Assembly: GCF_036588685.1 (NCBI RefSeq)
Contig: NC_086375.1
Location: 40,238,001 to 40,302,000 of the forward strand
Reading direction: 5' to 3'
Length of the DNA: 64,000 nucleotides
Source of the DNA: Mytilus trossulus
Taxonomy: Eukaryota
Shown here: positions 1-64,000 of the stretch, one piece after another
How positions within the stretch are numbered: position 1 is the stretch's first letter
Layout of the letters: each line of letters starts with the position of its first letter
Notes under the pieces: model-generated
What the model was told of the DNA's origin: nothing
The model's database searches: none
Seen by the model: the letters and a program-made list of their open reading frames with translations, nothing else
Translations under genes and position numbers: made by a program

Positions 1-394
1 CAGATCGGTACAAATTATAAACCAACAAACTAAATCACTTAAAAAACAAGGTTCAGTTTTGAAAAATCTTATACTCGTAGTTACTGTAAGCTAGATCGAA
101 TCTAATAAGATCTTTTAAAAACCAAGAATCAAACAGAACCGGACAGCATCCAATAGAACATGAAGAATTACAATGTTAACGTTTTTAAACAGTCGAAGGC
201 CAAAAATAACATTTTGCAATGCCAAAAAAAAAACTTTGATACTAATCTTATTTAAAGGATCAACAAGTTTACCCGATGATCGTATTCAAATTTATGACCT
301 TAGTAATCAAAATCATTGTAGGAATAATGATAAAATAATCTTTTTATCTAAAAATGCCCAGAAATGCAGATTTGTATATAAAAAGTAGTTTTAG

Positions 395-1637
395 TAACTT
401 GAGCAAAGATCTTTTAGAGTACATACAATCTAACTCTCTTTCATCTTGTAACAGTATTAAAACATTTGAATTTTCTACTCTTTACACAAGTATTCCACAT
501 TCCAAAGTAAAAGACAAATTGAAAGAATTGGTATTACTTTGCTTCATAAAAAAGAATGGCTACGTAAATACAAGTATCTTGTCTTAGGGAGGGATAAATA
601 CTACTTTGTAAAGAATCACTCTAATTCAAACAAAAAATTCTCTGAAACCGATATTATCAAGATGCTTGATTGATTGATTGACAACATATGTGTTACGTTC
701 GGAGGACGTGTTTTTCAACAGACCGTCGGCATCCCAATGGGAACAAACTGTGCCCCTATACTTGCCGACTTGTTTCTTTATTATAATGAGGCTAACTTCA
801 TGCAGGAACTTCTTAGGAAGAAAGATAAGAAGTTAGCAATATCCTTTAACTCTACTTTCCGCTATAAAGATGACGTTCTTTCACTAAACAATTCAAAATT
901 TGGTGACTATGTAGAATGCATCTATCCCATCGAATTGGAGATAAAGAATACTATAGATACAGTTAAGTCGGCTTCATATCTTGACTTACATCTAGAAATT
1001 GACAATGAGGGTCGGTTGAAAACAAAACTTTACGACAAAAGAGATGATTTCAGCTTTCCAGTTGTGAACTTTCCATTTCTAAGTAGCAATATTCCAGCAG
1101 CACCTGCATACGGGGTATATATCTCCCAATTGATACGATATTCCCGTGCTTGCATTTCCTATCATGATTTTCTTGATAGAGGGTTACTGCTCACAAGGAA
1201 GCTATTAAACCAAGAGTTCCAAATGGTGAAGTTGAAATCATCCCTTCGTTAATTTTACGGACGCCATCACGAGATGGTTGACCGTTATGGAATAACCGTT
1301 TCACAAATGATATCGGATATGTTCCTTACGTCGTTACTATAATCCCCTTTTCTTTCATGAATGTGACCTACCGAATTAGACTATTTACCGGATTTGTAAT
1401 AACATAAGCAACACGACGGGTGCCACATGTGGAGCAAGATCTGCTTACCCTACCGGAGCACCTGAGATCAGCCCTAGTTTTTGGTGGGGTTTGTGTTGTG
1501 TATTCTTTAGTTTTCTATGTTGAGTCATGTGTACTATTGTTCCTTTGTTTATAATTTTCATTTTTTGCCATGGCGTTGTCAGTTTGTTTTAGATTTATGA
1601 TTTTGACTGTCCCTTTGGTATCTTTCGTCCCTCTTTT
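395..1637 (+). mobile_element. Penelope-like retroelement, 5'-truncated, decayed reverse transcriptase plus 3' tail
   Basis: ORFs 354-587 (TFEFSTLYT) and 674-1252 (GIPMGTNCAP, RYKDD at the YxDD site, YLDL, KLYDKRDDF) are successive PLE-type RT motifs broken by a frameshift and stops. The 3' tail ending ...ggtatctttcgtccctctttt recurs elsewhere in the window. Confidence 0.85.
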
Positions 1638-3396
1638 ATAGATGTAATATACATGTATTTTAATGTGTGTTTTACAGTCTTCCATGACTCTTCTTAGGCC
1701 GTGTTTGCCAAACGCCGTGTACAGTAAACATGTTTACATTTGGTTTAATGTAATGTGCACTAGTTTCACATGCAATTTGTTCAAATCTATACACATTGTT
1801 TAGTTACCTGTACATAAGATATGTTCACATTTGTAAACTATATGTCATTTAAATGTTGTTTACGTAGAACCGAGTTCAAATTTACAAACAACTGTTCTAG
1901 CAGTTAGAGAACGACCTTGTGACTTAAAAAAGGGGGGGTGGATTTTTCTACAATCTGATAAAAAAAACATCGGGTCATACAGATGATTAGGGTGAACAAT
2001 TTTTTTGAATCCAAAGTTACCCCATTCACTATAGCGTTGAATATTAAATTGGTACCATCGAAAAACAATATATATATATAATTTTGCGCGAGAGAATTCG
2101 GACTCAGAACCCCCACCCCCACTTTTTTTTTAAAGTAAAGTGGTTACACCTTTAAGCAAGTCATTTTGGTTGATTTGCAGTAGTTTAAAGATGTCTTGAT
2201 TACGCATTAAAAACGTAGGCTGTATCAGCGTGCTTACAGACAAAAATAATGCGATATTTAAAAAAAAATCACTCCATTTCTATCTTTCCGTTTGTTTCAA
2301 ATAGTGTTTTTTTTATCCAAGGAGTATTTGGCAAAGGGGAGGGGTGATTTGTTTTTGTTTATTTCTAATTGTATTTTAACCGATCTGAGATACTACACAA
2401 ACAAAAAGTTAACCTCACTTTTTTCAGTATTGCATTTCTGAATGAATCGTTGTTTGAGTAAAGACCAGTGGCAAATATTTCTGTCAGTGTGTACGTCCTG
2501 TCAATTCGGAAAACTTTTTCATATGAATAATGTGTTCCGCAATGATGAATCGATGGATGAGTCTTGATAAGGGGTTAATTATGCTACGTAAAGTGTTTTT
2601 ATAACAAATAAATATATCAAATTAAGAGAAATATTTCTGTAAATAACTTTATTAATAAGTGTTATAAGTATCAAAGTTTATATGATATTAGTTTCTTTTT
2701 AAATACATGGGACAATCACAGTTCTAAATGCCTAGTTGTGTGTACATTGAACCTACACAAGGGCTACGTCGACTATCGACTGCATGTAGACAAAACATGA
2801 TGTAAACTACATGTAAACATTGAGTTTTATCAATGGGAACGTAATTATGTTTAGTCTATGTGTGAGTTACACTAACACAACACCGAGTTGTTGGTGTTGC
2901 TGTCGTTGTTGCATGAAAAAAAATTCAAAGTAATGGTCGGTTGCAAAACCCTTCACTGCAAAAACTACCACAAAGAAACAAACTACGCTCATTGAAATGA
3001 AATGTATACCCATCAATAGAGATACAAGCGCACAAGTCTGGTATTAAGAATACATTTAGATGTTGCCATATGTACATCATCGATCAAAACATAACTGTCA
3101 TATCTAAATTTAGGAAAAGATAGAGAAATTGTTTTTGGATTTTTTTTTAAGATTATGTGTGGTTAATTTCGGTTGTTTATTTAGAGAATATAGAGAACCG
3201 TAAGAGTGGTTAAAAGTTGGTTTTTTTTGTTTTTTTTTTAAATGAAATATCCTTCTTAACTACTAGCCTTAGGGTGTTTGTCCTTAATATTTAGATATAA
3301 TCCGACAGATCATACTAGGTAGTCAATATCAGTTAAAAACTCATCGTTTTTCGAAATTCAAAATACTTAAATGTTGTGTTCTTTCTTTACCTTAAG

Positions 3397-6300
3397 GTTA
3401 TACTACCATTTACTAGTCAAAACAATCAAACAGACGAGGCTTTGGAGAAATCGATCTGCTCATTTTGTAGAATTGGTACCCTTATTGCAGTTTTAGCTAT
3501 ACTCGTAACTGGACTTGGTCTTGGGGTTTATTTAGCGATTCGCAGAAACAACATTGAAGGTTTGTAGATTTTTATATGAATGCTCGTGTCCGGAATTCAT
3601 ACGCGCACTAGAACGAGTTTCCCTTATTGAAAATTAAGCGAACTTAATAATTGTTTTCATTTATATATAACAAGACGATGCGATGATATCAACTCATGTG
3701 CAATATGTGACAGTATGAAACTGTTGAAATAGCATTTAAGCAAACGGATTTGATTCCATACATACCAGATTTCCTGTTGATTTTTATTCTGTTAATGCAT
3801 CGTTAATATATCAGTTTTAAATTTAGAGTATACATTCGTGTGTGTTACACGGTAAAACAATCAATCATTATATTGAGCATTTGTTATAAATAGTCTTTGT
3901 TAAGTTCACATACATCTGTATGATTTACTAATAACGATTTAACACTTACCAAGGATACAAAAGATATATGATCATGACATGTGATTGCAAATTGAAATTT
4001 TAAAGTACAAAATGAACTTTTATGTGTGTTCAATTTCATTTCTTTTGTTTATACGATACTTAAGCATTTAACATGAAAGAGGGACGAAAATACCAAAGGG
4101 ACAGTCAAACTCATTAATCTAAAACAAACTGACAACGCCATGGCTAAAAATGAAAAAGACAAACAGAAAAAACAATAGTACATATGACACAACATAGAAA
4201 ACTAAAGAATAGACAACACGAACCCCACCAAAAACTAGGGGTGATCTCAGGTGCTCCGGAAGGGTAAGCAAATCCTGCCCGACATGTTGCACCCGTCGTG
4301 TTGTTTATGTGATTATGGAACTTGCAGAACGTTGATAAAAAACCACATGTTATGCATTCATACATTTGGTATTAGAGACGTATTTTGCCAAATTTACCGC
4401 GCTTCTAGGAACATTGGATAGTGAAGAAATTTCACAAAAACCATAGGATCTTTGTTAGACATACAGACAGATAGTAATGCATTTTTTGTTATTATTTGTA
4501 AACCTATTTAACAGTATCAAACAGTTATTTTAATCTAAACATTCCTTTAAAAAGTAATCGATTAAATTACAATTACTTTTCTTATTTTATATAACCGATT
4601 ATAAGTACTTATCAAATACACCTATATTAAAATTTAATCGATCACATTATAATACTTTTCTTTAAATTAATCATGATAACTTTCGATTACTGATGAATAA
4701 ATTGTAATTTGTTATATTAAAGAGAAATTGTATAAACTTTTTATCCTAACGCAAGACCTAATTTTATAGTAAAAAAATATATACCCTTAATTAATTCTTT
4801 TTATTTTAGAACTCAGATGGCAAGGATCAATTAAACACGTGTAAAATATGAAAACACAGACAATTGTCTATCTCTTAGTAAAAGACATTTCATTGTTAGT
4901 TCTAATTGTTTTGTTAATTTACCAAATAATCATAGAACTGAACAGGGAATAAAAAATCAAATAACTACAGTTGTTTTGTTTGTAGGAATATAATTGAAAC
5001 ATCCCTACGTTTTACAGGTGTTAATCACCACTTTTGTTTTACAAAAGATGAGCTTGTGTATTTAATTGTAATTGTTTTAACTGCAATATAAGCAAACAAT
5101 AAGCAGTTTGATTTTATTATTCATATGTATGTTTGTAATTTTTCAATACTTATATTGTTGGAAAGTACATAAATTGTATCAAAGTATTTATTGAAAACAA
5201 AATTTAAACAAATTGTAAAAAAAAAGTAAAAAGTGGTTCTGAATTCCTTTAAAAATTTTAAAGTTGGCTCATTATTTGTTATCTTAGAAATTGGATGATT
5301 ACTGAAATTATTGGATAAGATTTCAAAATTTAATCGATTAGATATGGACACAATTACTGATTACGATTACCTTAGCCTGGTCATGACCAGTCTTTCAGTC
5401 AATTATCAGACTTATCTAATCATGTAGAATCATTATTCATCAAACAATGCTGCAGTTTTACAGACAATTCAGTATGATGTAGAACAAGTAAATAACAACT
5501 ACTATAAAGTCGAAGCATCGACTGTAAATATCATACTTGACTGCAACTGCTAAGTATTCAAATTGAGTGAAAGACTTGAAATGACTTAACAATTTTGTGT
5601 GCAGTCTCATGAGGAGTTCTGATCGGAATGGTCGTTTCAAATTTAAAAAGAAATGGTTCTTCTTATATGTCTTTTCACACTTATCAAGATGACTTATAAA
5701 ACATATGTCTTAGCTTTTATTTAAAACATATACAGAATGTAAATAGAAAAAGGGAGATCCTTACAACACACAGAATATATGAAAAAGAAATGTCGTATCC
5801 ATGACTAGATACAACCATTTTCTTAAATAGAACAACGACACCAAAGCATTTGTTTAGAGTTAAGAGTATATACAGCCTGTACAGTATAGTAAAACACTAT
5901 TTCATGTAAATAGTCTAGATTATGTTTTAATTCACTAAAATATAAATATTAGTACTTTGTGACTTACATGTTAATATATAGATAGTTTTTACAGTGACTC
6001 TTATATTTTATATTCATCTCTTTTAATATTGAATAAGCATAAAGAATGACGCTAGTCCGAAAACATATACAGACATTTTAATGTCTGTGTATGTACATCT
6101 TTATCTCAATAGAAATAGTGTTGTCACCGAACTGTTATAACCAGAACGATACGAGCATAATGAGTAATGTGTTATTTGTAATTGGTTTTATATTGCAGAA
6201 GACAAACCTGATAATTCCATGTCAATGACAAGTACATCAATCATACCAATGCAAACGTCAACAAATATATCAGGTACGTTTGCAACAACAATACTCAGAA

Positions 6301-9300
6301 CGAAAACTTCTACAGATACCATTGCCAATCAGATTTCAAGGCTTACAGCACCGACAAGTAATGTACTACTGTTATTCTTAAAAATGTTGTGGTATTAGCA
6401 TCATCTGAGACGTATTGAAAATTAAAAGTTGATTTGTCTACAGTCTTCACTCAATTTTCAAACTTATCCTTTGCCGTGTATTTACGTGAGCAATATACCT
6501 CTCAAATGAGTCACAACAACAAAGATGTGTGTTTGAATTACACAATATGTGCCTGTACATTTTTTGTACTACTACAAATTTTAAAACTTTGAATGTATTT
6601 TTTTACTTATAAAATGGTCGGACACATCTTTCACCAACAACCTCATATTATTTTTTTTAAGTTGAAAAAAGACTTAACTTGTGGATCGGTTTTATACATA
6701 ACTCCATGTCATGGTCATCGTTATTATACATATCATACTCTTGATTATCTCTGTATAAATTACCCTCCTTTATACAAAAACTGTAATGTGTCCATCACAT
6801 CCCTTCAAAGTTTTTTTTACTACAGCAAATCAATATAAGCTATCAGGCAGGTATTGACAGTCTTAGATTATGCGGACCAGTTTACACGAAAAAGATATAA
6901 AATCAACTTTACAAAAACTGAAATTCACAACAATCTATATTAAATGAATCTTTATGAAATAAACTTCAGACTACTGCAACTGTGTAAAACACAATTGGCT
7001 TTATATTAAACAAAGCGACTTACGCTAACCTCGCATATTGTATATATCGTTAGCTGAACATCGACTTACTGTCTTATACATATGTATAGTCTAGATTAAA
7101 TATAAAACTCCCATTGCAATAGATGATATAAGTAGTTTCTAACTGTTTTATTAATTTAATCTTGTAACTTGAATGTAAATAATGACTCACAGTTTAGTTC
7201 TCCTTGGAATATAATTTTAATCATGCATACACTTCCATTTTAGATATAATATCATCCCAAACACCAAGTTCAACTATGCAACCTTACTGTGAGTACCTCA
7301 TTGCTTAATATATAATAATAAAAACACGCTATACAGAGCAGCAGAAGGTCATGAGAAAAAGTTTTAAGAGCGAAAACCATATAAAGCATGCCGTGTATTG
7401 TTATCGATTTTGTTCAATCTTTTTATTGTTTTTTTCATGTTTGATTTTTGTTGTTTTTGATTTATTTCATTCTGTTGCAAAATTCCCTTGGTAAAGTGTT
7501 GTCGCTTATGAAGAGGCGATGAATCAAACGGTTTTCAACGGTACAGTTTGAGTAAATTATTTGAAAGATTTATGGACGCTTTCAGGATTTGGTATACTGT
7601 TACATAATAACAGATGACCACTAAAATGTTCATGTTCAACTTGTCACCCTTTTCCTAATTGGTACTATTGATTGTAAATTTGATAGCGTTTAAACATTTA
7701 CTGCGATTACGAAAATGTAAGATGTAATCAGTCCGATTATTAACAGCATATTTCGATGATTAAATATAATTCTAAAAAACTTCTCAAAAGATAGTTAGTT
7801 AGTGTACATAAGAATAGAATATTCTGACAGAATGCGAACTATAATTGGTCCTTATCCTTTCTTCAGGTATCACAAACGTTAAGAGTAGTATGGTACATGT
7901 ACCTTAGTTCGCATCCTGAGTGTTATTTGATGTTGATTTTGTTACAAAGTCATGTGTCCATTGATTGGTTTTGTTTTATTTTTTCGTGAATGATAGATGT
8001 CTAAGTTGGTTTATTTGTATCTTGGTATACCAGTTTCAATTTCATTTACGTAATCTTTACATCTAATAAATTCATAACGGAGGATAACTGGATATTTTTG
8101 TATGCTCTGTTTCAATTGCCATGTATTATAGTCTTAAGAATAAATTTCTTTAATCAAATGAGGCGGACAATAATAAAAACAGGGCTTTATCATAAGTCGA
8201 CAAGAAACTGACAATACAATGTCAACAAAAACACAATAGGCGACGAAATAGCAACAAAAAACATAACTAAGCAACACGATACCCACAAAAAACTAGATGT
8301 CGTCATTCCCATTATATTCTCTGAAATTTGGATATTTCGTCTTTATCTAAAGTATTTCTTTTCTTGATTCTGTTCGATCGTTTTAAAAAAATTGAAGACA
8401 AATCCGACAATTCAATTTTTCTATTTCAAGAACTGGTCAAATTCATGATGCATTATAAATTGCTTTCAATGAGGGCAACCTTAAATTCAAATTTCTAAGA
8501 ATAATAGTTTGTCCATATTTAGAATGTTTTTAAATCGTAAATACTATCTTTTCTTCTTTTTCATAAAGGTTCGCCGACTGGTACAACGGTTTTAAAACTC
8601 AATCCTCATCAAATAGCTGATCTTGAAGATAACATACACTGGTATATGCATAGTTGCGAAGCCAACGTTGGTAATCCAGCAGGCAATCTAAGTATTGAAA
8701 TTATGAAGTCTGGAGAGATGGAATTCAGAAAATTGGACATAACAGCTGTAAGCACGGAAGACAAGAAAACATCATGCGAAATTCATAGAAAAATTAATTT
8801 TGGAATCGAATTTACATCTGATATGGAGAATGCAATCATTAGATGCAAATTAATTAATAAATTCTTCCCGGACTCTCCGAAATTTTATTCCAATAATGAA
8901 ACTGTTCTACTAATACCAGGTAAATATCGCTTTTGTCACTTAAGTTTAACTAAAACATTGTGAAGACCATCAAACTAAATCATTTCTTGAAGAACTCCTT
9001 TATGATATTTGAATAAAAAATATTTGCCGATTGATGCTAAAAGTATTAGAACGTTTCAACAACAATCTGAAACATCAGTTGGTAAAGACATCGATAGTTA
9101 AAAATAAAAACTATTGGTAAATGGTCGTCGCAAAAATAAAATAAAAAGCGTATATAATTATCATTACTAGTTTACCGACTTGTATTTCTGTCATACTTCC
9201 CAGAACGACTTTTTCCTTGTTTAGATTTTAAATCGTTTGATTACTGAATTCACTTCTTCTTTTGGTCTGAGTATAAAGGAGGGAAAACAGAAGGGTCTAA

Positions 9301-12300
9301 ATCATTTATTTGTTCATTTTAGACGGTGCGCTTCTAGACCCCTTGGCCAACTTAGGATGGTGAAAAACTTCCGGAAATTTTGAATCTTTATTCAAACATT
9401 TGTTTACATTTACTAATGCTACAGAAGTATAGCTCCTTAAGGTCACAATTCAAATAAGAAGATGTTGTATGAGGGTCACTGAGACAACTTTACATCTAAT
9501 TTACAATGAATAAAAAGTGAAGCACATGTAAAGGGTTTTTGAAAATCGAACAGTTGCTTCACAACAAAAACAAAACAAATGCAACCAAGTCAATTGGCCT
9601 TTAGAATAATTAGATATCTAGCCTTTTCAATAAGGAATGTTTACATATAATAGAATACATTGTAAATATCAGCTTTGAAAAGAATGTGTAAATAGCAGCT
9701 TTGATAACAATTAAACAAATATTCAATAAATATGATACTCCTTTATTATTTTTTTATCTTTGATACAATCACTTCATGTTACCTTTGAATTGTATGTGTC
9801 ATTAGTCGTCATTGACGGCTTTTCAAAATGTGTTTTAAAAACGTAATCGAGCTTGATAAGGTGTGCTGTTTTGAAAAATAGATGATTTAAATATCAGTTA
9901 AAGATCTATTGATTTATTGAAAGAGCTGAACTTCATCCACCTGTATTGTTGTGTGAAAATAAATGCATTGCAAGATGACGGATAATACTTTGTTTATATC
10001 TTAAATCTAAGCACAAGTGTTATTGTGTCAAAATGAAATCAGTCATAAATAATAAAGTTTACGATAAACGTAAAGGAAATGTAAATATCTTCGTTTTTTC
10101 GTGTTTTAAACTCGTCATAGAAACCAGGATTACAATTATGCTCGTCAAGAAAGTATTTCAAATGAAAGAAGAAAATATGTTCTAATCTCCCGGAAAAAGA
10201 TTAAACTTGCAGTAGGCTGTATTAGTCTAGACCCATGACGATCCTAGGTCAATAAATTTGTTCAAAATCAGTGCTTTTACAAAAACTACTTGTATGTTTT
10301 ATCTGACCATCTGGTTCAATCATTAAACAATTTACAGTAACGTATACATTTTCCAATCTTTTCTGACGATGCACTCTCGTCAATAAATGGAATTTCTAAT
10401 AATTATCGTTCAATGTTTTTCTAGAAACTATAAACTTCAAAGAAAAGATAAAAAGACCTATTACCGTTTTTCTATTTAAAGTTATCGTTCTTATAACTGT
10501 AGAAAAAATCATATGAAACTGAGAACTTAAATTAAAACGTTGTTGAATTCCGTCTATTTCAGTAAATTATAAAACAAAAAAACAAACACACAGCAGGACG
10601 ATGCTATCTGTATTACGTTTGCAAATTGGTTAAACTTATTTGAGCATTCGATTGGAATTGGGAAAAGGGATCCTAATTATATAAATACCAATACAATAAA
10701 GATAAAACGAGCGTAGAAATGCAACATTCATTCGGACGATTGATATATATTTCTTTTTCAATTAAAAATTGTGTACCACTTAAATTCACAATATTCTATG
10801 CATGCATATAACATGCGTATCAAAAATAGTTTAAGCATATGTAAAATTGTAAAAAAAAAATACTTTTATTTGAATAGGTTAAACAAAATTCGGCACGTTA
10901 AGTTTCAAGGCTCCGTGTTGAAGGCCGTACTTTAACCTATAATGGTTTACTTTTTAAATTGTTATTTGGATGGAGAGTTGTCTCATTGGCACTCACACCA
11001 CATCTTCATATATCGATATAGTTGTCTGTACTAGTAATTTTTTTGGTTTATGACTATTCATTTCTTTCAGGTGATGCATGCAAGGATAATACTGTCCCCC
11101 AAAGCAACCGTGTACATCCCACAAACTGTCATAGTTATATACGGTGCCAAAATAAGAAACCTTATGGACAGGACTGTCAGGAAAACTTTTGTTTTGGAAT
11201 ACATACAGTAGAAACATGCAAACATTGCGATGAAGTTACATGTCCGACACAAAGTAAGAAATAAATGAAATCGATTTTAAAATTTGGTGATGAATAAAAA
11301 AGTCCATTCTGTTATATTTCGTTGGTTTAGGTAATGTCTAATTTCATTTCATTGTGCACGTATATTTGCACACAGTTTTAATATGATTAAGTGATTAAGT
11401 ACACGAAAAACAATCCAAAAACATTTTGCTTAAAAGACGTAAAAGCTTAACAAAGTTCGATCATAGACATGGAATACAAACGTTCAACTACGTGTTAAAC
11501 ATGCATACTATACTAGTCAACAAAAGAAACGATACACGACTTTGAATAAAATTTATCAAAAAATATTAAATTTAAAACAAAATGAGAAACAATATTTAAA
11601 AAAGCTTTCATTTGCAATGTATGTACATGTAATAATGAAAATCAAAACTTGTCGGAAAGTATCTAAATTCCGTGTAAACGATCATAGGGTGTAAATAAGG
11701 TTTGTGGAAAGTTGAATAAAAAATCGACACAATATTGTCTAAGTACTAAAAAAAATCAAATTTGTTTAAAAATATTCAATATGCTCATCAAGTTATGGTC
11801 ATGTTGTAATACATGGGTTGAAATATTGTTTTTTTCTAATTTCTGGGAAAAAAAGTGTTTTTTGAAATCTCAAAATATGCACCAAAAAATTTTTTTATTT
11901 TCATTTCTAATCAACGCTTTAGATATGAAAACAACACACAGTAAATTTAGAACCTTTTTGATTAGTTTTAAGAGTGTTAACGCTTTTTGAATATCACTTT
12001 ACACATACTGTCTATGGTAAATCAGTTTGATAATGTATACATTTTAACGATTTCTTGTGGGGCCGAACTTTGCTTAACAAATAAAGGAAGAAACTGTATG
12101 ATTTTTTAAAACAAATTGATGGCAAACATTGTCTTTACCTTTAAATGAGAGGTTGGCACCATTAATTAGAATTTCTGTTTATAAAATGTTCGTTTTATGT
12201 AAATTTTGAAAAGAAAAAAAAAAAACGCAAAAAAACGCCACGAAAGCAAAAAAATATTTTTTTCAAACGGATTTATAATTGCATAATGATAAAGTATTAC

Positions 12301-15300
12301 TACCTTCAATATTGGTCCAATGAACGGAAAACTTTATCTTTAATTTAAAAAAAAGTCTTGTATAGTTTCTTTTGTTGACTAGTATATATTAAACTTTAAA
12401 ATTATGCCGCATCAAGCATCACAGAAAATGGACTGAATGTCTAAATAAATATCGTTCAAGTTGACCTCTTTTTGTGTTCATTACTTGAATAAGAAGATTT
12501 GACAACCAACTTTCCACAGAGAACAAATGACAAAGAGTTTAACAACTATATGTCACCGTAAGCTCCATATTTGAATAAGACGATGTTATATGATTGTTAA
12601 AAAGATTACTACCTGATATGCATAGAAGGAATCAGGTAGACGAAGGCTAAAAAAGGTCTCAAAGGGTTTCATAATTACCACAGACAGAAAATGCCCTTTT
12701 TATAGCAAGCGAACTACCCGACTTATGCAAACACAAATAACATAAAACAAATAGGGCATACATCAATAATTGCCAACCATTTACTCTCAGACTCCGGACT
12801 TGAAACCCATGTTTTATTTTATTCTTCAACCTTTTAATAATATAACAGTTCAACAGATCAATTTGAAAATACTTGACAAATTAAATCAGCACTAACCATT
12901 AAAAATACATACACAAACAAAGAAGACACAAAGTACCAATCTAAGATGTCATACATTTACGGAAGTTACTATCCCTATTTATATTTTGAAATGAAGAGTA
13001 TAGAATTATCAACGACCTTTACACCGAAACATATCCAATTACTGAAATATATCATAGCAATGATAACAATTTTTTTTCTACAATCAAAGCAAAAATATTC
13101 ATGCATCACATTTGAACATTTTGTTTTCTATTAAAGGTATCTCTTGTGCAAATGCGACTGTCGTTCAGAAGGTAGTATGCAAATTAAATCAGAAAAAATT
13201 ACCATATGTCAAAAGAGCTTACTTTTTTTTACATGTATCGGTAGAACATAGTGTATAGCTCCTATCAAATTAAAGCAAGTGATATAAGAACATATTTAGT
13301 AAACACAATGTCTTTATAAATATCCTCCCGCAAAACCTGAAATTACCCAGGGTTCGCGAAGCTCTGTACCGTTTTGATGTTGTGTTCTGTGTACTGTTTT
13401 TATTTTCTTTGTTTGTCATGACGTTTCAGTTCAATGTTGACTGTTGAATTTGAATTTGAATGTCATTTTGGTATTATACGACTCTCATTTAAAAATATCT
13501 AGATCCGTTACAAACAAAACTACAGTTGTAAATTTTATATGTGTTCTTGTTTCCTATATTTGAATGTGTCTTTTAGTTTCTTCAAGAAACACTGAACTAG
13601 CCATTGTAGTTAAAATAAATACAGAACACGGCTGTTGATATGTTACAGTAGAGAAAAGTTGAATACTAGGAAATGTTTATAAATGCAATAGATTGTATTG
13701 ATGTTTTTGTCTCTTAAATCAATTAGGAATAGAAAAAAATCAAGGTTACAAATAAAATATTAGGTAATCGATCGCACACACTCATAAAATGGCAACACCG
13801 TTCGCATCGCCCGTGTATGCTTTTCTTGTTATACATGTACATGTAGCACAAATCGTACGAATTCATATTTAGTGAAAATATTACAATCGGTAAAATTACA
13901 GACTAAAAGACTTTATCAAAACTAATTGTAACAATACTACAAGAATCCTTTACATCTTAGTTTATCAGAGCATCATTTGAACTTATGTTGTTGAAGGTAT
14001 TTTGATACACAATTGCAAACTTTACTTGTTTTGGTAAAATTTGCATTGCAAGGATATTAATAATTCAATTGACAATACCTAGATGTACTTCAAAACAAAT
14101 TAAAATCAGTTAAAGGTGTTTTTCTTATTTACCTTGGGATACTTTACAATTTGGAATTATTCAGCTTTTAACAATGTATGACCTATTTGGGAGTAAAGGT
14201 AATTATTTTGTTAAAACCTTTAAGTACATACATTTCGCTACATGACAGATCGAAAGAGCGTTTGAAATTAGTTCTGGTGGGAAATAAAATAGAGAAGAGA
14301 CAAATTGCTCCTTATCTTTTGCTTTTTTTTAATCACAATCTGTAAATTAATGCCAGTACTTATACCAAAGGTAGGTTGTAGTGCAATGTCAAAAGAATGT
14401 GTTGAATATTTTTTAAAAGTCCTGGCAAATCAATTTTATTAATTACTTTTACAGCAGAACCAAGTTAATATGACATTACACTCTGATCAGGTTGTCGGTC
14501 TTACTACCCCAAGAACTTCACACCTTCACATTTGCACTGGTGTCATTGGCAACCTAACGGGAGACATTAAGGTTGAAATACATTTGGCAGGAAACGCTAA
14601 CTATCAATCAATAAGTCCTATGTATTCAACTAAAACAGATACAACAGTCAACTGTGAAATTATGAGAGTCCTTAAGTTTTGGCTTGGATTCACTGCAGCT
14701 ATGTACAATGCAACTATCAGATGTCAAGTAACAAATGGCCTTTTTCCTGCTGCTTCGCCTAAATACTCTAGCAGTGAAACTCTTCAACTTGTTTCAAGTA
14801 AGTGGGAACTCGTATAGAATAAGTAGTATTTTTGTATGAAATGAAAATAAATTAAGCAAGGAAGACCATTTTGATGAAACCGTGAACACCTTTCAAAAAA
14901 ATATGGATGGATAATAGGAATAAATAGGCTTAATCAATGCAACTTAATTCCTTAATGGTTTTGATAATTAGGACTCCTTAATGTCATTTATTAATTGATT
15001 TTTATATTTACAGTTTTATAAAGGTCATATTCACCCGACTTCCCGCTTATGTAAACTTAATATCAAATTTCACACATACAACTTTGAAGCATTATCAACA
15101 TTCAGAGATGTTATAAAATAAATTGACAGAATAAGAAAAATATTTATGCATGACTATCAACTCCATGGCATTTAGTGTATTGCATATATTCGTTTATCTA
15201 CAACGACAACTAAAAATAATGCAAACACTTATAGTATGATAAACAAAGGACACCACTTTTTGTTTTTTAAATTCCCTTATTTTGTACTATCAGAAGTGTA

Positions 15301-16007
15301 CAAAATCATGTAATTTTTTAAACTTGAATATGATAACAGAAGACAAAACTTTAACAAAATTGATTTAAAATAAAAAGACACAAAAGTAAAACAAATATCA
15401 GTGTTTCAACAGCATGTGAAGATAATGTATTATTAAATTCCAATGAACGACAATTCTGGGTGTTTGTGGACAGAGGATTTTGGAAATGAATGGCATGGCC
15501 TTATATATTGTCATACGTTAAATCACAAAAATAACGAACTCAGAGGAAATTTTAAACCTAAATTCCCTAATCAAACGGCAAAATCAAAAGCTCAAACACA
15601 TTAACTTTTTGTGTCGTAGTTTGTGATTTGCTCATTTTGATTTTCCTCTTTCACTTTTGACATAATGCTGGTAGTCCTAGAATTACAGCATTTTATTGTA
15701 ATTGCTGATGTTTCATTGCTATTAAATGTGTATCGAGTATTTTCTCTGATATTACTTTCTATCTGCATTATAATTGAAACTAGACTCATGATGACCTTGT
15801 GATAACAAAACTATCTTTTCAGGTGACTTTTGTGAACAGAATTTCAATGGAACCATAACCAACAAATATCATCATCCAACAACTTGTCATAGATATGTTA
15901 CTTGTGAAGATAGAGGTCCCTCTGTTCAAGCATGTCCAGGCAATATTTGCTTTAGTTTAGAAAGAGATTATTGTGATTATTGCTCTAATGTGAAAACATG
16001 TCCGTAA
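3397..16007 (+). CDS. Paralogue 1: type II membrane Ig + chitin-binding protein (first/cytoplasmic exon not found)
   Basis: Exons, all AG/GT and phase-consistent: 3397-3559 TM (CSFCR-IGTLIAVLAILVTGLGLGVYLAI-RR); 6199-6357 S/T stalk; 7244-7288 45-nt exon; 8569-8919 Ig1; 11071-11253 CBD1; 13137-13171 35-nt exon (SISCANATVVQK); 14458-14797 Ig2; 15823-16007 CBD2 + TAA. The joined frame is open for 487 codons. Confidence 0.85.
4076..4314 (-). mobile_element. 3' tail fragment of the Penelope-like element at 395-1637
   Basis: Reverse complement of ~1400-1637 (aaagagggacgaaa...gacaacgccatggc...ctcaggtgctccggaagggtaagc). Confidence 0.8.
10909..11015 (+). repeat. Interspersed repeat (ggatggagagttgtctcattggcactcacaccacatctt family)
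   Basis: Absent from the matching intron of paralogues 2 and 4. The same motif occurs at ~17505-17570, ~37420-37487 and ~53290-53450, and reversed at ~27820-28020, ~45700-45880 and ~56185-56415. Confidence 0.7.
11511..12384. mobile_element. Non-autonomous TIR DNA transposon (MITE-like, TA target duplication; Tc1/mariner-type)
   Basis: TIRs tactagtcaacaaaagaaac... / ...gtttcttttgttgactagta, imperfectly extending to ~30 bp, flanked by TA on both sides. Empty site atgcatattatattaaac in paralogues 2 (~33040) and 4 (~63760). Confidence 0.85.
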
Positions 16008-17639
16008 CGAAACCAATACCTTATAAAACTTGTTGGATTTTTCACATTTATATTTATATGAACAAACTTCAATTCACGCTCTTGATTATTGTTGATCACC
16101 TTCGAAATATTGCAGGAGAACAGAACTATCACACTAAGTATAAATACATTAAAATGCGATTTTGTTCTAGTAAGAGAGAGACCATATATGTATCTATAAA
16201 CATATTTGCATGCATTTGTGTGAAATTGCATGCCTTTTCCAACAGACTTTTGTCAACAGGGAGCCAACAAACCAGTATGTTTGGTTGATTTGATTACAAA
16301 TAGAGATACAACAGTTTGGACTCAAAATATAAGTAAAAATGCATTGCATGTTTTTAAGATTATATCCTTTTTTGAACTCTAAATAGCTAAAACACTTAGT
16401 AATACACAGTCACATATCACTGATTCACATATACTTTTAGATAGTACAACTTTGTTGTATATGTATAAATTATATTTATACAATTTCTGATAAAATACTG
16501 TTTGTGCATACAAAGAAGTGGACACTCTTCTTGCTTTATTGATACACATGTTGCATGTGGTACTCGGTGACTACAGCTTTCGACAATACCTTTTGTCAAC
16601 TTTTTCTTCTTTGTACTATTTAATTACAAAACTAAAGGATGTAAAAGTTCACACAGTTCATTTGCACTGTTTATATATTCTTTTAAGATAATTTTGCTTT
16701 CTACCATCCATTTCGAACTAAGAATTATTTTATTATAAGACAATGCATGCATAAGTGCTACTTTCAATCTGGAAAAATTACACTGAAATCAGAGATGTGT
16801 CTGCACAGTTAAGATGAAGTCATTACATGAAGTATCGAGATACAGAGGTGTGGTCTTGTATCTATATACGGGGTGCATGTGTGTACAATGTATATATATA
16901 TATTTGTATTTGTTTGTTTTGTTTTACATTTGTATGAATTCGTGCATGTGTGTTGGTTAATATGATGTGTTGATGTTCTTAAGTTGTTGTTTTTTCTCTT
17001 TTTCGTTACTTTTTCTATTCTTTTCCTTTGCATTTATGTTATTATTAATATTTGCTCTTCTTTGGTATATCTTCTCTTTTACATAATTGATACACACATT
17101 TTAAAATTAAAACGTGCAAATCGATGTACAAACAACGAAGTTTCACAGAACTGTTTTTTTATAATATAGTTTAATTTTACTTGAGCACAAACATAATTTG
17201 CACACTTTATCTATACTATGATACTCTCGACAAAAGTTGTTTAAGGGTTGGGTGTAATTTTAAGTGAAAAATTGAAAATTGTAAAACAGCTTATACATAT
17301 AGATCCACAGGTGTATGTAATGATAATGCTGTTTTGATATACTTGACGTGTAGATATTTATATTATTTATGCTATTCTTGTTTAACCACTTTATTATATT
17401 ATGTCGACTTTACGATTGGTATTGTCAACTGTAGGGTTTTATCAGATTTAGTTTAAAAGAATTGATATTTTTACAAAATATGAGGATTAAGTCTTAAATC
17501 ATACTTTTTAAATTGTTATTTGGACGGAGAGTTGTCTCATTGGCACTCACACCACATCTTCCTATATCTATTGTATAACTATATTAGTAGCACATCTTAA
17601 ATAGAAACACAACGGCTTCATCAATGAAGATATGTGGGG

Positions 17640-17975
17640 AAATTTAGTTCTAATTCTATTAAAAGAACAGAAGTAGCTATTCTTTTAAAAAAAATACTTT
17701 TGAAATTAAGATTCAAGGGACCTTTAAACATCTTTGGTGATTTTATTAGATATCACCATTCATGACTACCGTATAATTTTGGATCATATGAACAAGATAA
17801 TGACAAACCAGTCTTTTTTGAGAGCTTAAAAAACAAGATATCCAACAACGGCATTTCTTCATTTGTAGTGATGGGAGATTGAAATGTTGTTCAAGATTAT
17901 GACAAAAGGTACTCAAGGCGTGGTCCAAATCACAAACAAAGTTGTTTGGACTACTTCATGTGTACCTCAAATATA
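17640..17975 (+). pseudogene. Relic of an APE-type LINE (L1/Tx1-like) endonuclease
   Basis: Degenerate motifs YEQDNDKPVFF (cf. YGPN..F), VMGD*NVVQDY (cf. GDF/WN) and QSCLDYF (cf. SRLDYF). Duplicated at ~37550-37890. Confidence 0.55.
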
Positions 17976-18985
17976 GAAGTCGTAGTTTGTTACTTTTGGT
18001 TGATTTTGATTAAACTTTCGAATGATCTTTGTACTAGAGGTTTTGCAGTTTCATGGCTTTGAGAATACATTTTTTGTTGAATAAGGATTTTTTTGCCAGA
18101 CTATTAGAAAGGTGGTAGTTCTTAAAAAATTGCATTTCCCATTTGGATTACAGTTTCAGAGTAAATATATATTTCTCCGTTTTAAGGTGGAAAGGAAAAC
18201 CTTATAAAGTGAAAAGAGCAATGGTAATGTCCGCACACTTTGATGGCGATCTGAATATGTCTAATATTTCTATTCATGTTATAGTGTAAAAAATTGTTAG
18301 AAGCCGCTTTTATTTAACAAAAACAATTGTAATATTTAAACCATGTATTTTATCATATCTTTAGGATTGTATCAATCTAGCACGTGTTACTTAATTCTTT
18401 ACAATTTGTGTCTAACACTATAGTATGTTACGTCCCATGTTTCATCATGAAAAATTAAAAAAAGTATAAATAGATTAATTTACGTAACTATTATATTCAA
18501 TACATAGTCTCCATTGAAGTGCTTATTCATGGTGATCAAATGTAGTTAAAAATATATATGCTTACTATAGCTAGCTACAACATACATTTTGTTTATATTT
18601 CTTTCATAATGTAATGCTCAAACTTGTGTCTGCACTTTTGCAGTAGCTTAATAAGTTGCCTTTTTTTCCCCTCTATATAAGCCAATGTTAAATTTAAAAA
18701 AAAATGCTTTTATTGCGATTTTAACAATGACAAATAATTACATATTTATTGGAGGACATGGAATGACACTGTCTCAACGAAAATATTAGTTGCTTTTGAT
18801 TGTTTGTCAGTAGTATAATTTCGAACCGGAAGATAAAGAAACCATAAAAATAAGAGGCGATTATATATTTCACAAATATATGATTTGCCCATTGGTTCCC
18901 TGAAATTTGTCGTATACTTGTAATGTATAAATTGTTAACATCCAGTTATTAATTGTTATCAAAGGTACCAGGATTATAATTAAGT

Positions 18986-19029
18986 ACGCCAGACGCGCGT
19001 TTCGTCTGTATAAGACTCATCAGTGACGC
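18986..19029 (-). ncRNA. Type I hammerhead ribozyme (array copy 1)
   Basis: Minus strand GCGUCA-CUGAUGA-GUCU(UAUAC)AGAC-GAAAC-GCGC-GUC/UGGCGU: full core, stem II, palindromic stem III and stem I. Confidence 0.88.
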
Positions 19030-19333
19030 TCATATCAAAATAGTAATAAACCAAACAAATACAAAGTTGAAGAGCATTGAGGATCCAAAATTCCAAAAAT
19101 TTGTGCCAAATACGGCTAAGGTAATCTATGCCTGGGATAAGAATAGTTTTTCGAAAATTTCAAAGTTTTGTATACAGGAAATTTATAAAAATGACCACAT
19201 AATTGATATTTATGTCAACACCGAAGTGCTGACTACTGGGCTGGTGATACCCTCGGGGACGAAACGTCCACCAGCAGAGGCATCGACCCAGTGGTGTAAA
19301 TTGTTATCAAAGGTACCAGGATTATAATTTAGT

Positions 19334-19377
19334 ACGCCAGACGCGCGTTTCGTCTACATAAGACTCATCAGTGACGC
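19334..19377 (-). ncRNA. Type I hammerhead ribozyme (array copy 2)
   Basis: GCGUCA CUGAUGA GUCU UAUGU AGAC GAAAC GCGC GUC/UGGCGU. Confidence 0.88.
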
Positions 19378-19687
19378 TCATATCAAACTAGTAATAAACC
19401 AAACAAATACAAAGTTAAAGAGCATTGAGGATCCAAAATTCCAAAAAGTTGTGCCAAATACGGCTAAGGTAATCTATGCCTGGGATAAGAAAATCCTTAG
19501 TTTTTCGAAACATTCAAAGTTTTGTATACAGGAAATTTATAAAAATGACCACATAATTGATATTCATGTCAACACCGAAGTGTTGAGTACTGGGCTGGTG
19601 ATACCCTCGGGGACGAATCGTCCACCAGCAGAGGCATCGACCCAGTGGTGTAAATTGTTATCAAAGGTACCAGGATTATAATTTAGT

Positions 19688-19731
19688 ACGCCAGACGCGC
19701 GTTTCGTCTACATAAGACTCATCAGTGACTC
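19688..19731 (-). ncRNA. Type I hammerhead ribozyme (array copy 3, one stem I mismatch)
   Basis: Same core; the stem I 5' strand is GAGUCA instead of GCGUCA. Confidence 0.8.
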
Positions 19732-20041
19732 TCATATCAAAATAGTAATAAACCAAACAAATACAAAGTTGAAGAGCATTGAGGATCCAAAATTCCAAAA
19801 AGTTGTGCCAAATACGGCTAAGGTAATCTATGCCTGGGATAAGAAAATCCTTAGTTTTTCGAAACATTCAAAGTTTTGTATACAGGAAATTTATAAAAAT
19901 GACCACATAATTGATATTCATGTCAACACCGAAGTGTTGACTACTGGGCTGGTGATACCCTCGGGGACGAATCGTCCACCAGCAGAGGCATCGACCCAGT
20001 GGTGTAAATTGTTATCAAAGGTACCAGGATTATAATTTAGT

Positions 20042-20085
20042 ACGCCAGACGCGCGTTTCGTCTACATAAGACTCATCAGTGACGC
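20042..20085 (-). ncRNA. Type I hammerhead ribozyme (array copy 4)
   Basis: Same intact core and stems as copy 2. Confidence 0.88.
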
Positions 20086-20235
20086 TCATATCAAAATAGT
20101 AATAAACCAAACAAATACAAAGTTGAAGAGCATTGAGGATCCAAAATTCCAAAAAGTTGTGCCAAATACGGTTAAGGTAATCTATGCCTGGGATAAGAAA
20201 ATCCTTATTTTTTCGAAAATTTCAAAGTTTTTTAT

Positions 20236-21690
20236 AACAACTGCCAAATATAGTACACCTAGTCTATAACGATTTATTCATCTGTGTTAATCGTCAAATG
20301 AACTAAGAATTTTACCTGACGAAATTGCATTATCTACACTATTAAACGAGAAGTCCTTATTTTGTGTGTCGCTTTCCTTCTTTTCGCAAAAAAATAATTA
20401 TCATTCCGCTGTGTCCTATGAAATTTGATGAATTTATTGTTATCATAGGTGTCACATAGAAATAAGAAGATATGGAATGACTGCCGATGAGATAACTATT
20501 CACCCAAGTCACAATGTGTAAAAAGTAAACAATAATTTGTCATATTTGTCATAATACAATCTTCAACAGGAAGCTTTGGCTAGAGCAAGCTGTAAAGGAC
20601 ACCAAAATTACAAATATAAACAATTCAAACAGGAAAACCGACGGACTTATCTATATAAAAAAAAGAGAAACACTCATCAACCTCATCAACTGCTGACCAA
20701 TACTAATTGGCGCATAACTTAGGTGCATACAAATACAGAGGATTAAAACCTGAACAGGCACCAACCTTCACCCTTATCTGAAAAATATTGTTATATTTAA
20801 ACATAAAATACACACTACAAATTATAAATTCGAATATCTGAACTCGATCAAATAAAAATATAGAAAAAACAAGTTAACAAACACTGAATGAATACATTAG
20901 ATATACATTTATGACACAAAGAAAATAATGACTTGTTTGTACATGTGGGAGTACGAAAATAATTTTTTCAAATAAATAAGTTTGCTGTTCAACAGTACGA
21001 AGGTAAAAACTTATCGTCTTACTAAATACTTATCAAAAGTGTTTCGGAATAAAAAGAGTAAGACGAGTTATAACAGCATTGAATAACTAAAATGAATTAC
21101 AAATTTTGTCAATATGTCATATAAACAGGAAAGTACGATATGAAAATTCAATCAAAACACATCTCAGGGATTTAGTTTTTAACACCATGGACAGCTAAAG
21201 AAAACATGACTTGTGCAATGCTCATATTAAAACATTGACAGGCAGTGAGATTGTTGAAATCTAACTTTATGATGAAAATGTATCATATTTTATCTATATA
21301 AAGTAACCTATATATAGAAAATAAAAGTGGATGTGTATTTTGATATCCCACAATTCAAATTAAGTTCTGTTTTAATTTGTTGATGACAAAATCGAAATGT
21401 GTGCCAATGTTAAACAGCATAAATAAACTGCAATATATAGTACACCTTTTCTTTAAAGTTTTTTTCATGTGTTTTAATCGTCAAATGAACCAAGAGTTTA
21501 ACCGGATGAAATTGAATTACCTATACTATTAAACGAGGAGACCTTATGTTGTGCGTCGTGTCTCTTCTTTTCGCAATGAATTAATCATCCGCCTCTGTGT
21601 CCTATAGAATTTGATGAATTTATTGTTATCCTAGATGTCACATAGAAATAAGAAGATATGAAATGACTGCCGATGATATAACTCTTCACC
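20236..21690 (+). repeat. Diverged local direct repeat (~260 bp at 20236-20500 and 21425-21690)
   Basis: aactgc..atatagtacac...tcgtcaaatgaac...attaaacgag...gtcacatagaaataagaagatatg occurs twice. The pair is also present at ~38890 and ~40150. Confidence 0.6.
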
Positions 21691-23347
21691 CTTTATACAT
21701 TCTCTAAATCATATAACTGCGTTTAATTTCTCTTTCAAAGAAGGACTAACTGAACCATTTATTCCCGATTCGACTCATTTCCTTGGTAATACTATGTACC
21801 CAGACTTAAATTTGAACTAGATTAAATAAATAAAAGATCGTGAGGTGGTTGAATATTCAATTTTTAAAGTTATTTTTATGTGTAATCAGGGATTTTCCTG
21901 ACCGATCTGCCAAATGTTTATAAAATATGTGGATAAAACGGTCAAGTGATTTCAATGATTTAATGTGTAAGTACAAAGAAAGCTGTGACTTCTAGTACAT
22001 GTGAGATTGCTATACTCTATATGACAACGACCTTTTGTGGTATAAATATTCTTAACACACTTAAGGGACAAGGAAGTGCATATTCAAATGTTAAATCCTC
22101 ACGTGCAGAATATCTATTACAAAATTGCTCACACGAAGGTAAAATCCGAAACGTAATCGATTTGCTTCGATCTTTTCATCGTAGTGTGATTCCCTTTAAA
22201 AGAAATCAATCATTTTTCCCATATATTTAAGATAATCTAGATTAAAGCTCATCGGTAATTTTAAACATACGTGCAACATTATCTTTCTTGTCCTGTGCTG
22301 AGCCTGAAGCGAAGTCAAATTTTCTATATTTACTAGCATTGATTATTTTGATTCTTAATACCTAACTAAGCATATATTGCAATCTACGTATTTTAAAACT
22401 CTTATGGTCCTGCACATTGTTGATACTCATATGTTTGCGTATATAAACTGAATCCGTTGGATGTATGCTTGAAATCATAATTACAAAAATACGGAAGTAA
22501 ACTCTAAAGAAAATTCAAAACGGAGAGTCACTAATTCTACCGAACTTTTCAGTCGTTTGGAAATAATGACCTATTAATTCTATGTGTTGATCTACGACTT
22601 TGAACTAGGGCTTTCATCAATGCAAATACAATGTGGTCGCTAATTAATCAGTTCGATTAATAAGTCGGTGGTTTTAACGCCTCTTTCAGCACTATTGGTT
22701 AAATTGGAAGTCATTTTAAATTTTACACGGGAAAAAAGAGTGTCTGAAGAGAACCAACGACCTTCGTTAGGCAAACTCACAATTATAGTCAATGGAGATT
22801 ATAGTGGGGCTAACCTAGATGCGGAGTTGAAAGACTTTGAACACTCGGCCACCCTTAGTAATTTTCAGAATCAGTCCATAGTCCCTTTTATATATAAGGC
22901 AAGTCCTTCACAACTGATTTGTTTGGACAGGACCTTGTGAGGTGATGATTTGATACTCTGCCACATTCGGATATGCGTGTCTCAAACCTAACGCGCAGTG
23001 GCTGTCGTTTGCAGTTGTCTGTCATGACTTGATTGTTAAACTTAAATGCTAGTTTAGTCTCGGTTTGAGTTTGTAACCTGGATTTTTTTCCCGAAATAAA
23101 TTTAAGACTTTTAAACTGTAGTATACTACCTTGCCTTTTTCCAAGAGTCATCAAACGTTGAAAATAGTGAATAAAGTTTTAACCTGGTTCCAATTCGTAC
23201 AGCTATATATGCAATATCTCATTACTTAATAATGATGATAGTTCCGGGATCGTGTTTATTTCAATTCGGAAGTTGACGAGTCCTATTAATATATATTGAT
23301 GTATGCACCTGTCTAGTATTTCACATAGTACAATTTAGCATCGCAAT

Positions 23348-23495
23348 ATTACGGACGCCATCATGAGTTGGTTGACCGTCATGAAATATCTGTTTCATGG
23401 ATGATAGTAGATATATTCAAATATCGTTACAACTATAACGATCCCTCCTCCCGAATGTTACCTATCGCTTGAATCATATTACCTGGTTTGTAAAA
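23348..23495 (+). mobile_element. Old fragment of the Penelope-like RT C-terminus
   Basis: tacggacgccatcatgagttggttgaccgt matches 1256-1285. Duplicated at ~42070-42215. Confidence 0.6.
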
Positions 23496-24081
23496 TATCT
23501 ATTTTAGCATGGATAGACTTTCAACTCTGCTCGTATCAATTTGTTTTAATTTTATTTTTAAATAGGAATGTGATATGATTGCCAATGAGACAACTATTCA
23601 CCAGAATTAAAATAAAGCTGTGCTCTGCAGTAATAAGAAAAAACATTGGTTTTTCACTATTTATTTTTTTTACATTTGTGTTGAAGCTTTAAGTTTTGAT
23701 CAAACAATTTCAAGTTTAACTATAATACTTTCCTTTACTTTTTCACATAACATACGATAAAAAACCAATACGTCAAAGTTGATACTTGATTTTTATCTGG
23801 ATTTGAAATGATCAAATAGAATATATAAGCATGATTTGCACTATGATGGTTTACAGCCGTTCAAAGATAAAATCTACCTTGGTAAATATTTAGTCAGACC
23901 TCTTTATACAGTCATAGTACTCATTCTTCTTTATTTCAATCTTAATTTTGTAGTATCTACTTATTACATAATATCACTGGTTTCTGTTCCTTCTATCATA
24001 CAACCGACTTGAGTGTCATGTGAATAAACTAAAACACATACTGCACAAATACCATAATAGGTTATTAGATATAGACTTCAA

Positions 24082-27000
24082 ATGGAGCTCCCAAAAGAAA
24101 AGATAAGTTTTGAAAAACGTAATGTTGGTGCATTCGGAAACAGTTCATACAATCAAGAGTATCATTCTCCTCCAGAATGTTGTGGGAAACAGTCAGATTT
24201 AAATGGATACTTACAACCGATTAACGGAAACGAAAATAGAATATCAACTTACCATGATTACTTGATAGTTCAGGGATCCGTAAAAAGTAATTTGCCACCT
24301 GATAAAGAGCAAGATGAATCTCAATGCTGGCTACACCCCATAAAAAAAGAGAACATGGGAGATCACTGTGGAAACGAAAAGGAGTTTAGTGATCCTGATA
24401 ATTGTCCATATTCAGTTATAGCAGATTCCAATATAAAGCAGCAAGAAATCAAAGCTTTTCCTCTTTTAAAATATGTAAGTGATATAGTAACCCATAGAAT
24501 GGCGATAGGTTTTGTTTTATTAAATTAGAAAAGGATTTTAAAAAGTCATATATCGAAAATTCTTTATGTCTTGGTTTTTTAAATTCCTATCATACTTTAT
24601 ATTATAACAATTCATATTTATACACTTGAATAGTTATGTTTTACTATGAAACAAGTATATATATATTCCGAAAAAAAATCTTTTTAGAAATGTATGCTTG
24701 CGATTTGATGCAGCTAGAAATGAAATCCTCGAACTAGAAAATACTTCTTTTTGCAGTATATAGAGCCGCAAATAAAGTTATTCTATTCATTGTCGTAATG
24801 TATGCTCTTCATCTTTTGGTATGGTATACGCTGTATTTGAAATATATAGACAGACTGTTTACTTATAGGTAGAAGGACCACTTAACAGTCAAGAGATTGA
24901 AACACAAAAGGCATTGAAGAGTTCATCTTGTTCACGTTGCAAAATTGTTGCAATTGTCATTATTATAGTCATAATCATGACTGCCGTTGGCTTTGGAGTG
25001 TTTTTCCCAATTCTGAGAAATAACAGTAAAGGTCGGTTTATTTTTTAAGTTGTACATGTATGTTTGTTTTTCGAAATTATAACTTCTTGTAAGACTGTTT
25101 TTAATTAACACATTTATTGTTTGTTTTTTTTAAAGTACTGATTCGATGTATCTTTCTTTTTTTTTTAACTCAGTTCAATTTTAAACGAAATATTGATGTT
25201 TTAACTTTTTGTGGGAATCGTATTGCTTCAATTTCAGTTTAATAGTTTAGATAAACATTCCTGTTTGGTTTGTCATTTTTTCTGTGACCGTTTACAAGAG
25301 ACCTTTTCAGAAGATGATTTTCCTAACAACAAACAATAATAAATCCTTTTAATCCACAAGGCCAAATGAGTCATTTTAGATTGATACTAAATTTTAGCGA
25401 TGTAGAATTCTTTTAAAATAAAAATTACTCAAGTCCGACGCTATTTTCATACCAGTATGATTTTGGTTTGTTAATAATCATCAACCCAAATACGGATCAG
25501 CAATATCCGAAAAAGTAACACAATTGGATGGTTTCCTTATTTTCCAGCCTCCCCATGTTTTCCTTCTACACTTCCATTACTTACTTCAAGACGAAAACCT
25601 GTCAACGAAATTTTTCAACCATATGCATAACTTTTATTCGAACATTCCTTGTTTCCTTTATTTCAGATCCCACTCAGTGGCTCCCGATTCCCGCCTACTC
25701 AAACCCAAATTTTAGTATCTAAGTATATCCCTATTAAATAATCAAACACGTAATATCTTCAAGAAGGACACTAGTCCTGAAACCTAAACTAGAAATATAT
25801 TTAATGGAGATTCGTCAGTGTAATTGAAACCAATATTTTTGAAATGTTGTTCTAATATAACAACTGAAAGTAACGAAAATTAATGGGTCGTTTGAAATTT
25901 ATATATTTCAGAGAAAAACACTTCTTCGTCCTTGCTGTCAATATCAAACAAAACCATGAATGCGTCAACGACTGATCAATCGGTTACTTTTGGAACAACA
26001 ATACTCAGTACGGATGCGTCAACATATACCACTACAAATTTGGCTTCTGTGATAACAACACCAACACATGACCAGGATACATCATCAGGTACAACTAAAA
26101 GTCATGACATATAAATATGTATCGATTTATCTTCTCATCTCTTTGTTATGATGATTGAAACTTTTCACGACTTTCTTTTGATTTTTTTGTGTATTTAAAA
26201 GTTTAAATATCCAGTTCACATGTCAAACCACTTAAAGGTTGCGCACTTCTGTAAATATAGACAATGTAATTTCCAAAAGAAACTCCCTTTACGGCTAAAA
26301 CTGTTCAATTTTATCAATGAAATTTAGTAACTTCTTAGAGCATAATCTTATACTAAAATTCTGTAATACCCATCCCTTCACTTTGGGTCTTATTCAGAAT
26401 TCAATTGTCGCCGCTCACATGGGTATTCGGTAACATTCCCAAGGTATGTCTCTATGAGATGAAACATAGAGATCATATCGGGGAAGCCGTACGTAATTAA
26501 AACAATATATCTATGAATACCATATATCTCCCTAACAGCTGTATATATTTTTTTCACTCACGGGTATTGCCTGTCAACCAGTTTGCGTATGACGAGATAT
26601 ATCATGTATCAAACGAAACGAATTAAGTGTTATATTAATAAATGCTACGACATTTGCGTTAAGTTGGTCAATGTGGCTTGATTTGTAAAACAAAAGTGTA
26701 ACATTTCCATTCGCTATTTATGAGATCAATGACGAGAATAAAAGGTCATTATGGGCTTTGTTCCCTCCGTAGCAAATGAGACATGGTATATCTTCAAAGA
26801 CTCTTTGATCATCATATTGTAATTAAATCATTTGAGGTGGTATCATCTCGTTGTATAACCTATAAATGAATTTCTTATATAAAGGCTGTTTTTCAATATA
26901 TAAACAGTGATTAAAAGGACAAACATCAAAAAAGATATTATAAAAAAGTTCCTTCTTCTTGTTTTTTTAATCATTGCTGTGTGGCCAATGATAGTTCAAA

Positions 27001-30000
27001 TTGTAAAATACATTAAATCATTCTAATTAAAATTAGAATGGGTATGGGGAATGTGTCAAAGAGACAACAACCCTACCAAAGAGCAGAACACAGCCAAATG
27101 CCGCCAATACGTCTTCAACAAGCGAGAAAATCCCACACCTGGTGTTGGAAATGCTTTGCATGGAATTAACCGGTGTTTGTCTAAACAAAAACAGAGAAAA
27201 AAAAATACTCTTCTGGTGTTTGGGATATCAAACCTGAATTTGAACCCATACAAATTGCAATGAAGAAACATACACTGCATAAAACTATATAAACACACTA
27301 TTAGGTTACATGTATCATCTTTATATTAGATATATGCCATTTCAATATAAGACATGCTAAGTTTCATGTGGGCTAAATTACTGAAATATCAGTTAAAGCT
27401 TTCTATGTCGTTTTGAAGTACTTATACGAATCTGTCACTCAATCCTTCAATCTTGTAAGTTTATTACAAGTAAGTATTAAGTACAAGTTTGATCATTTTA
27501 ATGGCATGTTTAGGTTTCAATGGAGTGAAAGTGAGCTTTTAATCCTCCGAGGAGTAATTAAGTCATGCAAAGATCTTATTTATTTCTTTACAGAGAGCAG
27601 TTCATCTAAAGCACCAAGTACCACTATACAACCGCACTGTAAGTACATGACTGTATAAAAAGACGGCATACAAAATAGTTTACAGAATATAAGAAGATCG
27701 TTGCGATTCGACATACATGTAGCTGCATGAAAATTATGTGTATTATGTCATCTCATACTTTCTGATTCCACCTTCACTTTGGATTACTTTTATATAGGAT
27801 TTGTATGTCGTATATAGATATAAGAACAACTCTCTATCCAAGTCACAGTTTGTAAAAGAAATCCATCATAGGTCAAAGTACGGTCTTTAACACCAAGTAT
27901 TGACTTACACCGAACAGCAAGCCTTAAAGGGCCCCAAAAATGATTATTGTAAAACCATTCAAACAGGGAAACTAACGGTCTTATCTATATAATAAACGAG
28001 AAACGAGAAACGAGAAACACTTATCTCTGTTAAAGATTCCCTTTTAGGTGGTGTCGCTTATAAAGAAGCAAAAGTTCAGAAATATAACAGTCGCATATTT
28101 GAAAGTTTTGTTTTGCAATATGTTGTGTTTTGACTGTCCCTCTTTGGCATCACTTTTAGGAATTTTTGGTCCTAAATGCTCTTCAACTTCGTACTTTATT
28201 TGGCCTTTTAAACATTTTTTTATATTCGAGCGTCACTAAGGAGTCTTTTGTAGACGAAACGCGCGTCTGACGTAAATATAAAATGTTGGTCCTGGTATTC
28301 TCTTATGAGTTTTTCTGGTATCTTTCGTCCCTCTTTCATAGTTCGTTTCTGTGTGTGTTACATTGTTGATTGCCGTTTGGTTTTTTGTGTTTCTGTTGTT
28401 TTAATTTGTAACCCGGATTTGTTTTCTTTCAATCGATTTATGACTTTCAAACAGCGGTATACTATTATTGTTTTTATTATAATAACAAATAAATATGTGA
28501 ACTTCTTCAAATCTTAAAACTTGAAATGTAGTTTTGACCTAAATTGGTTTGTTTTCCGTTCTGTATTCATTTGCTAAAAATATTTTACAAAAAGAATTAA
28601 TACAGTTACTAAATGAGATTATTGAAGGACTCAGATTGTCCCTCTACCATGATAATAAGTGTTATAAAATTAGTTGTTTTAAAGATTCACATTGATGTCT
28701 CTACTTATTAAGTTGGATCACTGTAACCAATTATGGTGGTAACAAGAAACAAAAATTTTCAAAAGCTGAAATATCGTTACGAAATAAACTTCAGACTTTT
28801 ACGACTGTGAAAAACACGATTGGATTTATTCTTTACAAAAATTCATTACGCTAACCTCACTTAAATTTATCGATATTATATTGTTAGCTGAACATCGACT
28901 TGCCATCTTATTTATATATATTGTCTTTATTAAGTAAATTATAATATAACGCCCATTTCAATACACGAATTAAGAAGTTTTGAAACGTTTTATTAATTCA
29001 ATTTTGGAAATTTAATATAAATAATGACACACAATTTACATGTAGTTCTCAATAGAATATGATATTTTTTCATGCAACCATCTCATCACTTCCATTTTAG
29101 ACATTATGTCATCTCAAGCACTAAGTTCAACCATGCAATCTTACTGTAAGTACACCATTTTATACAAAATGTATCATATTGAAGAAGAAAAAAACAGTAA
29201 ACAGAGCATCAGAAGGCTTGGAAAATAGTTTGAGGAAAATAAACGATATATAGCATGTCGTATGTTGTCATCGATTTTGTTCCCCTTTTTGTTTTATTAT
29301 TTAATGTTATGATTTTATTGTTTTTTGGTTTTAAGTCACTTTTGTTGCAAATTCCCTTGATAAAGTGTTGTCCCTTTTGAGTGGGTGATGAAGCTAAAGG
29401 TTTTCAGTGGAACAGTTTGAGTAAATTCTTTGAAAGATATATAGACGCTATCAGGATTTAGTAAATGATACAAAATATTTTTGTGACAGATCATAAGCAT
29501 TAAAATGTTACAATTAAGTTTGCTTTCAGCCTGTCACTCTTTTTCTATATATTAGTAAAATTCTTTGAAGGCGGAAAATAATCATAAGTCGACAAGAAAC
29601 TGACAACACAATGCCAACAAAAATACAAAAGACGACGAAATTTCAAATAAAACACCGTGCAACACGGCCGCAAAAAAAACCTAGATGTCGTCATCCCAAT
29701 TATACTATCTAAAATGTGGATATTTGTCTTTAATTGAAGTATTCTGTTTCAGATTCTGTTCTGATCGGGTCAACAAAGTGTAAATCCGACAATTTAATTT
29801 TTCTATTTTTAGATCTTTACAATGCCAAGATGCATTAAGAATTAATTTCAATGACGACAAAATTCCATTCTTGTTTCTTAGTATAATAGTTTGTCCATTT
29901 TTGTTGGGTTTTTTTAAATCGTAAACACTATCTTTGTTTCTTTTTTATCAAGGTCCGCCGACTGGTTCAGCGGTTTTAAAACTCAATCCTCATCAAATAG

Positions 30001-33000
30001 CTGACCTTGCAGATAACATACACTGGTATATGCATAGTTGCGAAGCCAACGTTGGTTTTCCAGCAGGCAATCTAAGTATTGAAATTATGAAGTCTGGAGA
30101 GATGGAATTCAGAAAATTGGACATAACAGCTGTATGCACGGAAGACAAGAAAACATCATGCGAAATTCATAGAAAAATTAATTTTGGAATCGAATTTACA
30201 TCTGATATGGAGAATGCAATCATTAGATGCAAATTAATTAATAAATTCTTCCCGGACTCTCCGAAATTTTATTCCAATAATGAAACTGTTCTACTAATAC
30301 CAGGTAAATATCGCTTTTGTCACTTAAGTTTAACTAAAACATTGTGAAGACCATCAAACTAAATCATTTCTTTAAGAACTCCTTTATGATATTTGAATAA
30401 AAAATATGTGCCGATTGATGCTAAAAGTATTAGAACTTTTCAACAACAATCTGAAACATCAGTTGGTAAAGACATCGATAGTTAAAAATTAAAACTATTG
30501 GTAAATGATCGTCGCAAAAAAAAAAAAGCGTATATAATTATCATTACTAGTTTACCGACTTGTATTTCTGTCATACTTCCCAGAACGACTTTTTCCTTGT
30601 TTAGATTTTAAATCGTTTGATTAATGAATTCACATCTTCTTTTGGTCTGAGTATAAAGGAGGGAAAACAGAAGGGTCTAAATCATTTATTTGTTCATTTA
30701 AGACGATGCACTTCTAGCCCCCTTGGCCAACTTAGGATGGTAAACACTTCCGGAAATTTTGAATCCTTATTCAAACATTTGTTTACATTTACTAATGCTA
30801 CAGAAGTATAGCTCCTTAAGGTCACAATTCAAATAAGAAGATGTTGTATGAGGGTCACTGAGACAACTTTACATCTAATTTACAATGAATAAAAAGTGAA
30901 GCACATGTAAAGGGTTTTTGAAAATCGAACAGTTGCTTCACAACAAAAACAAAACAAATGCAACCAAGTCAATTGGCCTTTAGAATAATTAGATATCTAG
31001 CCTTTTCAATAAAGAATGTTTACTAACAATTAAACAAATCTTCAATAAATATGATACTCCTTTATTATTTTTTTATCTTTGATACAATCACTTCATGTTA
31101 CCTTTGAATTGTATGTGTCATTAGTCGTCATTGCAGGCTTTTCAAAATGTGTTTTAAAAACGTAATCGAGCTTGATAAGGTGTGCTGATTTGAAAAATAG
31201 ATGATTTAAATATCAGTTAAAGATCTATTGACTTATTGAAAGAGCTGAACTTTATCCACCTGTATTGTTGTGTGAAAATAAATGCATTGCAAGATGACGG
31301 ATAATACTTTGTTTATATCTAAAATCTAAGCACAAGTGTTAACGGTGTCAAAATGAAATCAGTCATAAATAATAAAGTTTACGATAAACGTTATGGAAAT
31401 GTCAACATCTTCGTTTTTTCGTGTTTTAAACTCGTCATAGAAACCAGGATTACAATTGTGCTCGTCAAGAAGGTATTTCAAATGAAAGAAAAAAATATGT
31501 TCTAATCTCCCGGAAAAGTTTAAACTTGCAGTATGCTGTATTAGTCTAGACCCATGACGATCCTAGGTCAATAAATTTGTTCAATATCAGTGCTTTTACA
31601 AAAACTACTTGTATGTTTTATGTTTTATGTTTTTATGCTTGGTCCGTTTCTGTGTGTGTTACGTTTCGGTGTTATGTCGTTGTTCTCCTCTTATATTTAA
31701 TGCGTTTCCCTCGGTTTTAGTTTGTTGCCCCGATTTTGTTTTTTGTCCATGGATTTATGAGTTTTGAACAGCGGTATACTACTGTTGCCTTTATTTATCT
31801 GAACATCTGTTTCAATCATTAAACAATTTACAGTAACGTATACATTATCCAATCTTTTCTGACGATGCACTCTTGTCAATAAATGGAATTTCTAATAATT
31901 ATCGTTCAATGTTTATCTAGAAACTATAAACTTCAAAGAAAAGATAAAAAGACCTATTACCGTTTTTCTATTTAAAGTTATCGTTCTTATAACTGTAGAT
32001 AAAATCATATGAAACTGAGAACTTAAATTAAAACGTTGTTGAATTCCGTCTATTTCAGTAAATTATAAAACAAAAATAACAAACACACAGCAGGACGATG
32101 CTATCTGTATTACGTTTGCAAATTGGTTAAACTTATTTGAGCATTCGATTGGAATTGGGAAAAGGGATCCTAAATACCAATACAATAAAGATAAAACGAG
32201 CGTAGAAATGCAACATTCATTCGGACGACTGATATATATTTCTGTTTCAATTAAATGTTGTGTAACACTTAAATTCGCAATATGCTATGCATGCATATAA
32301 CATACGTATTGATAATTGTTTATGCATTTGTAAAATTGTAATACAAATGACTTTTATTTGAATAGGTTAAACATAATTCGCCACGTTAAGTTTAAGTTAG
32401 CTAGTTAAAAACTTGCTAAACATAGTTGCCTGTATTAAATTATTTTGGTTTATGACGATTCAATTTTTTCAGGTGATGCATGCAAGGATAATACTGTCCC
32501 CCATAGCAACCGTGTACATCCCACAAATTGTCAACGTTATATACAGTGCCAAAATAAGAAACCCTATGGACAGGCCTGTCAGGAAAACTTTTGTTTTGGA
32601 ATACATACAGTAGAAACATGCAAACATTGCGATGAAGTTACATGTCCGACACAAAGTAAGAAATACATGAAATCGATTTTAGAATTTGGTGATGAATAAC
32701 AAAGTTCATTCTGTTATATTCCGTTGGTTTAGGTCATGTCTAATTTCATTTCATTGTGCACGTATATTTGCACACAGTTTTAATATGATTTAATGATTAA
32801 GTACACGAAAAACAATCCAAATAGTTATCATAAGACTCATCAGTGACGCTCAAATCAAAATATTTATAAAGCCAAACAAGTACAAAGTTGAAGAGCATTG
32901 AGGATCCAAAATTCCTAAAAGTTGTGCCAAATACGGATAAGGTAATCTATGCCAAAAACATTTTGCTTAAAAAAACGTAAAAGCTTAGCAAAGTTCGATC

Positions 33001-36000
33001 ATAGACATGGAATACAAACTTTCAACTACGTGTAAAACATGCATATTATATTAAACTTTAAAAGTATGTCGCATCAAGCATCACAGAAGATTGAATGTCT
33101 AGATACATATCGTTCAAGTTGACCTCTTTTTGTGTTAATTAGTTGAATAAGACGATTTGACAACTCTCCACAGAGAACAACAGCCAAATACCCGATTTAT
33201 GCAAACACAAGTAACATAAAACAAATAGGGCATACATCAATAATTGCCAACCATTTACTTTCAGACTCCGAACTTGAAACCCATGTTTTATTTGATGAGA
33301 CGTGGATTAACATATATGCGTCCGCTTAACTATTATTTAACCTTTTAATAATATAACAGTTCAACAGTTCAACAGATCAATTTTAAAATACTTGACAAAT
33401 TAAATCAGCACTAGCCCCTAAAAATACATACACAACCAAAGAAGACATAAGTACCAATCTAAGATTTCATACATTTACGGAAGTTACTATCCCTATTAAT
33501 ATTTTGAAATGAAGAGTATAGAATTATCAACGACCTTTACACCGAAACATATCCAATTACTGAAATATATCATAGTAATAATAACAATTTTTTTTCTTCA
33601 AAAATCAAAGCAAAAATATTCATGCATCACATTTGAACATTTTGTTTTCTATTAAAGGTATCTCTTGTGCAAATGCGACTGTAGTTCAGAAGGTAGTATG
33701 CAAATTAAAACAGAAAAAAAAAGTTATAGCTAGTGAAATTATCATATGTCAAAAGAACTAACTTTGTTTTTAACATGTATCGGTAGAACATAGTGTATAG
33801 CTCCTATCAAATTAAAGCACGTGATATAAGAACATAGATAGTAAACACAATGCTTTTATAAATATTCTCCCGCACCACCCGAAATTACCCAGGGTTCGCG
33901 TAGCTCTGTACCGTTTTGATGTTGTGTTCTGTGAACTGTTTTTTTTCTTTGTTTGCCATGACGTTTCAGTTCAATGTTGACTGATGAATTCGAATGTCTT
34001 TCTGGTATTATACGACTCGCATTTAAAAACATCTAGATCCGTTACAAACAAAACTACAGTTGTAAATTTTATATGTGTTCTTGTTTCCTATATTTGAATG
34101 TGTCTTTAAGTTTCTTCAAAAAACACTGAACTAGCCATTGTAGTTAAAATAAATACAGAACACGGCTTTGATACGTATACCACAGCTGTTGATATGATAC
34201 AGTAGAGAAAAATTGAATACTAGAAAATGTTTATAAATGCAATAGATTGAATTGATGTTTTTGTCTCTTAAATCAATTAGGAATATAAAAAAATCAAGGT
34301 TACAAATAAAATATTGGGTAATCGATCGCACAAATCAGAGTTTATCAGAGCATCATTTGAACTTATGTTGTTGAAGGTATTTTGATACACAATTGCAAAC
34401 TTTACTTGTTTTAGTAAAATTTGCATTGCAAGGATATCAATAATCTAATTGACAATACCTAGATGTACTTCAAAAAAAATATCGGTTAAAGGTGTCTTTC
34501 TTATTTACCTTTGGATACTTTACAATTTGGAATTACTCAGCCTTTAACAATGTATGACATATTTGGGAGTAAAGGTAATTATTTTGTTAGAACCTTTAAG
34601 TACATACATTTCGCTACATGACAGATCGAAAGAGCGTTTGAAAATAGTTCTGGTGGGAAATAAGATAGAGAAGAGGCAAATTGCTCCTTATCTTTTGCTT
34701 TTTTTTTTTATCATAATCTGTAAATTAATGCCAGTACTTATAACAAAGGTATGTTGTAGTGCAATGTCAAAAGAATGTGTTGAACATTTTTTTAAAGTCT
34801 TGGCAAATCAATTCATTGATTACTTTTACAGCAGAACACAGTTAGTATGACATTACACTCTGATCAGATTGTCGGTCTTACTACCCCAAGAACTTCACAC
34901 CTTCACATTTGCACTGGTGTCATTGGCAACCTAACAGGAGACATTAAGGTTGAAATATATTTGGCAGGAAACGCTAACTTTCAATCAATTAGTCCTAGGT
35001 ATTCAACTATAACAGACACAACAGTCAACTGTGAAATTATGAGAGTCCTCAAGTTTTGGATTGGATTCACTGCAGCTATGTACAATGCAACTATCAGATG
35101 TCAAGTAACAAATGGCCTTTTTCCTGATGCTTCGCCTAAATACTCTAGCAGTGAAACTCTACAACTTGTTTCTAGTAAGTGGGAACTCGTATAGAATAAG
35201 TAGTATTTTTTTATGAAATGCAAATAAATCAAGCAAGGAAGACCATTTGATGAAATCGTGGACACGTTTCAAAAATTTATGGATGGATAATAGGAACAAG
35301 TAGGCTGATTCATTTATCAATACAACTTAATTCTTTTATGATTTTGATAATTAGTACTCCTTAATGTCATTTGTTAATTGATTTTTATTTACAGTTTTAT
35401 AAAGGTCATATTCACCCGACTTCCCGCTTATATAAACTTAATATCAAATTCCACACATACAACTTTGAAGCATTATCAACATTCAGAGATGTTATAAAAT
35501 AAATTGACAAAATAAGAAAAATATTTATGCATGATTATCAACTCCATGGCATTTATTGTATTGCATATATCCGTTTATCTACAACGACAACTTAAAATAA
35601 TGCAAACACTTATATTATGATAAACAAAGGACACCACTTTTTGTTTTTTAAATTCCCTTATTTTGTACTATCATAAGTCTACAAAAGCATGTAATTTTTT
35701 AAACTTGAATATGATAACAGAAGACTAAACTTTAACAAAATTGATTTAAAAGTAAAAGACACAAAAGTAAAACAAATATCAGTGTTTCAACAGCATGTGA
35801 AGATAATGTATTATTATATTTCAATGAACGACAATTCTGGGAGTTTGTGGACAGAGGATTTTGGAAATGAGTGTCATGGCCTTAAATGTTGTCATACGTT
35901 AAATCACAAAAATAACGAACTCCGAGGAAATTTTAAACCTAAAATCCCTAATCAAACGGCTAAATCAAAAGCTCAAACATATTAACTTTTTGTGTTGTAG

Positions 36001-36388
36001 TTTGTGATTTGCTCATTTTGTTTTTCCTCTTTCACTTTTGACATAATGCTGGTAGTCCTAGAATTACAGCATTTTATTGTAATTGCGGATGTTTCATTGC
36101 TATTAAATGTGTATCGAGTATTTTCTCTGATATTACTTTTTATCTGCATTATCATTGAAACTAGACTCCTGATGACCTATTGATAACAAAACTATCTTTT
36201 AAGGTGACTTTTGTGAACAGAATTTCAATGGAACCATAACCAACAAATATCATCATCCAACAACTTGTCATAGATATGTTACTTGTGAAGATAGAGGGCC
36301 CTCTGTTCAAGCATGTCCAGGCAATATTTGCTTTAGTTTAGAAAGAGATTATTGTGATTATTGCTCTAATGTAAAAACATGTCCGTAA
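24082..36388 (+). CDS. Paralogue 2: complete type II membrane Ig + chitin-binding protein, ~638 aa (chimeric gene)
   Basis: Exons: 24082-24474 cytoplasmic tail (ATG in caaATGg); 24869-25031 TM; 25912-26088 stalk (alternative in-frame donor at 26100); 27594-27638 and 29101-29145 two 45-nt exons; 29953-30303 Ig1; 32473-32655 CBD1; 33658-33692; 34835-35174 Ig2; 36204-36388 CBD2 + TAA. Total 1917 nt, open frame. Confidence 0.9.
28130..28480 (+). mobile_element. Nested repeat fragments: PLE tail, decayed retrozyme with mutated hammerhead core, and a third repeat
   Basis: 28230-28273 reads gcgtca-ctaagga-gtcttttgtagac-gaaacgcgcgtc-tgacgt (core CUGAUGA changed to CUAAGGA), flanked by PLE-tail pieces. 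The same block is at ~56525-56890. Confidence 0.7.
31620..31797 (+). repeat. Interspersed repeat insertion (…gaacagcggtatactactgttgccttta family)
   Basis: Absent at the matching site in paralogues 1 (~10300) and 4 (~61550). Related sequence at ~28340-28480 and ~56740-56890. Confidence 0.65.
32826..32953 (-). mobile_element. Truncated family-1 retrozyme fragment (partial hammerhead)
   Basis: cataagactcatcagtgacgctc...gtaatctatgcc. Shared with paralogue 4 (~63546-63672) and absent from paralogue 1 (~11415). Confidence 0.75.
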
Positions 36389-39300
36389 CGAAACCGATAC
36401 CTATTATATTTATACCATATCTGATAAAATACTGTTTGTGCATACAAAGAAGTGGGCACTCTTCTTACTTTGTTCATACACATGCTGTATGTGGTACTCG
36501 GTAACTACATCTTTTGAAAATAACTTTTGTCAACTTTTTTCTTCTTTGTACTATTTAATTACAAAACAAAATGATGTAAAAGTTCACACAGTTCATTTGA
36601 ACTGTTTATACATTCTTTAAAGAAAATGTTGCTTTCCACTATCCATTTCGAACTAAAAATTATTTTATTATAAGACAATGCATGTATAAGTGCTAGTTTT
36701 AATCTGGACAAATTACACTGAAATGAGAGATGTGTCTGCACAATTTAGGAGGTCAGCAGTATCGAGATACAGAGGTGTGGTCTTGTATCTGTATACGGGA
36801 TGCATGTGTGTACAATGTATATATTTGTATTTGTTTTGTTTAACATTTGTATGAATTCATGTATGTGTGTTGGTTAATATGATGTGTTGATGTTCTTAAG
36901 TTGTTGTTTTTTCTCTTTTTCGTTACTTTTTCTCTTCTTTTCTTAAGCATTTTGGTTATTATTAATATTTGCTCTTCTTTGGTACATCTTCTCTTTTATA
37001 TAATTGATACACACATTTTAAAATTAAAACGTGCAAATCGATGTACAAACAACGAAGTTTCACAGAACGTTTTTTATAACATATTTTAATTTTACTTGAG
37101 CACAAAAATAATTTGCTCACTTTATCTATACTATGATGCTCTCGACAAACGTTTTTTTAAGGGTTGGGTGTAATTTTAAGTGCAAAATTGTAAATATTAA
37201 AACAGCTTATACATATAGATCCACATGTGTATGTAATGATAATGCTGCTTTGATATACTTGACGTGTAGATATTTATATTATTTATGCTATTCTTGCTTA
37301 ACCACTTTATTATACTATGTCGACTTAACGATTGGTAGTGTCAACTGTAGGGTTTTATCAGACATAGTTAAAAAGAATTGATATTTTTACACAATATGAG
37401 GATTAAGTCTTAAATCATACTTTTTAAATTGTTATTTGGATGGAGAGTTGTCTCATTGGCACTCACACCACATCTTCCTATATCTATTGTATAACTATAT
37501 TAATAGCACATCTTAAATAGAAACACAACGGCTTCATCAATGAAGATATGTGGGAAAATTTAGTTCTTATTCTATTAAAAGAAAAGAAGTAGCTATTCTT
37601 TAAAAAAAAAAACTTTTGAAATTAAGATTCAAGGGACCTTTAAACATCTTTGGTGATTTTATTAGATATCACCATTCATGACTACCGTATAATTTTGGAT
37701 CATATGAACAAGATAATGACAAACCAGTCTTTTTTGAGAGCTTAAAAAACAAGACATCCAACAACGGCATTTCTTCATTTGTAGTGATGGGAGATTGAAA
37801 TGTTGTCCAAGATTATGACAAAAGGTACTCAAGGCGTGGTCCAAATCACAAACAAAGTTGTTTGGACTGCTTCATGTGTACCGCGGATATAGAAGTCGTA
37901 GGTTGTTACTTTTGGTTGATTTTGATTAAACTTTCGAATGATCTTTGTACTAGAGGTTTTGCAGATTCATGGCTTTGAGAATACATTTATTTGTTGAATA
38001 AGGATTTGTTTTTGCCAGACTATTAGAAAGGTGGTAGTTCTTAAAAAAAATGCATTTCCCATTTGGATTAAAGTTTCAGAGTCAATATATATTTCTCCGT
38101 TTTGAGGTGGAAAGGAAAACCTTATAAAGTGAAAAGAGCAATGGTAATGTCCGCACACTTTGATGGCGATCTTAATATGTCTAATATTTCTATTCATGTT
38201 ATAGTGTAAAAAATTGTTAGAAGCCGCTTTTAATTAACAAAAACAATTGTAATATTTAAACCATGTATTTTATCATATCTTTATGATTGTATCAATCTAA
38301 CAAGTGTTACTTAAATCTTTATAATTTGTGTCTAACACTATAGTATGTTACTTCACATGTTTCATCATGAAAATTAAAAAAAAAAGTATAAATACATTAA
38401 TTAACGTAACTATAATATTCAATACATAGTCTTCAATTGAAGTGCTAATTCATGGTGTTCAAATGCAGTTAAAAATATATATGTTTACTATAGTTAGCTA
38501 CAAAATACATTTTGTTGATATTTATTTAATAATGTAATGCTCACACTTGTGTCTGCACTTTTGCAATAGCTTAATAAGTTGTCATTTTTTTTTTTATTTT
38601 ACCTCTATATTAGCCAATGTTAAATTAAAAAAACTTTGCTTTTATTACGATTTTATCAATGACAAATAATTACATTTTTATTGGAGGACATGAAATGACA
38701 CTGTCTCAACGAAAATGTTAGTTGCTTTTGATTGTTTGTCAGTATAATTTCGGACCGGAAGATATAGAAACCTTAAAAATAAAAGGTGATTATATATTTT
38801 ACAAATAGATGATTTGTCCAATGGTTCCTTGAAATTTTTCGTATACTTATCAAATTTACTGTAAAAATTGTTAACATCTAGTTATATATTAACAACTGCC
38901 AAATATAGTACACCTAGTCTATAAAGATTTATTAATATGTGTTAATCGTCAAATAAATTAAGAGTTTTACCTGACGACATTGCATTATCTACACTATTAA
39001 ACGAGAAGACCTTATTTTGTGTGTCGTTCCTCTTTTCGCAATAAATTAATCATCATGACACTGTGTCCCATATAATTTGATGAATTTATTGTTATCGAAG
39101 GTATCATATAGAAATAAGAGATAACTCCTCACCCAAGTCACAATGTGTAAACAGTAAACAATAATTTGTCATATTTGTCATAATATGATCTTCAACAGGG
39201 AGCCTTGGCTAAAGCAAGCTATAAAGGGCACAACAATTACAAATGTAAAGCAATTCAAACAGGTAAACCGACGGACTAATCTATATAAAAATACGAGAAA

Positions 39301-42300
39301 CGCTCATCAACCTCATCAACTGCTGACAAATACTAATTGACGCAATACTTAGGTGCATACAAATGCAGAGGATTAAAACCTGAACAGGCACCAACCTTTA
39401 CCCTTATCTAAACAATATTGTTACATTTAAACATACAATACACACTATAAAATATAAATTCGAATGTCTGAACTCGATCAAATAAAAATATAGAAAAAAC
39501 AAGTTAACAAACACTGAATGAATACTTTTGATATACATTTATTACACAAAGAAAATACAATATTTTTTTTAAAGTCAAAAAGACAACTTTAACCTGGGAC
39601 AAAATGGCGTTTAATAAGTTAACGTATACAGGGAAAATTGAATATAATGACTTGTTTGTACATGTAGGAGTACGAAAATATTTTTTTGTATTTTTCAAAT
39701 AAATAAGTTTGCTGTTCAAGAGTACGAAGGTAAACACTTATCGTTTTACTAAATACTTATCAAAAGGGTTTCAGAATAAAAAGAGTAAGACGAGATATAA
39801 CAGCATTGAATAACTAAAATGCATTACAAATTTTGTCAATATGTCATATAAACAAGAAAGTACGATATGAAAATTCAATCAAAACACATCTCAGGGATTT
39901 AGTTTTTAACGCCATGGACACCTATAGAAAACATGACGTGTGCAATGTTTATATTAAAACATCGACAGGCATTTAGATTGTTGAAATCTAACCTTATAAT
40001 GAAAATGTATCATATTTTATATATATAAAGTAACCTATATACGAAATAAACGTGGATGTGTATTTTGATATCCCACAATTCAAATTAAGTTCTGTTTTAA
40101 TTTGTTGATGACAAAATCGATATGTGTGCCAATTTTAAACAGCATAAATAAACTGCCATATATAGTACACATATTCTTTAAAAAAATTTTCATGTGTTTT
40201 TATCGTCAAATGAACCAAGAGTTTAACCTGACGAAATTGAATTACCTATACTATTAAACGAGGAGACCTTATTTTGTGCGTCGTGTCCCTAATTTCGCAA
40301 TAAATTAATCATCATGCCTCTGTGTCCTATAGAATTTGATGAATTTATTGTTATCCTAGATGTCACATAGAAATAAGAAGATATGAAATGACTGCCGATG
40401 ATATAACTCTTCACCCTTTTTCTTCTTTATACATTCTCTAAATCATATAACTGCGTTTAATTTCTCTTTCAAAGAAGGACTAACTGAACCATTTATTTCC
40501 TTGGTAATACTATGTACCCAGACTTAAATTTGAACTAGATTAAATAAATAAAAGATCGTGAGATGGTTGAATATTCAATTTTTAAAGTTATTTTCATGTG
40601 TAATCAGGGATTTTCCCGACCGATCTGCCAAATGTTTATAAAATATGTGGATAAAACGGTCAAGTGATTTCAATGATTTAATGTGGAAGTACAAAGAAAG
40701 CTGTGACTTTTAGTACATGTGAGATTGCTATACTCTATATGACAACGACCTTTTGTGGTATAAATATTCTTAACACTTAAGGGACAAGGAAGTGCATATT
40801 CAAATGTTAAATCCTCACGTGCAGAATATCTATTACAAAATTGCTCACACGAAGGTAAAATCCGAAACTTAATCGATTTGCTTCGATCCTTTCATCGTAG
40901 TGTGATTCCCTTTTAAAGAAATCAATCATTTTTCCCATATATTTAAGATAATCTAGATTAAAGCTCATCGGTAATTTTAAACATACGTGCAACATTATCT
41001 TTCTTGTCCTGTGCTGAGCCTGAAGCGAAGTCAAATTTTCTATATTTACTAGCATTGATTATTTTGATTCTTAATACCTAACTAAGCATATATTGCAATC
41101 TACGTATTTTAAAACTCTTATGGTCCTGCACATTGTTGATACTCATATGTTTGTGTATATAAACTGAATCCGTTGGATGTATGCTTGAAATTATAATTAC
41201 AAAAATACAGAAATAAACTCTAAAGAAAATTCAAAACGGAGAGTCACTAATTCTACCGAACTTTTCAGTCGTTTGGAAATAATGACCTATTAATTCTATG
41301 TGTTGATCTACGACTTTGAACTAGGGCTTTCATCAATGCAAATACAATGTGATCGCTAATTAATCAGTTCGATTAATAAGTCGGTGGCTTTAACGCCTCT
41401 TTCAGCACTACTGGTTAAATTGGAAGTCATTTTAAATTTTACACGGGAAAAAAGAGTGTCTGAAGAGAACCAACGACCTTCGTTAGGCAAACTCACAATT
41501 ATAGTCAGTGGAGATTACAGTGGGGCTAACCTAGATGCGGAGTTGAAAGACGTTGAACACTCGGCCACCCCTAGTAATTTTCAGAATCAGTCTATAGTCC
41601 CTTTTATATATAAGGCAAGTCCTTCACAACTGATTTGTTTGGACAGGACCTTGTGAGGTGATGATTTGATACTCTGCCACATTCGGATATGCGTGTCTCA
41701 AACCTAACGCGCAGTGGCTGTCGTTTGCAGTTGTCTGTCATGACTTGATTGTTTTACTTAAATGCTAGTTTAGTCTCGGTTTTAGTTTGTAACCTGGATT
41801 TTTTTTCCCGAAATAAATTTAAGACTTTTAAACTGTAGTATACTACCTTGCCTTTTTCCAAGAGTCATAAAACGTTGAAAATAGTGAATAAAGTTTTAAC
41901 CTGGTTCCAATTCGTACAGCTATATATGCAATATCTCATTTATTTACTTAATAATTATGATAGTTCCGGGATCGTGTTTGTTTCAATTCGGAAATTGACG
42001 AGTCCTATTAATATATATTGATGTATGCACCTGTCTAGTATTTCACATAGTACAATTTAGCATCGCAATATTACGGACGCCATCATGAGTTGGTTGACCG
42101 TCATGAAATATCTGTTTCATGGATGATAGTAGATACATTCAAATATCGTTACAACTATAACGATCCCTTTTCCCGAATGTTACCTATCGCTTGAATCATA
42201 TTACCTGGTTTGTAAAATATCTATTTTAGCATGGATAGACTTTCAACTATGCTCGTATCAATTTGTTTTAATTTTATTTTTAAATAGGAATGTGATATGA

Positions 42301-42811
42301 TTGCCAATAAGACAACTATTCACCAGAATTAAAATAAAGTTGTGCTCTGCAGTAATATGAAAAAACATTGGTTTTTCACTATTTTTTTTTTTTACATTTG
42401 TGTTGAAGCTTTCAGTTTTTGATCAAACAATTTCAAGTTTAACTATAATACTTTCCTTTACTTTTTCACATAACATACGATAAAAAAATCAATACGTCAA
42501 AGTCGATACTTGATTTTTATCTGGATTTGAAATGATCAAATAGAATATATAACTATAAGCATGATTTGCACTATGATGATTTACAGCCGTTCAAAGAAAA
42601 AAATTACCTTAGTAAATATTTAGTCAGACCTCTTTATACAGTCATAGTACTCATTCTTCTTTATTTCAATCTTAATTTTGTAGTATCTACTTATTACATA
42701 ATATCACTGGTTCTTGTTCCTTCTATCATACAACCGACTTGAGTGTCATGTGAATAAACTAAAACGCATACTGCACAAATACCATAATAGGTTATTAGAT
42801 ATAGACTTCAA

Positions 42812-45800
42812 ATGGAGCTCCCAAAAGAAAAGATTAGTTTTGAAAAACGTAATGTTGGTGCATTCGGAAACAGTTCATACAATCAAGAGTATCATTCTCC
42901 TCCAGAATGTTGTGGGAAACAGTCAGATTTAAATGGATACTTACAACCGATTAACGGAAACGAAAATAGAATATCATCTAACCATGATTACTTGATAGTT
43001 CAGGGATCCGTAAAAAGTAATTTGCCACCTGATAAAGAGCAAGATGAATCTCACAGCTGGCTACACCCCATGAAAAAAGAGAAAATGGGAGATCAATGTG
43101 GAAACGAAAAGGAGTTTAGTGAACTTGATAATTGTCCATATTCAGTTATAGCAGATTCTAATATAAAGCAGCAAGAGGTCAAAGCTTTTCCTTTAATAAA
43201 ATATGTAAGTGATATAGTAACCCGTAGAATGGCTATAGGTTTATTTTATTAAATTATAAAAGGATTTTAAAAAGTCATATATCGAAAATTCTGTATGTCT
43301 TGGTTTTTTAAATTCCTATCATACTTCATATTATAATAATTCATATTTATTCACTTGAATAGTTATGTTTTACTATGAAAAAAGTTTAAATATATAAAAA
43401 AAAATCCGAAAAAGGTTTCTTTTTAGAAATATATGCTTGTGATTTGATGCAGCTAAAAATGAAATCCTCGAACTATAAAATATATACTTCTTTTTTGCAG
43501 CATATAGAGCATCAAATAAAGTTATTCTATTCATTGTCGTAATGTATGCTCTTCATCTTTTGGTATGGTATACGCTGTATTTGAAATATATAAACAGACT
43601 GTTTACTTATAGGTAGAAGGACCATTGAACAGTCAAGAGATTGAAACACAAAAGACATTGAAGAGTTCATCTTGTTCACGTTGCAAAATTGTTGCAATTG
43701 TTATTATTATAGTCATACTCATGACTACCGTTGGCCTTGGAGTGTTTTTCCCAATTATGAGAAATAACAGTAAAGGTCGGTTTATTTTAAGTTGTTTATG
43801 TATGTTTGTTTTTCGAAATTATAACTTTATTGCTAAAATTGTTTGTAATTAACACATTTATTGTTTTATTTTAAAGTACTGATTCGATGTACCTTATTTT
43901 TAACTCAGTTCAATTTTAAACGAAATATTGATGTTTTTGATTTTTGTGGGGATCGTATTGCTTCAATTTCAGTTTAAAAGAGGGACGAAAGATACCAAAG
44001 GGACAGTCAAACTCGTAAATCTAAAACAAACTGACAACGCCATGGCTAAAAATGAAAAAGACAAACAGAAAAACAATAGTACACATGACACAACATAGAA
44101 AACTAAAGAATAAACTACATTCGAACTTTCCTTGTTTCCTCTATTTCAGATCCTACTCAGTGGCTCCCGATTCCCGCCTACTCAAACCCAAATTTTTGTA
44201 TTTAAGTATTTCCCTATCAAATAATCAAACACGTAATATCTTCAAGAAGGACACTAGTCCTGAAACATAAACTAGAAATATATTAAATGGAGATTCGTCA
44301 GTGTAATTGAAACCAATATTTTTTAAATGTTGTTCTAATATAACAACTAAAAGTAACGAAAATTAATGGGTCGTTTGAAATCTATATATTTCAGAGAAAA
44401 ACACTTCTTCGTCCTTGCTGTCAAAATCAAACAAAACCATGAATGCGTCAACAACTGATCAAACTGTTACTTTTGGAACAACAATACTCAGTACGGATGC
44501 GTCAACATATAGCACTACAAATTCGGCTTCTGTGATAACAACACCAACACATGACCAGGATATATCATCAGGTACAACTAAAAGTCATGGCAAATAACTG
44601 AGACATATGTATCGATTTATCTTCTCATCTCTTTGTTATGATGATTGAAACTTTGTGACTTTCTTTTGATTTTGGTGTATTTAATAGGTCAAATATCCAG
44701 TTCACATGTCAAACCACTTAAAGGTTGCACTTCTGTAAATATAGACAATGTATTTTCCCATAGAAACTCCCTTTACGGCTAAAACTGTTCAATTTTATCA
44801 ATAAAATTTAGTAACTTCTTAGAGTATAAACATATACTAAAATTCTGTAATACTTATCCGTTCACTTTGGGTCTTATTTAGAATTCAATTATCGCCGCTA
44901 ACATGTGTATTCGATAACATTCCCAAGGTATGTCTCTACGAGATGAAACATAGTGATCATATCTTGGAAGCCATTCGTAATCAACAAGTAAGTGCAACAT
45001 ATATATTTTTTCACTCATGGATATTGCCTGTTAACCAGTTTGCGTATGACGAGATATATCATGTATCACACGACACGAATTAAGTGTTATATTAATAAAT
45101 ACTACGCCATTTGCATTAAGCTGGTCAATGTGGCTTAATATGTAAAACAAAAGTGTCACATTTACTGCATAAAATTATATTAACACAATTTTAGGTTACA
45201 TGTATAATCTTTATATTATATATATGCCATTTCAGTACAAGACATGCTTAGTTTCATATGGGCAAAATTACTGAAATATCAGTTGAAGCTTTCTATGTCG
45301 TTTTGAAGTACTTATACGAATCTGTCACTCAATCCTTCAATCTTGTAAGTTTATTACAAGTAAGTATTAAGTACAAATAAGATCATTTAATGGCGTGTTT
45401 AGGTTTCAATGGAGTGAAAGTGAACTTTTAATCCTCTGATTTAGTTATGAAAAGTTCTTATTCAATTTTTACAGAGAGCAGCTCATCTCAAGCACCAAAT
45501 ACCACTATACAACCGCACTGTAAGTACAAAACTGTAAAAAACAGACGGCATACAAAATAGTTTACAGAATCTAAGAAGATCGTATTCGACATACATGAAG
45601 CTGCATGAAAATAATGTGAATGATGTCATCTTATACTTTCTTATTCCCCCTTCCGTCTGGATTACTTTTACATAGGATTTGTATGTCATATATAGATATA
45701 ATAAGTTGTGGTATGAGTACCAATGGAACAACTCTCTATCCAAGTCACAATTTGTAAAAGAAAACCATTATAGGTCAAAGTACGGTCTTCGACACCAAGC

Positions 45801-48800
45801 CTTGGCTTACACCGAGCAGCAAGCCTTAAAGGGAAACCAACGGTCTTATCTATATAAAACACGAGAAACGGGAAACATTAATCTCTGTTAAAGATTGCCT
45901 TTTAAGTGGTGTTGCTTATAAATATGCAATATTCCAGAAATATAACAGTCGCATATTTGAAATTCGGTTCTATTTGGCAATTTCTTGTGTTTCTCTCAAA
46001 TTGTGGTTTTTATTTTAACCTTTGTATCGCCGTGCTTCTTGTATAAGGATAATCTTTACAGCTTCATATTGATCCAAATGCGAACACTATTTATAAAGAA
46101 TTAAAACGAGGGAGACAGTCTTATTTAAAGATGCCTATATTTGTTAAACTTGACTGTTGATATACTATGTGTTATCGGATATGTTCCTTACGTCGTCCCC
46201 TTCCCTTTCATGAATGTGACCTACCGAATTAGACTATTTACCAGATCACATAAGCAACACGACGGGTGCAACATGTGGAGCTGGATCTTACCCTTTCGGA
46301 GCACCTCAGATCACCCCTAGTTTGTTTGGGTTTTTTTTTTTGGGGGGGGGGGGAATTTGTGTTGTATATTCTTTAGTTTTCTATGTTGTGTCATGTGTAC
46401 TATTGTTTTTCTGTTTGTCCTTTTTATTTTTAGCCATGGCGTTGTCAGTTTGTTGTAGATTTATGAGTTTGACTGTCCCTTTGGTATCTTTCGTTCCTCT
46501 TTTAGGAACGTGAGTTGTACATCTTATTCAATTTATACAGAGGAATACATGGATATACAATATGTATGTTCTGCTTACATTGCATTTTTTATACTTGTCA
46601 AAAAATGTTCAACAAAGTGAAATAAAACTCCAAGGGGACAATTAAATACTCATATTTTAAGGAGACAAAACAATGGCAAAAAATATAACAAACAACTCTA
46701 CAAATTTTAAACGTCAAATAACAAATAAGAGCAACAAACCCTTCCCCATTAAACAATATTTCTTTTATCCTCTTTGTATAGTCAAAAATGCAGCTTCGTC
46801 TTTTTTATTTTAGTTAATTGTTTATTCTGATCAGGTCAATAAAGTGACAGTATAAACTTGTCATTAAATTTCTTCAGTTTAATATCGGGAAGGACAATGA
46901 TGTAATGTGTATGTAAGTGGAAGTTAAATTCTATTTGTTGTTATTCAAATCCTGAATTGCTTTTAAATTTGTAGACAATGCTAAATAAAATGTATCTTTT
47001 AATTTCATTTAGGTTCACCTACTGGTAATACGATTTTACAACTTAGTCCTGACCAAATTGCCAATCTTGGAACGTACAGAAGTTGGTTTCTTCATAGTTG
47101 CGAAGCCGACATTGGCTATCCAGCAGGCGATCTAAGCATTGAAATTATGAAGTCAGGAGACGTAGAATTCAGAAAATTAGATGTTACAATCGAAAGCTCA
47201 CAGGACAACAAAACATCATGCGAAATTCATAGAAAAATAGAGTTTGGGATACTATTTACATCTGATATGAAGAAGGCTATAATCAGATGCAAAGTTATAA
47301 ATAGATTCTTCCAGGACTCTTCGGCATTTTATTCAAATAATGAAACTATTTTACTTATATCGGGTAAGATTACTTGTGTACAGATACGTCAAGCAATTTT
47401 AAAGTTTTATACTATCGTTGATATGGACAACATCTGTTATTGAAAAAAATTGCAAAAGATATCAAAGGGACATTCAAACTTATGAGTAAAACATAATTTA
47501 ACAACACAATGACATTTATTTTTACAGTCATTTATATTAAAAATACTAGATATTGCACCGTAAATCTAAATGTTTGCGTGGCATGTTCCATCTACTCACA
47601 CCCTAATTATATACCATTTACATTTCTAAAGCATATTTATTTGATAATCTATATTGCACATATAATGGAAGACAAGACATTGACATAAATCTAATTATCC
47701 TTCTTTGACTAAGAAAAACAAATCGTCACGTAATAATAATATTTTATGCATGTTTAAGGTGATTAATTTCTTTCAGGTGATGCGTGTAAGGATAACACTG
47801 TATCCCAAAGCCATCGTGTACATCCTACAAACTGTCATTATTACATTGAGTGCCAGAATAAAGTACCATATGGTCGGGCCTGTCAGGACAACTATTGTTT
47901 TGGAATATACACCGTAGAAGTGTGCCGTCCTTGTAATGACGTTACATGTCCAGCAACAAGTAAGATAAGATGGCTTAAAAGAATGTTAAATAGGAGTTAA
48001 AGAATACAGAAGCATCACATCTTGCTAGCCCTTGTTTCTTTTGTTTATTAAATGCGCATATCTATTATGCAGATTGTTTTCAAGATAAACTAATGTATTT
48101 CATGGAACCAAAATAACAAACTACCCAAATTTGTTTGAAATGATGAACACATGATTAAAATCAGAATTTAGAAAAAAAGAAGAAGGTATAATACACGAAC
48201 AAGTTTTTATAAAGTTACTTAATAGCCGAATAAATAACAAATAGTTTAAAAACTTTGTAGCTATACCAGATGCAAGATCAAATTTTGAATATTTCCGTAA
48301 TGCCTTTTAACATATTAAACCGATTGAATCTCTGTTTCTCGTCTAATATTGTTTTCATCTGTTGTTTTATTTGAAAAACATTAACGTATTTGATTCAATA
48401 ATATTCCTCGTAGGAATATATATTAGTTTCTTTGATTAATTTAAATCCACGTATGGTTAAAGAGTTTTAACATTTAAAGCATATTTTACTGATCTACGAA
48501 ACATATAAGTGTATCGGATTCTTAGACAAAAGAACACAAAGTAACCGTGTGTACCACTAACACTAAATACATAATGAAGTAACTGAATTGCATATAATGT
48601 TGGAATTATATACGTGTTCTCTTAAAACAATAAATCTATAAGACAGTTTTCTCAAATACATGTTTCGTTACTCAAATGATTCGTTTTTATACATCATAAG
48701 AAATATGATAACGCATAATTTTCTTTTTTTTTCAATTTCCAAATGTTTTAGATGACTCCTGTGCAAATGCTATAACCCTTCAAAAGGTAATATGACAATA

Positions 48801-51114
48801 AAGTAACCAGGGTAATGTAGCTTGTGCTTTAGTTTAACAATCAGATGTCTAAAGTACACATTTAAAACGGTTATACAGAGTAAATATTAATAACACTCGT
48901 CGGAATTAAAGTGTTGAATCATAGTTCATGTAATTAAAAAAATTCCGAAAACATAAGGCAATTAAACCAATGACGAAATGAACAGTTATCAATGCAACTA
49001 GTGTTAAATTTTGAGATAATTGTCAAATTTCTAGCAAACATGACTAACTTTCCACCCAACTTTATTAAAACAATGTCCCAATTAGTAACCGTTAAATGAA
49101 GGATCGTGTGAATATGAATATACGAAGGCATGGCATGAATTCCAATGAGACAACTATTTACCAGAAACAATTGACATGTAACTTAACACATATTCTGTTC
49201 CGTTCATAGTATTTCATACTTTGAAAAAAAAAATATTCCTTTTACATCAGAAAACAGTAAATATGACAGTACACGCTGATCAAATAGTTGGTCTAACTTC
49301 TCCAAGAATTTCAAATCTCCATACTTGTACTGGTTATATTGGCAATCCACCAGAGAACATAGAGGTTGAGATGCGGTTGGCAGGAGACTCAAATTATCAA
49401 ACAATATACCCAAGTTATATAACCAAAACAGAATCAACAGTTAACTGTAGAATAACAAGAGTCATAAAGTTTTGGATTGGTTTCACTACAATAATGTACA
49501 ATGCAACAATTAGATGTAAATTGACCAACGACCTCAATCCAGATGATTCGCCGACATATTCTAATCCTAAAATGCTTTTTCTGGTTTCTGGTAAGAATAA
49601 ATTAATATTTGATAAGTTTTGTGTTGTAAAAAAAATCAAACAACGGGTCGGATAAACGTTTGGTCTTTAATGACTTCATATTATCAATATAATTAACGGT
49701 ACCAATTTTCTTGCACCAGATGCGCATTTCGACAATACATGTCTCTTCAGTGATGCTCGTGGCCAAAATATTTGAAATACAAAGCTTATATAAAAGATGA
49801 AGAGCTATAATCCAAAAGGTCCAAAAAGTATAGCCGAATCCGTGAAAGGAATCAGAGCTTTGCATGAGGGAGATACATTCCTTAATTTATAATAATTTCT
49901 AATATTTTGTAACAGCAACTTTTAATAACACAAAAAATCCGTATTTTCATGCCAGTACCGAAGTACTGGCTACTGGGCTGGTGATACCCTCGGGGACTAA
50001 TAGTCCACCATCAGAGGCATCGACCCAGTGATTGTAATAAAAATAACGGTACCAATTTTCTTGCACCAGATGCGCATTTCGACAATACATGTCTCTTCAG
50101 TGATGCTCGTAGCCAAACTATTTGAAATCGAAAGCTTCAAAGTTAGTATACGAAAAAAAAATGCAATTAAACATCATCACATTTTACAGAGTCTATCAGA
50201 CATCTTGTATTTAGATTGTTAGTTTTTTACGATATATTTTTACCTTTTTCTTAAATACTAGGATATTCAAATAAGATAACAATTTTAAGTCATAGTACAC
50301 ATATTACACGTGACAGAAATATAAAAAAAACTGAGAGGTGGTTCGGGGTCAAATGAAATTTCAAGAAAAAAAATGATTTATTTGTGGGTGTATTGATGGA
50401 GATGGATTAAACATAAATTTCGATGAAATGATTACATTCTTTATTTGATATATTACCATGTATCTACATAAACATTGTGTACACACTTAGCTTTACTGAG
50501 GAAAACGACGTCTCGATTTTTTTTGTTATAAACGTTCCCTGAAATTGTCAGGTCAGAGGTTAACAAAGCATACTTGAATGTGTTAATAAAGAACTAGATT
50601 TGACCAAAATAGTATCCTGTCAGACTGTCAAAGTACTTGAAAGAGCAACCAAATCTCACGTATTCATTGAGCAATTTGGTGTTGGGTTTTTTGATTTTTC
50701 TGTAGGATTATTTGTTCTTTTTGGAAATTCATACACAATCTGTGGTGTTTGTTCGTCTCGTGTTTATTTCTCTTAATATGTCTAGTTTTTTCCGATACGC
50801 TGGTTTTATTATCGTCTTATATTTAAACGTTGTTAATATCGAATCTCTTACTAAAACATAATTTATACCGTATATACTGTGCAATTTATGTTAAACTCCT
50901 CATTATCTTAATAAATTATGCAACTGTAATTGCAGGTGAGTTTTGTAACCAAAATTTTAACGGAACTAACAGATATAATCACCCAACAAACTGTAACAGA
51001 TTTGTAACCTGTGAAGAAAAAGAAACCTATGTGCACGCCTGTCCAAGTCCTCTGTGCTTTAGTATAGAAAAAGATTTTTGTGACTGGTGCTTTGATGTAA
51101 AAACTTGTACATAA
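42812..51114 (+). CDS. Paralogue 3: complete type II membrane Ig + chitin-binding protein, ~621 aa (divergent ectodomain)
   Basis: Exons: 42812-43204 tail; 43613-43775 TM; 44395-44571 stalk; 45475-45519; 47013-47363 Ig1; 47777-47959 CBD1; 48752-48786 (NDSCANAITLQK); 49251-49590 Ig2; 50936-51114 CBD2 + TAA. Total 1866 nt, open frame. Exon sizes and phases are conserved with paralogues 1 and 2 (CBD2 exon two codons shorter) although the 3' introns are unalignable. Confidence 0.9.
43976..44115 (-). mobile_element. 3' tail fragment of Penelope-like element
   Basis: aaaagagggacgaaagataccaaagggacagtc... is the reverse complement of ~1500-1637. It replaces ~380 bp present in paralogue 2 (~25250-25635). 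Confidence 0.8.
46174..46503 (+). mobile_element. 3' tail fragment of Penelope-like element
   Basis: Matches ~1312-1637 (atcggatatgttccttacgtcg...ggtatctttcgttcctctttt). Confidence 0.8.
49713..49756 (-). ncRNA. Type I hammerhead ribozyme (family 2)
   Basis: GCAUCA-CUGAAGA-GACA(UGUAU)UGUC-GAAAU-GCGC-AUC/UGGUGC. Confidence 0.85.
50063..50106 (-). ncRNA. Type I hammerhead ribozyme (family 2, second copy)
   Basis: Identical to 49713-49756. Confidence 0.85.
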
Positions 51115-53694
51115 TGAAACTATATAATTTTTTTTCGTTTTATACAAGGTCTATAACATTTGCAAAAAAACGTATATGTTATAATATATTATACGAAATT
51201 TCGTTATTAAAGATATTCAAAACAAGATTGAACAAAACTCTTAGTCTTTAATGCTTCTTATAAATATTCAACGTTAATAAATTCGGATTATTGTACATTG
51301 TGTGTGTTAGCGCTCCTGTTTATCTAAACAAAAATATATAAACTTGATTTATGATTATTTTTTTAAATTATGAACAACATATATGATATAAAGCAAAGAC
51401 TGTATTTATATCTTTAAACTGCTATAAACCTATATATTTCGTTCATAGCTCAATTTGCTAAAACTATGCCTATAATAATAACAAACAATTGCAAATAATA
51501 AGACACTTTTGCAACAAAATTAGAGTTGATACTGAAAATTTCTAATGTTTATTTTTATGTCTTCTCGCTAATTTCTTTTAATTTAAATTCAATGGATATT
51601 CAACAAGTTTATGTATAATCCTTGTTCATGTGAACAATAAAATAAAATAACATAGCCAGTTTAAAAAGTGACTGGTTCATGAAAATAACTTGAAAATACC
51701 ATGTGAATATTGTAATTACCACTATGTATTGATATATGGTCATCTTTGAAATCGCGGGTCCGTATGTAAACTCAATTATATACTAGAACGTATGTTTTTT
51801 CGTGATGTTTAAATACGCTGACTCTTGAAATGCATAGAGACGTTTTATCAGACACCTCTTGTCGGTAAGTACCCTGCTATCTAAAAAAATCCTTGCATCA
51901 AATCTCTGGAGAAACTGTAAACAGACAGTTGTTTGGGTAAATATCTATTCTTATCAAAGATATCAACTAATCTAAGTCGACAGAACCTTCCTTATAGCAT
52001 TATCGAACCCAATATTACTGGACCAGATACTCATCTCTACATTAACTTTAATGTCTTTGCAGTGGTGCGCAAGGCTATTATTTTAAAAGTTTTAAAACTA
52101 ATTATCAACATGTCAAATAAAACCATACAAATCAGCATTGAAATTATGCATTCGTACCAGACCTGTGTTTCTTCTTTAAAAGACTCACCAGTGACGTTTA
52201 AATCAAATTAGGTTGAAAAGGCGACATAAATTTCCGTAACTTCTTGAAATATTCTACTGTATTTTTTAAAAACTAAAACACAGGCTTATCGTTAGAAATG
52301 GTCAGTGTATGTAAAGTGTCTAATGTAGAATGATAAATAAACAGACGAACTTTTTTTTAATTTTTGAAGAAAATGAAGAAAATTAGTTACAATGTATATG
52401 TTCAGAAATACATAATACCAATAAAACAAAGTAAGAGATGCGAACGGGGTTTTATCGCGCCTAAAGCCATCCAGCTGTGTCATATATACCAAAATAGGTG
52501 AATATTTAGGACATTTCACGAACAGATCGTGCAGGTACTTTATAACTAGCAAGTAAGATGTTGTTGCAGTAAAAAATATTCATTTTAATACAATTATTAA
52601 AGTTGTATAACGTAGAATATGTTTTGTCATTCAGTTTCTTCATATTTAACTAAATTCCACTATGATGATTTCGTAATGCTAGTCATGTTTACTGTCGAAT
52701 AATGATACTATTCTTTTATTTTCACTGTGGAGCGAATCATTAGTAATGTATATGCGGTGCATTTTCACTGTATAATTTATTTATTTTTTATCTATTACAG
52801 CTCATTTCTTTAAGCATGTAGAGCAAGACTTTAGTTGACTTGCTTGCTTTTTTTTTATTGGATAATCATTATGATAACACCCAATTTAATTCAAATATTA
52901 AAAATGCAGGTTAAACTATGTCTATTCATATTGTTTAAAAATGTCAATCTTATTTACAAAGTTTGTATAAATAATTATACAAACAAAGCAAGCAAGCCAA
53001 CAAAAGTTTTGCTTTACATTCATTAGGAAATTAGCTGTCATGCCTTAATTTAGCCGACTTGCTCAAATAATAGATAAAGTAAAAGAAAGATTTGATAAAA
53101 TGTAACTTACGGAGGAAAGTTTGGTTTTAAAACACTCTAATAAATTCAATAGAAATAACATTTATTTCAAATGTATTCCATTTAGTTTCTTATAAAGCGT
53201 ATAGGGATCTTTATCCTTATTTTTTTTATCCATTTCCATGACACTTCACCACTAATTACGTACAGTTTGATATAGATTGCACCTTTTTTTCCCGTTTAAA
53301 AGGTTTTACACTGGAGCCCTTTATAACTTGCTGTTCGGTGTGAGCCAAGACTCCATGTTGAAGACCGTATTTTGACGTATAATAATCTACTTTTATAAAT
53401 TGTGACTCGGATGGAGAGTTGTCTCATTGTCACTTACGACATCTATATATGGCTAAAAAACGAAACGAGACGGGATAAAAAGGGATAAAAAAATTCACGC
53501 TACTTTTTTAATATATTTATAATGGGCTTAATATGAGTCAGAATAGAGTAAAATAGTGGGTCGCATTTGGGTATAAGCGTCACGCCGGATTGCCAATTTT
53601 TTGCAAGCGTGACTGGTGAAAGTCAAATGACTGTGTAGTGAAAAACGGGAAATGAAGTCTAGCGGGACACGGATAATTACAAAAAAATAGAACT

Positions 53695-53800
53695 GCATAG
53701 TATAAGCGGGATACGGGAATCTGACAAAACAATAAGCGGAATACGGGAATCTGCAAAAACAGTAAGCGGGATCCGGGATCAGAACCCCCAAATGAGACCC
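53695..53800. repeat. Short ~30-bp tandem subrepeats within a probable interspersed element
   Basis: taagcgggatacgggaatctg(a)caaaac repeated ~3 times, just upstream of where homology to paralogue 2 begins. Confidence 0.5.
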
Positions 53801-54284
53801 CAGAATAAGATATTTTTGTATATTCATCCTATTATTACAGTCATGCCTTCAATAACAAATGTATCCGATGCATGCATTTTTTGATATTTTTGGTCCCTTT
53901 TTCAATTTTGTGGGGTCCAAATTTATTGACAAAAGTCCTTTAATATAGATATTTGGAATTCGTTGACATGCTGAATCTATCCGTGTATCAACCATATGCA
54001 TAACTTTTATTCGAACTTTCCTTGTTTCCTTCATTTCAGATCCCACTCAGTGGCTCCCGATTCCCGCCTACTCAAACCCAATTTTTTGTATCTAAGTATA
54101 TCCCTATTAAATAATCAAATACGTAATATCTTCAAGAAGGACACTTGTCCTGAAACCTAAACTAGAAATATATTTAATGGAGATTCGTCAGTGTAATTGA
54201 AACCAATATTTTTGAAATGTTGTTCTAATATAACAACTGAAAGTAACGAAAATTAATGGGTCGTTTGAAATCTATATATTTCAG

Positions 54285-57200
54285 AGAAAAACACTTCTTC
54301 GTCCTTGCTGTCAATATCAAACAAAACCATGAATGCGTCAACGACTGATCAATCGGTTACTTTTGGAACAACAATACTCAGTACGGATGCGTCAACATAT
54401 ACCACTACAAATTTGGCTTCTGTGATAACAACACCAACACATGACCAGGATACACCATCAGGTACAACTAAAAGTCATGACATATAAATATGTATCGATT
54501 TATCTTCTCATCTCTTTGTTATGATGATTGAAACTTTGTTTCATGACTTTCTTTTGATTTTTTGTGTATTTAAAAGTTTGAATATCCAGTTCACATGTCA
54601 AACCACTTAAAGGTTGCACTTCTGTAAATATAGACAATGTAATTTCCAATAGAAACTCCCTTTACGGCTAAAACTGTTCAATTTTATCAATGAAATTTAG
54701 TAACTTTCTAGAGCATAATCTTATACTAAAATTCTGTAATACCCATCCCTTCACTTTGGGTCTTATTCAGAATTCAATTGTCGCCGCTAACATGGGTATT
54801 CGGTAACATTCCCAAGGTATATCTCTATGAGATGAAACATAGAGATCATATCGGGGAAGCCGTACGTAATCAAAACAATATATCTATGAATACCATATAT
54901 CTCCCTAACAGCTGTATATATTTTTTCACTCACGGGAATTGCCTGTCAACCAGTTTGCGTATGACGAGATATATCATGTATCAAACAAAACGAATTAAGT
55001 GTTATATTAAAAAATGCTACGACATTTGCGTTAAGTTGGTCAATGTGGCTTGATTTGTAAAACAAAAGTGTAACATTTCCATTCGCTATTTATGAGATCA
55101 ATGACGAGAATAAAAGGTCATTATGGGCTTTGTTCCCTCCGTAGCAAATGAGACATGGTATATCTTCAAAGACTCGTTGATCATCATATTGTAATTAAAT
55201 CATTTGAGGTGGTATCATCTCGTTGTATAACCTATAAATGAATTTCTTATATAAAGGCTGTTTTTCAATATATAAACAGTGATTAAAAGGACAAACATCA
55301 AAAAAGATATTATAAAAAAGTTCCTTCCTCTTGTTTTTTTAATCATTGCTGTGTGGCCAATGATAGTTCAAATTGTAAAATACATTAAATCATTCTAATT
55401 AAAATTAGAATGGGTATGGGGAATGTGTCAAAGAGACAACAATCCTATCAAAGAGCAGAAAACAGCCAAATGCCGCCAATACGTCTTCAACAAGCGAGAA
55501 AATCCCACAACTGGTGTTGGAAATGCTTTTCATGGAATTAACCGGTGTTTGTCTAAACAAAAACAGAGAAAAAAAATACTCTTCTGGTGTTTGGGAACTC
55601 AAACCTGAATTTGAACCCATACAAATTGCAATGAAGAAACATACACTGCATAAAACTATATAAACACACTATTAGGTTAGATGAACCATCTTTATATTAG
55701 ATATATGCCATTTCAATATAAGACATGCTAAGTTTCATATGGGCTAAATTACTGAAATATCAGTTAAAGCTTTCTATGTCGTTTTGAAGTACTTATACGA
55801 ATCTGTCACTCAATCCTTCAATCTTGTAAGTTTATTACAAGTAAGTATTAAGTACAAGTTTGATCATTTTAATGGCATGTTTAGGTTTCAATGGAGTGAA
55901 AGTGAGCTTTTAATCCTCCGAGGAGTAATTTAGTCATGCAAAGATCTTATTTATTTCTTTACAGATAGCAGTTCATCTAAAGCACCAAGTACCACTATAC
56001 AACCGCACTGTAAGTACATGACTGTATAAAAAGACGGCATACAAAATAGTTTACAGAATATAAGAAGATCGTTGCGATTCGACATACATGTAGCTGCATG
56101 AAAATTATGTGTATTATGTCATCTCATACTTTCTGATTCCACCTTCACTTTGGATTACTTTTATATAGGATTTGTATGTCGTATATAGATATAAGAAGAT
56201 GTGGTATGAGTACCAATGAAACAACTCTCTATCCAAGTCACAGTTTGTAAAAGAAATCCATTATAGGTCAAAGTACGGTCTTTAACACCAAGTATTGACT
56301 TACACCGAACAGCAAGCCTTAAAGGGCCCCAAAAATGATTATTGTAAAACCATTCAAACAGGGAAACCAACGGTCTTATCTATATAATAAACGAGAAACG
56401 AGAAACGAGAAACACTAATCTCTGTTAAAGATTCCCTTTTAGGTGGTGTCGCTTATAAAGAAGCAAAAGTTCAGAAATATAACAGTCGCATATTTGAAAG
56501 TTTTGTTTTGCAATATGTTGTGTTTTGACTGTCCCTCTTTGGCATCACTTTTAGGAATTTTTGGTCCTAAATGCTCTTCAACTTCGTACTTTATTTGGCC
56601 TTTTAAACATTTTTTTATATTCGAGCGTCACTAAGGAGTCTTTTGTAGACGAAATGCGCGTCTGACGTAAATATAAAATGTTGGTCCTGGTATTCTCTTA
56701 TGAGTTTTTCTGGTATCTTTCGTCCCTCTTTCATAGTTCGTTTCTGTGTGTGTTACATTGTCGATTGCCGTTTGTTTTTTTGTGTTTCTGTTGTTTCTTT
56801 GTTTCCCTCGGTTTTAATTTGTAACCCGGATTTGTTTTCTTTCAATCGATTTATGACTTTCAAACAGCGGTATACTATTATTGTCTTTATTATAATAACA
56901 AATAAATATGTGAACTTCTTCAAATCTTAAAACTTGAAATGTATTTTTGATTTAAATTTGTTTGTTTTCCGTTCTGTATTCATTTGCTAAAAATATTTTA
57001 CAAAATCAATTAATACAGTTACTAAATGAGATTATTGAAGGACTCAGATTGTCCCTCTACCATGATAATAAGTGTTATAAAATTAGTTGTTTAATTAGTT
57101 ATCAAAAGTACCAGGATTATAATTTTTAAAAGATTCACATTGATGTCTCTACTTATAAAGTTGGATCACTGTAATCAATCATGGTGGTAACAAGAAACAA

Positions 57201-60200
57201 AAATTTTCAAAAGCTGAAATATCGTTACGAAATAAACTTCAGACTTTTACGACTGTGAAAAACACGATTGGATTTATTCTTTACAAAAATTCATTACGCT
57301 AACCTCACTTAAATTTATCGATATTATATTGTTAGCTGAACATCGACTTGCCATCTTATTTATATATATATTGTCTTTATTAAGTAAATTATAATATAAC
57401 ACCCATTTCAATGCACGAATTAGGAAGTTTCGAAACGTTTTATGTATTCAATTTTGGAAATTTAATATAAATAATGACACACAATTTACATGTAGTTCTC
57501 AATAGAATATGATCTTTTTTCATGCAACCATCTCATCACTTCCATTTTAGACATAATGTCATCACAAGCACTAAGTTCAACCATGCAATCTTACTGTAAG
57601 TACACCATTGTATACAAAATGTATCATATTGAAGAAAAAAAACAGTATACAGAGCATCAGAAGGTCTTGGAAAATAGTTTGAGGAAAATAAACAATATAT
57701 AGCATGTCGTATTTTGTCCTCGATTTTGTTCCCCCTTTTTATTATTTAAAGTTATTATTTTATTGTTTTTGGTTTTTAGTCACTTTTGTTGCAAATTCCT
57801 TTGATCAAGTGTTAAAAATGAGGATGGATATGGGGAATGTGTCAAAGAGACAACAACCCGACCAAATAAAAAACAACAGCAGAAGGTCACCAACAGGTCT
57901 TCAATGTAGCGAGAAATTCCCGCACCAAGAGGCGTCCTTCAGCTGGCCCCTAAACATATATATTCTAGTTCAGTGATAATGAACGCCATACTAATTTCCA
58001 AATTGTACACAAGAAACTAAAATTAAAATAATACAAGACTAACAAAGGCCAGAGGCTCCTAACTTGGGACGGGCGCAAAAATGCGGCGGGGTTAAACATG
58101 TTTGTGAGATCTGAACCCTCCCCCTATACATCTAACCAATGTCGAAAAGTAAACGCATAACAATACGCACATTAAAATTCAGTTCAAGAGAAGTCCGAGT
58201 CTGATGTCAGAAGATGTAACCAAAGAAAATAAACAAAATTACAATAATACATACATAACAACAGACTACTAGCAGTTAACTGACATGCCAGCTCCAGACT
58301 TCAATTAAACTGACTGAAAGATTATGATTTCATCATATGAACATCAGGCACAATCCTTCCCGTTTGGGGTTTAGTATCATACCATCATAACGTATTTGAG
58401 AAGAACATAACCCGTGTCATGCCAACAACTGTTTTTAGAATAAATGTGTTTAGTTCCGATGCAAAGACCTTATCAGTGACTCAATATAAACGCCAAAATA
58501 TGCAATCTTTAATGACTTGACAACAGTATCGTAAATATATCCCTTCTTAATAAGTCTATTCAAAGGTTTTGTAAGTTTCTGAGGTGAATACTGACACCTT
58601 TGTGCTTTATAAAGAATATTTCATAAAAAATGATGTGAAATACCTGAACGTATTAGAAGTCTGCATGTTGAGCTATATTTACGAATGATGTCTTTATATC
58701 GATGATAAAATTTAGTAAATGTTTTGACTAGTTTGTGATATCGAAAACCCTGGTGTAATAATTTTTCAGTAATACATAAATTTCTCTCGTTAAAATCTAA
58801 AACATTATTACATACACGAGCGAATCGTACAAGTTGAGATATATAAACACCGTAAGATGGTGACAAGGGAACGTCACCATCTAAAAACGGATAATTAACA
58901 ATAGGAAATGAAAAATCATCCCTTTTATCATAAATTTTAGTATTCAGCTTTCCGTTAGTGATATAGAAATCAAGATCGAGGAAAGGGCAGTGGTCATTGT
59001 TAGTATTAGCTTTATTTAAAGTAAGTTCAACAGGATAATTTCATTAATATACATACTGAAGTCGTCATTATTGAGAGCCAAAATGTCATCCAAATATCAA
59101 AAAGTATTTTTAAATTTGTTTATCAGATGTTGTTTCGATGGGTCTTTGCTTAATTTTGTCATAAATTGTAACTCATAACAATACAAAAACAGGTCTGCAA
59201 TAAGTGGTGCACAGTAAGTCCCCATTGGAATTCAGATAATCTGATGATATACGGAATCCCCAAAGCGAACAAAAATGGTATCTAGTAAAAATTCAAGGGC
59301 ATATATAGTATCAAAGCATGTCCAATTAACATAGTTTTTTTGTTTATTGCTACTAAAAAATGACCTAAAAGAGTTTGAACATATACATTCACATTCTGAT
59401 TTTTTGAATGCCAATTTAATTATGTGTGTGAATTTTTTCTTAATGAGAATGTGAGGCAATGTGGTATACAGGGTAGAAAAATCAAAACTTTGAACTGATT
59501 GAAAATCACCAATATAAGCATGCAATTTATCAAGTACTTCCAACGAGTTCTTGAAACTCCAAAAGTAATTTATTCCACTATTTGCGAAGGCCTTATTTGA
59601 ACAATTTGTCGCTTTTGAGAAAGTGATGAAGCTAAAGGTTTTCAGTGGAACAGTTTGAGTAAATTCTTTGTAAGATATATAGATGCTATCAGGATTCAGT
59701 AAAATGTTACAAAATATCTTTGTGACATATATGCACTAAAATGTTACAATTGTGTTCGCTTTCAGCCTGTCGCTCTTTTTCTATATATAAGTAAATTTCT
59801 ATAATCATAAGAGGCAAGAAACTGACAACACAATGCCAACAAAAATACAAAAGACGACGAACTATCAAATAAAACACCGTGCAACACGGCCGCGAAAAAA
59901 ACCAAGATGTCGTCATCCCCATTATACTATCTGAAATGTGGATATTTGTCTTTATCTGAAGTATTTTGTTTCAGATTCTGTCCTGATCGGGTCAACAAAG
60001 TGTAAATCCGACAATTTCATTTTCTATTTTTAAATCTTTTCAATTCAAAGATGCATTAAGAAATAATTTCAATGACGGCAAAATTGCATTCTTGTTTCTT
60101 AGTATAATAGTTTGTCCATTTTTGTTTGTTTTTTTAAAATCGTAAAAACTATCTTTGTTTCTTTTTTATCAAGGTCCGCCAACTGGTTCAGCGGTTTTAA

Positions 60201-63200
60201 AACTAAATCCTCATCAAATAGCTGACCTTGCAGATAACATATACTGGTATATGCATAGTTGCGAAGCCAACGTTGGTTATCCAGCAGACAATCTAAGTAT
60301 TGAAATTAGGAAGTCTGGTGAGATGGAATTCAGAAAATTGGACATAACAGCTGTAATCACAGAAGACAAGAAAACATCATGCGAAATTCATAGAAAAATT
60401 AACTTTGGAATCGAATTCACATCTGATATGGAGAATGCAATCATTAGATGTAAATTAATTCATAAGTTCTTCCCGGACTCTCCGAACTTTTATTCCAATA
60501 ATGAAACAGTTCTACTTATACCAGGTAAATACCGCTTTTGAAACTTAAGTTTAACTAAAACATTGAGAAGACCATCAAACTAAATCCTTTTCTATAAGAA
60601 CTTCATCAGGATATTTCTTCTTTTAGTCTGAGTATCTAGGGAGGAAACAGAAATGTCTAAATTATTTACTTGTTCATTTTAGACGATGAGCTTCTTTCTC
60701 CCTTGATCAAATTGGGAAAGTGAAAAACTTCCTGATAAATTGAATTTTTATTCGAACATTTCGCATTTCATTTACTAATTCTACAGAAGGTGAGGGCATG
60801 TAGAGGGTTTCTAAAAATCGAACAGTTCCATAAAAAAAAAAGGCGACCAAGTCAATTGACCTTTAGAATCATTACTTATTTAGCCTTTTCAATTTTCAAT
60901 AAGGAATGTTTACATATAAAAGAAAACCCTGTAAATAGCAGCTTTGATAACAATCAAACAAATCTTCAAAAGAATATGATACTCCTTTATTATTTTTTTA
61001 TCTTTGATACAATCACTTCATGTTACCTTTGAACTGTATGTGTCATTAGTCGGTATTAAAGGCTTTTCAAAATGTGTTTTAAAAACGAAATCGAGCTTGA
61101 TAAGGTGTGCTGATTTGAAAAATAGATGATTTAAATATCAGTTAAAGATCTATTGACTTATTGAAAGAGCTGAACTTCATCCACCTGTATTGTTGTGTGA
61201 AAATAAATGCATTGCAATATGACGGATAATACTTTATTTATATCTAAAAAATCTAAGCACAAGTGTTAACTGTGTCAAAATGAAATCAGTCATAAATAAT
61301 AAAGTTTACGATAAACGTAATGGAAATATAAACATCTTCGTTTTTACGTGTTTTAAACTCGTCATAGAAACCAGGATTACAATTATGCTCGTCAAGAAGG
61401 TATTTCAAATGAAAGAAAAAAATATGTTCTCATCTCCCGGAAAAAGTTTAAACTTGCAGTATGCTGTATTAGTCTAGACCCATGACGATCCTAGGTCAAT
61501 GCATGTGTTCAATATCAGTGATTACACAAAAACTACTTCATGTATGTTTTATCTGAACATCTGTTTCAATCATTAAACAATAAACAGTAACGTATATGTT
61601 CAGGACCATATGTGGACCAAAAGCGTATGGACATGACCATATGCGTATACTCATCTGGTCCGACCGTACGCGTATGGTCGGATCATATGAGTATAATACT
61701 CGTTTGGTTATTAATGGGCTAGACCATATGTGTATTTGGACCATGTAAGTATTTGTTTTTAAATTACATTAAAAAAGTTTCAATAATATAAAAACTGTAT
61801 TTAAAAAAAATGATGGTTACATGACAATGTTTTATTTTTATAATTCAAATATTACGTAAAAAACAAATATTGATGCCATAGTTGGTTTTCATGACTAATT
61901 ACATTCTTGCATGTAGGCTTGGGTTGACATTTTCTTGCACATGGTATCATAGCTATTTTGCATTTGCAAGTCGGTTGTGCACGATCCTTTTCATTTACAC
62001 CTTATGTCTGTGAGTGAAAAGCTAGCCTTTTTGTAGCTGCGTACAGTGATACCGAGGTCAATATTCAGATATGAATATGGTGTTTTTATGAAGCTCTAGA
62101 TCTCAAATATCATATTTACGTGACAACTAAATAAACTGTTACTTTCCAGTGACTTCTTGTGTAACAGTATATTAAAAAAAAAATGGAATTTTTTTAAGCC
62201 GACTTATCGCCATGCACTCGTAATAACAAATCGGTAATGACCATCGGTATAAAATTTGTTTATTATAATTTTGACAAGTAAGTAAAATTAACTATTTGAA
62301 ACTTCTAATTTTTATTTAGCTAATCTTTTTCTTATAATATAATAATAAAATGACCTATATGATAGCGTCTTTTTAATGAACGATCATACCATATGAAGAG
62401 TTTAGAAGTATTAAAAGTAAACCGTTATAGAGTGTTTATCACCCCGACCATACACGTACGGTCGGACCATACGCGTATGGTCGGACCATATGAGTATATA
62501 CCCATATGGGTATCACCATACGCGTATGGTCCAAATACTCATATGGTCCGGAACATATACATTATCCAATCTTTTCTGACGGTGCACTCTTGTAAATAAA
62601 TGGAATTTCTAATAATTATCGTTCAATGTTTATCTAGAAACTATAAACTTCAAAGAAAAGATAAAGAGACCTATTACCGTTTTTCTATTTAAAGTTATCG
62701 TTCTTATAACTGTAGATAGACTCATATGAAACTGATAACTTAAATTAAAACGTTGTTGAACTCTGTCTATTTCAATAAGTTATAAAACAAAAACAAAAAA
62801 CACACAACAGGACAATGCTATCTGTATTCCGTTTAAAAATTGGTTAAACTTATTTGAGCATTCGATTGTAATGGGGAAAAGGGATCCTAAATACCAATAC
62901 AATAACGATATAACGAGCGTAGAAATGCAACATTCATTCGGACGACTGATATATATTTCTGTTTCAATTAAAAATGTTGTGTACCACTTAAATTCGCAAT
63001 ATGCTATGCATGCATATAACATACGTATTGATAATTGTTTATGCATTTGTAAAATTGTAATACAAATGACTTTTATTTGAATAGGTTAAACATAATTCGC
63101 CACGTTAAGTTTAAGCTAGCTAGTTAAAAACTTGCTAAACATAGTTGCCTGTATTAAATTATTTTGGTTTATGACGATTCAATTTTTTCAGGTGATGCAT

Positions 63201-63374
63201 GCAAGGATAATACTGTCCCCCATAGCAACCGTGTACATCCCACAAATTGTCAACGTTATATACAGTGCCAAAATAAGAAACCCTATGGACAGGCCTGTCA
63301 GGAAAACTTTTGTTTTGGAATACATACAGTAGAAACATGCAAACATTGCGATGAAGTTACATGTCCGACACAAA
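54285..63374 (+). CDS. Paralogue 4: ectodomain exons only (no tail/TM exons found; continues beyond the window)
   Basis: Exons with intact splice sites and open frame: 54285-54461 stalk; 55965-56009; 57551-57595; 60174-60524 Ig1; 63192-63374 CBD1 (protein identical to paralogue 2). It may be a pseudogene or an alternative cassette. Confidence 0.7.
57814..59606 (-). mobile_element. Penelope-like retroelement (second family), 5'-truncated, frameshifted RT plus long 3' tail
   Basis: Minus-strand RT pieces SFDFSTLYT (ORF 59232-59543), GIPMG..CAPLIADLFL, RYLDD (~59085-59099) and YGVYISQLVRFAR (ORF 58621-58866). Empty site aagtgttgtccctttt in paralogue 2 (~29365). Tail fragments at ~27040-27140 and ~55410-55510. 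Confidence 0.85.
61597..62555. mobile_element. Non-autonomous TIR element with repetitive, palindrome-rich subterminal arms
   Basis: Ends tgttcaggaccatatg... / ...catatggtccggaaca, flanked by TATA on both sides. Empty site gtaacgtatacatt in paralogues 1 (~10340) and 2 (~31835). Confidence 0.85.
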
Positions 63375-64000
63375 GTAAGAAATAAATGAAATCGATTTTA
63401 GAATTTGGTGATGAATAACAAAGTTCATTCTGTTATATTCCGTTGGTTTAGGTCATGTCTAATTTCATTTCATTGTGCACGTATATTTGCACACAGTTTT
63501 AATATGATTTAATGATTAAGTACACGAAAAACAATCCAAATAGTTATCATAAGACTCATCAGTGACGCTCAAATCAAAATATTTATAAAGCCAAACAAGT
63601 ACAAAGTTGAAGAGCATTGAGGATCCAAAATTCCAAAACGTTGTGCCAAATACGGGTAAGGTAATCTATGCCAAAAACATTTTGCTTGAAAAACGTAAAA
63701 GCTTAGCAAAGTTCGATCATAGACATGGAATACAAACTTTCAACTACGTGTAAAACATGCATATTATATTAAACTTTAAAAGTATGTCGCATCAAGCAAC
63801 ACAGAAAATAGATTGAATGTCTAAATAAATATCGTTCAAGTTGACCTCTTTTTGTGTTCATTATTTTAATAAGAAGATGTGACAACTCTCCACAGAGAAC
63901 AAATGACAAAGAGGTTAACAACTATATGTCACCGTAAGCTTTCATTTTTGAAAAAGACGATGTTATATGATTGTGAAAAAGATAAATACCTGATATGCAT

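What the first reader, a model, noticed from the sequence alone, without database searches (positions are those of the whole stretch)
3397..63374. Tandem family of type II membrane receptors with a Tyr tail and two Ig-like + chitin-binding modules (possible mollusc chitin-sensing immune receptors)
Seen: spliced models give tail - TM - mucin stalk - Ig - CBD - Ig - CBD, with no N-terminal signal peptide. Basic residues precede the TM (KALK..RCK) and N-glycosylation sequons (NLS, NET, NAT, NGT) follow it, consistent with type II topology. Established: the known Ig + chitin-binding proteins (VCBPs of amphioxus and Ciona) are secreted V-V-CBD gut immune effectors, and Ig receptors are nearly always type I. 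Inference: this is a separate, convergent Ig-CBM14 design. It has the layout of a Dectin-like type II pattern-recognition receptor and could sense chitin (fungi, parasites, gut or shell matrix) and signal. I do not recognise it as a described family.
Basis: partly seen in the sequence, partly recalled or inferred. Interest (0 to 1): 0.9.

Follow-up and report, generated by a model that had tools for sequence, protein, structure and literature searches.

The report
Mussel membrane-anchored Ig plus chitin-binding receptors
A tandem cluster of real, spliced mussel genes encodes cell-surface proteins anchored by their N-terminal end, each holding out two immunoglobulin-like and two chitin-binding domains on a sugar-coated stalk; the design is annotated only as 'uncharacterized' and its function is untested.

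The parts
3397..16007 (+). Paralogue 1, from the TM exon to the stop. Exons: TM 3397-3559, stalk 6199-6357, micro-exon 7244-7288, Ig1 8569-8919, CBD1 11071-11253, micro-exon 13137-13171, Ig2 14458-14797, CBD2 15823-16007. Its tail exon lies outside the window at L003:~7907-8206.
   Evidence: The boundaries were mapped from copy 3 and all have AG/GT sites. The joined frame is open for 486 aa to the stop. The divergent tail exon was found with a tail HMM at E 5.5e-4, with a GTGAGT donor in phase 0.
24082..36388 (+). Paralogue 2, complete, 623 aa. Exons: tail 24082-24474, TM 24869-25031, stalk 25912-26088, micro 27594-27638, Ig1 29953-30303, CBD1 32473-32655, micro 33658-33692, Ig2 34835-35174, CBD2 36204-36388.
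   Evidence: It forms a single ORF with the stop only at the end. Its 5' part is 94.7% identical to copy 3's and its 3' part is 90-94% identical to copy 1's, so it is chimeric.
42812..43204 (+). Paralogue 3, exon 1: cytoplasmic tail (131 aa) containing Tyr 23, 27, 43, 60, 110 and 131.
   Evidence: RNA contigs cover 42738-43199 in three runs. Two in-frame stops at 42785-42790 lie inside the transcribed leader. The donor at 43205 is GTAAGT, phase 0. No Pfam hit.
43613..43775 (+). Paralogue 3, exon 2: juxtamembrane CxxC followed by a 24-residue TM helix.
   Evidence: The acceptor is ..cttatag|, phase 0. The donor is joined to the stalk exon in an RNA contig. TM spans residues 157-180; flank charges are +4/-1 on the N side and +3/-1 on the C side.
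44395..44571 (+). Paralogue 3, exon 3: S/T-rich stalk.
   Evidence: RNA joints occur at both ends. The 81-aa stalk is 44% Ser+Thr and carries several N-glycosylation sequons.
45475..45519 (+). Paralogue 3, exon 4: micro-exon ending in a Cys just before Ig1.
   Evidence: RNA joints are seen in three runs.
47013..47363 (+). Paralogue 3, exon 5: Ig-like domain 1 (C2-like).
47777..47959 (+). Paralogue 3, exon 6: CBM14 chitin-binding domain 1.
   Evidence: RNA joint at the acceptor, and the contigs leave at 47959. Pfam CBM_14 E 0.007. The profile hits squid chitin-binding beak protein 3.
48752..48786 (+). Paralogue 3, exon 7: micro-exon with a conserved S-C just before Ig2.
   Evidence: Found by motif, with AG/GT sites in the right phase. 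The same peptide is present in RefSeq homologues. Not covered by RNA here.
49251..49590 (+). Paralogue 3, exon 8: Ig-like domain 2.
   Evidence: 33-40% identical to Ig1, with the same three Cys. Boundaries come from splice sites and RefSeq homologues.
50936..51114 (+). Paralogue 3, exon 9: CBM14 domain 2 and the stop codon.
   Evidence: Pfam CBM_14 E 1.5e-5, 25.5 bits, above the gathering score of 22.1. Acceptor confirmed.
54285..63374 (+). Paralogue 4, without tail or TM exons. Exons in the window: stalk 54285-54461, micro 55965-56009, Ig1 60174-60524, CBD1 63192-63374. Ig2 and CBD2 continue beyond the window at L002:2413-2760 and 3773-3967.
   Evidence: The frame is open for 251 aa. No hydrophobic or tail-like exon lies in 51115-54285.

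Best explanation
These genes encode single-pass type II (N-terminus inside) membrane glycoproteins of about 620 aa. Each has a 155-residue cytoplasmic tail with conserved tyrosines and a juxtamembrane CxxC, then one TM helix, then an 80-residue mucin-like stalk. The ectodomain is two repeats of a divergent C2-type Ig domain followed by a CBM14 (peritrophin-A) domain. Each domain is encoded by one phase 1-1 exon. This anatomy is shown. The function is inferred: the CBM14 pair, held away from the membrane by the stalk, binds chitin outside the cell. The chitin could come from fungi, parasites or food, or from the mussel's own chitin matrices. The conserved YxxP and YxxI/V motifs in the tail would then couple binding to phosphotyrosine signalling or to internalisation. 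In effect this is a membrane-bound lectin-type chitin receptor. The family grew by tandem duplication and exon-block exchange in one 0.8-Mb cluster in Mytilus.
Against: Chitin binding was not tested. The CBD1 exons score just under Pfam's gathering cut-off (16.9-22.0 against 22.1), and the best PDB hit of the CBD profile is a polyphenol-binding protein. The tail matches no known signalling domain or canonical ITAM, ITIM or hemITAM. The positive-inside bias is weak, net +3 against +2. The tail-to-TM junction was not seen in RNA here. Expression is low: one RNA run gave almost no reads on the exons. Tissue and induction are unknown.
Confidence: 0.6

Rival explanations
1. The proteins are structural or adhesive membrane anchors. 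They tether epithelial cells (mantle, gill, gut) to the animal's own chitin matrices such as shell framework, periostracum or gut mucus. On this reading they act as a membrane-bound peritrophin or mucin and do not sense non-self.
For: The CBM14 plus mucin stalk layout is the plan of peritrophins and intestinal mucins (established knowledge). CBM14 proteins are common in bivalve shell matrices (PMC8382897, PMC4660305). Larger relatives carry SEA and TSP1 matrix-type domains. Selection is purifying rather than diversifying.
Against: A long tail with five invariant tyrosines is more than an anchor needs. About 20 clustered, recombining paralogues look more like a recognition family. No family member appears in the shell proteome papers read.
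Confidence: 0.25
2. The CBM14-like domains bind something other than chitin, for example polyphenols, other glycans or a protein. The family would then serve cell-cell or cell-matrix recognition unrelated to chitin.
For: The best PDB sequence hit of the CBD profile is a 25-kDa polyphenol-binding protein at E 1.2e-6. The domains carry an extra Cys pair (8 Cys rather than 6), and the CBD1 scores fall below the gathering cut-off.
Against: The six canonical Cys and the aromatic positions of the peritrophin-A pattern are kept. The profile also hits a squid chitin-binding protein and chitinase CBM14 domains.
Confidence: 0.1
3. The gene models are mis-joined, or these are decaying pseudogenes. The tail/TM exons and the Ig/CBD exons would then belong to different transcripts.
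For: The tail-to-TM joint was not seen in RNA here. Copy 4 lacks tail and TM exons. M. trossulus RefSeq models are partial, 281-385 aa.
Against: An RNA contig joins the TM exon to the Ig and CBD exons. The TM exon has no ATG ahead of the helix. The ORFs are intact and dN/dS is 0.2-0.3. RefSeq models of four Mytilus species, including one (P0100) from the window's own species, make the same tail-to-TM join; the four longest (616-627 aa) run through to CBD2.
Confidence: 0.03

Closest known systems
[quoted passage not shown]
   Same: Both combine Ig-superfamily domains with a peritrophin-type chitin-binding domain. VCBPs bind gut chitin and microbes (PMC4757023, PMC4008424).
   Different: VCBPs are secreted and have the order V-V-CBD. 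The proteins here are type II membrane proteins with C2-like Ig domains (no V-set match) alternating with two CBM14 domains on a mucin stalk, plus a Tyr-rich cytoplasmic tail. Homology to VCBPs was not tested.
FIBCD1 (vertebrate type II transmembrane endocytic chitin receptor)
   Same: Both have type II topology, a C-terminal chitin-binding ectodomain and a short signalling or endocytic tail. FIBCD1 is the nearest functional analogue (PMC9994688, PMC6888979).
   Different: FIBCD1 binds through a fibrinogen-related domain and forms tetramers through a coiled coil. Neither an Ig nor a CBM14 domain is involved, so the two are unrelated in sequence.
Dectin-1 / CLEC-type type II lectin receptors
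   Same: Both have an N-terminal cytoplasmic Tyr motif, a TM helix, a stalk and a C-terminal glycan-binding domain.
   Different: Dectin-1 uses a C-type lectin domain and a hemITAM (acidic residues followed by YxxL). Neither is present here.
Bivalve type II SEA-(V-set)-C2-CBM14 proteins, for example Ylistrum balloti XP_060075028.1, M. coruscus CAC5391878.1 and Sinanodonta woodiana KAL3847356.1 (all uncharacterized)
   Same: They carry a homologous Ig-like domain (HMMER E 1e-5 to 1e-35) directly followed by CBM14, and they have an N-proximal TM helix after a long hydrophilic N-terminus.
   Different: They are much longer (1100-2100 aa) and also carry SEA, TSP1 and V-set domains. Their tails are unrelated to this family's tail. 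The window's genes are a compact, Mytilus-restricted form.
Peritrophins / chitin-binding beak proteins (CBM14, PDB 7bwe)
   Same: They share the CBM14 fold family and Cys pattern. Many peritrophins also carry a mucin-like region.
   Different: These proteins are secreted and have no Ig domains, no TM helix and no cytoplasmic tail.

Membership tests
CBM14 / peritrophin-A chitin-binding domain (Pfam PF01607) | Match to the family HMM | tested here: met
   All 7 CBD exons match at E <= 0.01, best 3.9e-6. Copy 3's CBD2 scores 25.5 bits, above the gathering score of 22.1. The CBD1 exons score 16.9-22.0, just under it. Homologue P0004 scores 29.6 bits.
CBM14 / peritrophin-A chitin-binding domain (Pfam PF01607) | Six spaced cysteines, with aromatic residues between C2-C3 and after C4 | tested here: met
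   Invariant C3, C19, C25, C35, C49 and C57, plus an extra pair C40/C52. Aromatic residues are present between C19 and C25, and an invariant F41 follows.
CBM14 / peritrophin-A chitin-binding domain (Pfam PF01607) | Binds chitin | not testable with these tools
   This needs a chitin-bead pull-down with the recombinant ectodomain.
Immunoglobulin superfamily, C2-type domain | Seven-stranded beta-sandwich Ig fold | tested here: met
Immunoglobulin superfamily, C2-type domain | Cys pair about 55-70 residues apart (by Ig precedent the B- and F-strand pair; disulfide pairing not checked in the model) | tested here: met
   C29 and C92 are 63 residues apart, invariant in the window's 7 domains and nearly invariant in 48.
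Immunoglobulin superfamily, C2-type domain | Match to a Pfam Ig model | tested here: not met
   None of 48 family domains hit any Ig model at E <= 0.01. Only the homologous domain of scallop P0062 (residues 914-1005) hits C2-set_2, at 3.9e-8. A PDB sequence search gave only weak matches (E 0.4-1.3), all to Ig-superfamily proteins.
VCBP | Two N-terminal V-type Ig domains | tested here: not met
   There is no V-set match. The best fold matches are C1/C2-type second domains.
VCBP | Secreted, with a signal peptide and no TM helix | tested here: not met
   The N-terminus is hydrophilic, in-frame stops lie upstream in the RNA, and one TM helix spans residues 157-180.
Dectin-1-like type II C-type lectin receptor | C-type lectin domain and a hemITAM or ITAM in the tail | tested here: not met
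   No Lectin_C hit on any exon. The tail motifs are GYLQP, DYLxV, YSVI/YxEI and KYVEG. None has the acidic-YxxL form or ITAM spacing.
Type II membrane protein | No cleavable signal peptide; a single internal TM helix; glycosylated, disulfide-rich part on the C-terminal side | tested here: met
   Orientation is inferred from domain content and a weak positive-inside bias, not measured.

The most novel reading that the evidence does not exclude
Mussels carry a lineage-specific, tandemly expanded set of about 20 membrane-bound chitin-sensing immune receptors. These would be a type II, phosphotyrosine-signalling counterpart of the secreted chordate VCBPs, built from a cryptic C2-Ig family that sequence models miss. 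The compact form would derive from an older bivalve type II SEA-V-C2-CBM14 receptor class.
Probability: 0.25. Interest if true: 0.8.

Novelty: new variant of a known kind. Interest (0 to 1): 0.62.

Why it matters
[quoted passage not shown] A type II, mucin-stalked Ig-CBM14 receptor with a conserved Tyr tail would be a new way for an invertebrate to link chitin recognition to the cell interior. The family occupies one 0.8-Mb cluster with about 45 Ig-like exons. It offers a tractable candidate for how filter-feeding bivalves sense fungal, parasite or dietary chitin, or their own chitin matrices. It also uncovers a divergent Ig domain family, with 80 clusters in 1.84 billion proteins; every member traced to a source is from a bivalve. 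Current domain libraries do not recognise it.

Tried and rejected
- **Pfam on the Ig-like and tail exons:** no hit.
- **First AF2 model, 7-sequence alignment:** only pLDDT 66.6, with weak Foldseek E-values. It was replaced by the 48-sequence model.
- **PDB sequence search with the Ig profile:** only E 0.4-1.3.
- **ESM Atlas on the tail:** only a 0.84 hit to an unnamed mollusc cluster.
- **Rfam at gathering threshold on the window:** nothing.
- **Literature:** searches for the architecture, the accessions and the UniProt name returned 0 relevant papers. Shell proteome papers mention no Ig+ChtBD2 protein.
- **First micro-exon search:** it failed because I assumed the wrong Ig2 acceptor, 49258. 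A 607-aa model built on that acceptor was replaced by the 621-aa model once the micro-exon was found.
- **Raw RNA run X24:** almost no reads on the exons.
- **ITAM, ITIM or hemITAM reading of the tail:** rejected on motif spacing and flanking residues.
- **Search for copy 4's own TM or signal exon in 51115-54285:** none found.
- **Joined proteins:** spliced proteins were not sent to any search tool. Exons were searched one by one by reference. Joined translations were made only inside scripts, to check the frames.
Full report
**What the window is**

The window is AT-rich (about 31% GC) and contains no N. It maps to G000:C3:40238001-40302000, on a contig of 94,312,406 bases in a 1.30-Gb genome. 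The organism is therefore most likely M. trossulus. This is an inference from contig length only.

- A self-comparison of stop-to-stop segments finds the same set of exon-sized open frames four times on the + strand.
- DNA blocks of 0.4-4.4 kb are 72-97% identical between copies; the blocks that define the copies are 85-97% identical.
- The 5' part of copy 2 (20921-25245) matches copy 3's at 94.7%. Its 3' part matches copy 1's at 90-94%. Copy 4 (53988-63910) matches copy 2 from the stalk exon onward at 95-96%.

**Gene model and RNA evidence**

Read laying allowed one call, which I spent on copy 3, positions 42450-48350.

- A 1205-nt contig of run X1 joins 43665-43775 | 44395-44571 | 45475-45519 | 47013-47363 | 47777-47959 and then runs on. 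Shorter contigs of two other runs, from other studies and organism labels, show the same joints. All are GT..AG.
- Because the introns are removed, these contigs are RNA-derived. The joints keep one reading frame.
- The tail exon is covered by separate contigs at similar low depth (42738-43199), but no listed contig crosses from tail to TM.
- That junction rests on other evidence:
  - The donor at 43205 is GTAAGT and the acceptor before 43613 is ..cttatag. Both are phase 0.
  - The TM exon has no ATG ahead of the helix.
  - The same join (..IKY|VEGPLNS..) appears in RefSeq XP_076095545.1 (M. galloprovincialis, 623 aa). The homologous tail-to-TM join also appears in XP_076098972.1, in M. edulis and M. 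californianus models, and in M. trossulus XP_063427236.1 from the same contig.
- Those homologues pointed me to a 35-nt micro-exon at 48752-48786 and to the Ig2 acceptor at 49251.
Copy 1 is open from its TM exon to the stop.
- Copy 1's tail exon is divergent and lies about 2.1 kb upstream of the window.
- Copy 4 is open through stalk, Ig1 and CBD1, and continues to Ig2 and CBD2 beyond the window. No tail or TM exon lies in the 3.2 kb after copy 3's stop.
- The stalk, first micro-exon, Ig1 and CBD1 exons are phase 1-1, with one domain per exon, the classic pattern of shuffled extracellular modules; the second micro-exon, Ig2 and CBD2 exons are not symmetric.

**Topology**

- The transcribed leader contains two in-frame stops just upstream of the ATG at 42812, so no signal peptide can be added in frame.
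- The first 156 residues are hydrophilic and carry one glycosylation sequon.
- Residues 157-180 form the only hydrophobic helix.
- After the helix come 24 Cys and 10-11 sequons, including an 81-residue stalk that is 44% Ser+Thr.
- Flank charges favour N-inside only weakly, net +3 against +2.
- Type II orientation is therefore well founded on domain content, but it was not measured.

**The domains**

- CBM14:
  - All seven CBD exons match Pfam CBM_14, best E 3.9e-6. Copy 3's CBD2 is above the gathering score. The CBD1 exons are just under it.
  - They keep the six canonical Cys, plus an extra pair.
  - Their profile hits squid chitin-binding beak protein 3 and chitinase CBM14 domains in the PDB. 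Its best hit, however, is a polyphenol-binding protein.
- Ig-like exons:
  - They match no Pfam Ig model, in the window or in 48 family members.
  - With a 48-sequence alignment, AlphaFold2 gives pLDDT 90.6 and pTM 0.82.
  - Foldseek's list is dominated by Ig folds.
  - The homologous domain of a scallop relative (P0062, residues 914-1005) hits Pfam C2-set_2 at 3.9e-8.
  - I conclude that this is a divergent C2-type Ig domain.
  - C29 and C92 make the canonical pair. A third invariant Cys (C69) probably pairs with the Cys supplied by the micro-exon ahead of each Ig domain. That pairing is inference.
- Tail:
  - It matches nothing known.
  - Across eight paralogues and orthologues whose tails are only about 35-40% identical between subfamilies, five tyrosines are invariant, in the contexts SY, GYL(Q/H)P, DY(L/I)x(V/I), Yxx(I) and YV. 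A juxtamembrane CSxC is also invariant.
  - None of these is a canonical ITAM, ITIM or hemITAM.
  - YxxP and YxxI/V could serve SH2 docking or AP-2 sorting. This is inference.

**Distribution**

- A profile of the Ig-like domain finds only 80 clusters among 1.84 billion representatives. All the named ones I looked up are bivalve: Mytilus species, Pecten, Ylistrum, Argopecten, Mizuhopecten, Potamilus, Sinanodonta, Mercenaria and Tegillarca.
- The compact form of about 620 aa was found only in five Mytilus species. It is always named 'uncharacterized' or 'chitin-binding type-2 domain-containing'.
- Larger relatives repeat V-set, this Ig and CBM14. Several have a long hydrophilic N-terminus, a TM helix and a SEA domain, which is the same type II plan.
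- In the window's own genome, all 45 Ig-like exon matches lie at C3:40.05-40.87 Mb.
- dN/dS between diverged copies is 0.2-0.3 for both the Ig and the CBD exons, so the proteins are under purifying selection.

**Interpretation**

The anatomy is that of a membrane-bound lectin-type receptor, and I take chitin binding at the cell surface, coupled to the tail, as the most likely mechanism (0.6). Whether it serves immunity, endocytosis or attachment to the animal's own chitin cannot be decided here.

It is not a VCBP: it has no V domains, it is not secreted, and the domain order differs. It is also not a Dectin-type or FIBCD1-type receptor by descent, though it resembles both in layout.

No paper in the searchable library describes it. 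The scan had already noted Ig+CBD genes elsewhere in this genome: s1-826771, in the same cluster 556 kb downstream, and s1-823548, on another piece.

**Limits**

- Joined spliced proteins were not sent to any search tool. Exons were searched by reference, and joins were made only in scripts to check the frames.

Noticed in passing
window 18796-20151 (- strand motifs at 18986-19029, 19334-19377, 19688-19731, 20042-20085): A tandem repeat of four ~354-nt units, each carrying a type I hammerhead ribozyme match (33-33.8 bits, just under the gathering score of 34; E 3-6e-6). It looks like a retrozyme-like array in the spacer between copies 1 and 2. A related, 69% identical piece lies at 49716-50120 inside copy 3's intron.
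   Followed up: partly
window 51115-54285 and 54285-63374: Copy 4 has open stalk, Ig1 and CBD1 exons under purifying selection (dN/dS 0.19 against copy 2), but no tail or TM exon of its own. Either it is a 5'-truncated duplicate, or it is spliced to copy 3's phase-compatible TM exon about 10.5 kb upstream. This could not be tested.
   Followed up: partly
L003:7901-8224 (G000:C3:40235901-40236224): The probable tail exon of copy 1, outside the window. It is shorter (about 98 aa) and divergent, with GYAEL, SYLTV and QYDKI motifs. Tails therefore differ between subfamilies more than ectodomains do.
   Followed up: partly
window 43975-44120, 45600-45800, 46200-46590: Short intronic elements with summed contig depth in the thousands in all four runs, and many loose ends. 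These are high-copy transcribed repeats (likely SINE/MITE-like) inside copy 3's introns.
   Followed up: no
window 354-1252 (+) and 58621-59543 (-): Related reverse-transcriptase-like ORF fragments (weak RVT_1, E 0.043). These are retroelement remains upstream of copy 1 and inside copy 4's intron.
   Followed up: no
G000:C3:40053700-40868806: All 45 matches to the Ig-like exon in the 1.3-Gb genome lie in this 0.8-Mb stretch. The leftmost members are on the - strand. Three near-identical ~52-kb repeats lie around 40.72, 40.77 and 40.82 Mb.
   Followed up: partly
P0091 cluster (M. californianus LOC127738486): RefSeq lists eight isoforms (628-663 aa) of one family member. This hints at alternative or mutually exclusive exon use in this family.
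   Followed up: no

Follow-up and report, generated by a model that had tools for sequence, protein, structure and literature searches.

Hybrid paralogues are a textbook feature of tandem gene arrays. The question raised by this locus of the mussel Mytilus trossulus is how one gene, G2, came to join the 5′ part of one type of neighbour to the 3′ part of another, and what that exchange may have changed. The window analysed here is a stretch of 64,000 nucleotides (positions 40238001–40302000 of contig C3); the genome searched amounts to 1.30 Gb, and array positions are given throughout in window coordinates. The window and the stretches next to it hold copies in the order G1, G2, G3, G4, G5, G6, G7 (Table 1), and a second sub-cluster, the H genes, lies about 290 kb beyond G7 and contains 52-kb units at 99.4–99.7% identity. 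Genome-wide, the first Ig exon of G2 (Ig1) is matched 45 times, in every case on C3 at 40.05–40.87 Mb. The protein matches to this exon are likewise confined to Mytilus (16/16), with distant relatives in Pecten and freshwater mussels. G4 is a fourth copy in the window that an earlier note on this DNA had overlooked; the NCBI M. trossulus model P0047 (170 aa) is a fragment of it, matching its last two exons letter for letter. The family forms a tandem array in Mytilus; its products are predicted to be type II membrane proteins, and heads and ectodomains have been exchanged within it recurrently. Neither a description of the family nor a Mytilus case of such chimeras was found in the literature searched, including the accessible parts of PMC5877582 and PMC5549309; subscription papers and supplements, which could name the family, lie outside that scope.

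Table 1. Positions of the array copies and of the parts of G2, in window coordinates
Feature	Position	Strand	Type and remarks
G1	tail exon at -2093 (about 2.1 kb upstream of window); TM to CBD2 3397..16007	+	divergent head, A-type body
G2	24082-36388	+	intact hybrid, 639-aa open frame
G3	42812..51114	+	mosaic: B-type head, P-type Ig1-CBD1-Ig2, G7-type CBD2 (switch near 50720)
G4	53988-67970 (4 kb beyond window end, 64000)	+	B-stalk/A-body hybrid, both micro-exons, without tail and TM
G5	74676-88941		array neighbour 3′ of window
G6	98129-109070		frameshifted copy
G7	116123-135233		array neighbour; its body type accompanies B heads in public proteins
G2 exon 1, predicted cytoplasmic tail	24082..24474	+	131 codons, two YxxV/I motifs; B-type (G3/G5/G7 lineage): 95-96% to G3/G5, 92% to G7
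G2 exon 2, juxtamembrane CxxC and single uncharged TM	24869..25031	+	B-type
G2 exon 3, Ser/Thr-rich stalk	25912..26088	+	B-type
G2 micro-exon 1	27594..27638	+	45 nt, phase 1-1; B-type, 93% to G3/G5
G2 junction interval	28131..28497		high-copy repeat fragments; between end of G3 homology (28130) and first G1 homology (28498)
G2 old A-lineage segment	28498..29940	+	homologous to G1 6565-8556, 22% diverged; elsewhere in genome found only in G4
G2 micro-exon 2	29101..29145	+	45 nt, phase 1-1; 69% to micro-exon 1, 82% to G1 micro-exon
G2 Ig1 exon, predicted C-type Ig fold	29953..30303	+	A-type, 98% to G1; second breakpoint at acceptor
G2 CBD1 exon	32473..32655	+	Pfam CBM_14 above cut-off
G2 linker exon	33658..33692	+	35 nt
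G2 Ig2 exon	34832..35174	+	A-type, 95% to G1
G2 CBD2 exon with stop	36204..36388	+	CBM_14 above cut-off, 99% to G1
Duplicated intergenic block	36403..39557		copy of 16469-20927 (self-BLAST)

G2 is almost certainly a hybrid gene, with a head from the G7/G3 lineage and Ig and chitin-binding exons from the G1 lineage, and its mosaicism goes far beyond chance. By self-BLAST it resembles G3 in three blocks (20921–25245, 94.7%; 25636–26706, 90.3%; 27268–28130, 82.4%) and G1 from 28773 to 39557, the intergenic stretch 36403–38885 matching 16469–18949 at 92.5%; G1 and G3 are alignable with each other in exons and repeats only. The earlier note had reported a tail, TM, stalk and first micro-exon matching paralogue 3, introns included, up to ~28105, two outer paralogues divergent throughout and a duplicated intergenic region, and in all of this it was right, the G3 homology running from 20921 to 28130. 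At exon level, the G2 head is 95–96% identical to G3/G5 and 67% to G1, and the Ig1, CBD1, Ig2 and CBD2 exons are 95–99% identical to G1 and 72–77% to G3. DNA trees group the head exons with G3/G5/G7 (support 100/100) and the body exons with G1/G4 (Ig1 100/100, CBD1 100/99, Ig2 100/100, CBD2 97/97). This is the switch of topology between head and Ig/CBD exons that the note had expected of per-exon phylogenies, and the congruent 5′ and 3′ trees that it named as evidence against a chimera are rejected: AU tests exclude a G1+G2 grouping of the head exons (p = 1.5e-5) and, in the body, a grouping of G2+G3+G5+G7 (p = 5.5e-5). For Ig1 alone, G1+G2 against G2+G4 gives an AU p of 0.19. Protein trees were built without G6 (frameshifts) and without P0012 and other large mucin-like relatives (different architecture).

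The G2 product is predicted to be a type II membrane protein, with an N-terminal tail carrying tyrosine motifs, one TM, a mucin-like stalk and two pairs of C-type Ig and CBM14 domains. Its one hydrophobic segment lies near residues 148–182, with none at the N-terminus, and C-terminal to the TM lie 10 of the 11 N-glycosylation sequons and the stalk (46% Ser/Thr, and 15 aa longer than that of G3). A 48-nt candidate exon at 25667–25714 was dropped, as the G2 frame is open without it and its inclusion would bring a stop codon into G3. Pfam CBM_14 is matched in both CBD exons (22.7 and 26.3 bits, cut-off 22.1). Pfam Ig families had no match in 35 aligned domains, a PDB sequence search was also blind to the Ig domain, and the Atlas gave no usable feature match, with Ig-containing structure rows sub-threshold only. 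The Ig1 fold was taken from an alignment-based model (pLDDT 87.9; single-sequence model only 36.8). Its PDB matches are Ig domains throughout, led by three second domains, those of CD166, RAGE and Lutheran protein (Z 11.7–11.8, rmsd 2.2–2.6 Å, 105–108 residues; for RAGE and CD166, 2.2–2.5 Å over 105–106 residues); such second, C-type domains reach Z 11.8 as against about 8.8 for V domains. By general consensus patterns, no ITAM occurs in 27 tails and the ITIM is matched once in the G1 tail and not in that of G2; at least two YxxV/I-type motifs are found in 27 of the 27 tails examined, and the TMs of G1, G2 and G3 contain no charged residue. With tails so similar in tyrosine motifs, no ITAM and uncharged TMs, the head swap most likely alters the promoter, the tail and how long the stalk is, and leaves the sign of the signal as it was. 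The likely role of the predicted protein would be to bind chitin-like glycans on the surface of epithelia or haemocytes.

What G2 does is a separate matter from how it arose, and one reading of its function is compatible with the origin favoured below: G2 would be real but a neutral by-product or young pseudogene, and the proteins would serve matrix adhesion involving the mussel's own chitin rather than act as immune receptors. We give this reading appreciable weight, though less than even odds. No reads fell on G2 exons in two of two RNA runs of unspecified tissue, chosen by species label and read to 6% and 18%, and the array includes the headless G4 and the frameshifted G6. In the mussel mantle rim, CBM_14 domains are enriched and so are Ig domains, according to the accessible part of PMC5549309, the best fold matches of Ig1 are adhesion-type Ig domains, and larger mucin-like relatives (P0012, P0049) exist in Mytilus. 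Set against a neutral or adhesive role are the ten coding exons of G2, all GT–AG and in open frame, the retention of two tyrosine motifs in every tail examined and a body pN/pS of 0.22 between G2 and G4. The other ratios, from small counts (0.52 for the G1–G2 body, 0.56–0.78 for the head), are weak evidence of constraint. Functional diversification of immune receptors is in our judgement a doubtful description of this cluster.

The join between the two halves of G2 is staggered and out of register. Homology to G3 stops at 28130 and the first homology to G1 is a 38-bp stretch at 28498, the next beginning at 28773; between 28131 and 28497 no shared homology with the corresponding introns of G1 or G3 was found, apart from a repeat word of 21 bp. 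Two paralogous 45-nt exons are kept: both are phase 1-1 and copies of one exon, which is single in G1, G3, G5, G7 and H1 and double only in G2 and G4. The two micro-exons of the earlier note are both present, as paralogues of one exon. The 1.1 kb to the right of the junction is found elsewhere only in G4 (92%) and G1 (74%) among 40 scored matches. On the left flank G2 differs from G3 at 66 of 716 sites and from G7 at 79 of 534 (15%), and its divergence climbs toward the junction from both sides, from 3.4% to 9.2% against G3 and from 2.5% to 22% against G1.

A second breakpoint lies at the Ig1 acceptor, about 29940 in G2. From 28773 to 29940, G2 and G1 are 74–77% identical (22% gap-free divergence, 197/888 sites), and from 29941 to 31621 they diverge by 2.5% (40/1630 sites), a step with a Fisher p of 3e-57. 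The match to paralogue 1 that had been placed from ~28780 is therefore sound as homology but not as a recent copy, which begins only after 29940. Given this step, the 5′ part of present-day G1 is probably not the donor of 28498–29940, and G1 is likely to be either a hybrid broken at the Ig1 acceptor or a gene whose body was later converted (at about 8556 in G1). Its tail exon has no public relative among the longer proteins, which is weak evidence. Conversion patches are seen in three-way site patterns along the body, G4 being the odd copy at 29951–31060 and G1 at 32135–32735. G3 is a hybrid as well, with its own breakpoint near the Ig1 acceptor: its head is G7-type, Ig1-CBD1-Ig2 belong to a lineage that we call P, and CBD2 with its flanks is G7-type again, a G3+G5 grouping being rejected for that exon (p = 0.005). 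The P body carries a head of its own in M. coruscus, M. californianus, M. edulis and M. galloprovincialis. Of 10 candidates for that head in this genome, the closest reaches 57%; G3 combines a G7-type head with a body from a lineage whose own head was not found here.

We think it likely, overall, that G2 arose where a tandem duplication was joined out of register, and that it afterwards exchanged sequence with its neighbours. The duplicated block would have comprised the A micro-exon, the A body, the intergenic region and the B head up to its micro-exon, and unequal exchange, or repair or template-switching at repeat fragments, would have linked an intron of the B type to one of the A lineage. 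Probably the A half was donated by a sister copy that is older than the present G1 head; the G1 body would have been homogenised later from the Ig1 exon onward, G2 and G3 would then have been re-duplicated as G4 and G5, and exchange with neighbours is likely to have reshaped G2 further. The outcome would be an A ectodomain placed under a B promoter and tail. The earlier note had proposed that unequal crossover between ancestral genes 1 and 3 made an in-frame hybrid. The in-frame hybrid survives, as does its arrangement, a duplication junction at which a body of G1 type meets a head of G3 type; G1 and G3 as pure parents and a single in-register crossover are not supported, given the staggered junction, the G1 breakpoint at the Ig1 acceptor and the mosaic G3.

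A simpler history would have one unequal crossover between ancestral G1 and G3 make G2, with later conversion homogenising all but the junction flanks. Such an event leaves the order seen here (G1 – intergenic – G2 – intergenic – G3), and the rise in divergence toward the junction and the conversion patches along the body would agree with it. We nevertheless consider it unlikely, for one flank is about twice as old as the other (9% vs 22%) and the 22% side predates the split between the G2 and G7 heads. The staggered junction, moreover, retains both micro-exons, no shared homology was found in it, and G3 is not a pure lineage. The clock argument is blurred by exchange of B heads with G7, as in P0007, which has a G3-like tail and a G7 stalk.

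The head and body combinations of public Mytilus proteins bear on the direction of the change. We sorted 24 by module (23 full or near-full proteins and P0073, leaving out isoforms that are nearly identical and fragments of one exon); all are predicted, and errors of annotation may account for some of the joins. They comprise P head with P body (5), B head with G7 body (4), H head with H body (6), G6 head with A-sister body (1), H head with P body and a B-type micro-exon (3; two M. edulis, one M. galloprovincialis), H head with A body (2; M. edulis P0016 and P0073), B stalk with P body (1) and headless or partial proteins (2). The H/P and H/A classes recur across separate records; the RefSeq isoforms P0024 and P0001 appear to fuse two tandem genes. 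P0073 is 89–97% identical to G1/G2/G4 in all four domains, and M. edulis thus has a G1/G2-type ectodomain on a third head. All six M. coruscus and M. californianus proteins fall in the P/P, B/G7, H/H and G6/A-sister classes, and the discordant classes all come from the M. edulis complex. A B head on an A body is seen in none of the 24. The B head occurs with a G7-type body in M. coruscus (P0013), M. edulis (P0007), M. galloprovincialis (P0021/P0022) and G7 here, and its presence on an A body is therefore the derived state. The closest unnamed Mytilus proteins (XP_071162985, XP_071162986, CAC5391880-884, XP_052105723) share family and exon modules with G2, at 88–99% identity per module for the closest; none of those retrieved has a B head and an A body, and they are annotated as uncharacterised or 'chitin-binding type-2 domain-containing'.

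Were G2 instead the older gene, G1 and G3 would be derived hybrids, each having taken one half from it. The breakpoint that each has near the Ig1 acceptor, the G1 tail without public relative and G2-like sequence in sequencing run X2 agree with this, but the B head accompanies the G7 body in three other species, the A-body sister P0008 (M. coruscus) has a G6-type head and one micro-exon, and micro-exons of two lineages occur only in G2 and G4. G2 would therefore still be a fusion even if it later acted as a donor; as an account of its origin this is largely refuted, and we hold it to be very improbable.

The G2 hybrid is not an assembly join, since the same junction is present in a second copy: G4 follows G2 straight across the switch (25615–29369 ~ 53988–57813, 95.7% by self-BLAST), with 69 differences in 3613 gap-free sites (1.9%). 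Run X2, whose organism code is unlike that of the best-matching run, holds contigs 98–99% like G2 on both sides of the junction, with 6 differences from G2 in 833 over the tail and TM (31 from G5, 40 from G3) and 8 in 436 at 28673–29108, where G1 is 72% identical. Run X1 was not counted, as it may be the assembly's own sample. No contig crosses the junction among the 8 pieces listed per run (X1, X2), because high-copy repeats occupy it. The runs listed for 24000–30400 included no RNA run. A mis-join or merging of haplotypes, the latter raised by the earlier note as a possible refutation, could draw on the match between 1.9% and a mussel heterozygosity given as 1.73% in the accessible part of PMC7653742, and on the near-identical H units, but it is very implausible as the source of a junction seen twice with independent differences and flanked by 1.4 kb that copy neither G1 nor G3 and that X2 carries at 98%. 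The gene pairs G4–G5 and G2–G3 also differ in large insertions, in the loss of a head and in the lineage of CBD2. G4–G5 could be the second haplotype of G2–G3, which would alter copy number only; copy number at most, and not the hybrid, is in doubt.

A single chimera is modest news. The value lies in the setting, a type II Ig/chitin-binding membrane family in which heads and ectodomains are exchanged repeatedly in several mussel lineages; a cluster of likely surface receptors that probably diversifies through ordinary recombination between tandem copies is a testable case of an invertebrate rewiring ligand binding to expression and signalling, and orthology and annotation within it need exon-by-exon treatment. 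Paired receptors offer one comparison. In the available part of PMC4042635, SIGLEC5/SIGLEC14, SIGLEC11/SIGLEC16 and the SIGLEC14/5 fusion combine near-identical ectodomains with different membrane and tail parts through exchange between adjacent genes, much as in G1 and G2 (body exons 95–99% alike, heads 67%). Those pairs, however, are type I proteins with an ITIM tail in one member and DAP12 coupling in the other, whereas the G genes are predicted type II, the G1 and G2 tails are both long with tyrosine motifs, and a pairing of an inhibitory-motif member with a charged-TM or ITAM member is absent from the TMs of G1–G3 and the 27 tails. The ectodomain swap that had been likened to paired-receptor evolution thus stands as a common ectodomain on different tails and is not supported as a paired design, and the analogy is weak.

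The VCBPs of amphioxus and Ciona, as described in the part of PMC4757023 available, likewise combine Ig-fold domains with a chitin-binding domain. They are secreted, with V-type domains and one CBD, whereas G2 is predicted to be a membrane-anchored type II protein that has a cytoplasmic tail and in which C-type Ig domains alternate with CBM14 domains; its hydrophobic segment is internal, and secretion is not indicated. The likeness concerns domain content, a sequence link being no part of the comparison. It is a tentative and rather unlikely proposal that this mussel cluster encodes signalling receptors that sense chitin, an undescribed family that would be membrane-bound and convergent with the VCBPs. 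Its repertoire would arise in the germline by combining different heads, each with its promoter, tyrosine tail and TM, with different Ig-CBM14 ectodomains, and selection would keep the hybrids in frame; within the M. edulis complex the A ectodomain is seen with three heads, and so is the P ectodomain.

The closest precedent is the anti-Lepore-type HBB/HBD fusion of the mammalian beta-globin cluster. G2 departs from it in lacking an in-register crossover, since both micro-exons remain and a search of 28131–28497 showed no shared homology, in lacking unrecombined flanking parents, G1 being broken at the Ig1 acceptor and G3 mosaic, and in drawing its halves from lineages about 22–34% diverged in exons. 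As in the globin genes (PMC4041002, available part), tandem paralogues are fused in frame between parental-type flanking copies, with repeated origins and later conversion, and the 5′ regulatory part of one gene is set on the coding parts of another. The 5′ and 3′ parts of G2 group with different paralogues, and it sits between copies of 3′-donor and 5′-donor type with the intergenic DNA duplicated. The mechanism is of a known kind, an anti-Lepore-type fusion plus conversion.

Ancestry appears to switch at the splice acceptor of the first Ig exon (Ig1) in two of the tandem paralogues, G3 (46542-47012) and G1 (8189-8556), and because both appear to change there, the sequence suggests that the conserved start of this exon is a recurrent exchange point. 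The junction of the hybrid gene G2 carries an inverted piece (28143-28274) of the high-copy element that makes up the 354-bp tandem repeat, and a further piece lies at 32829-32953.

G4, the second hybrid of the G2 type, reads as an open frame of 454 codons from the stalk onwards, and its pN/pS in comparison with G2 is 0.22. Recent truncation could account for this copy; alternatively, it could be spliced to the G3 head and serve as another ectodomain. The two reverse-transcriptase-like fragments were read by eye as non-LTR retrotransposons, and the minus-strand one is an insertion, absent from G2, within the G4 intron. The G1 tail is hardly alignable with the other family tails and contains a match to the ITIM consensus; a search for a public relative of this exon among longer proteins found none.

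Features in and around the window (window positions unless in Mb; negative positions and those above 64000 lie outside it)
Feature	Position	Strand	Details
Tandem repeat	18951-20236		354-bp unit, 3.6 copies, 97% matches
Reverse-transcriptase-like frame fragment	339-1640	+	
Reverse-transcriptase-like frame fragment	57813-59735	-	
G1 tail exon	-2093 to -1797 (L036:7907-8203)		99 aa encoded
G4	53988-64000, plus 4 kb past window end		no tail or TM
Array	140575-164000 (L045-L046)		~2-kb units, 95-99% identity, internal inverted repeat
Second sub-cluster	G000:C3 (NC_086375.1) 40.69-40.84 Mb (L049-L065)		52-kb unit, ~three copies, 99.4-99.7% identity
More distant Ig/CBM14 exons	G000:C3 40.05-40.22 and 40.85-40.87 Mb	both	flanking the array

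Further along the contig, the array of short units directly follows G7, ahead of a 290-kb gap to the H genes of the second sub-cluster. Every 52-kb unit there holds one headless gene and one gene with three Ig-CBD pairs, and its repetition reflects either a very recent change in copy number or an assembly expansion. The more distant flanking exons probably belong to large mucin-like relatives such as the Mytilus proteins P0012 and P0049.
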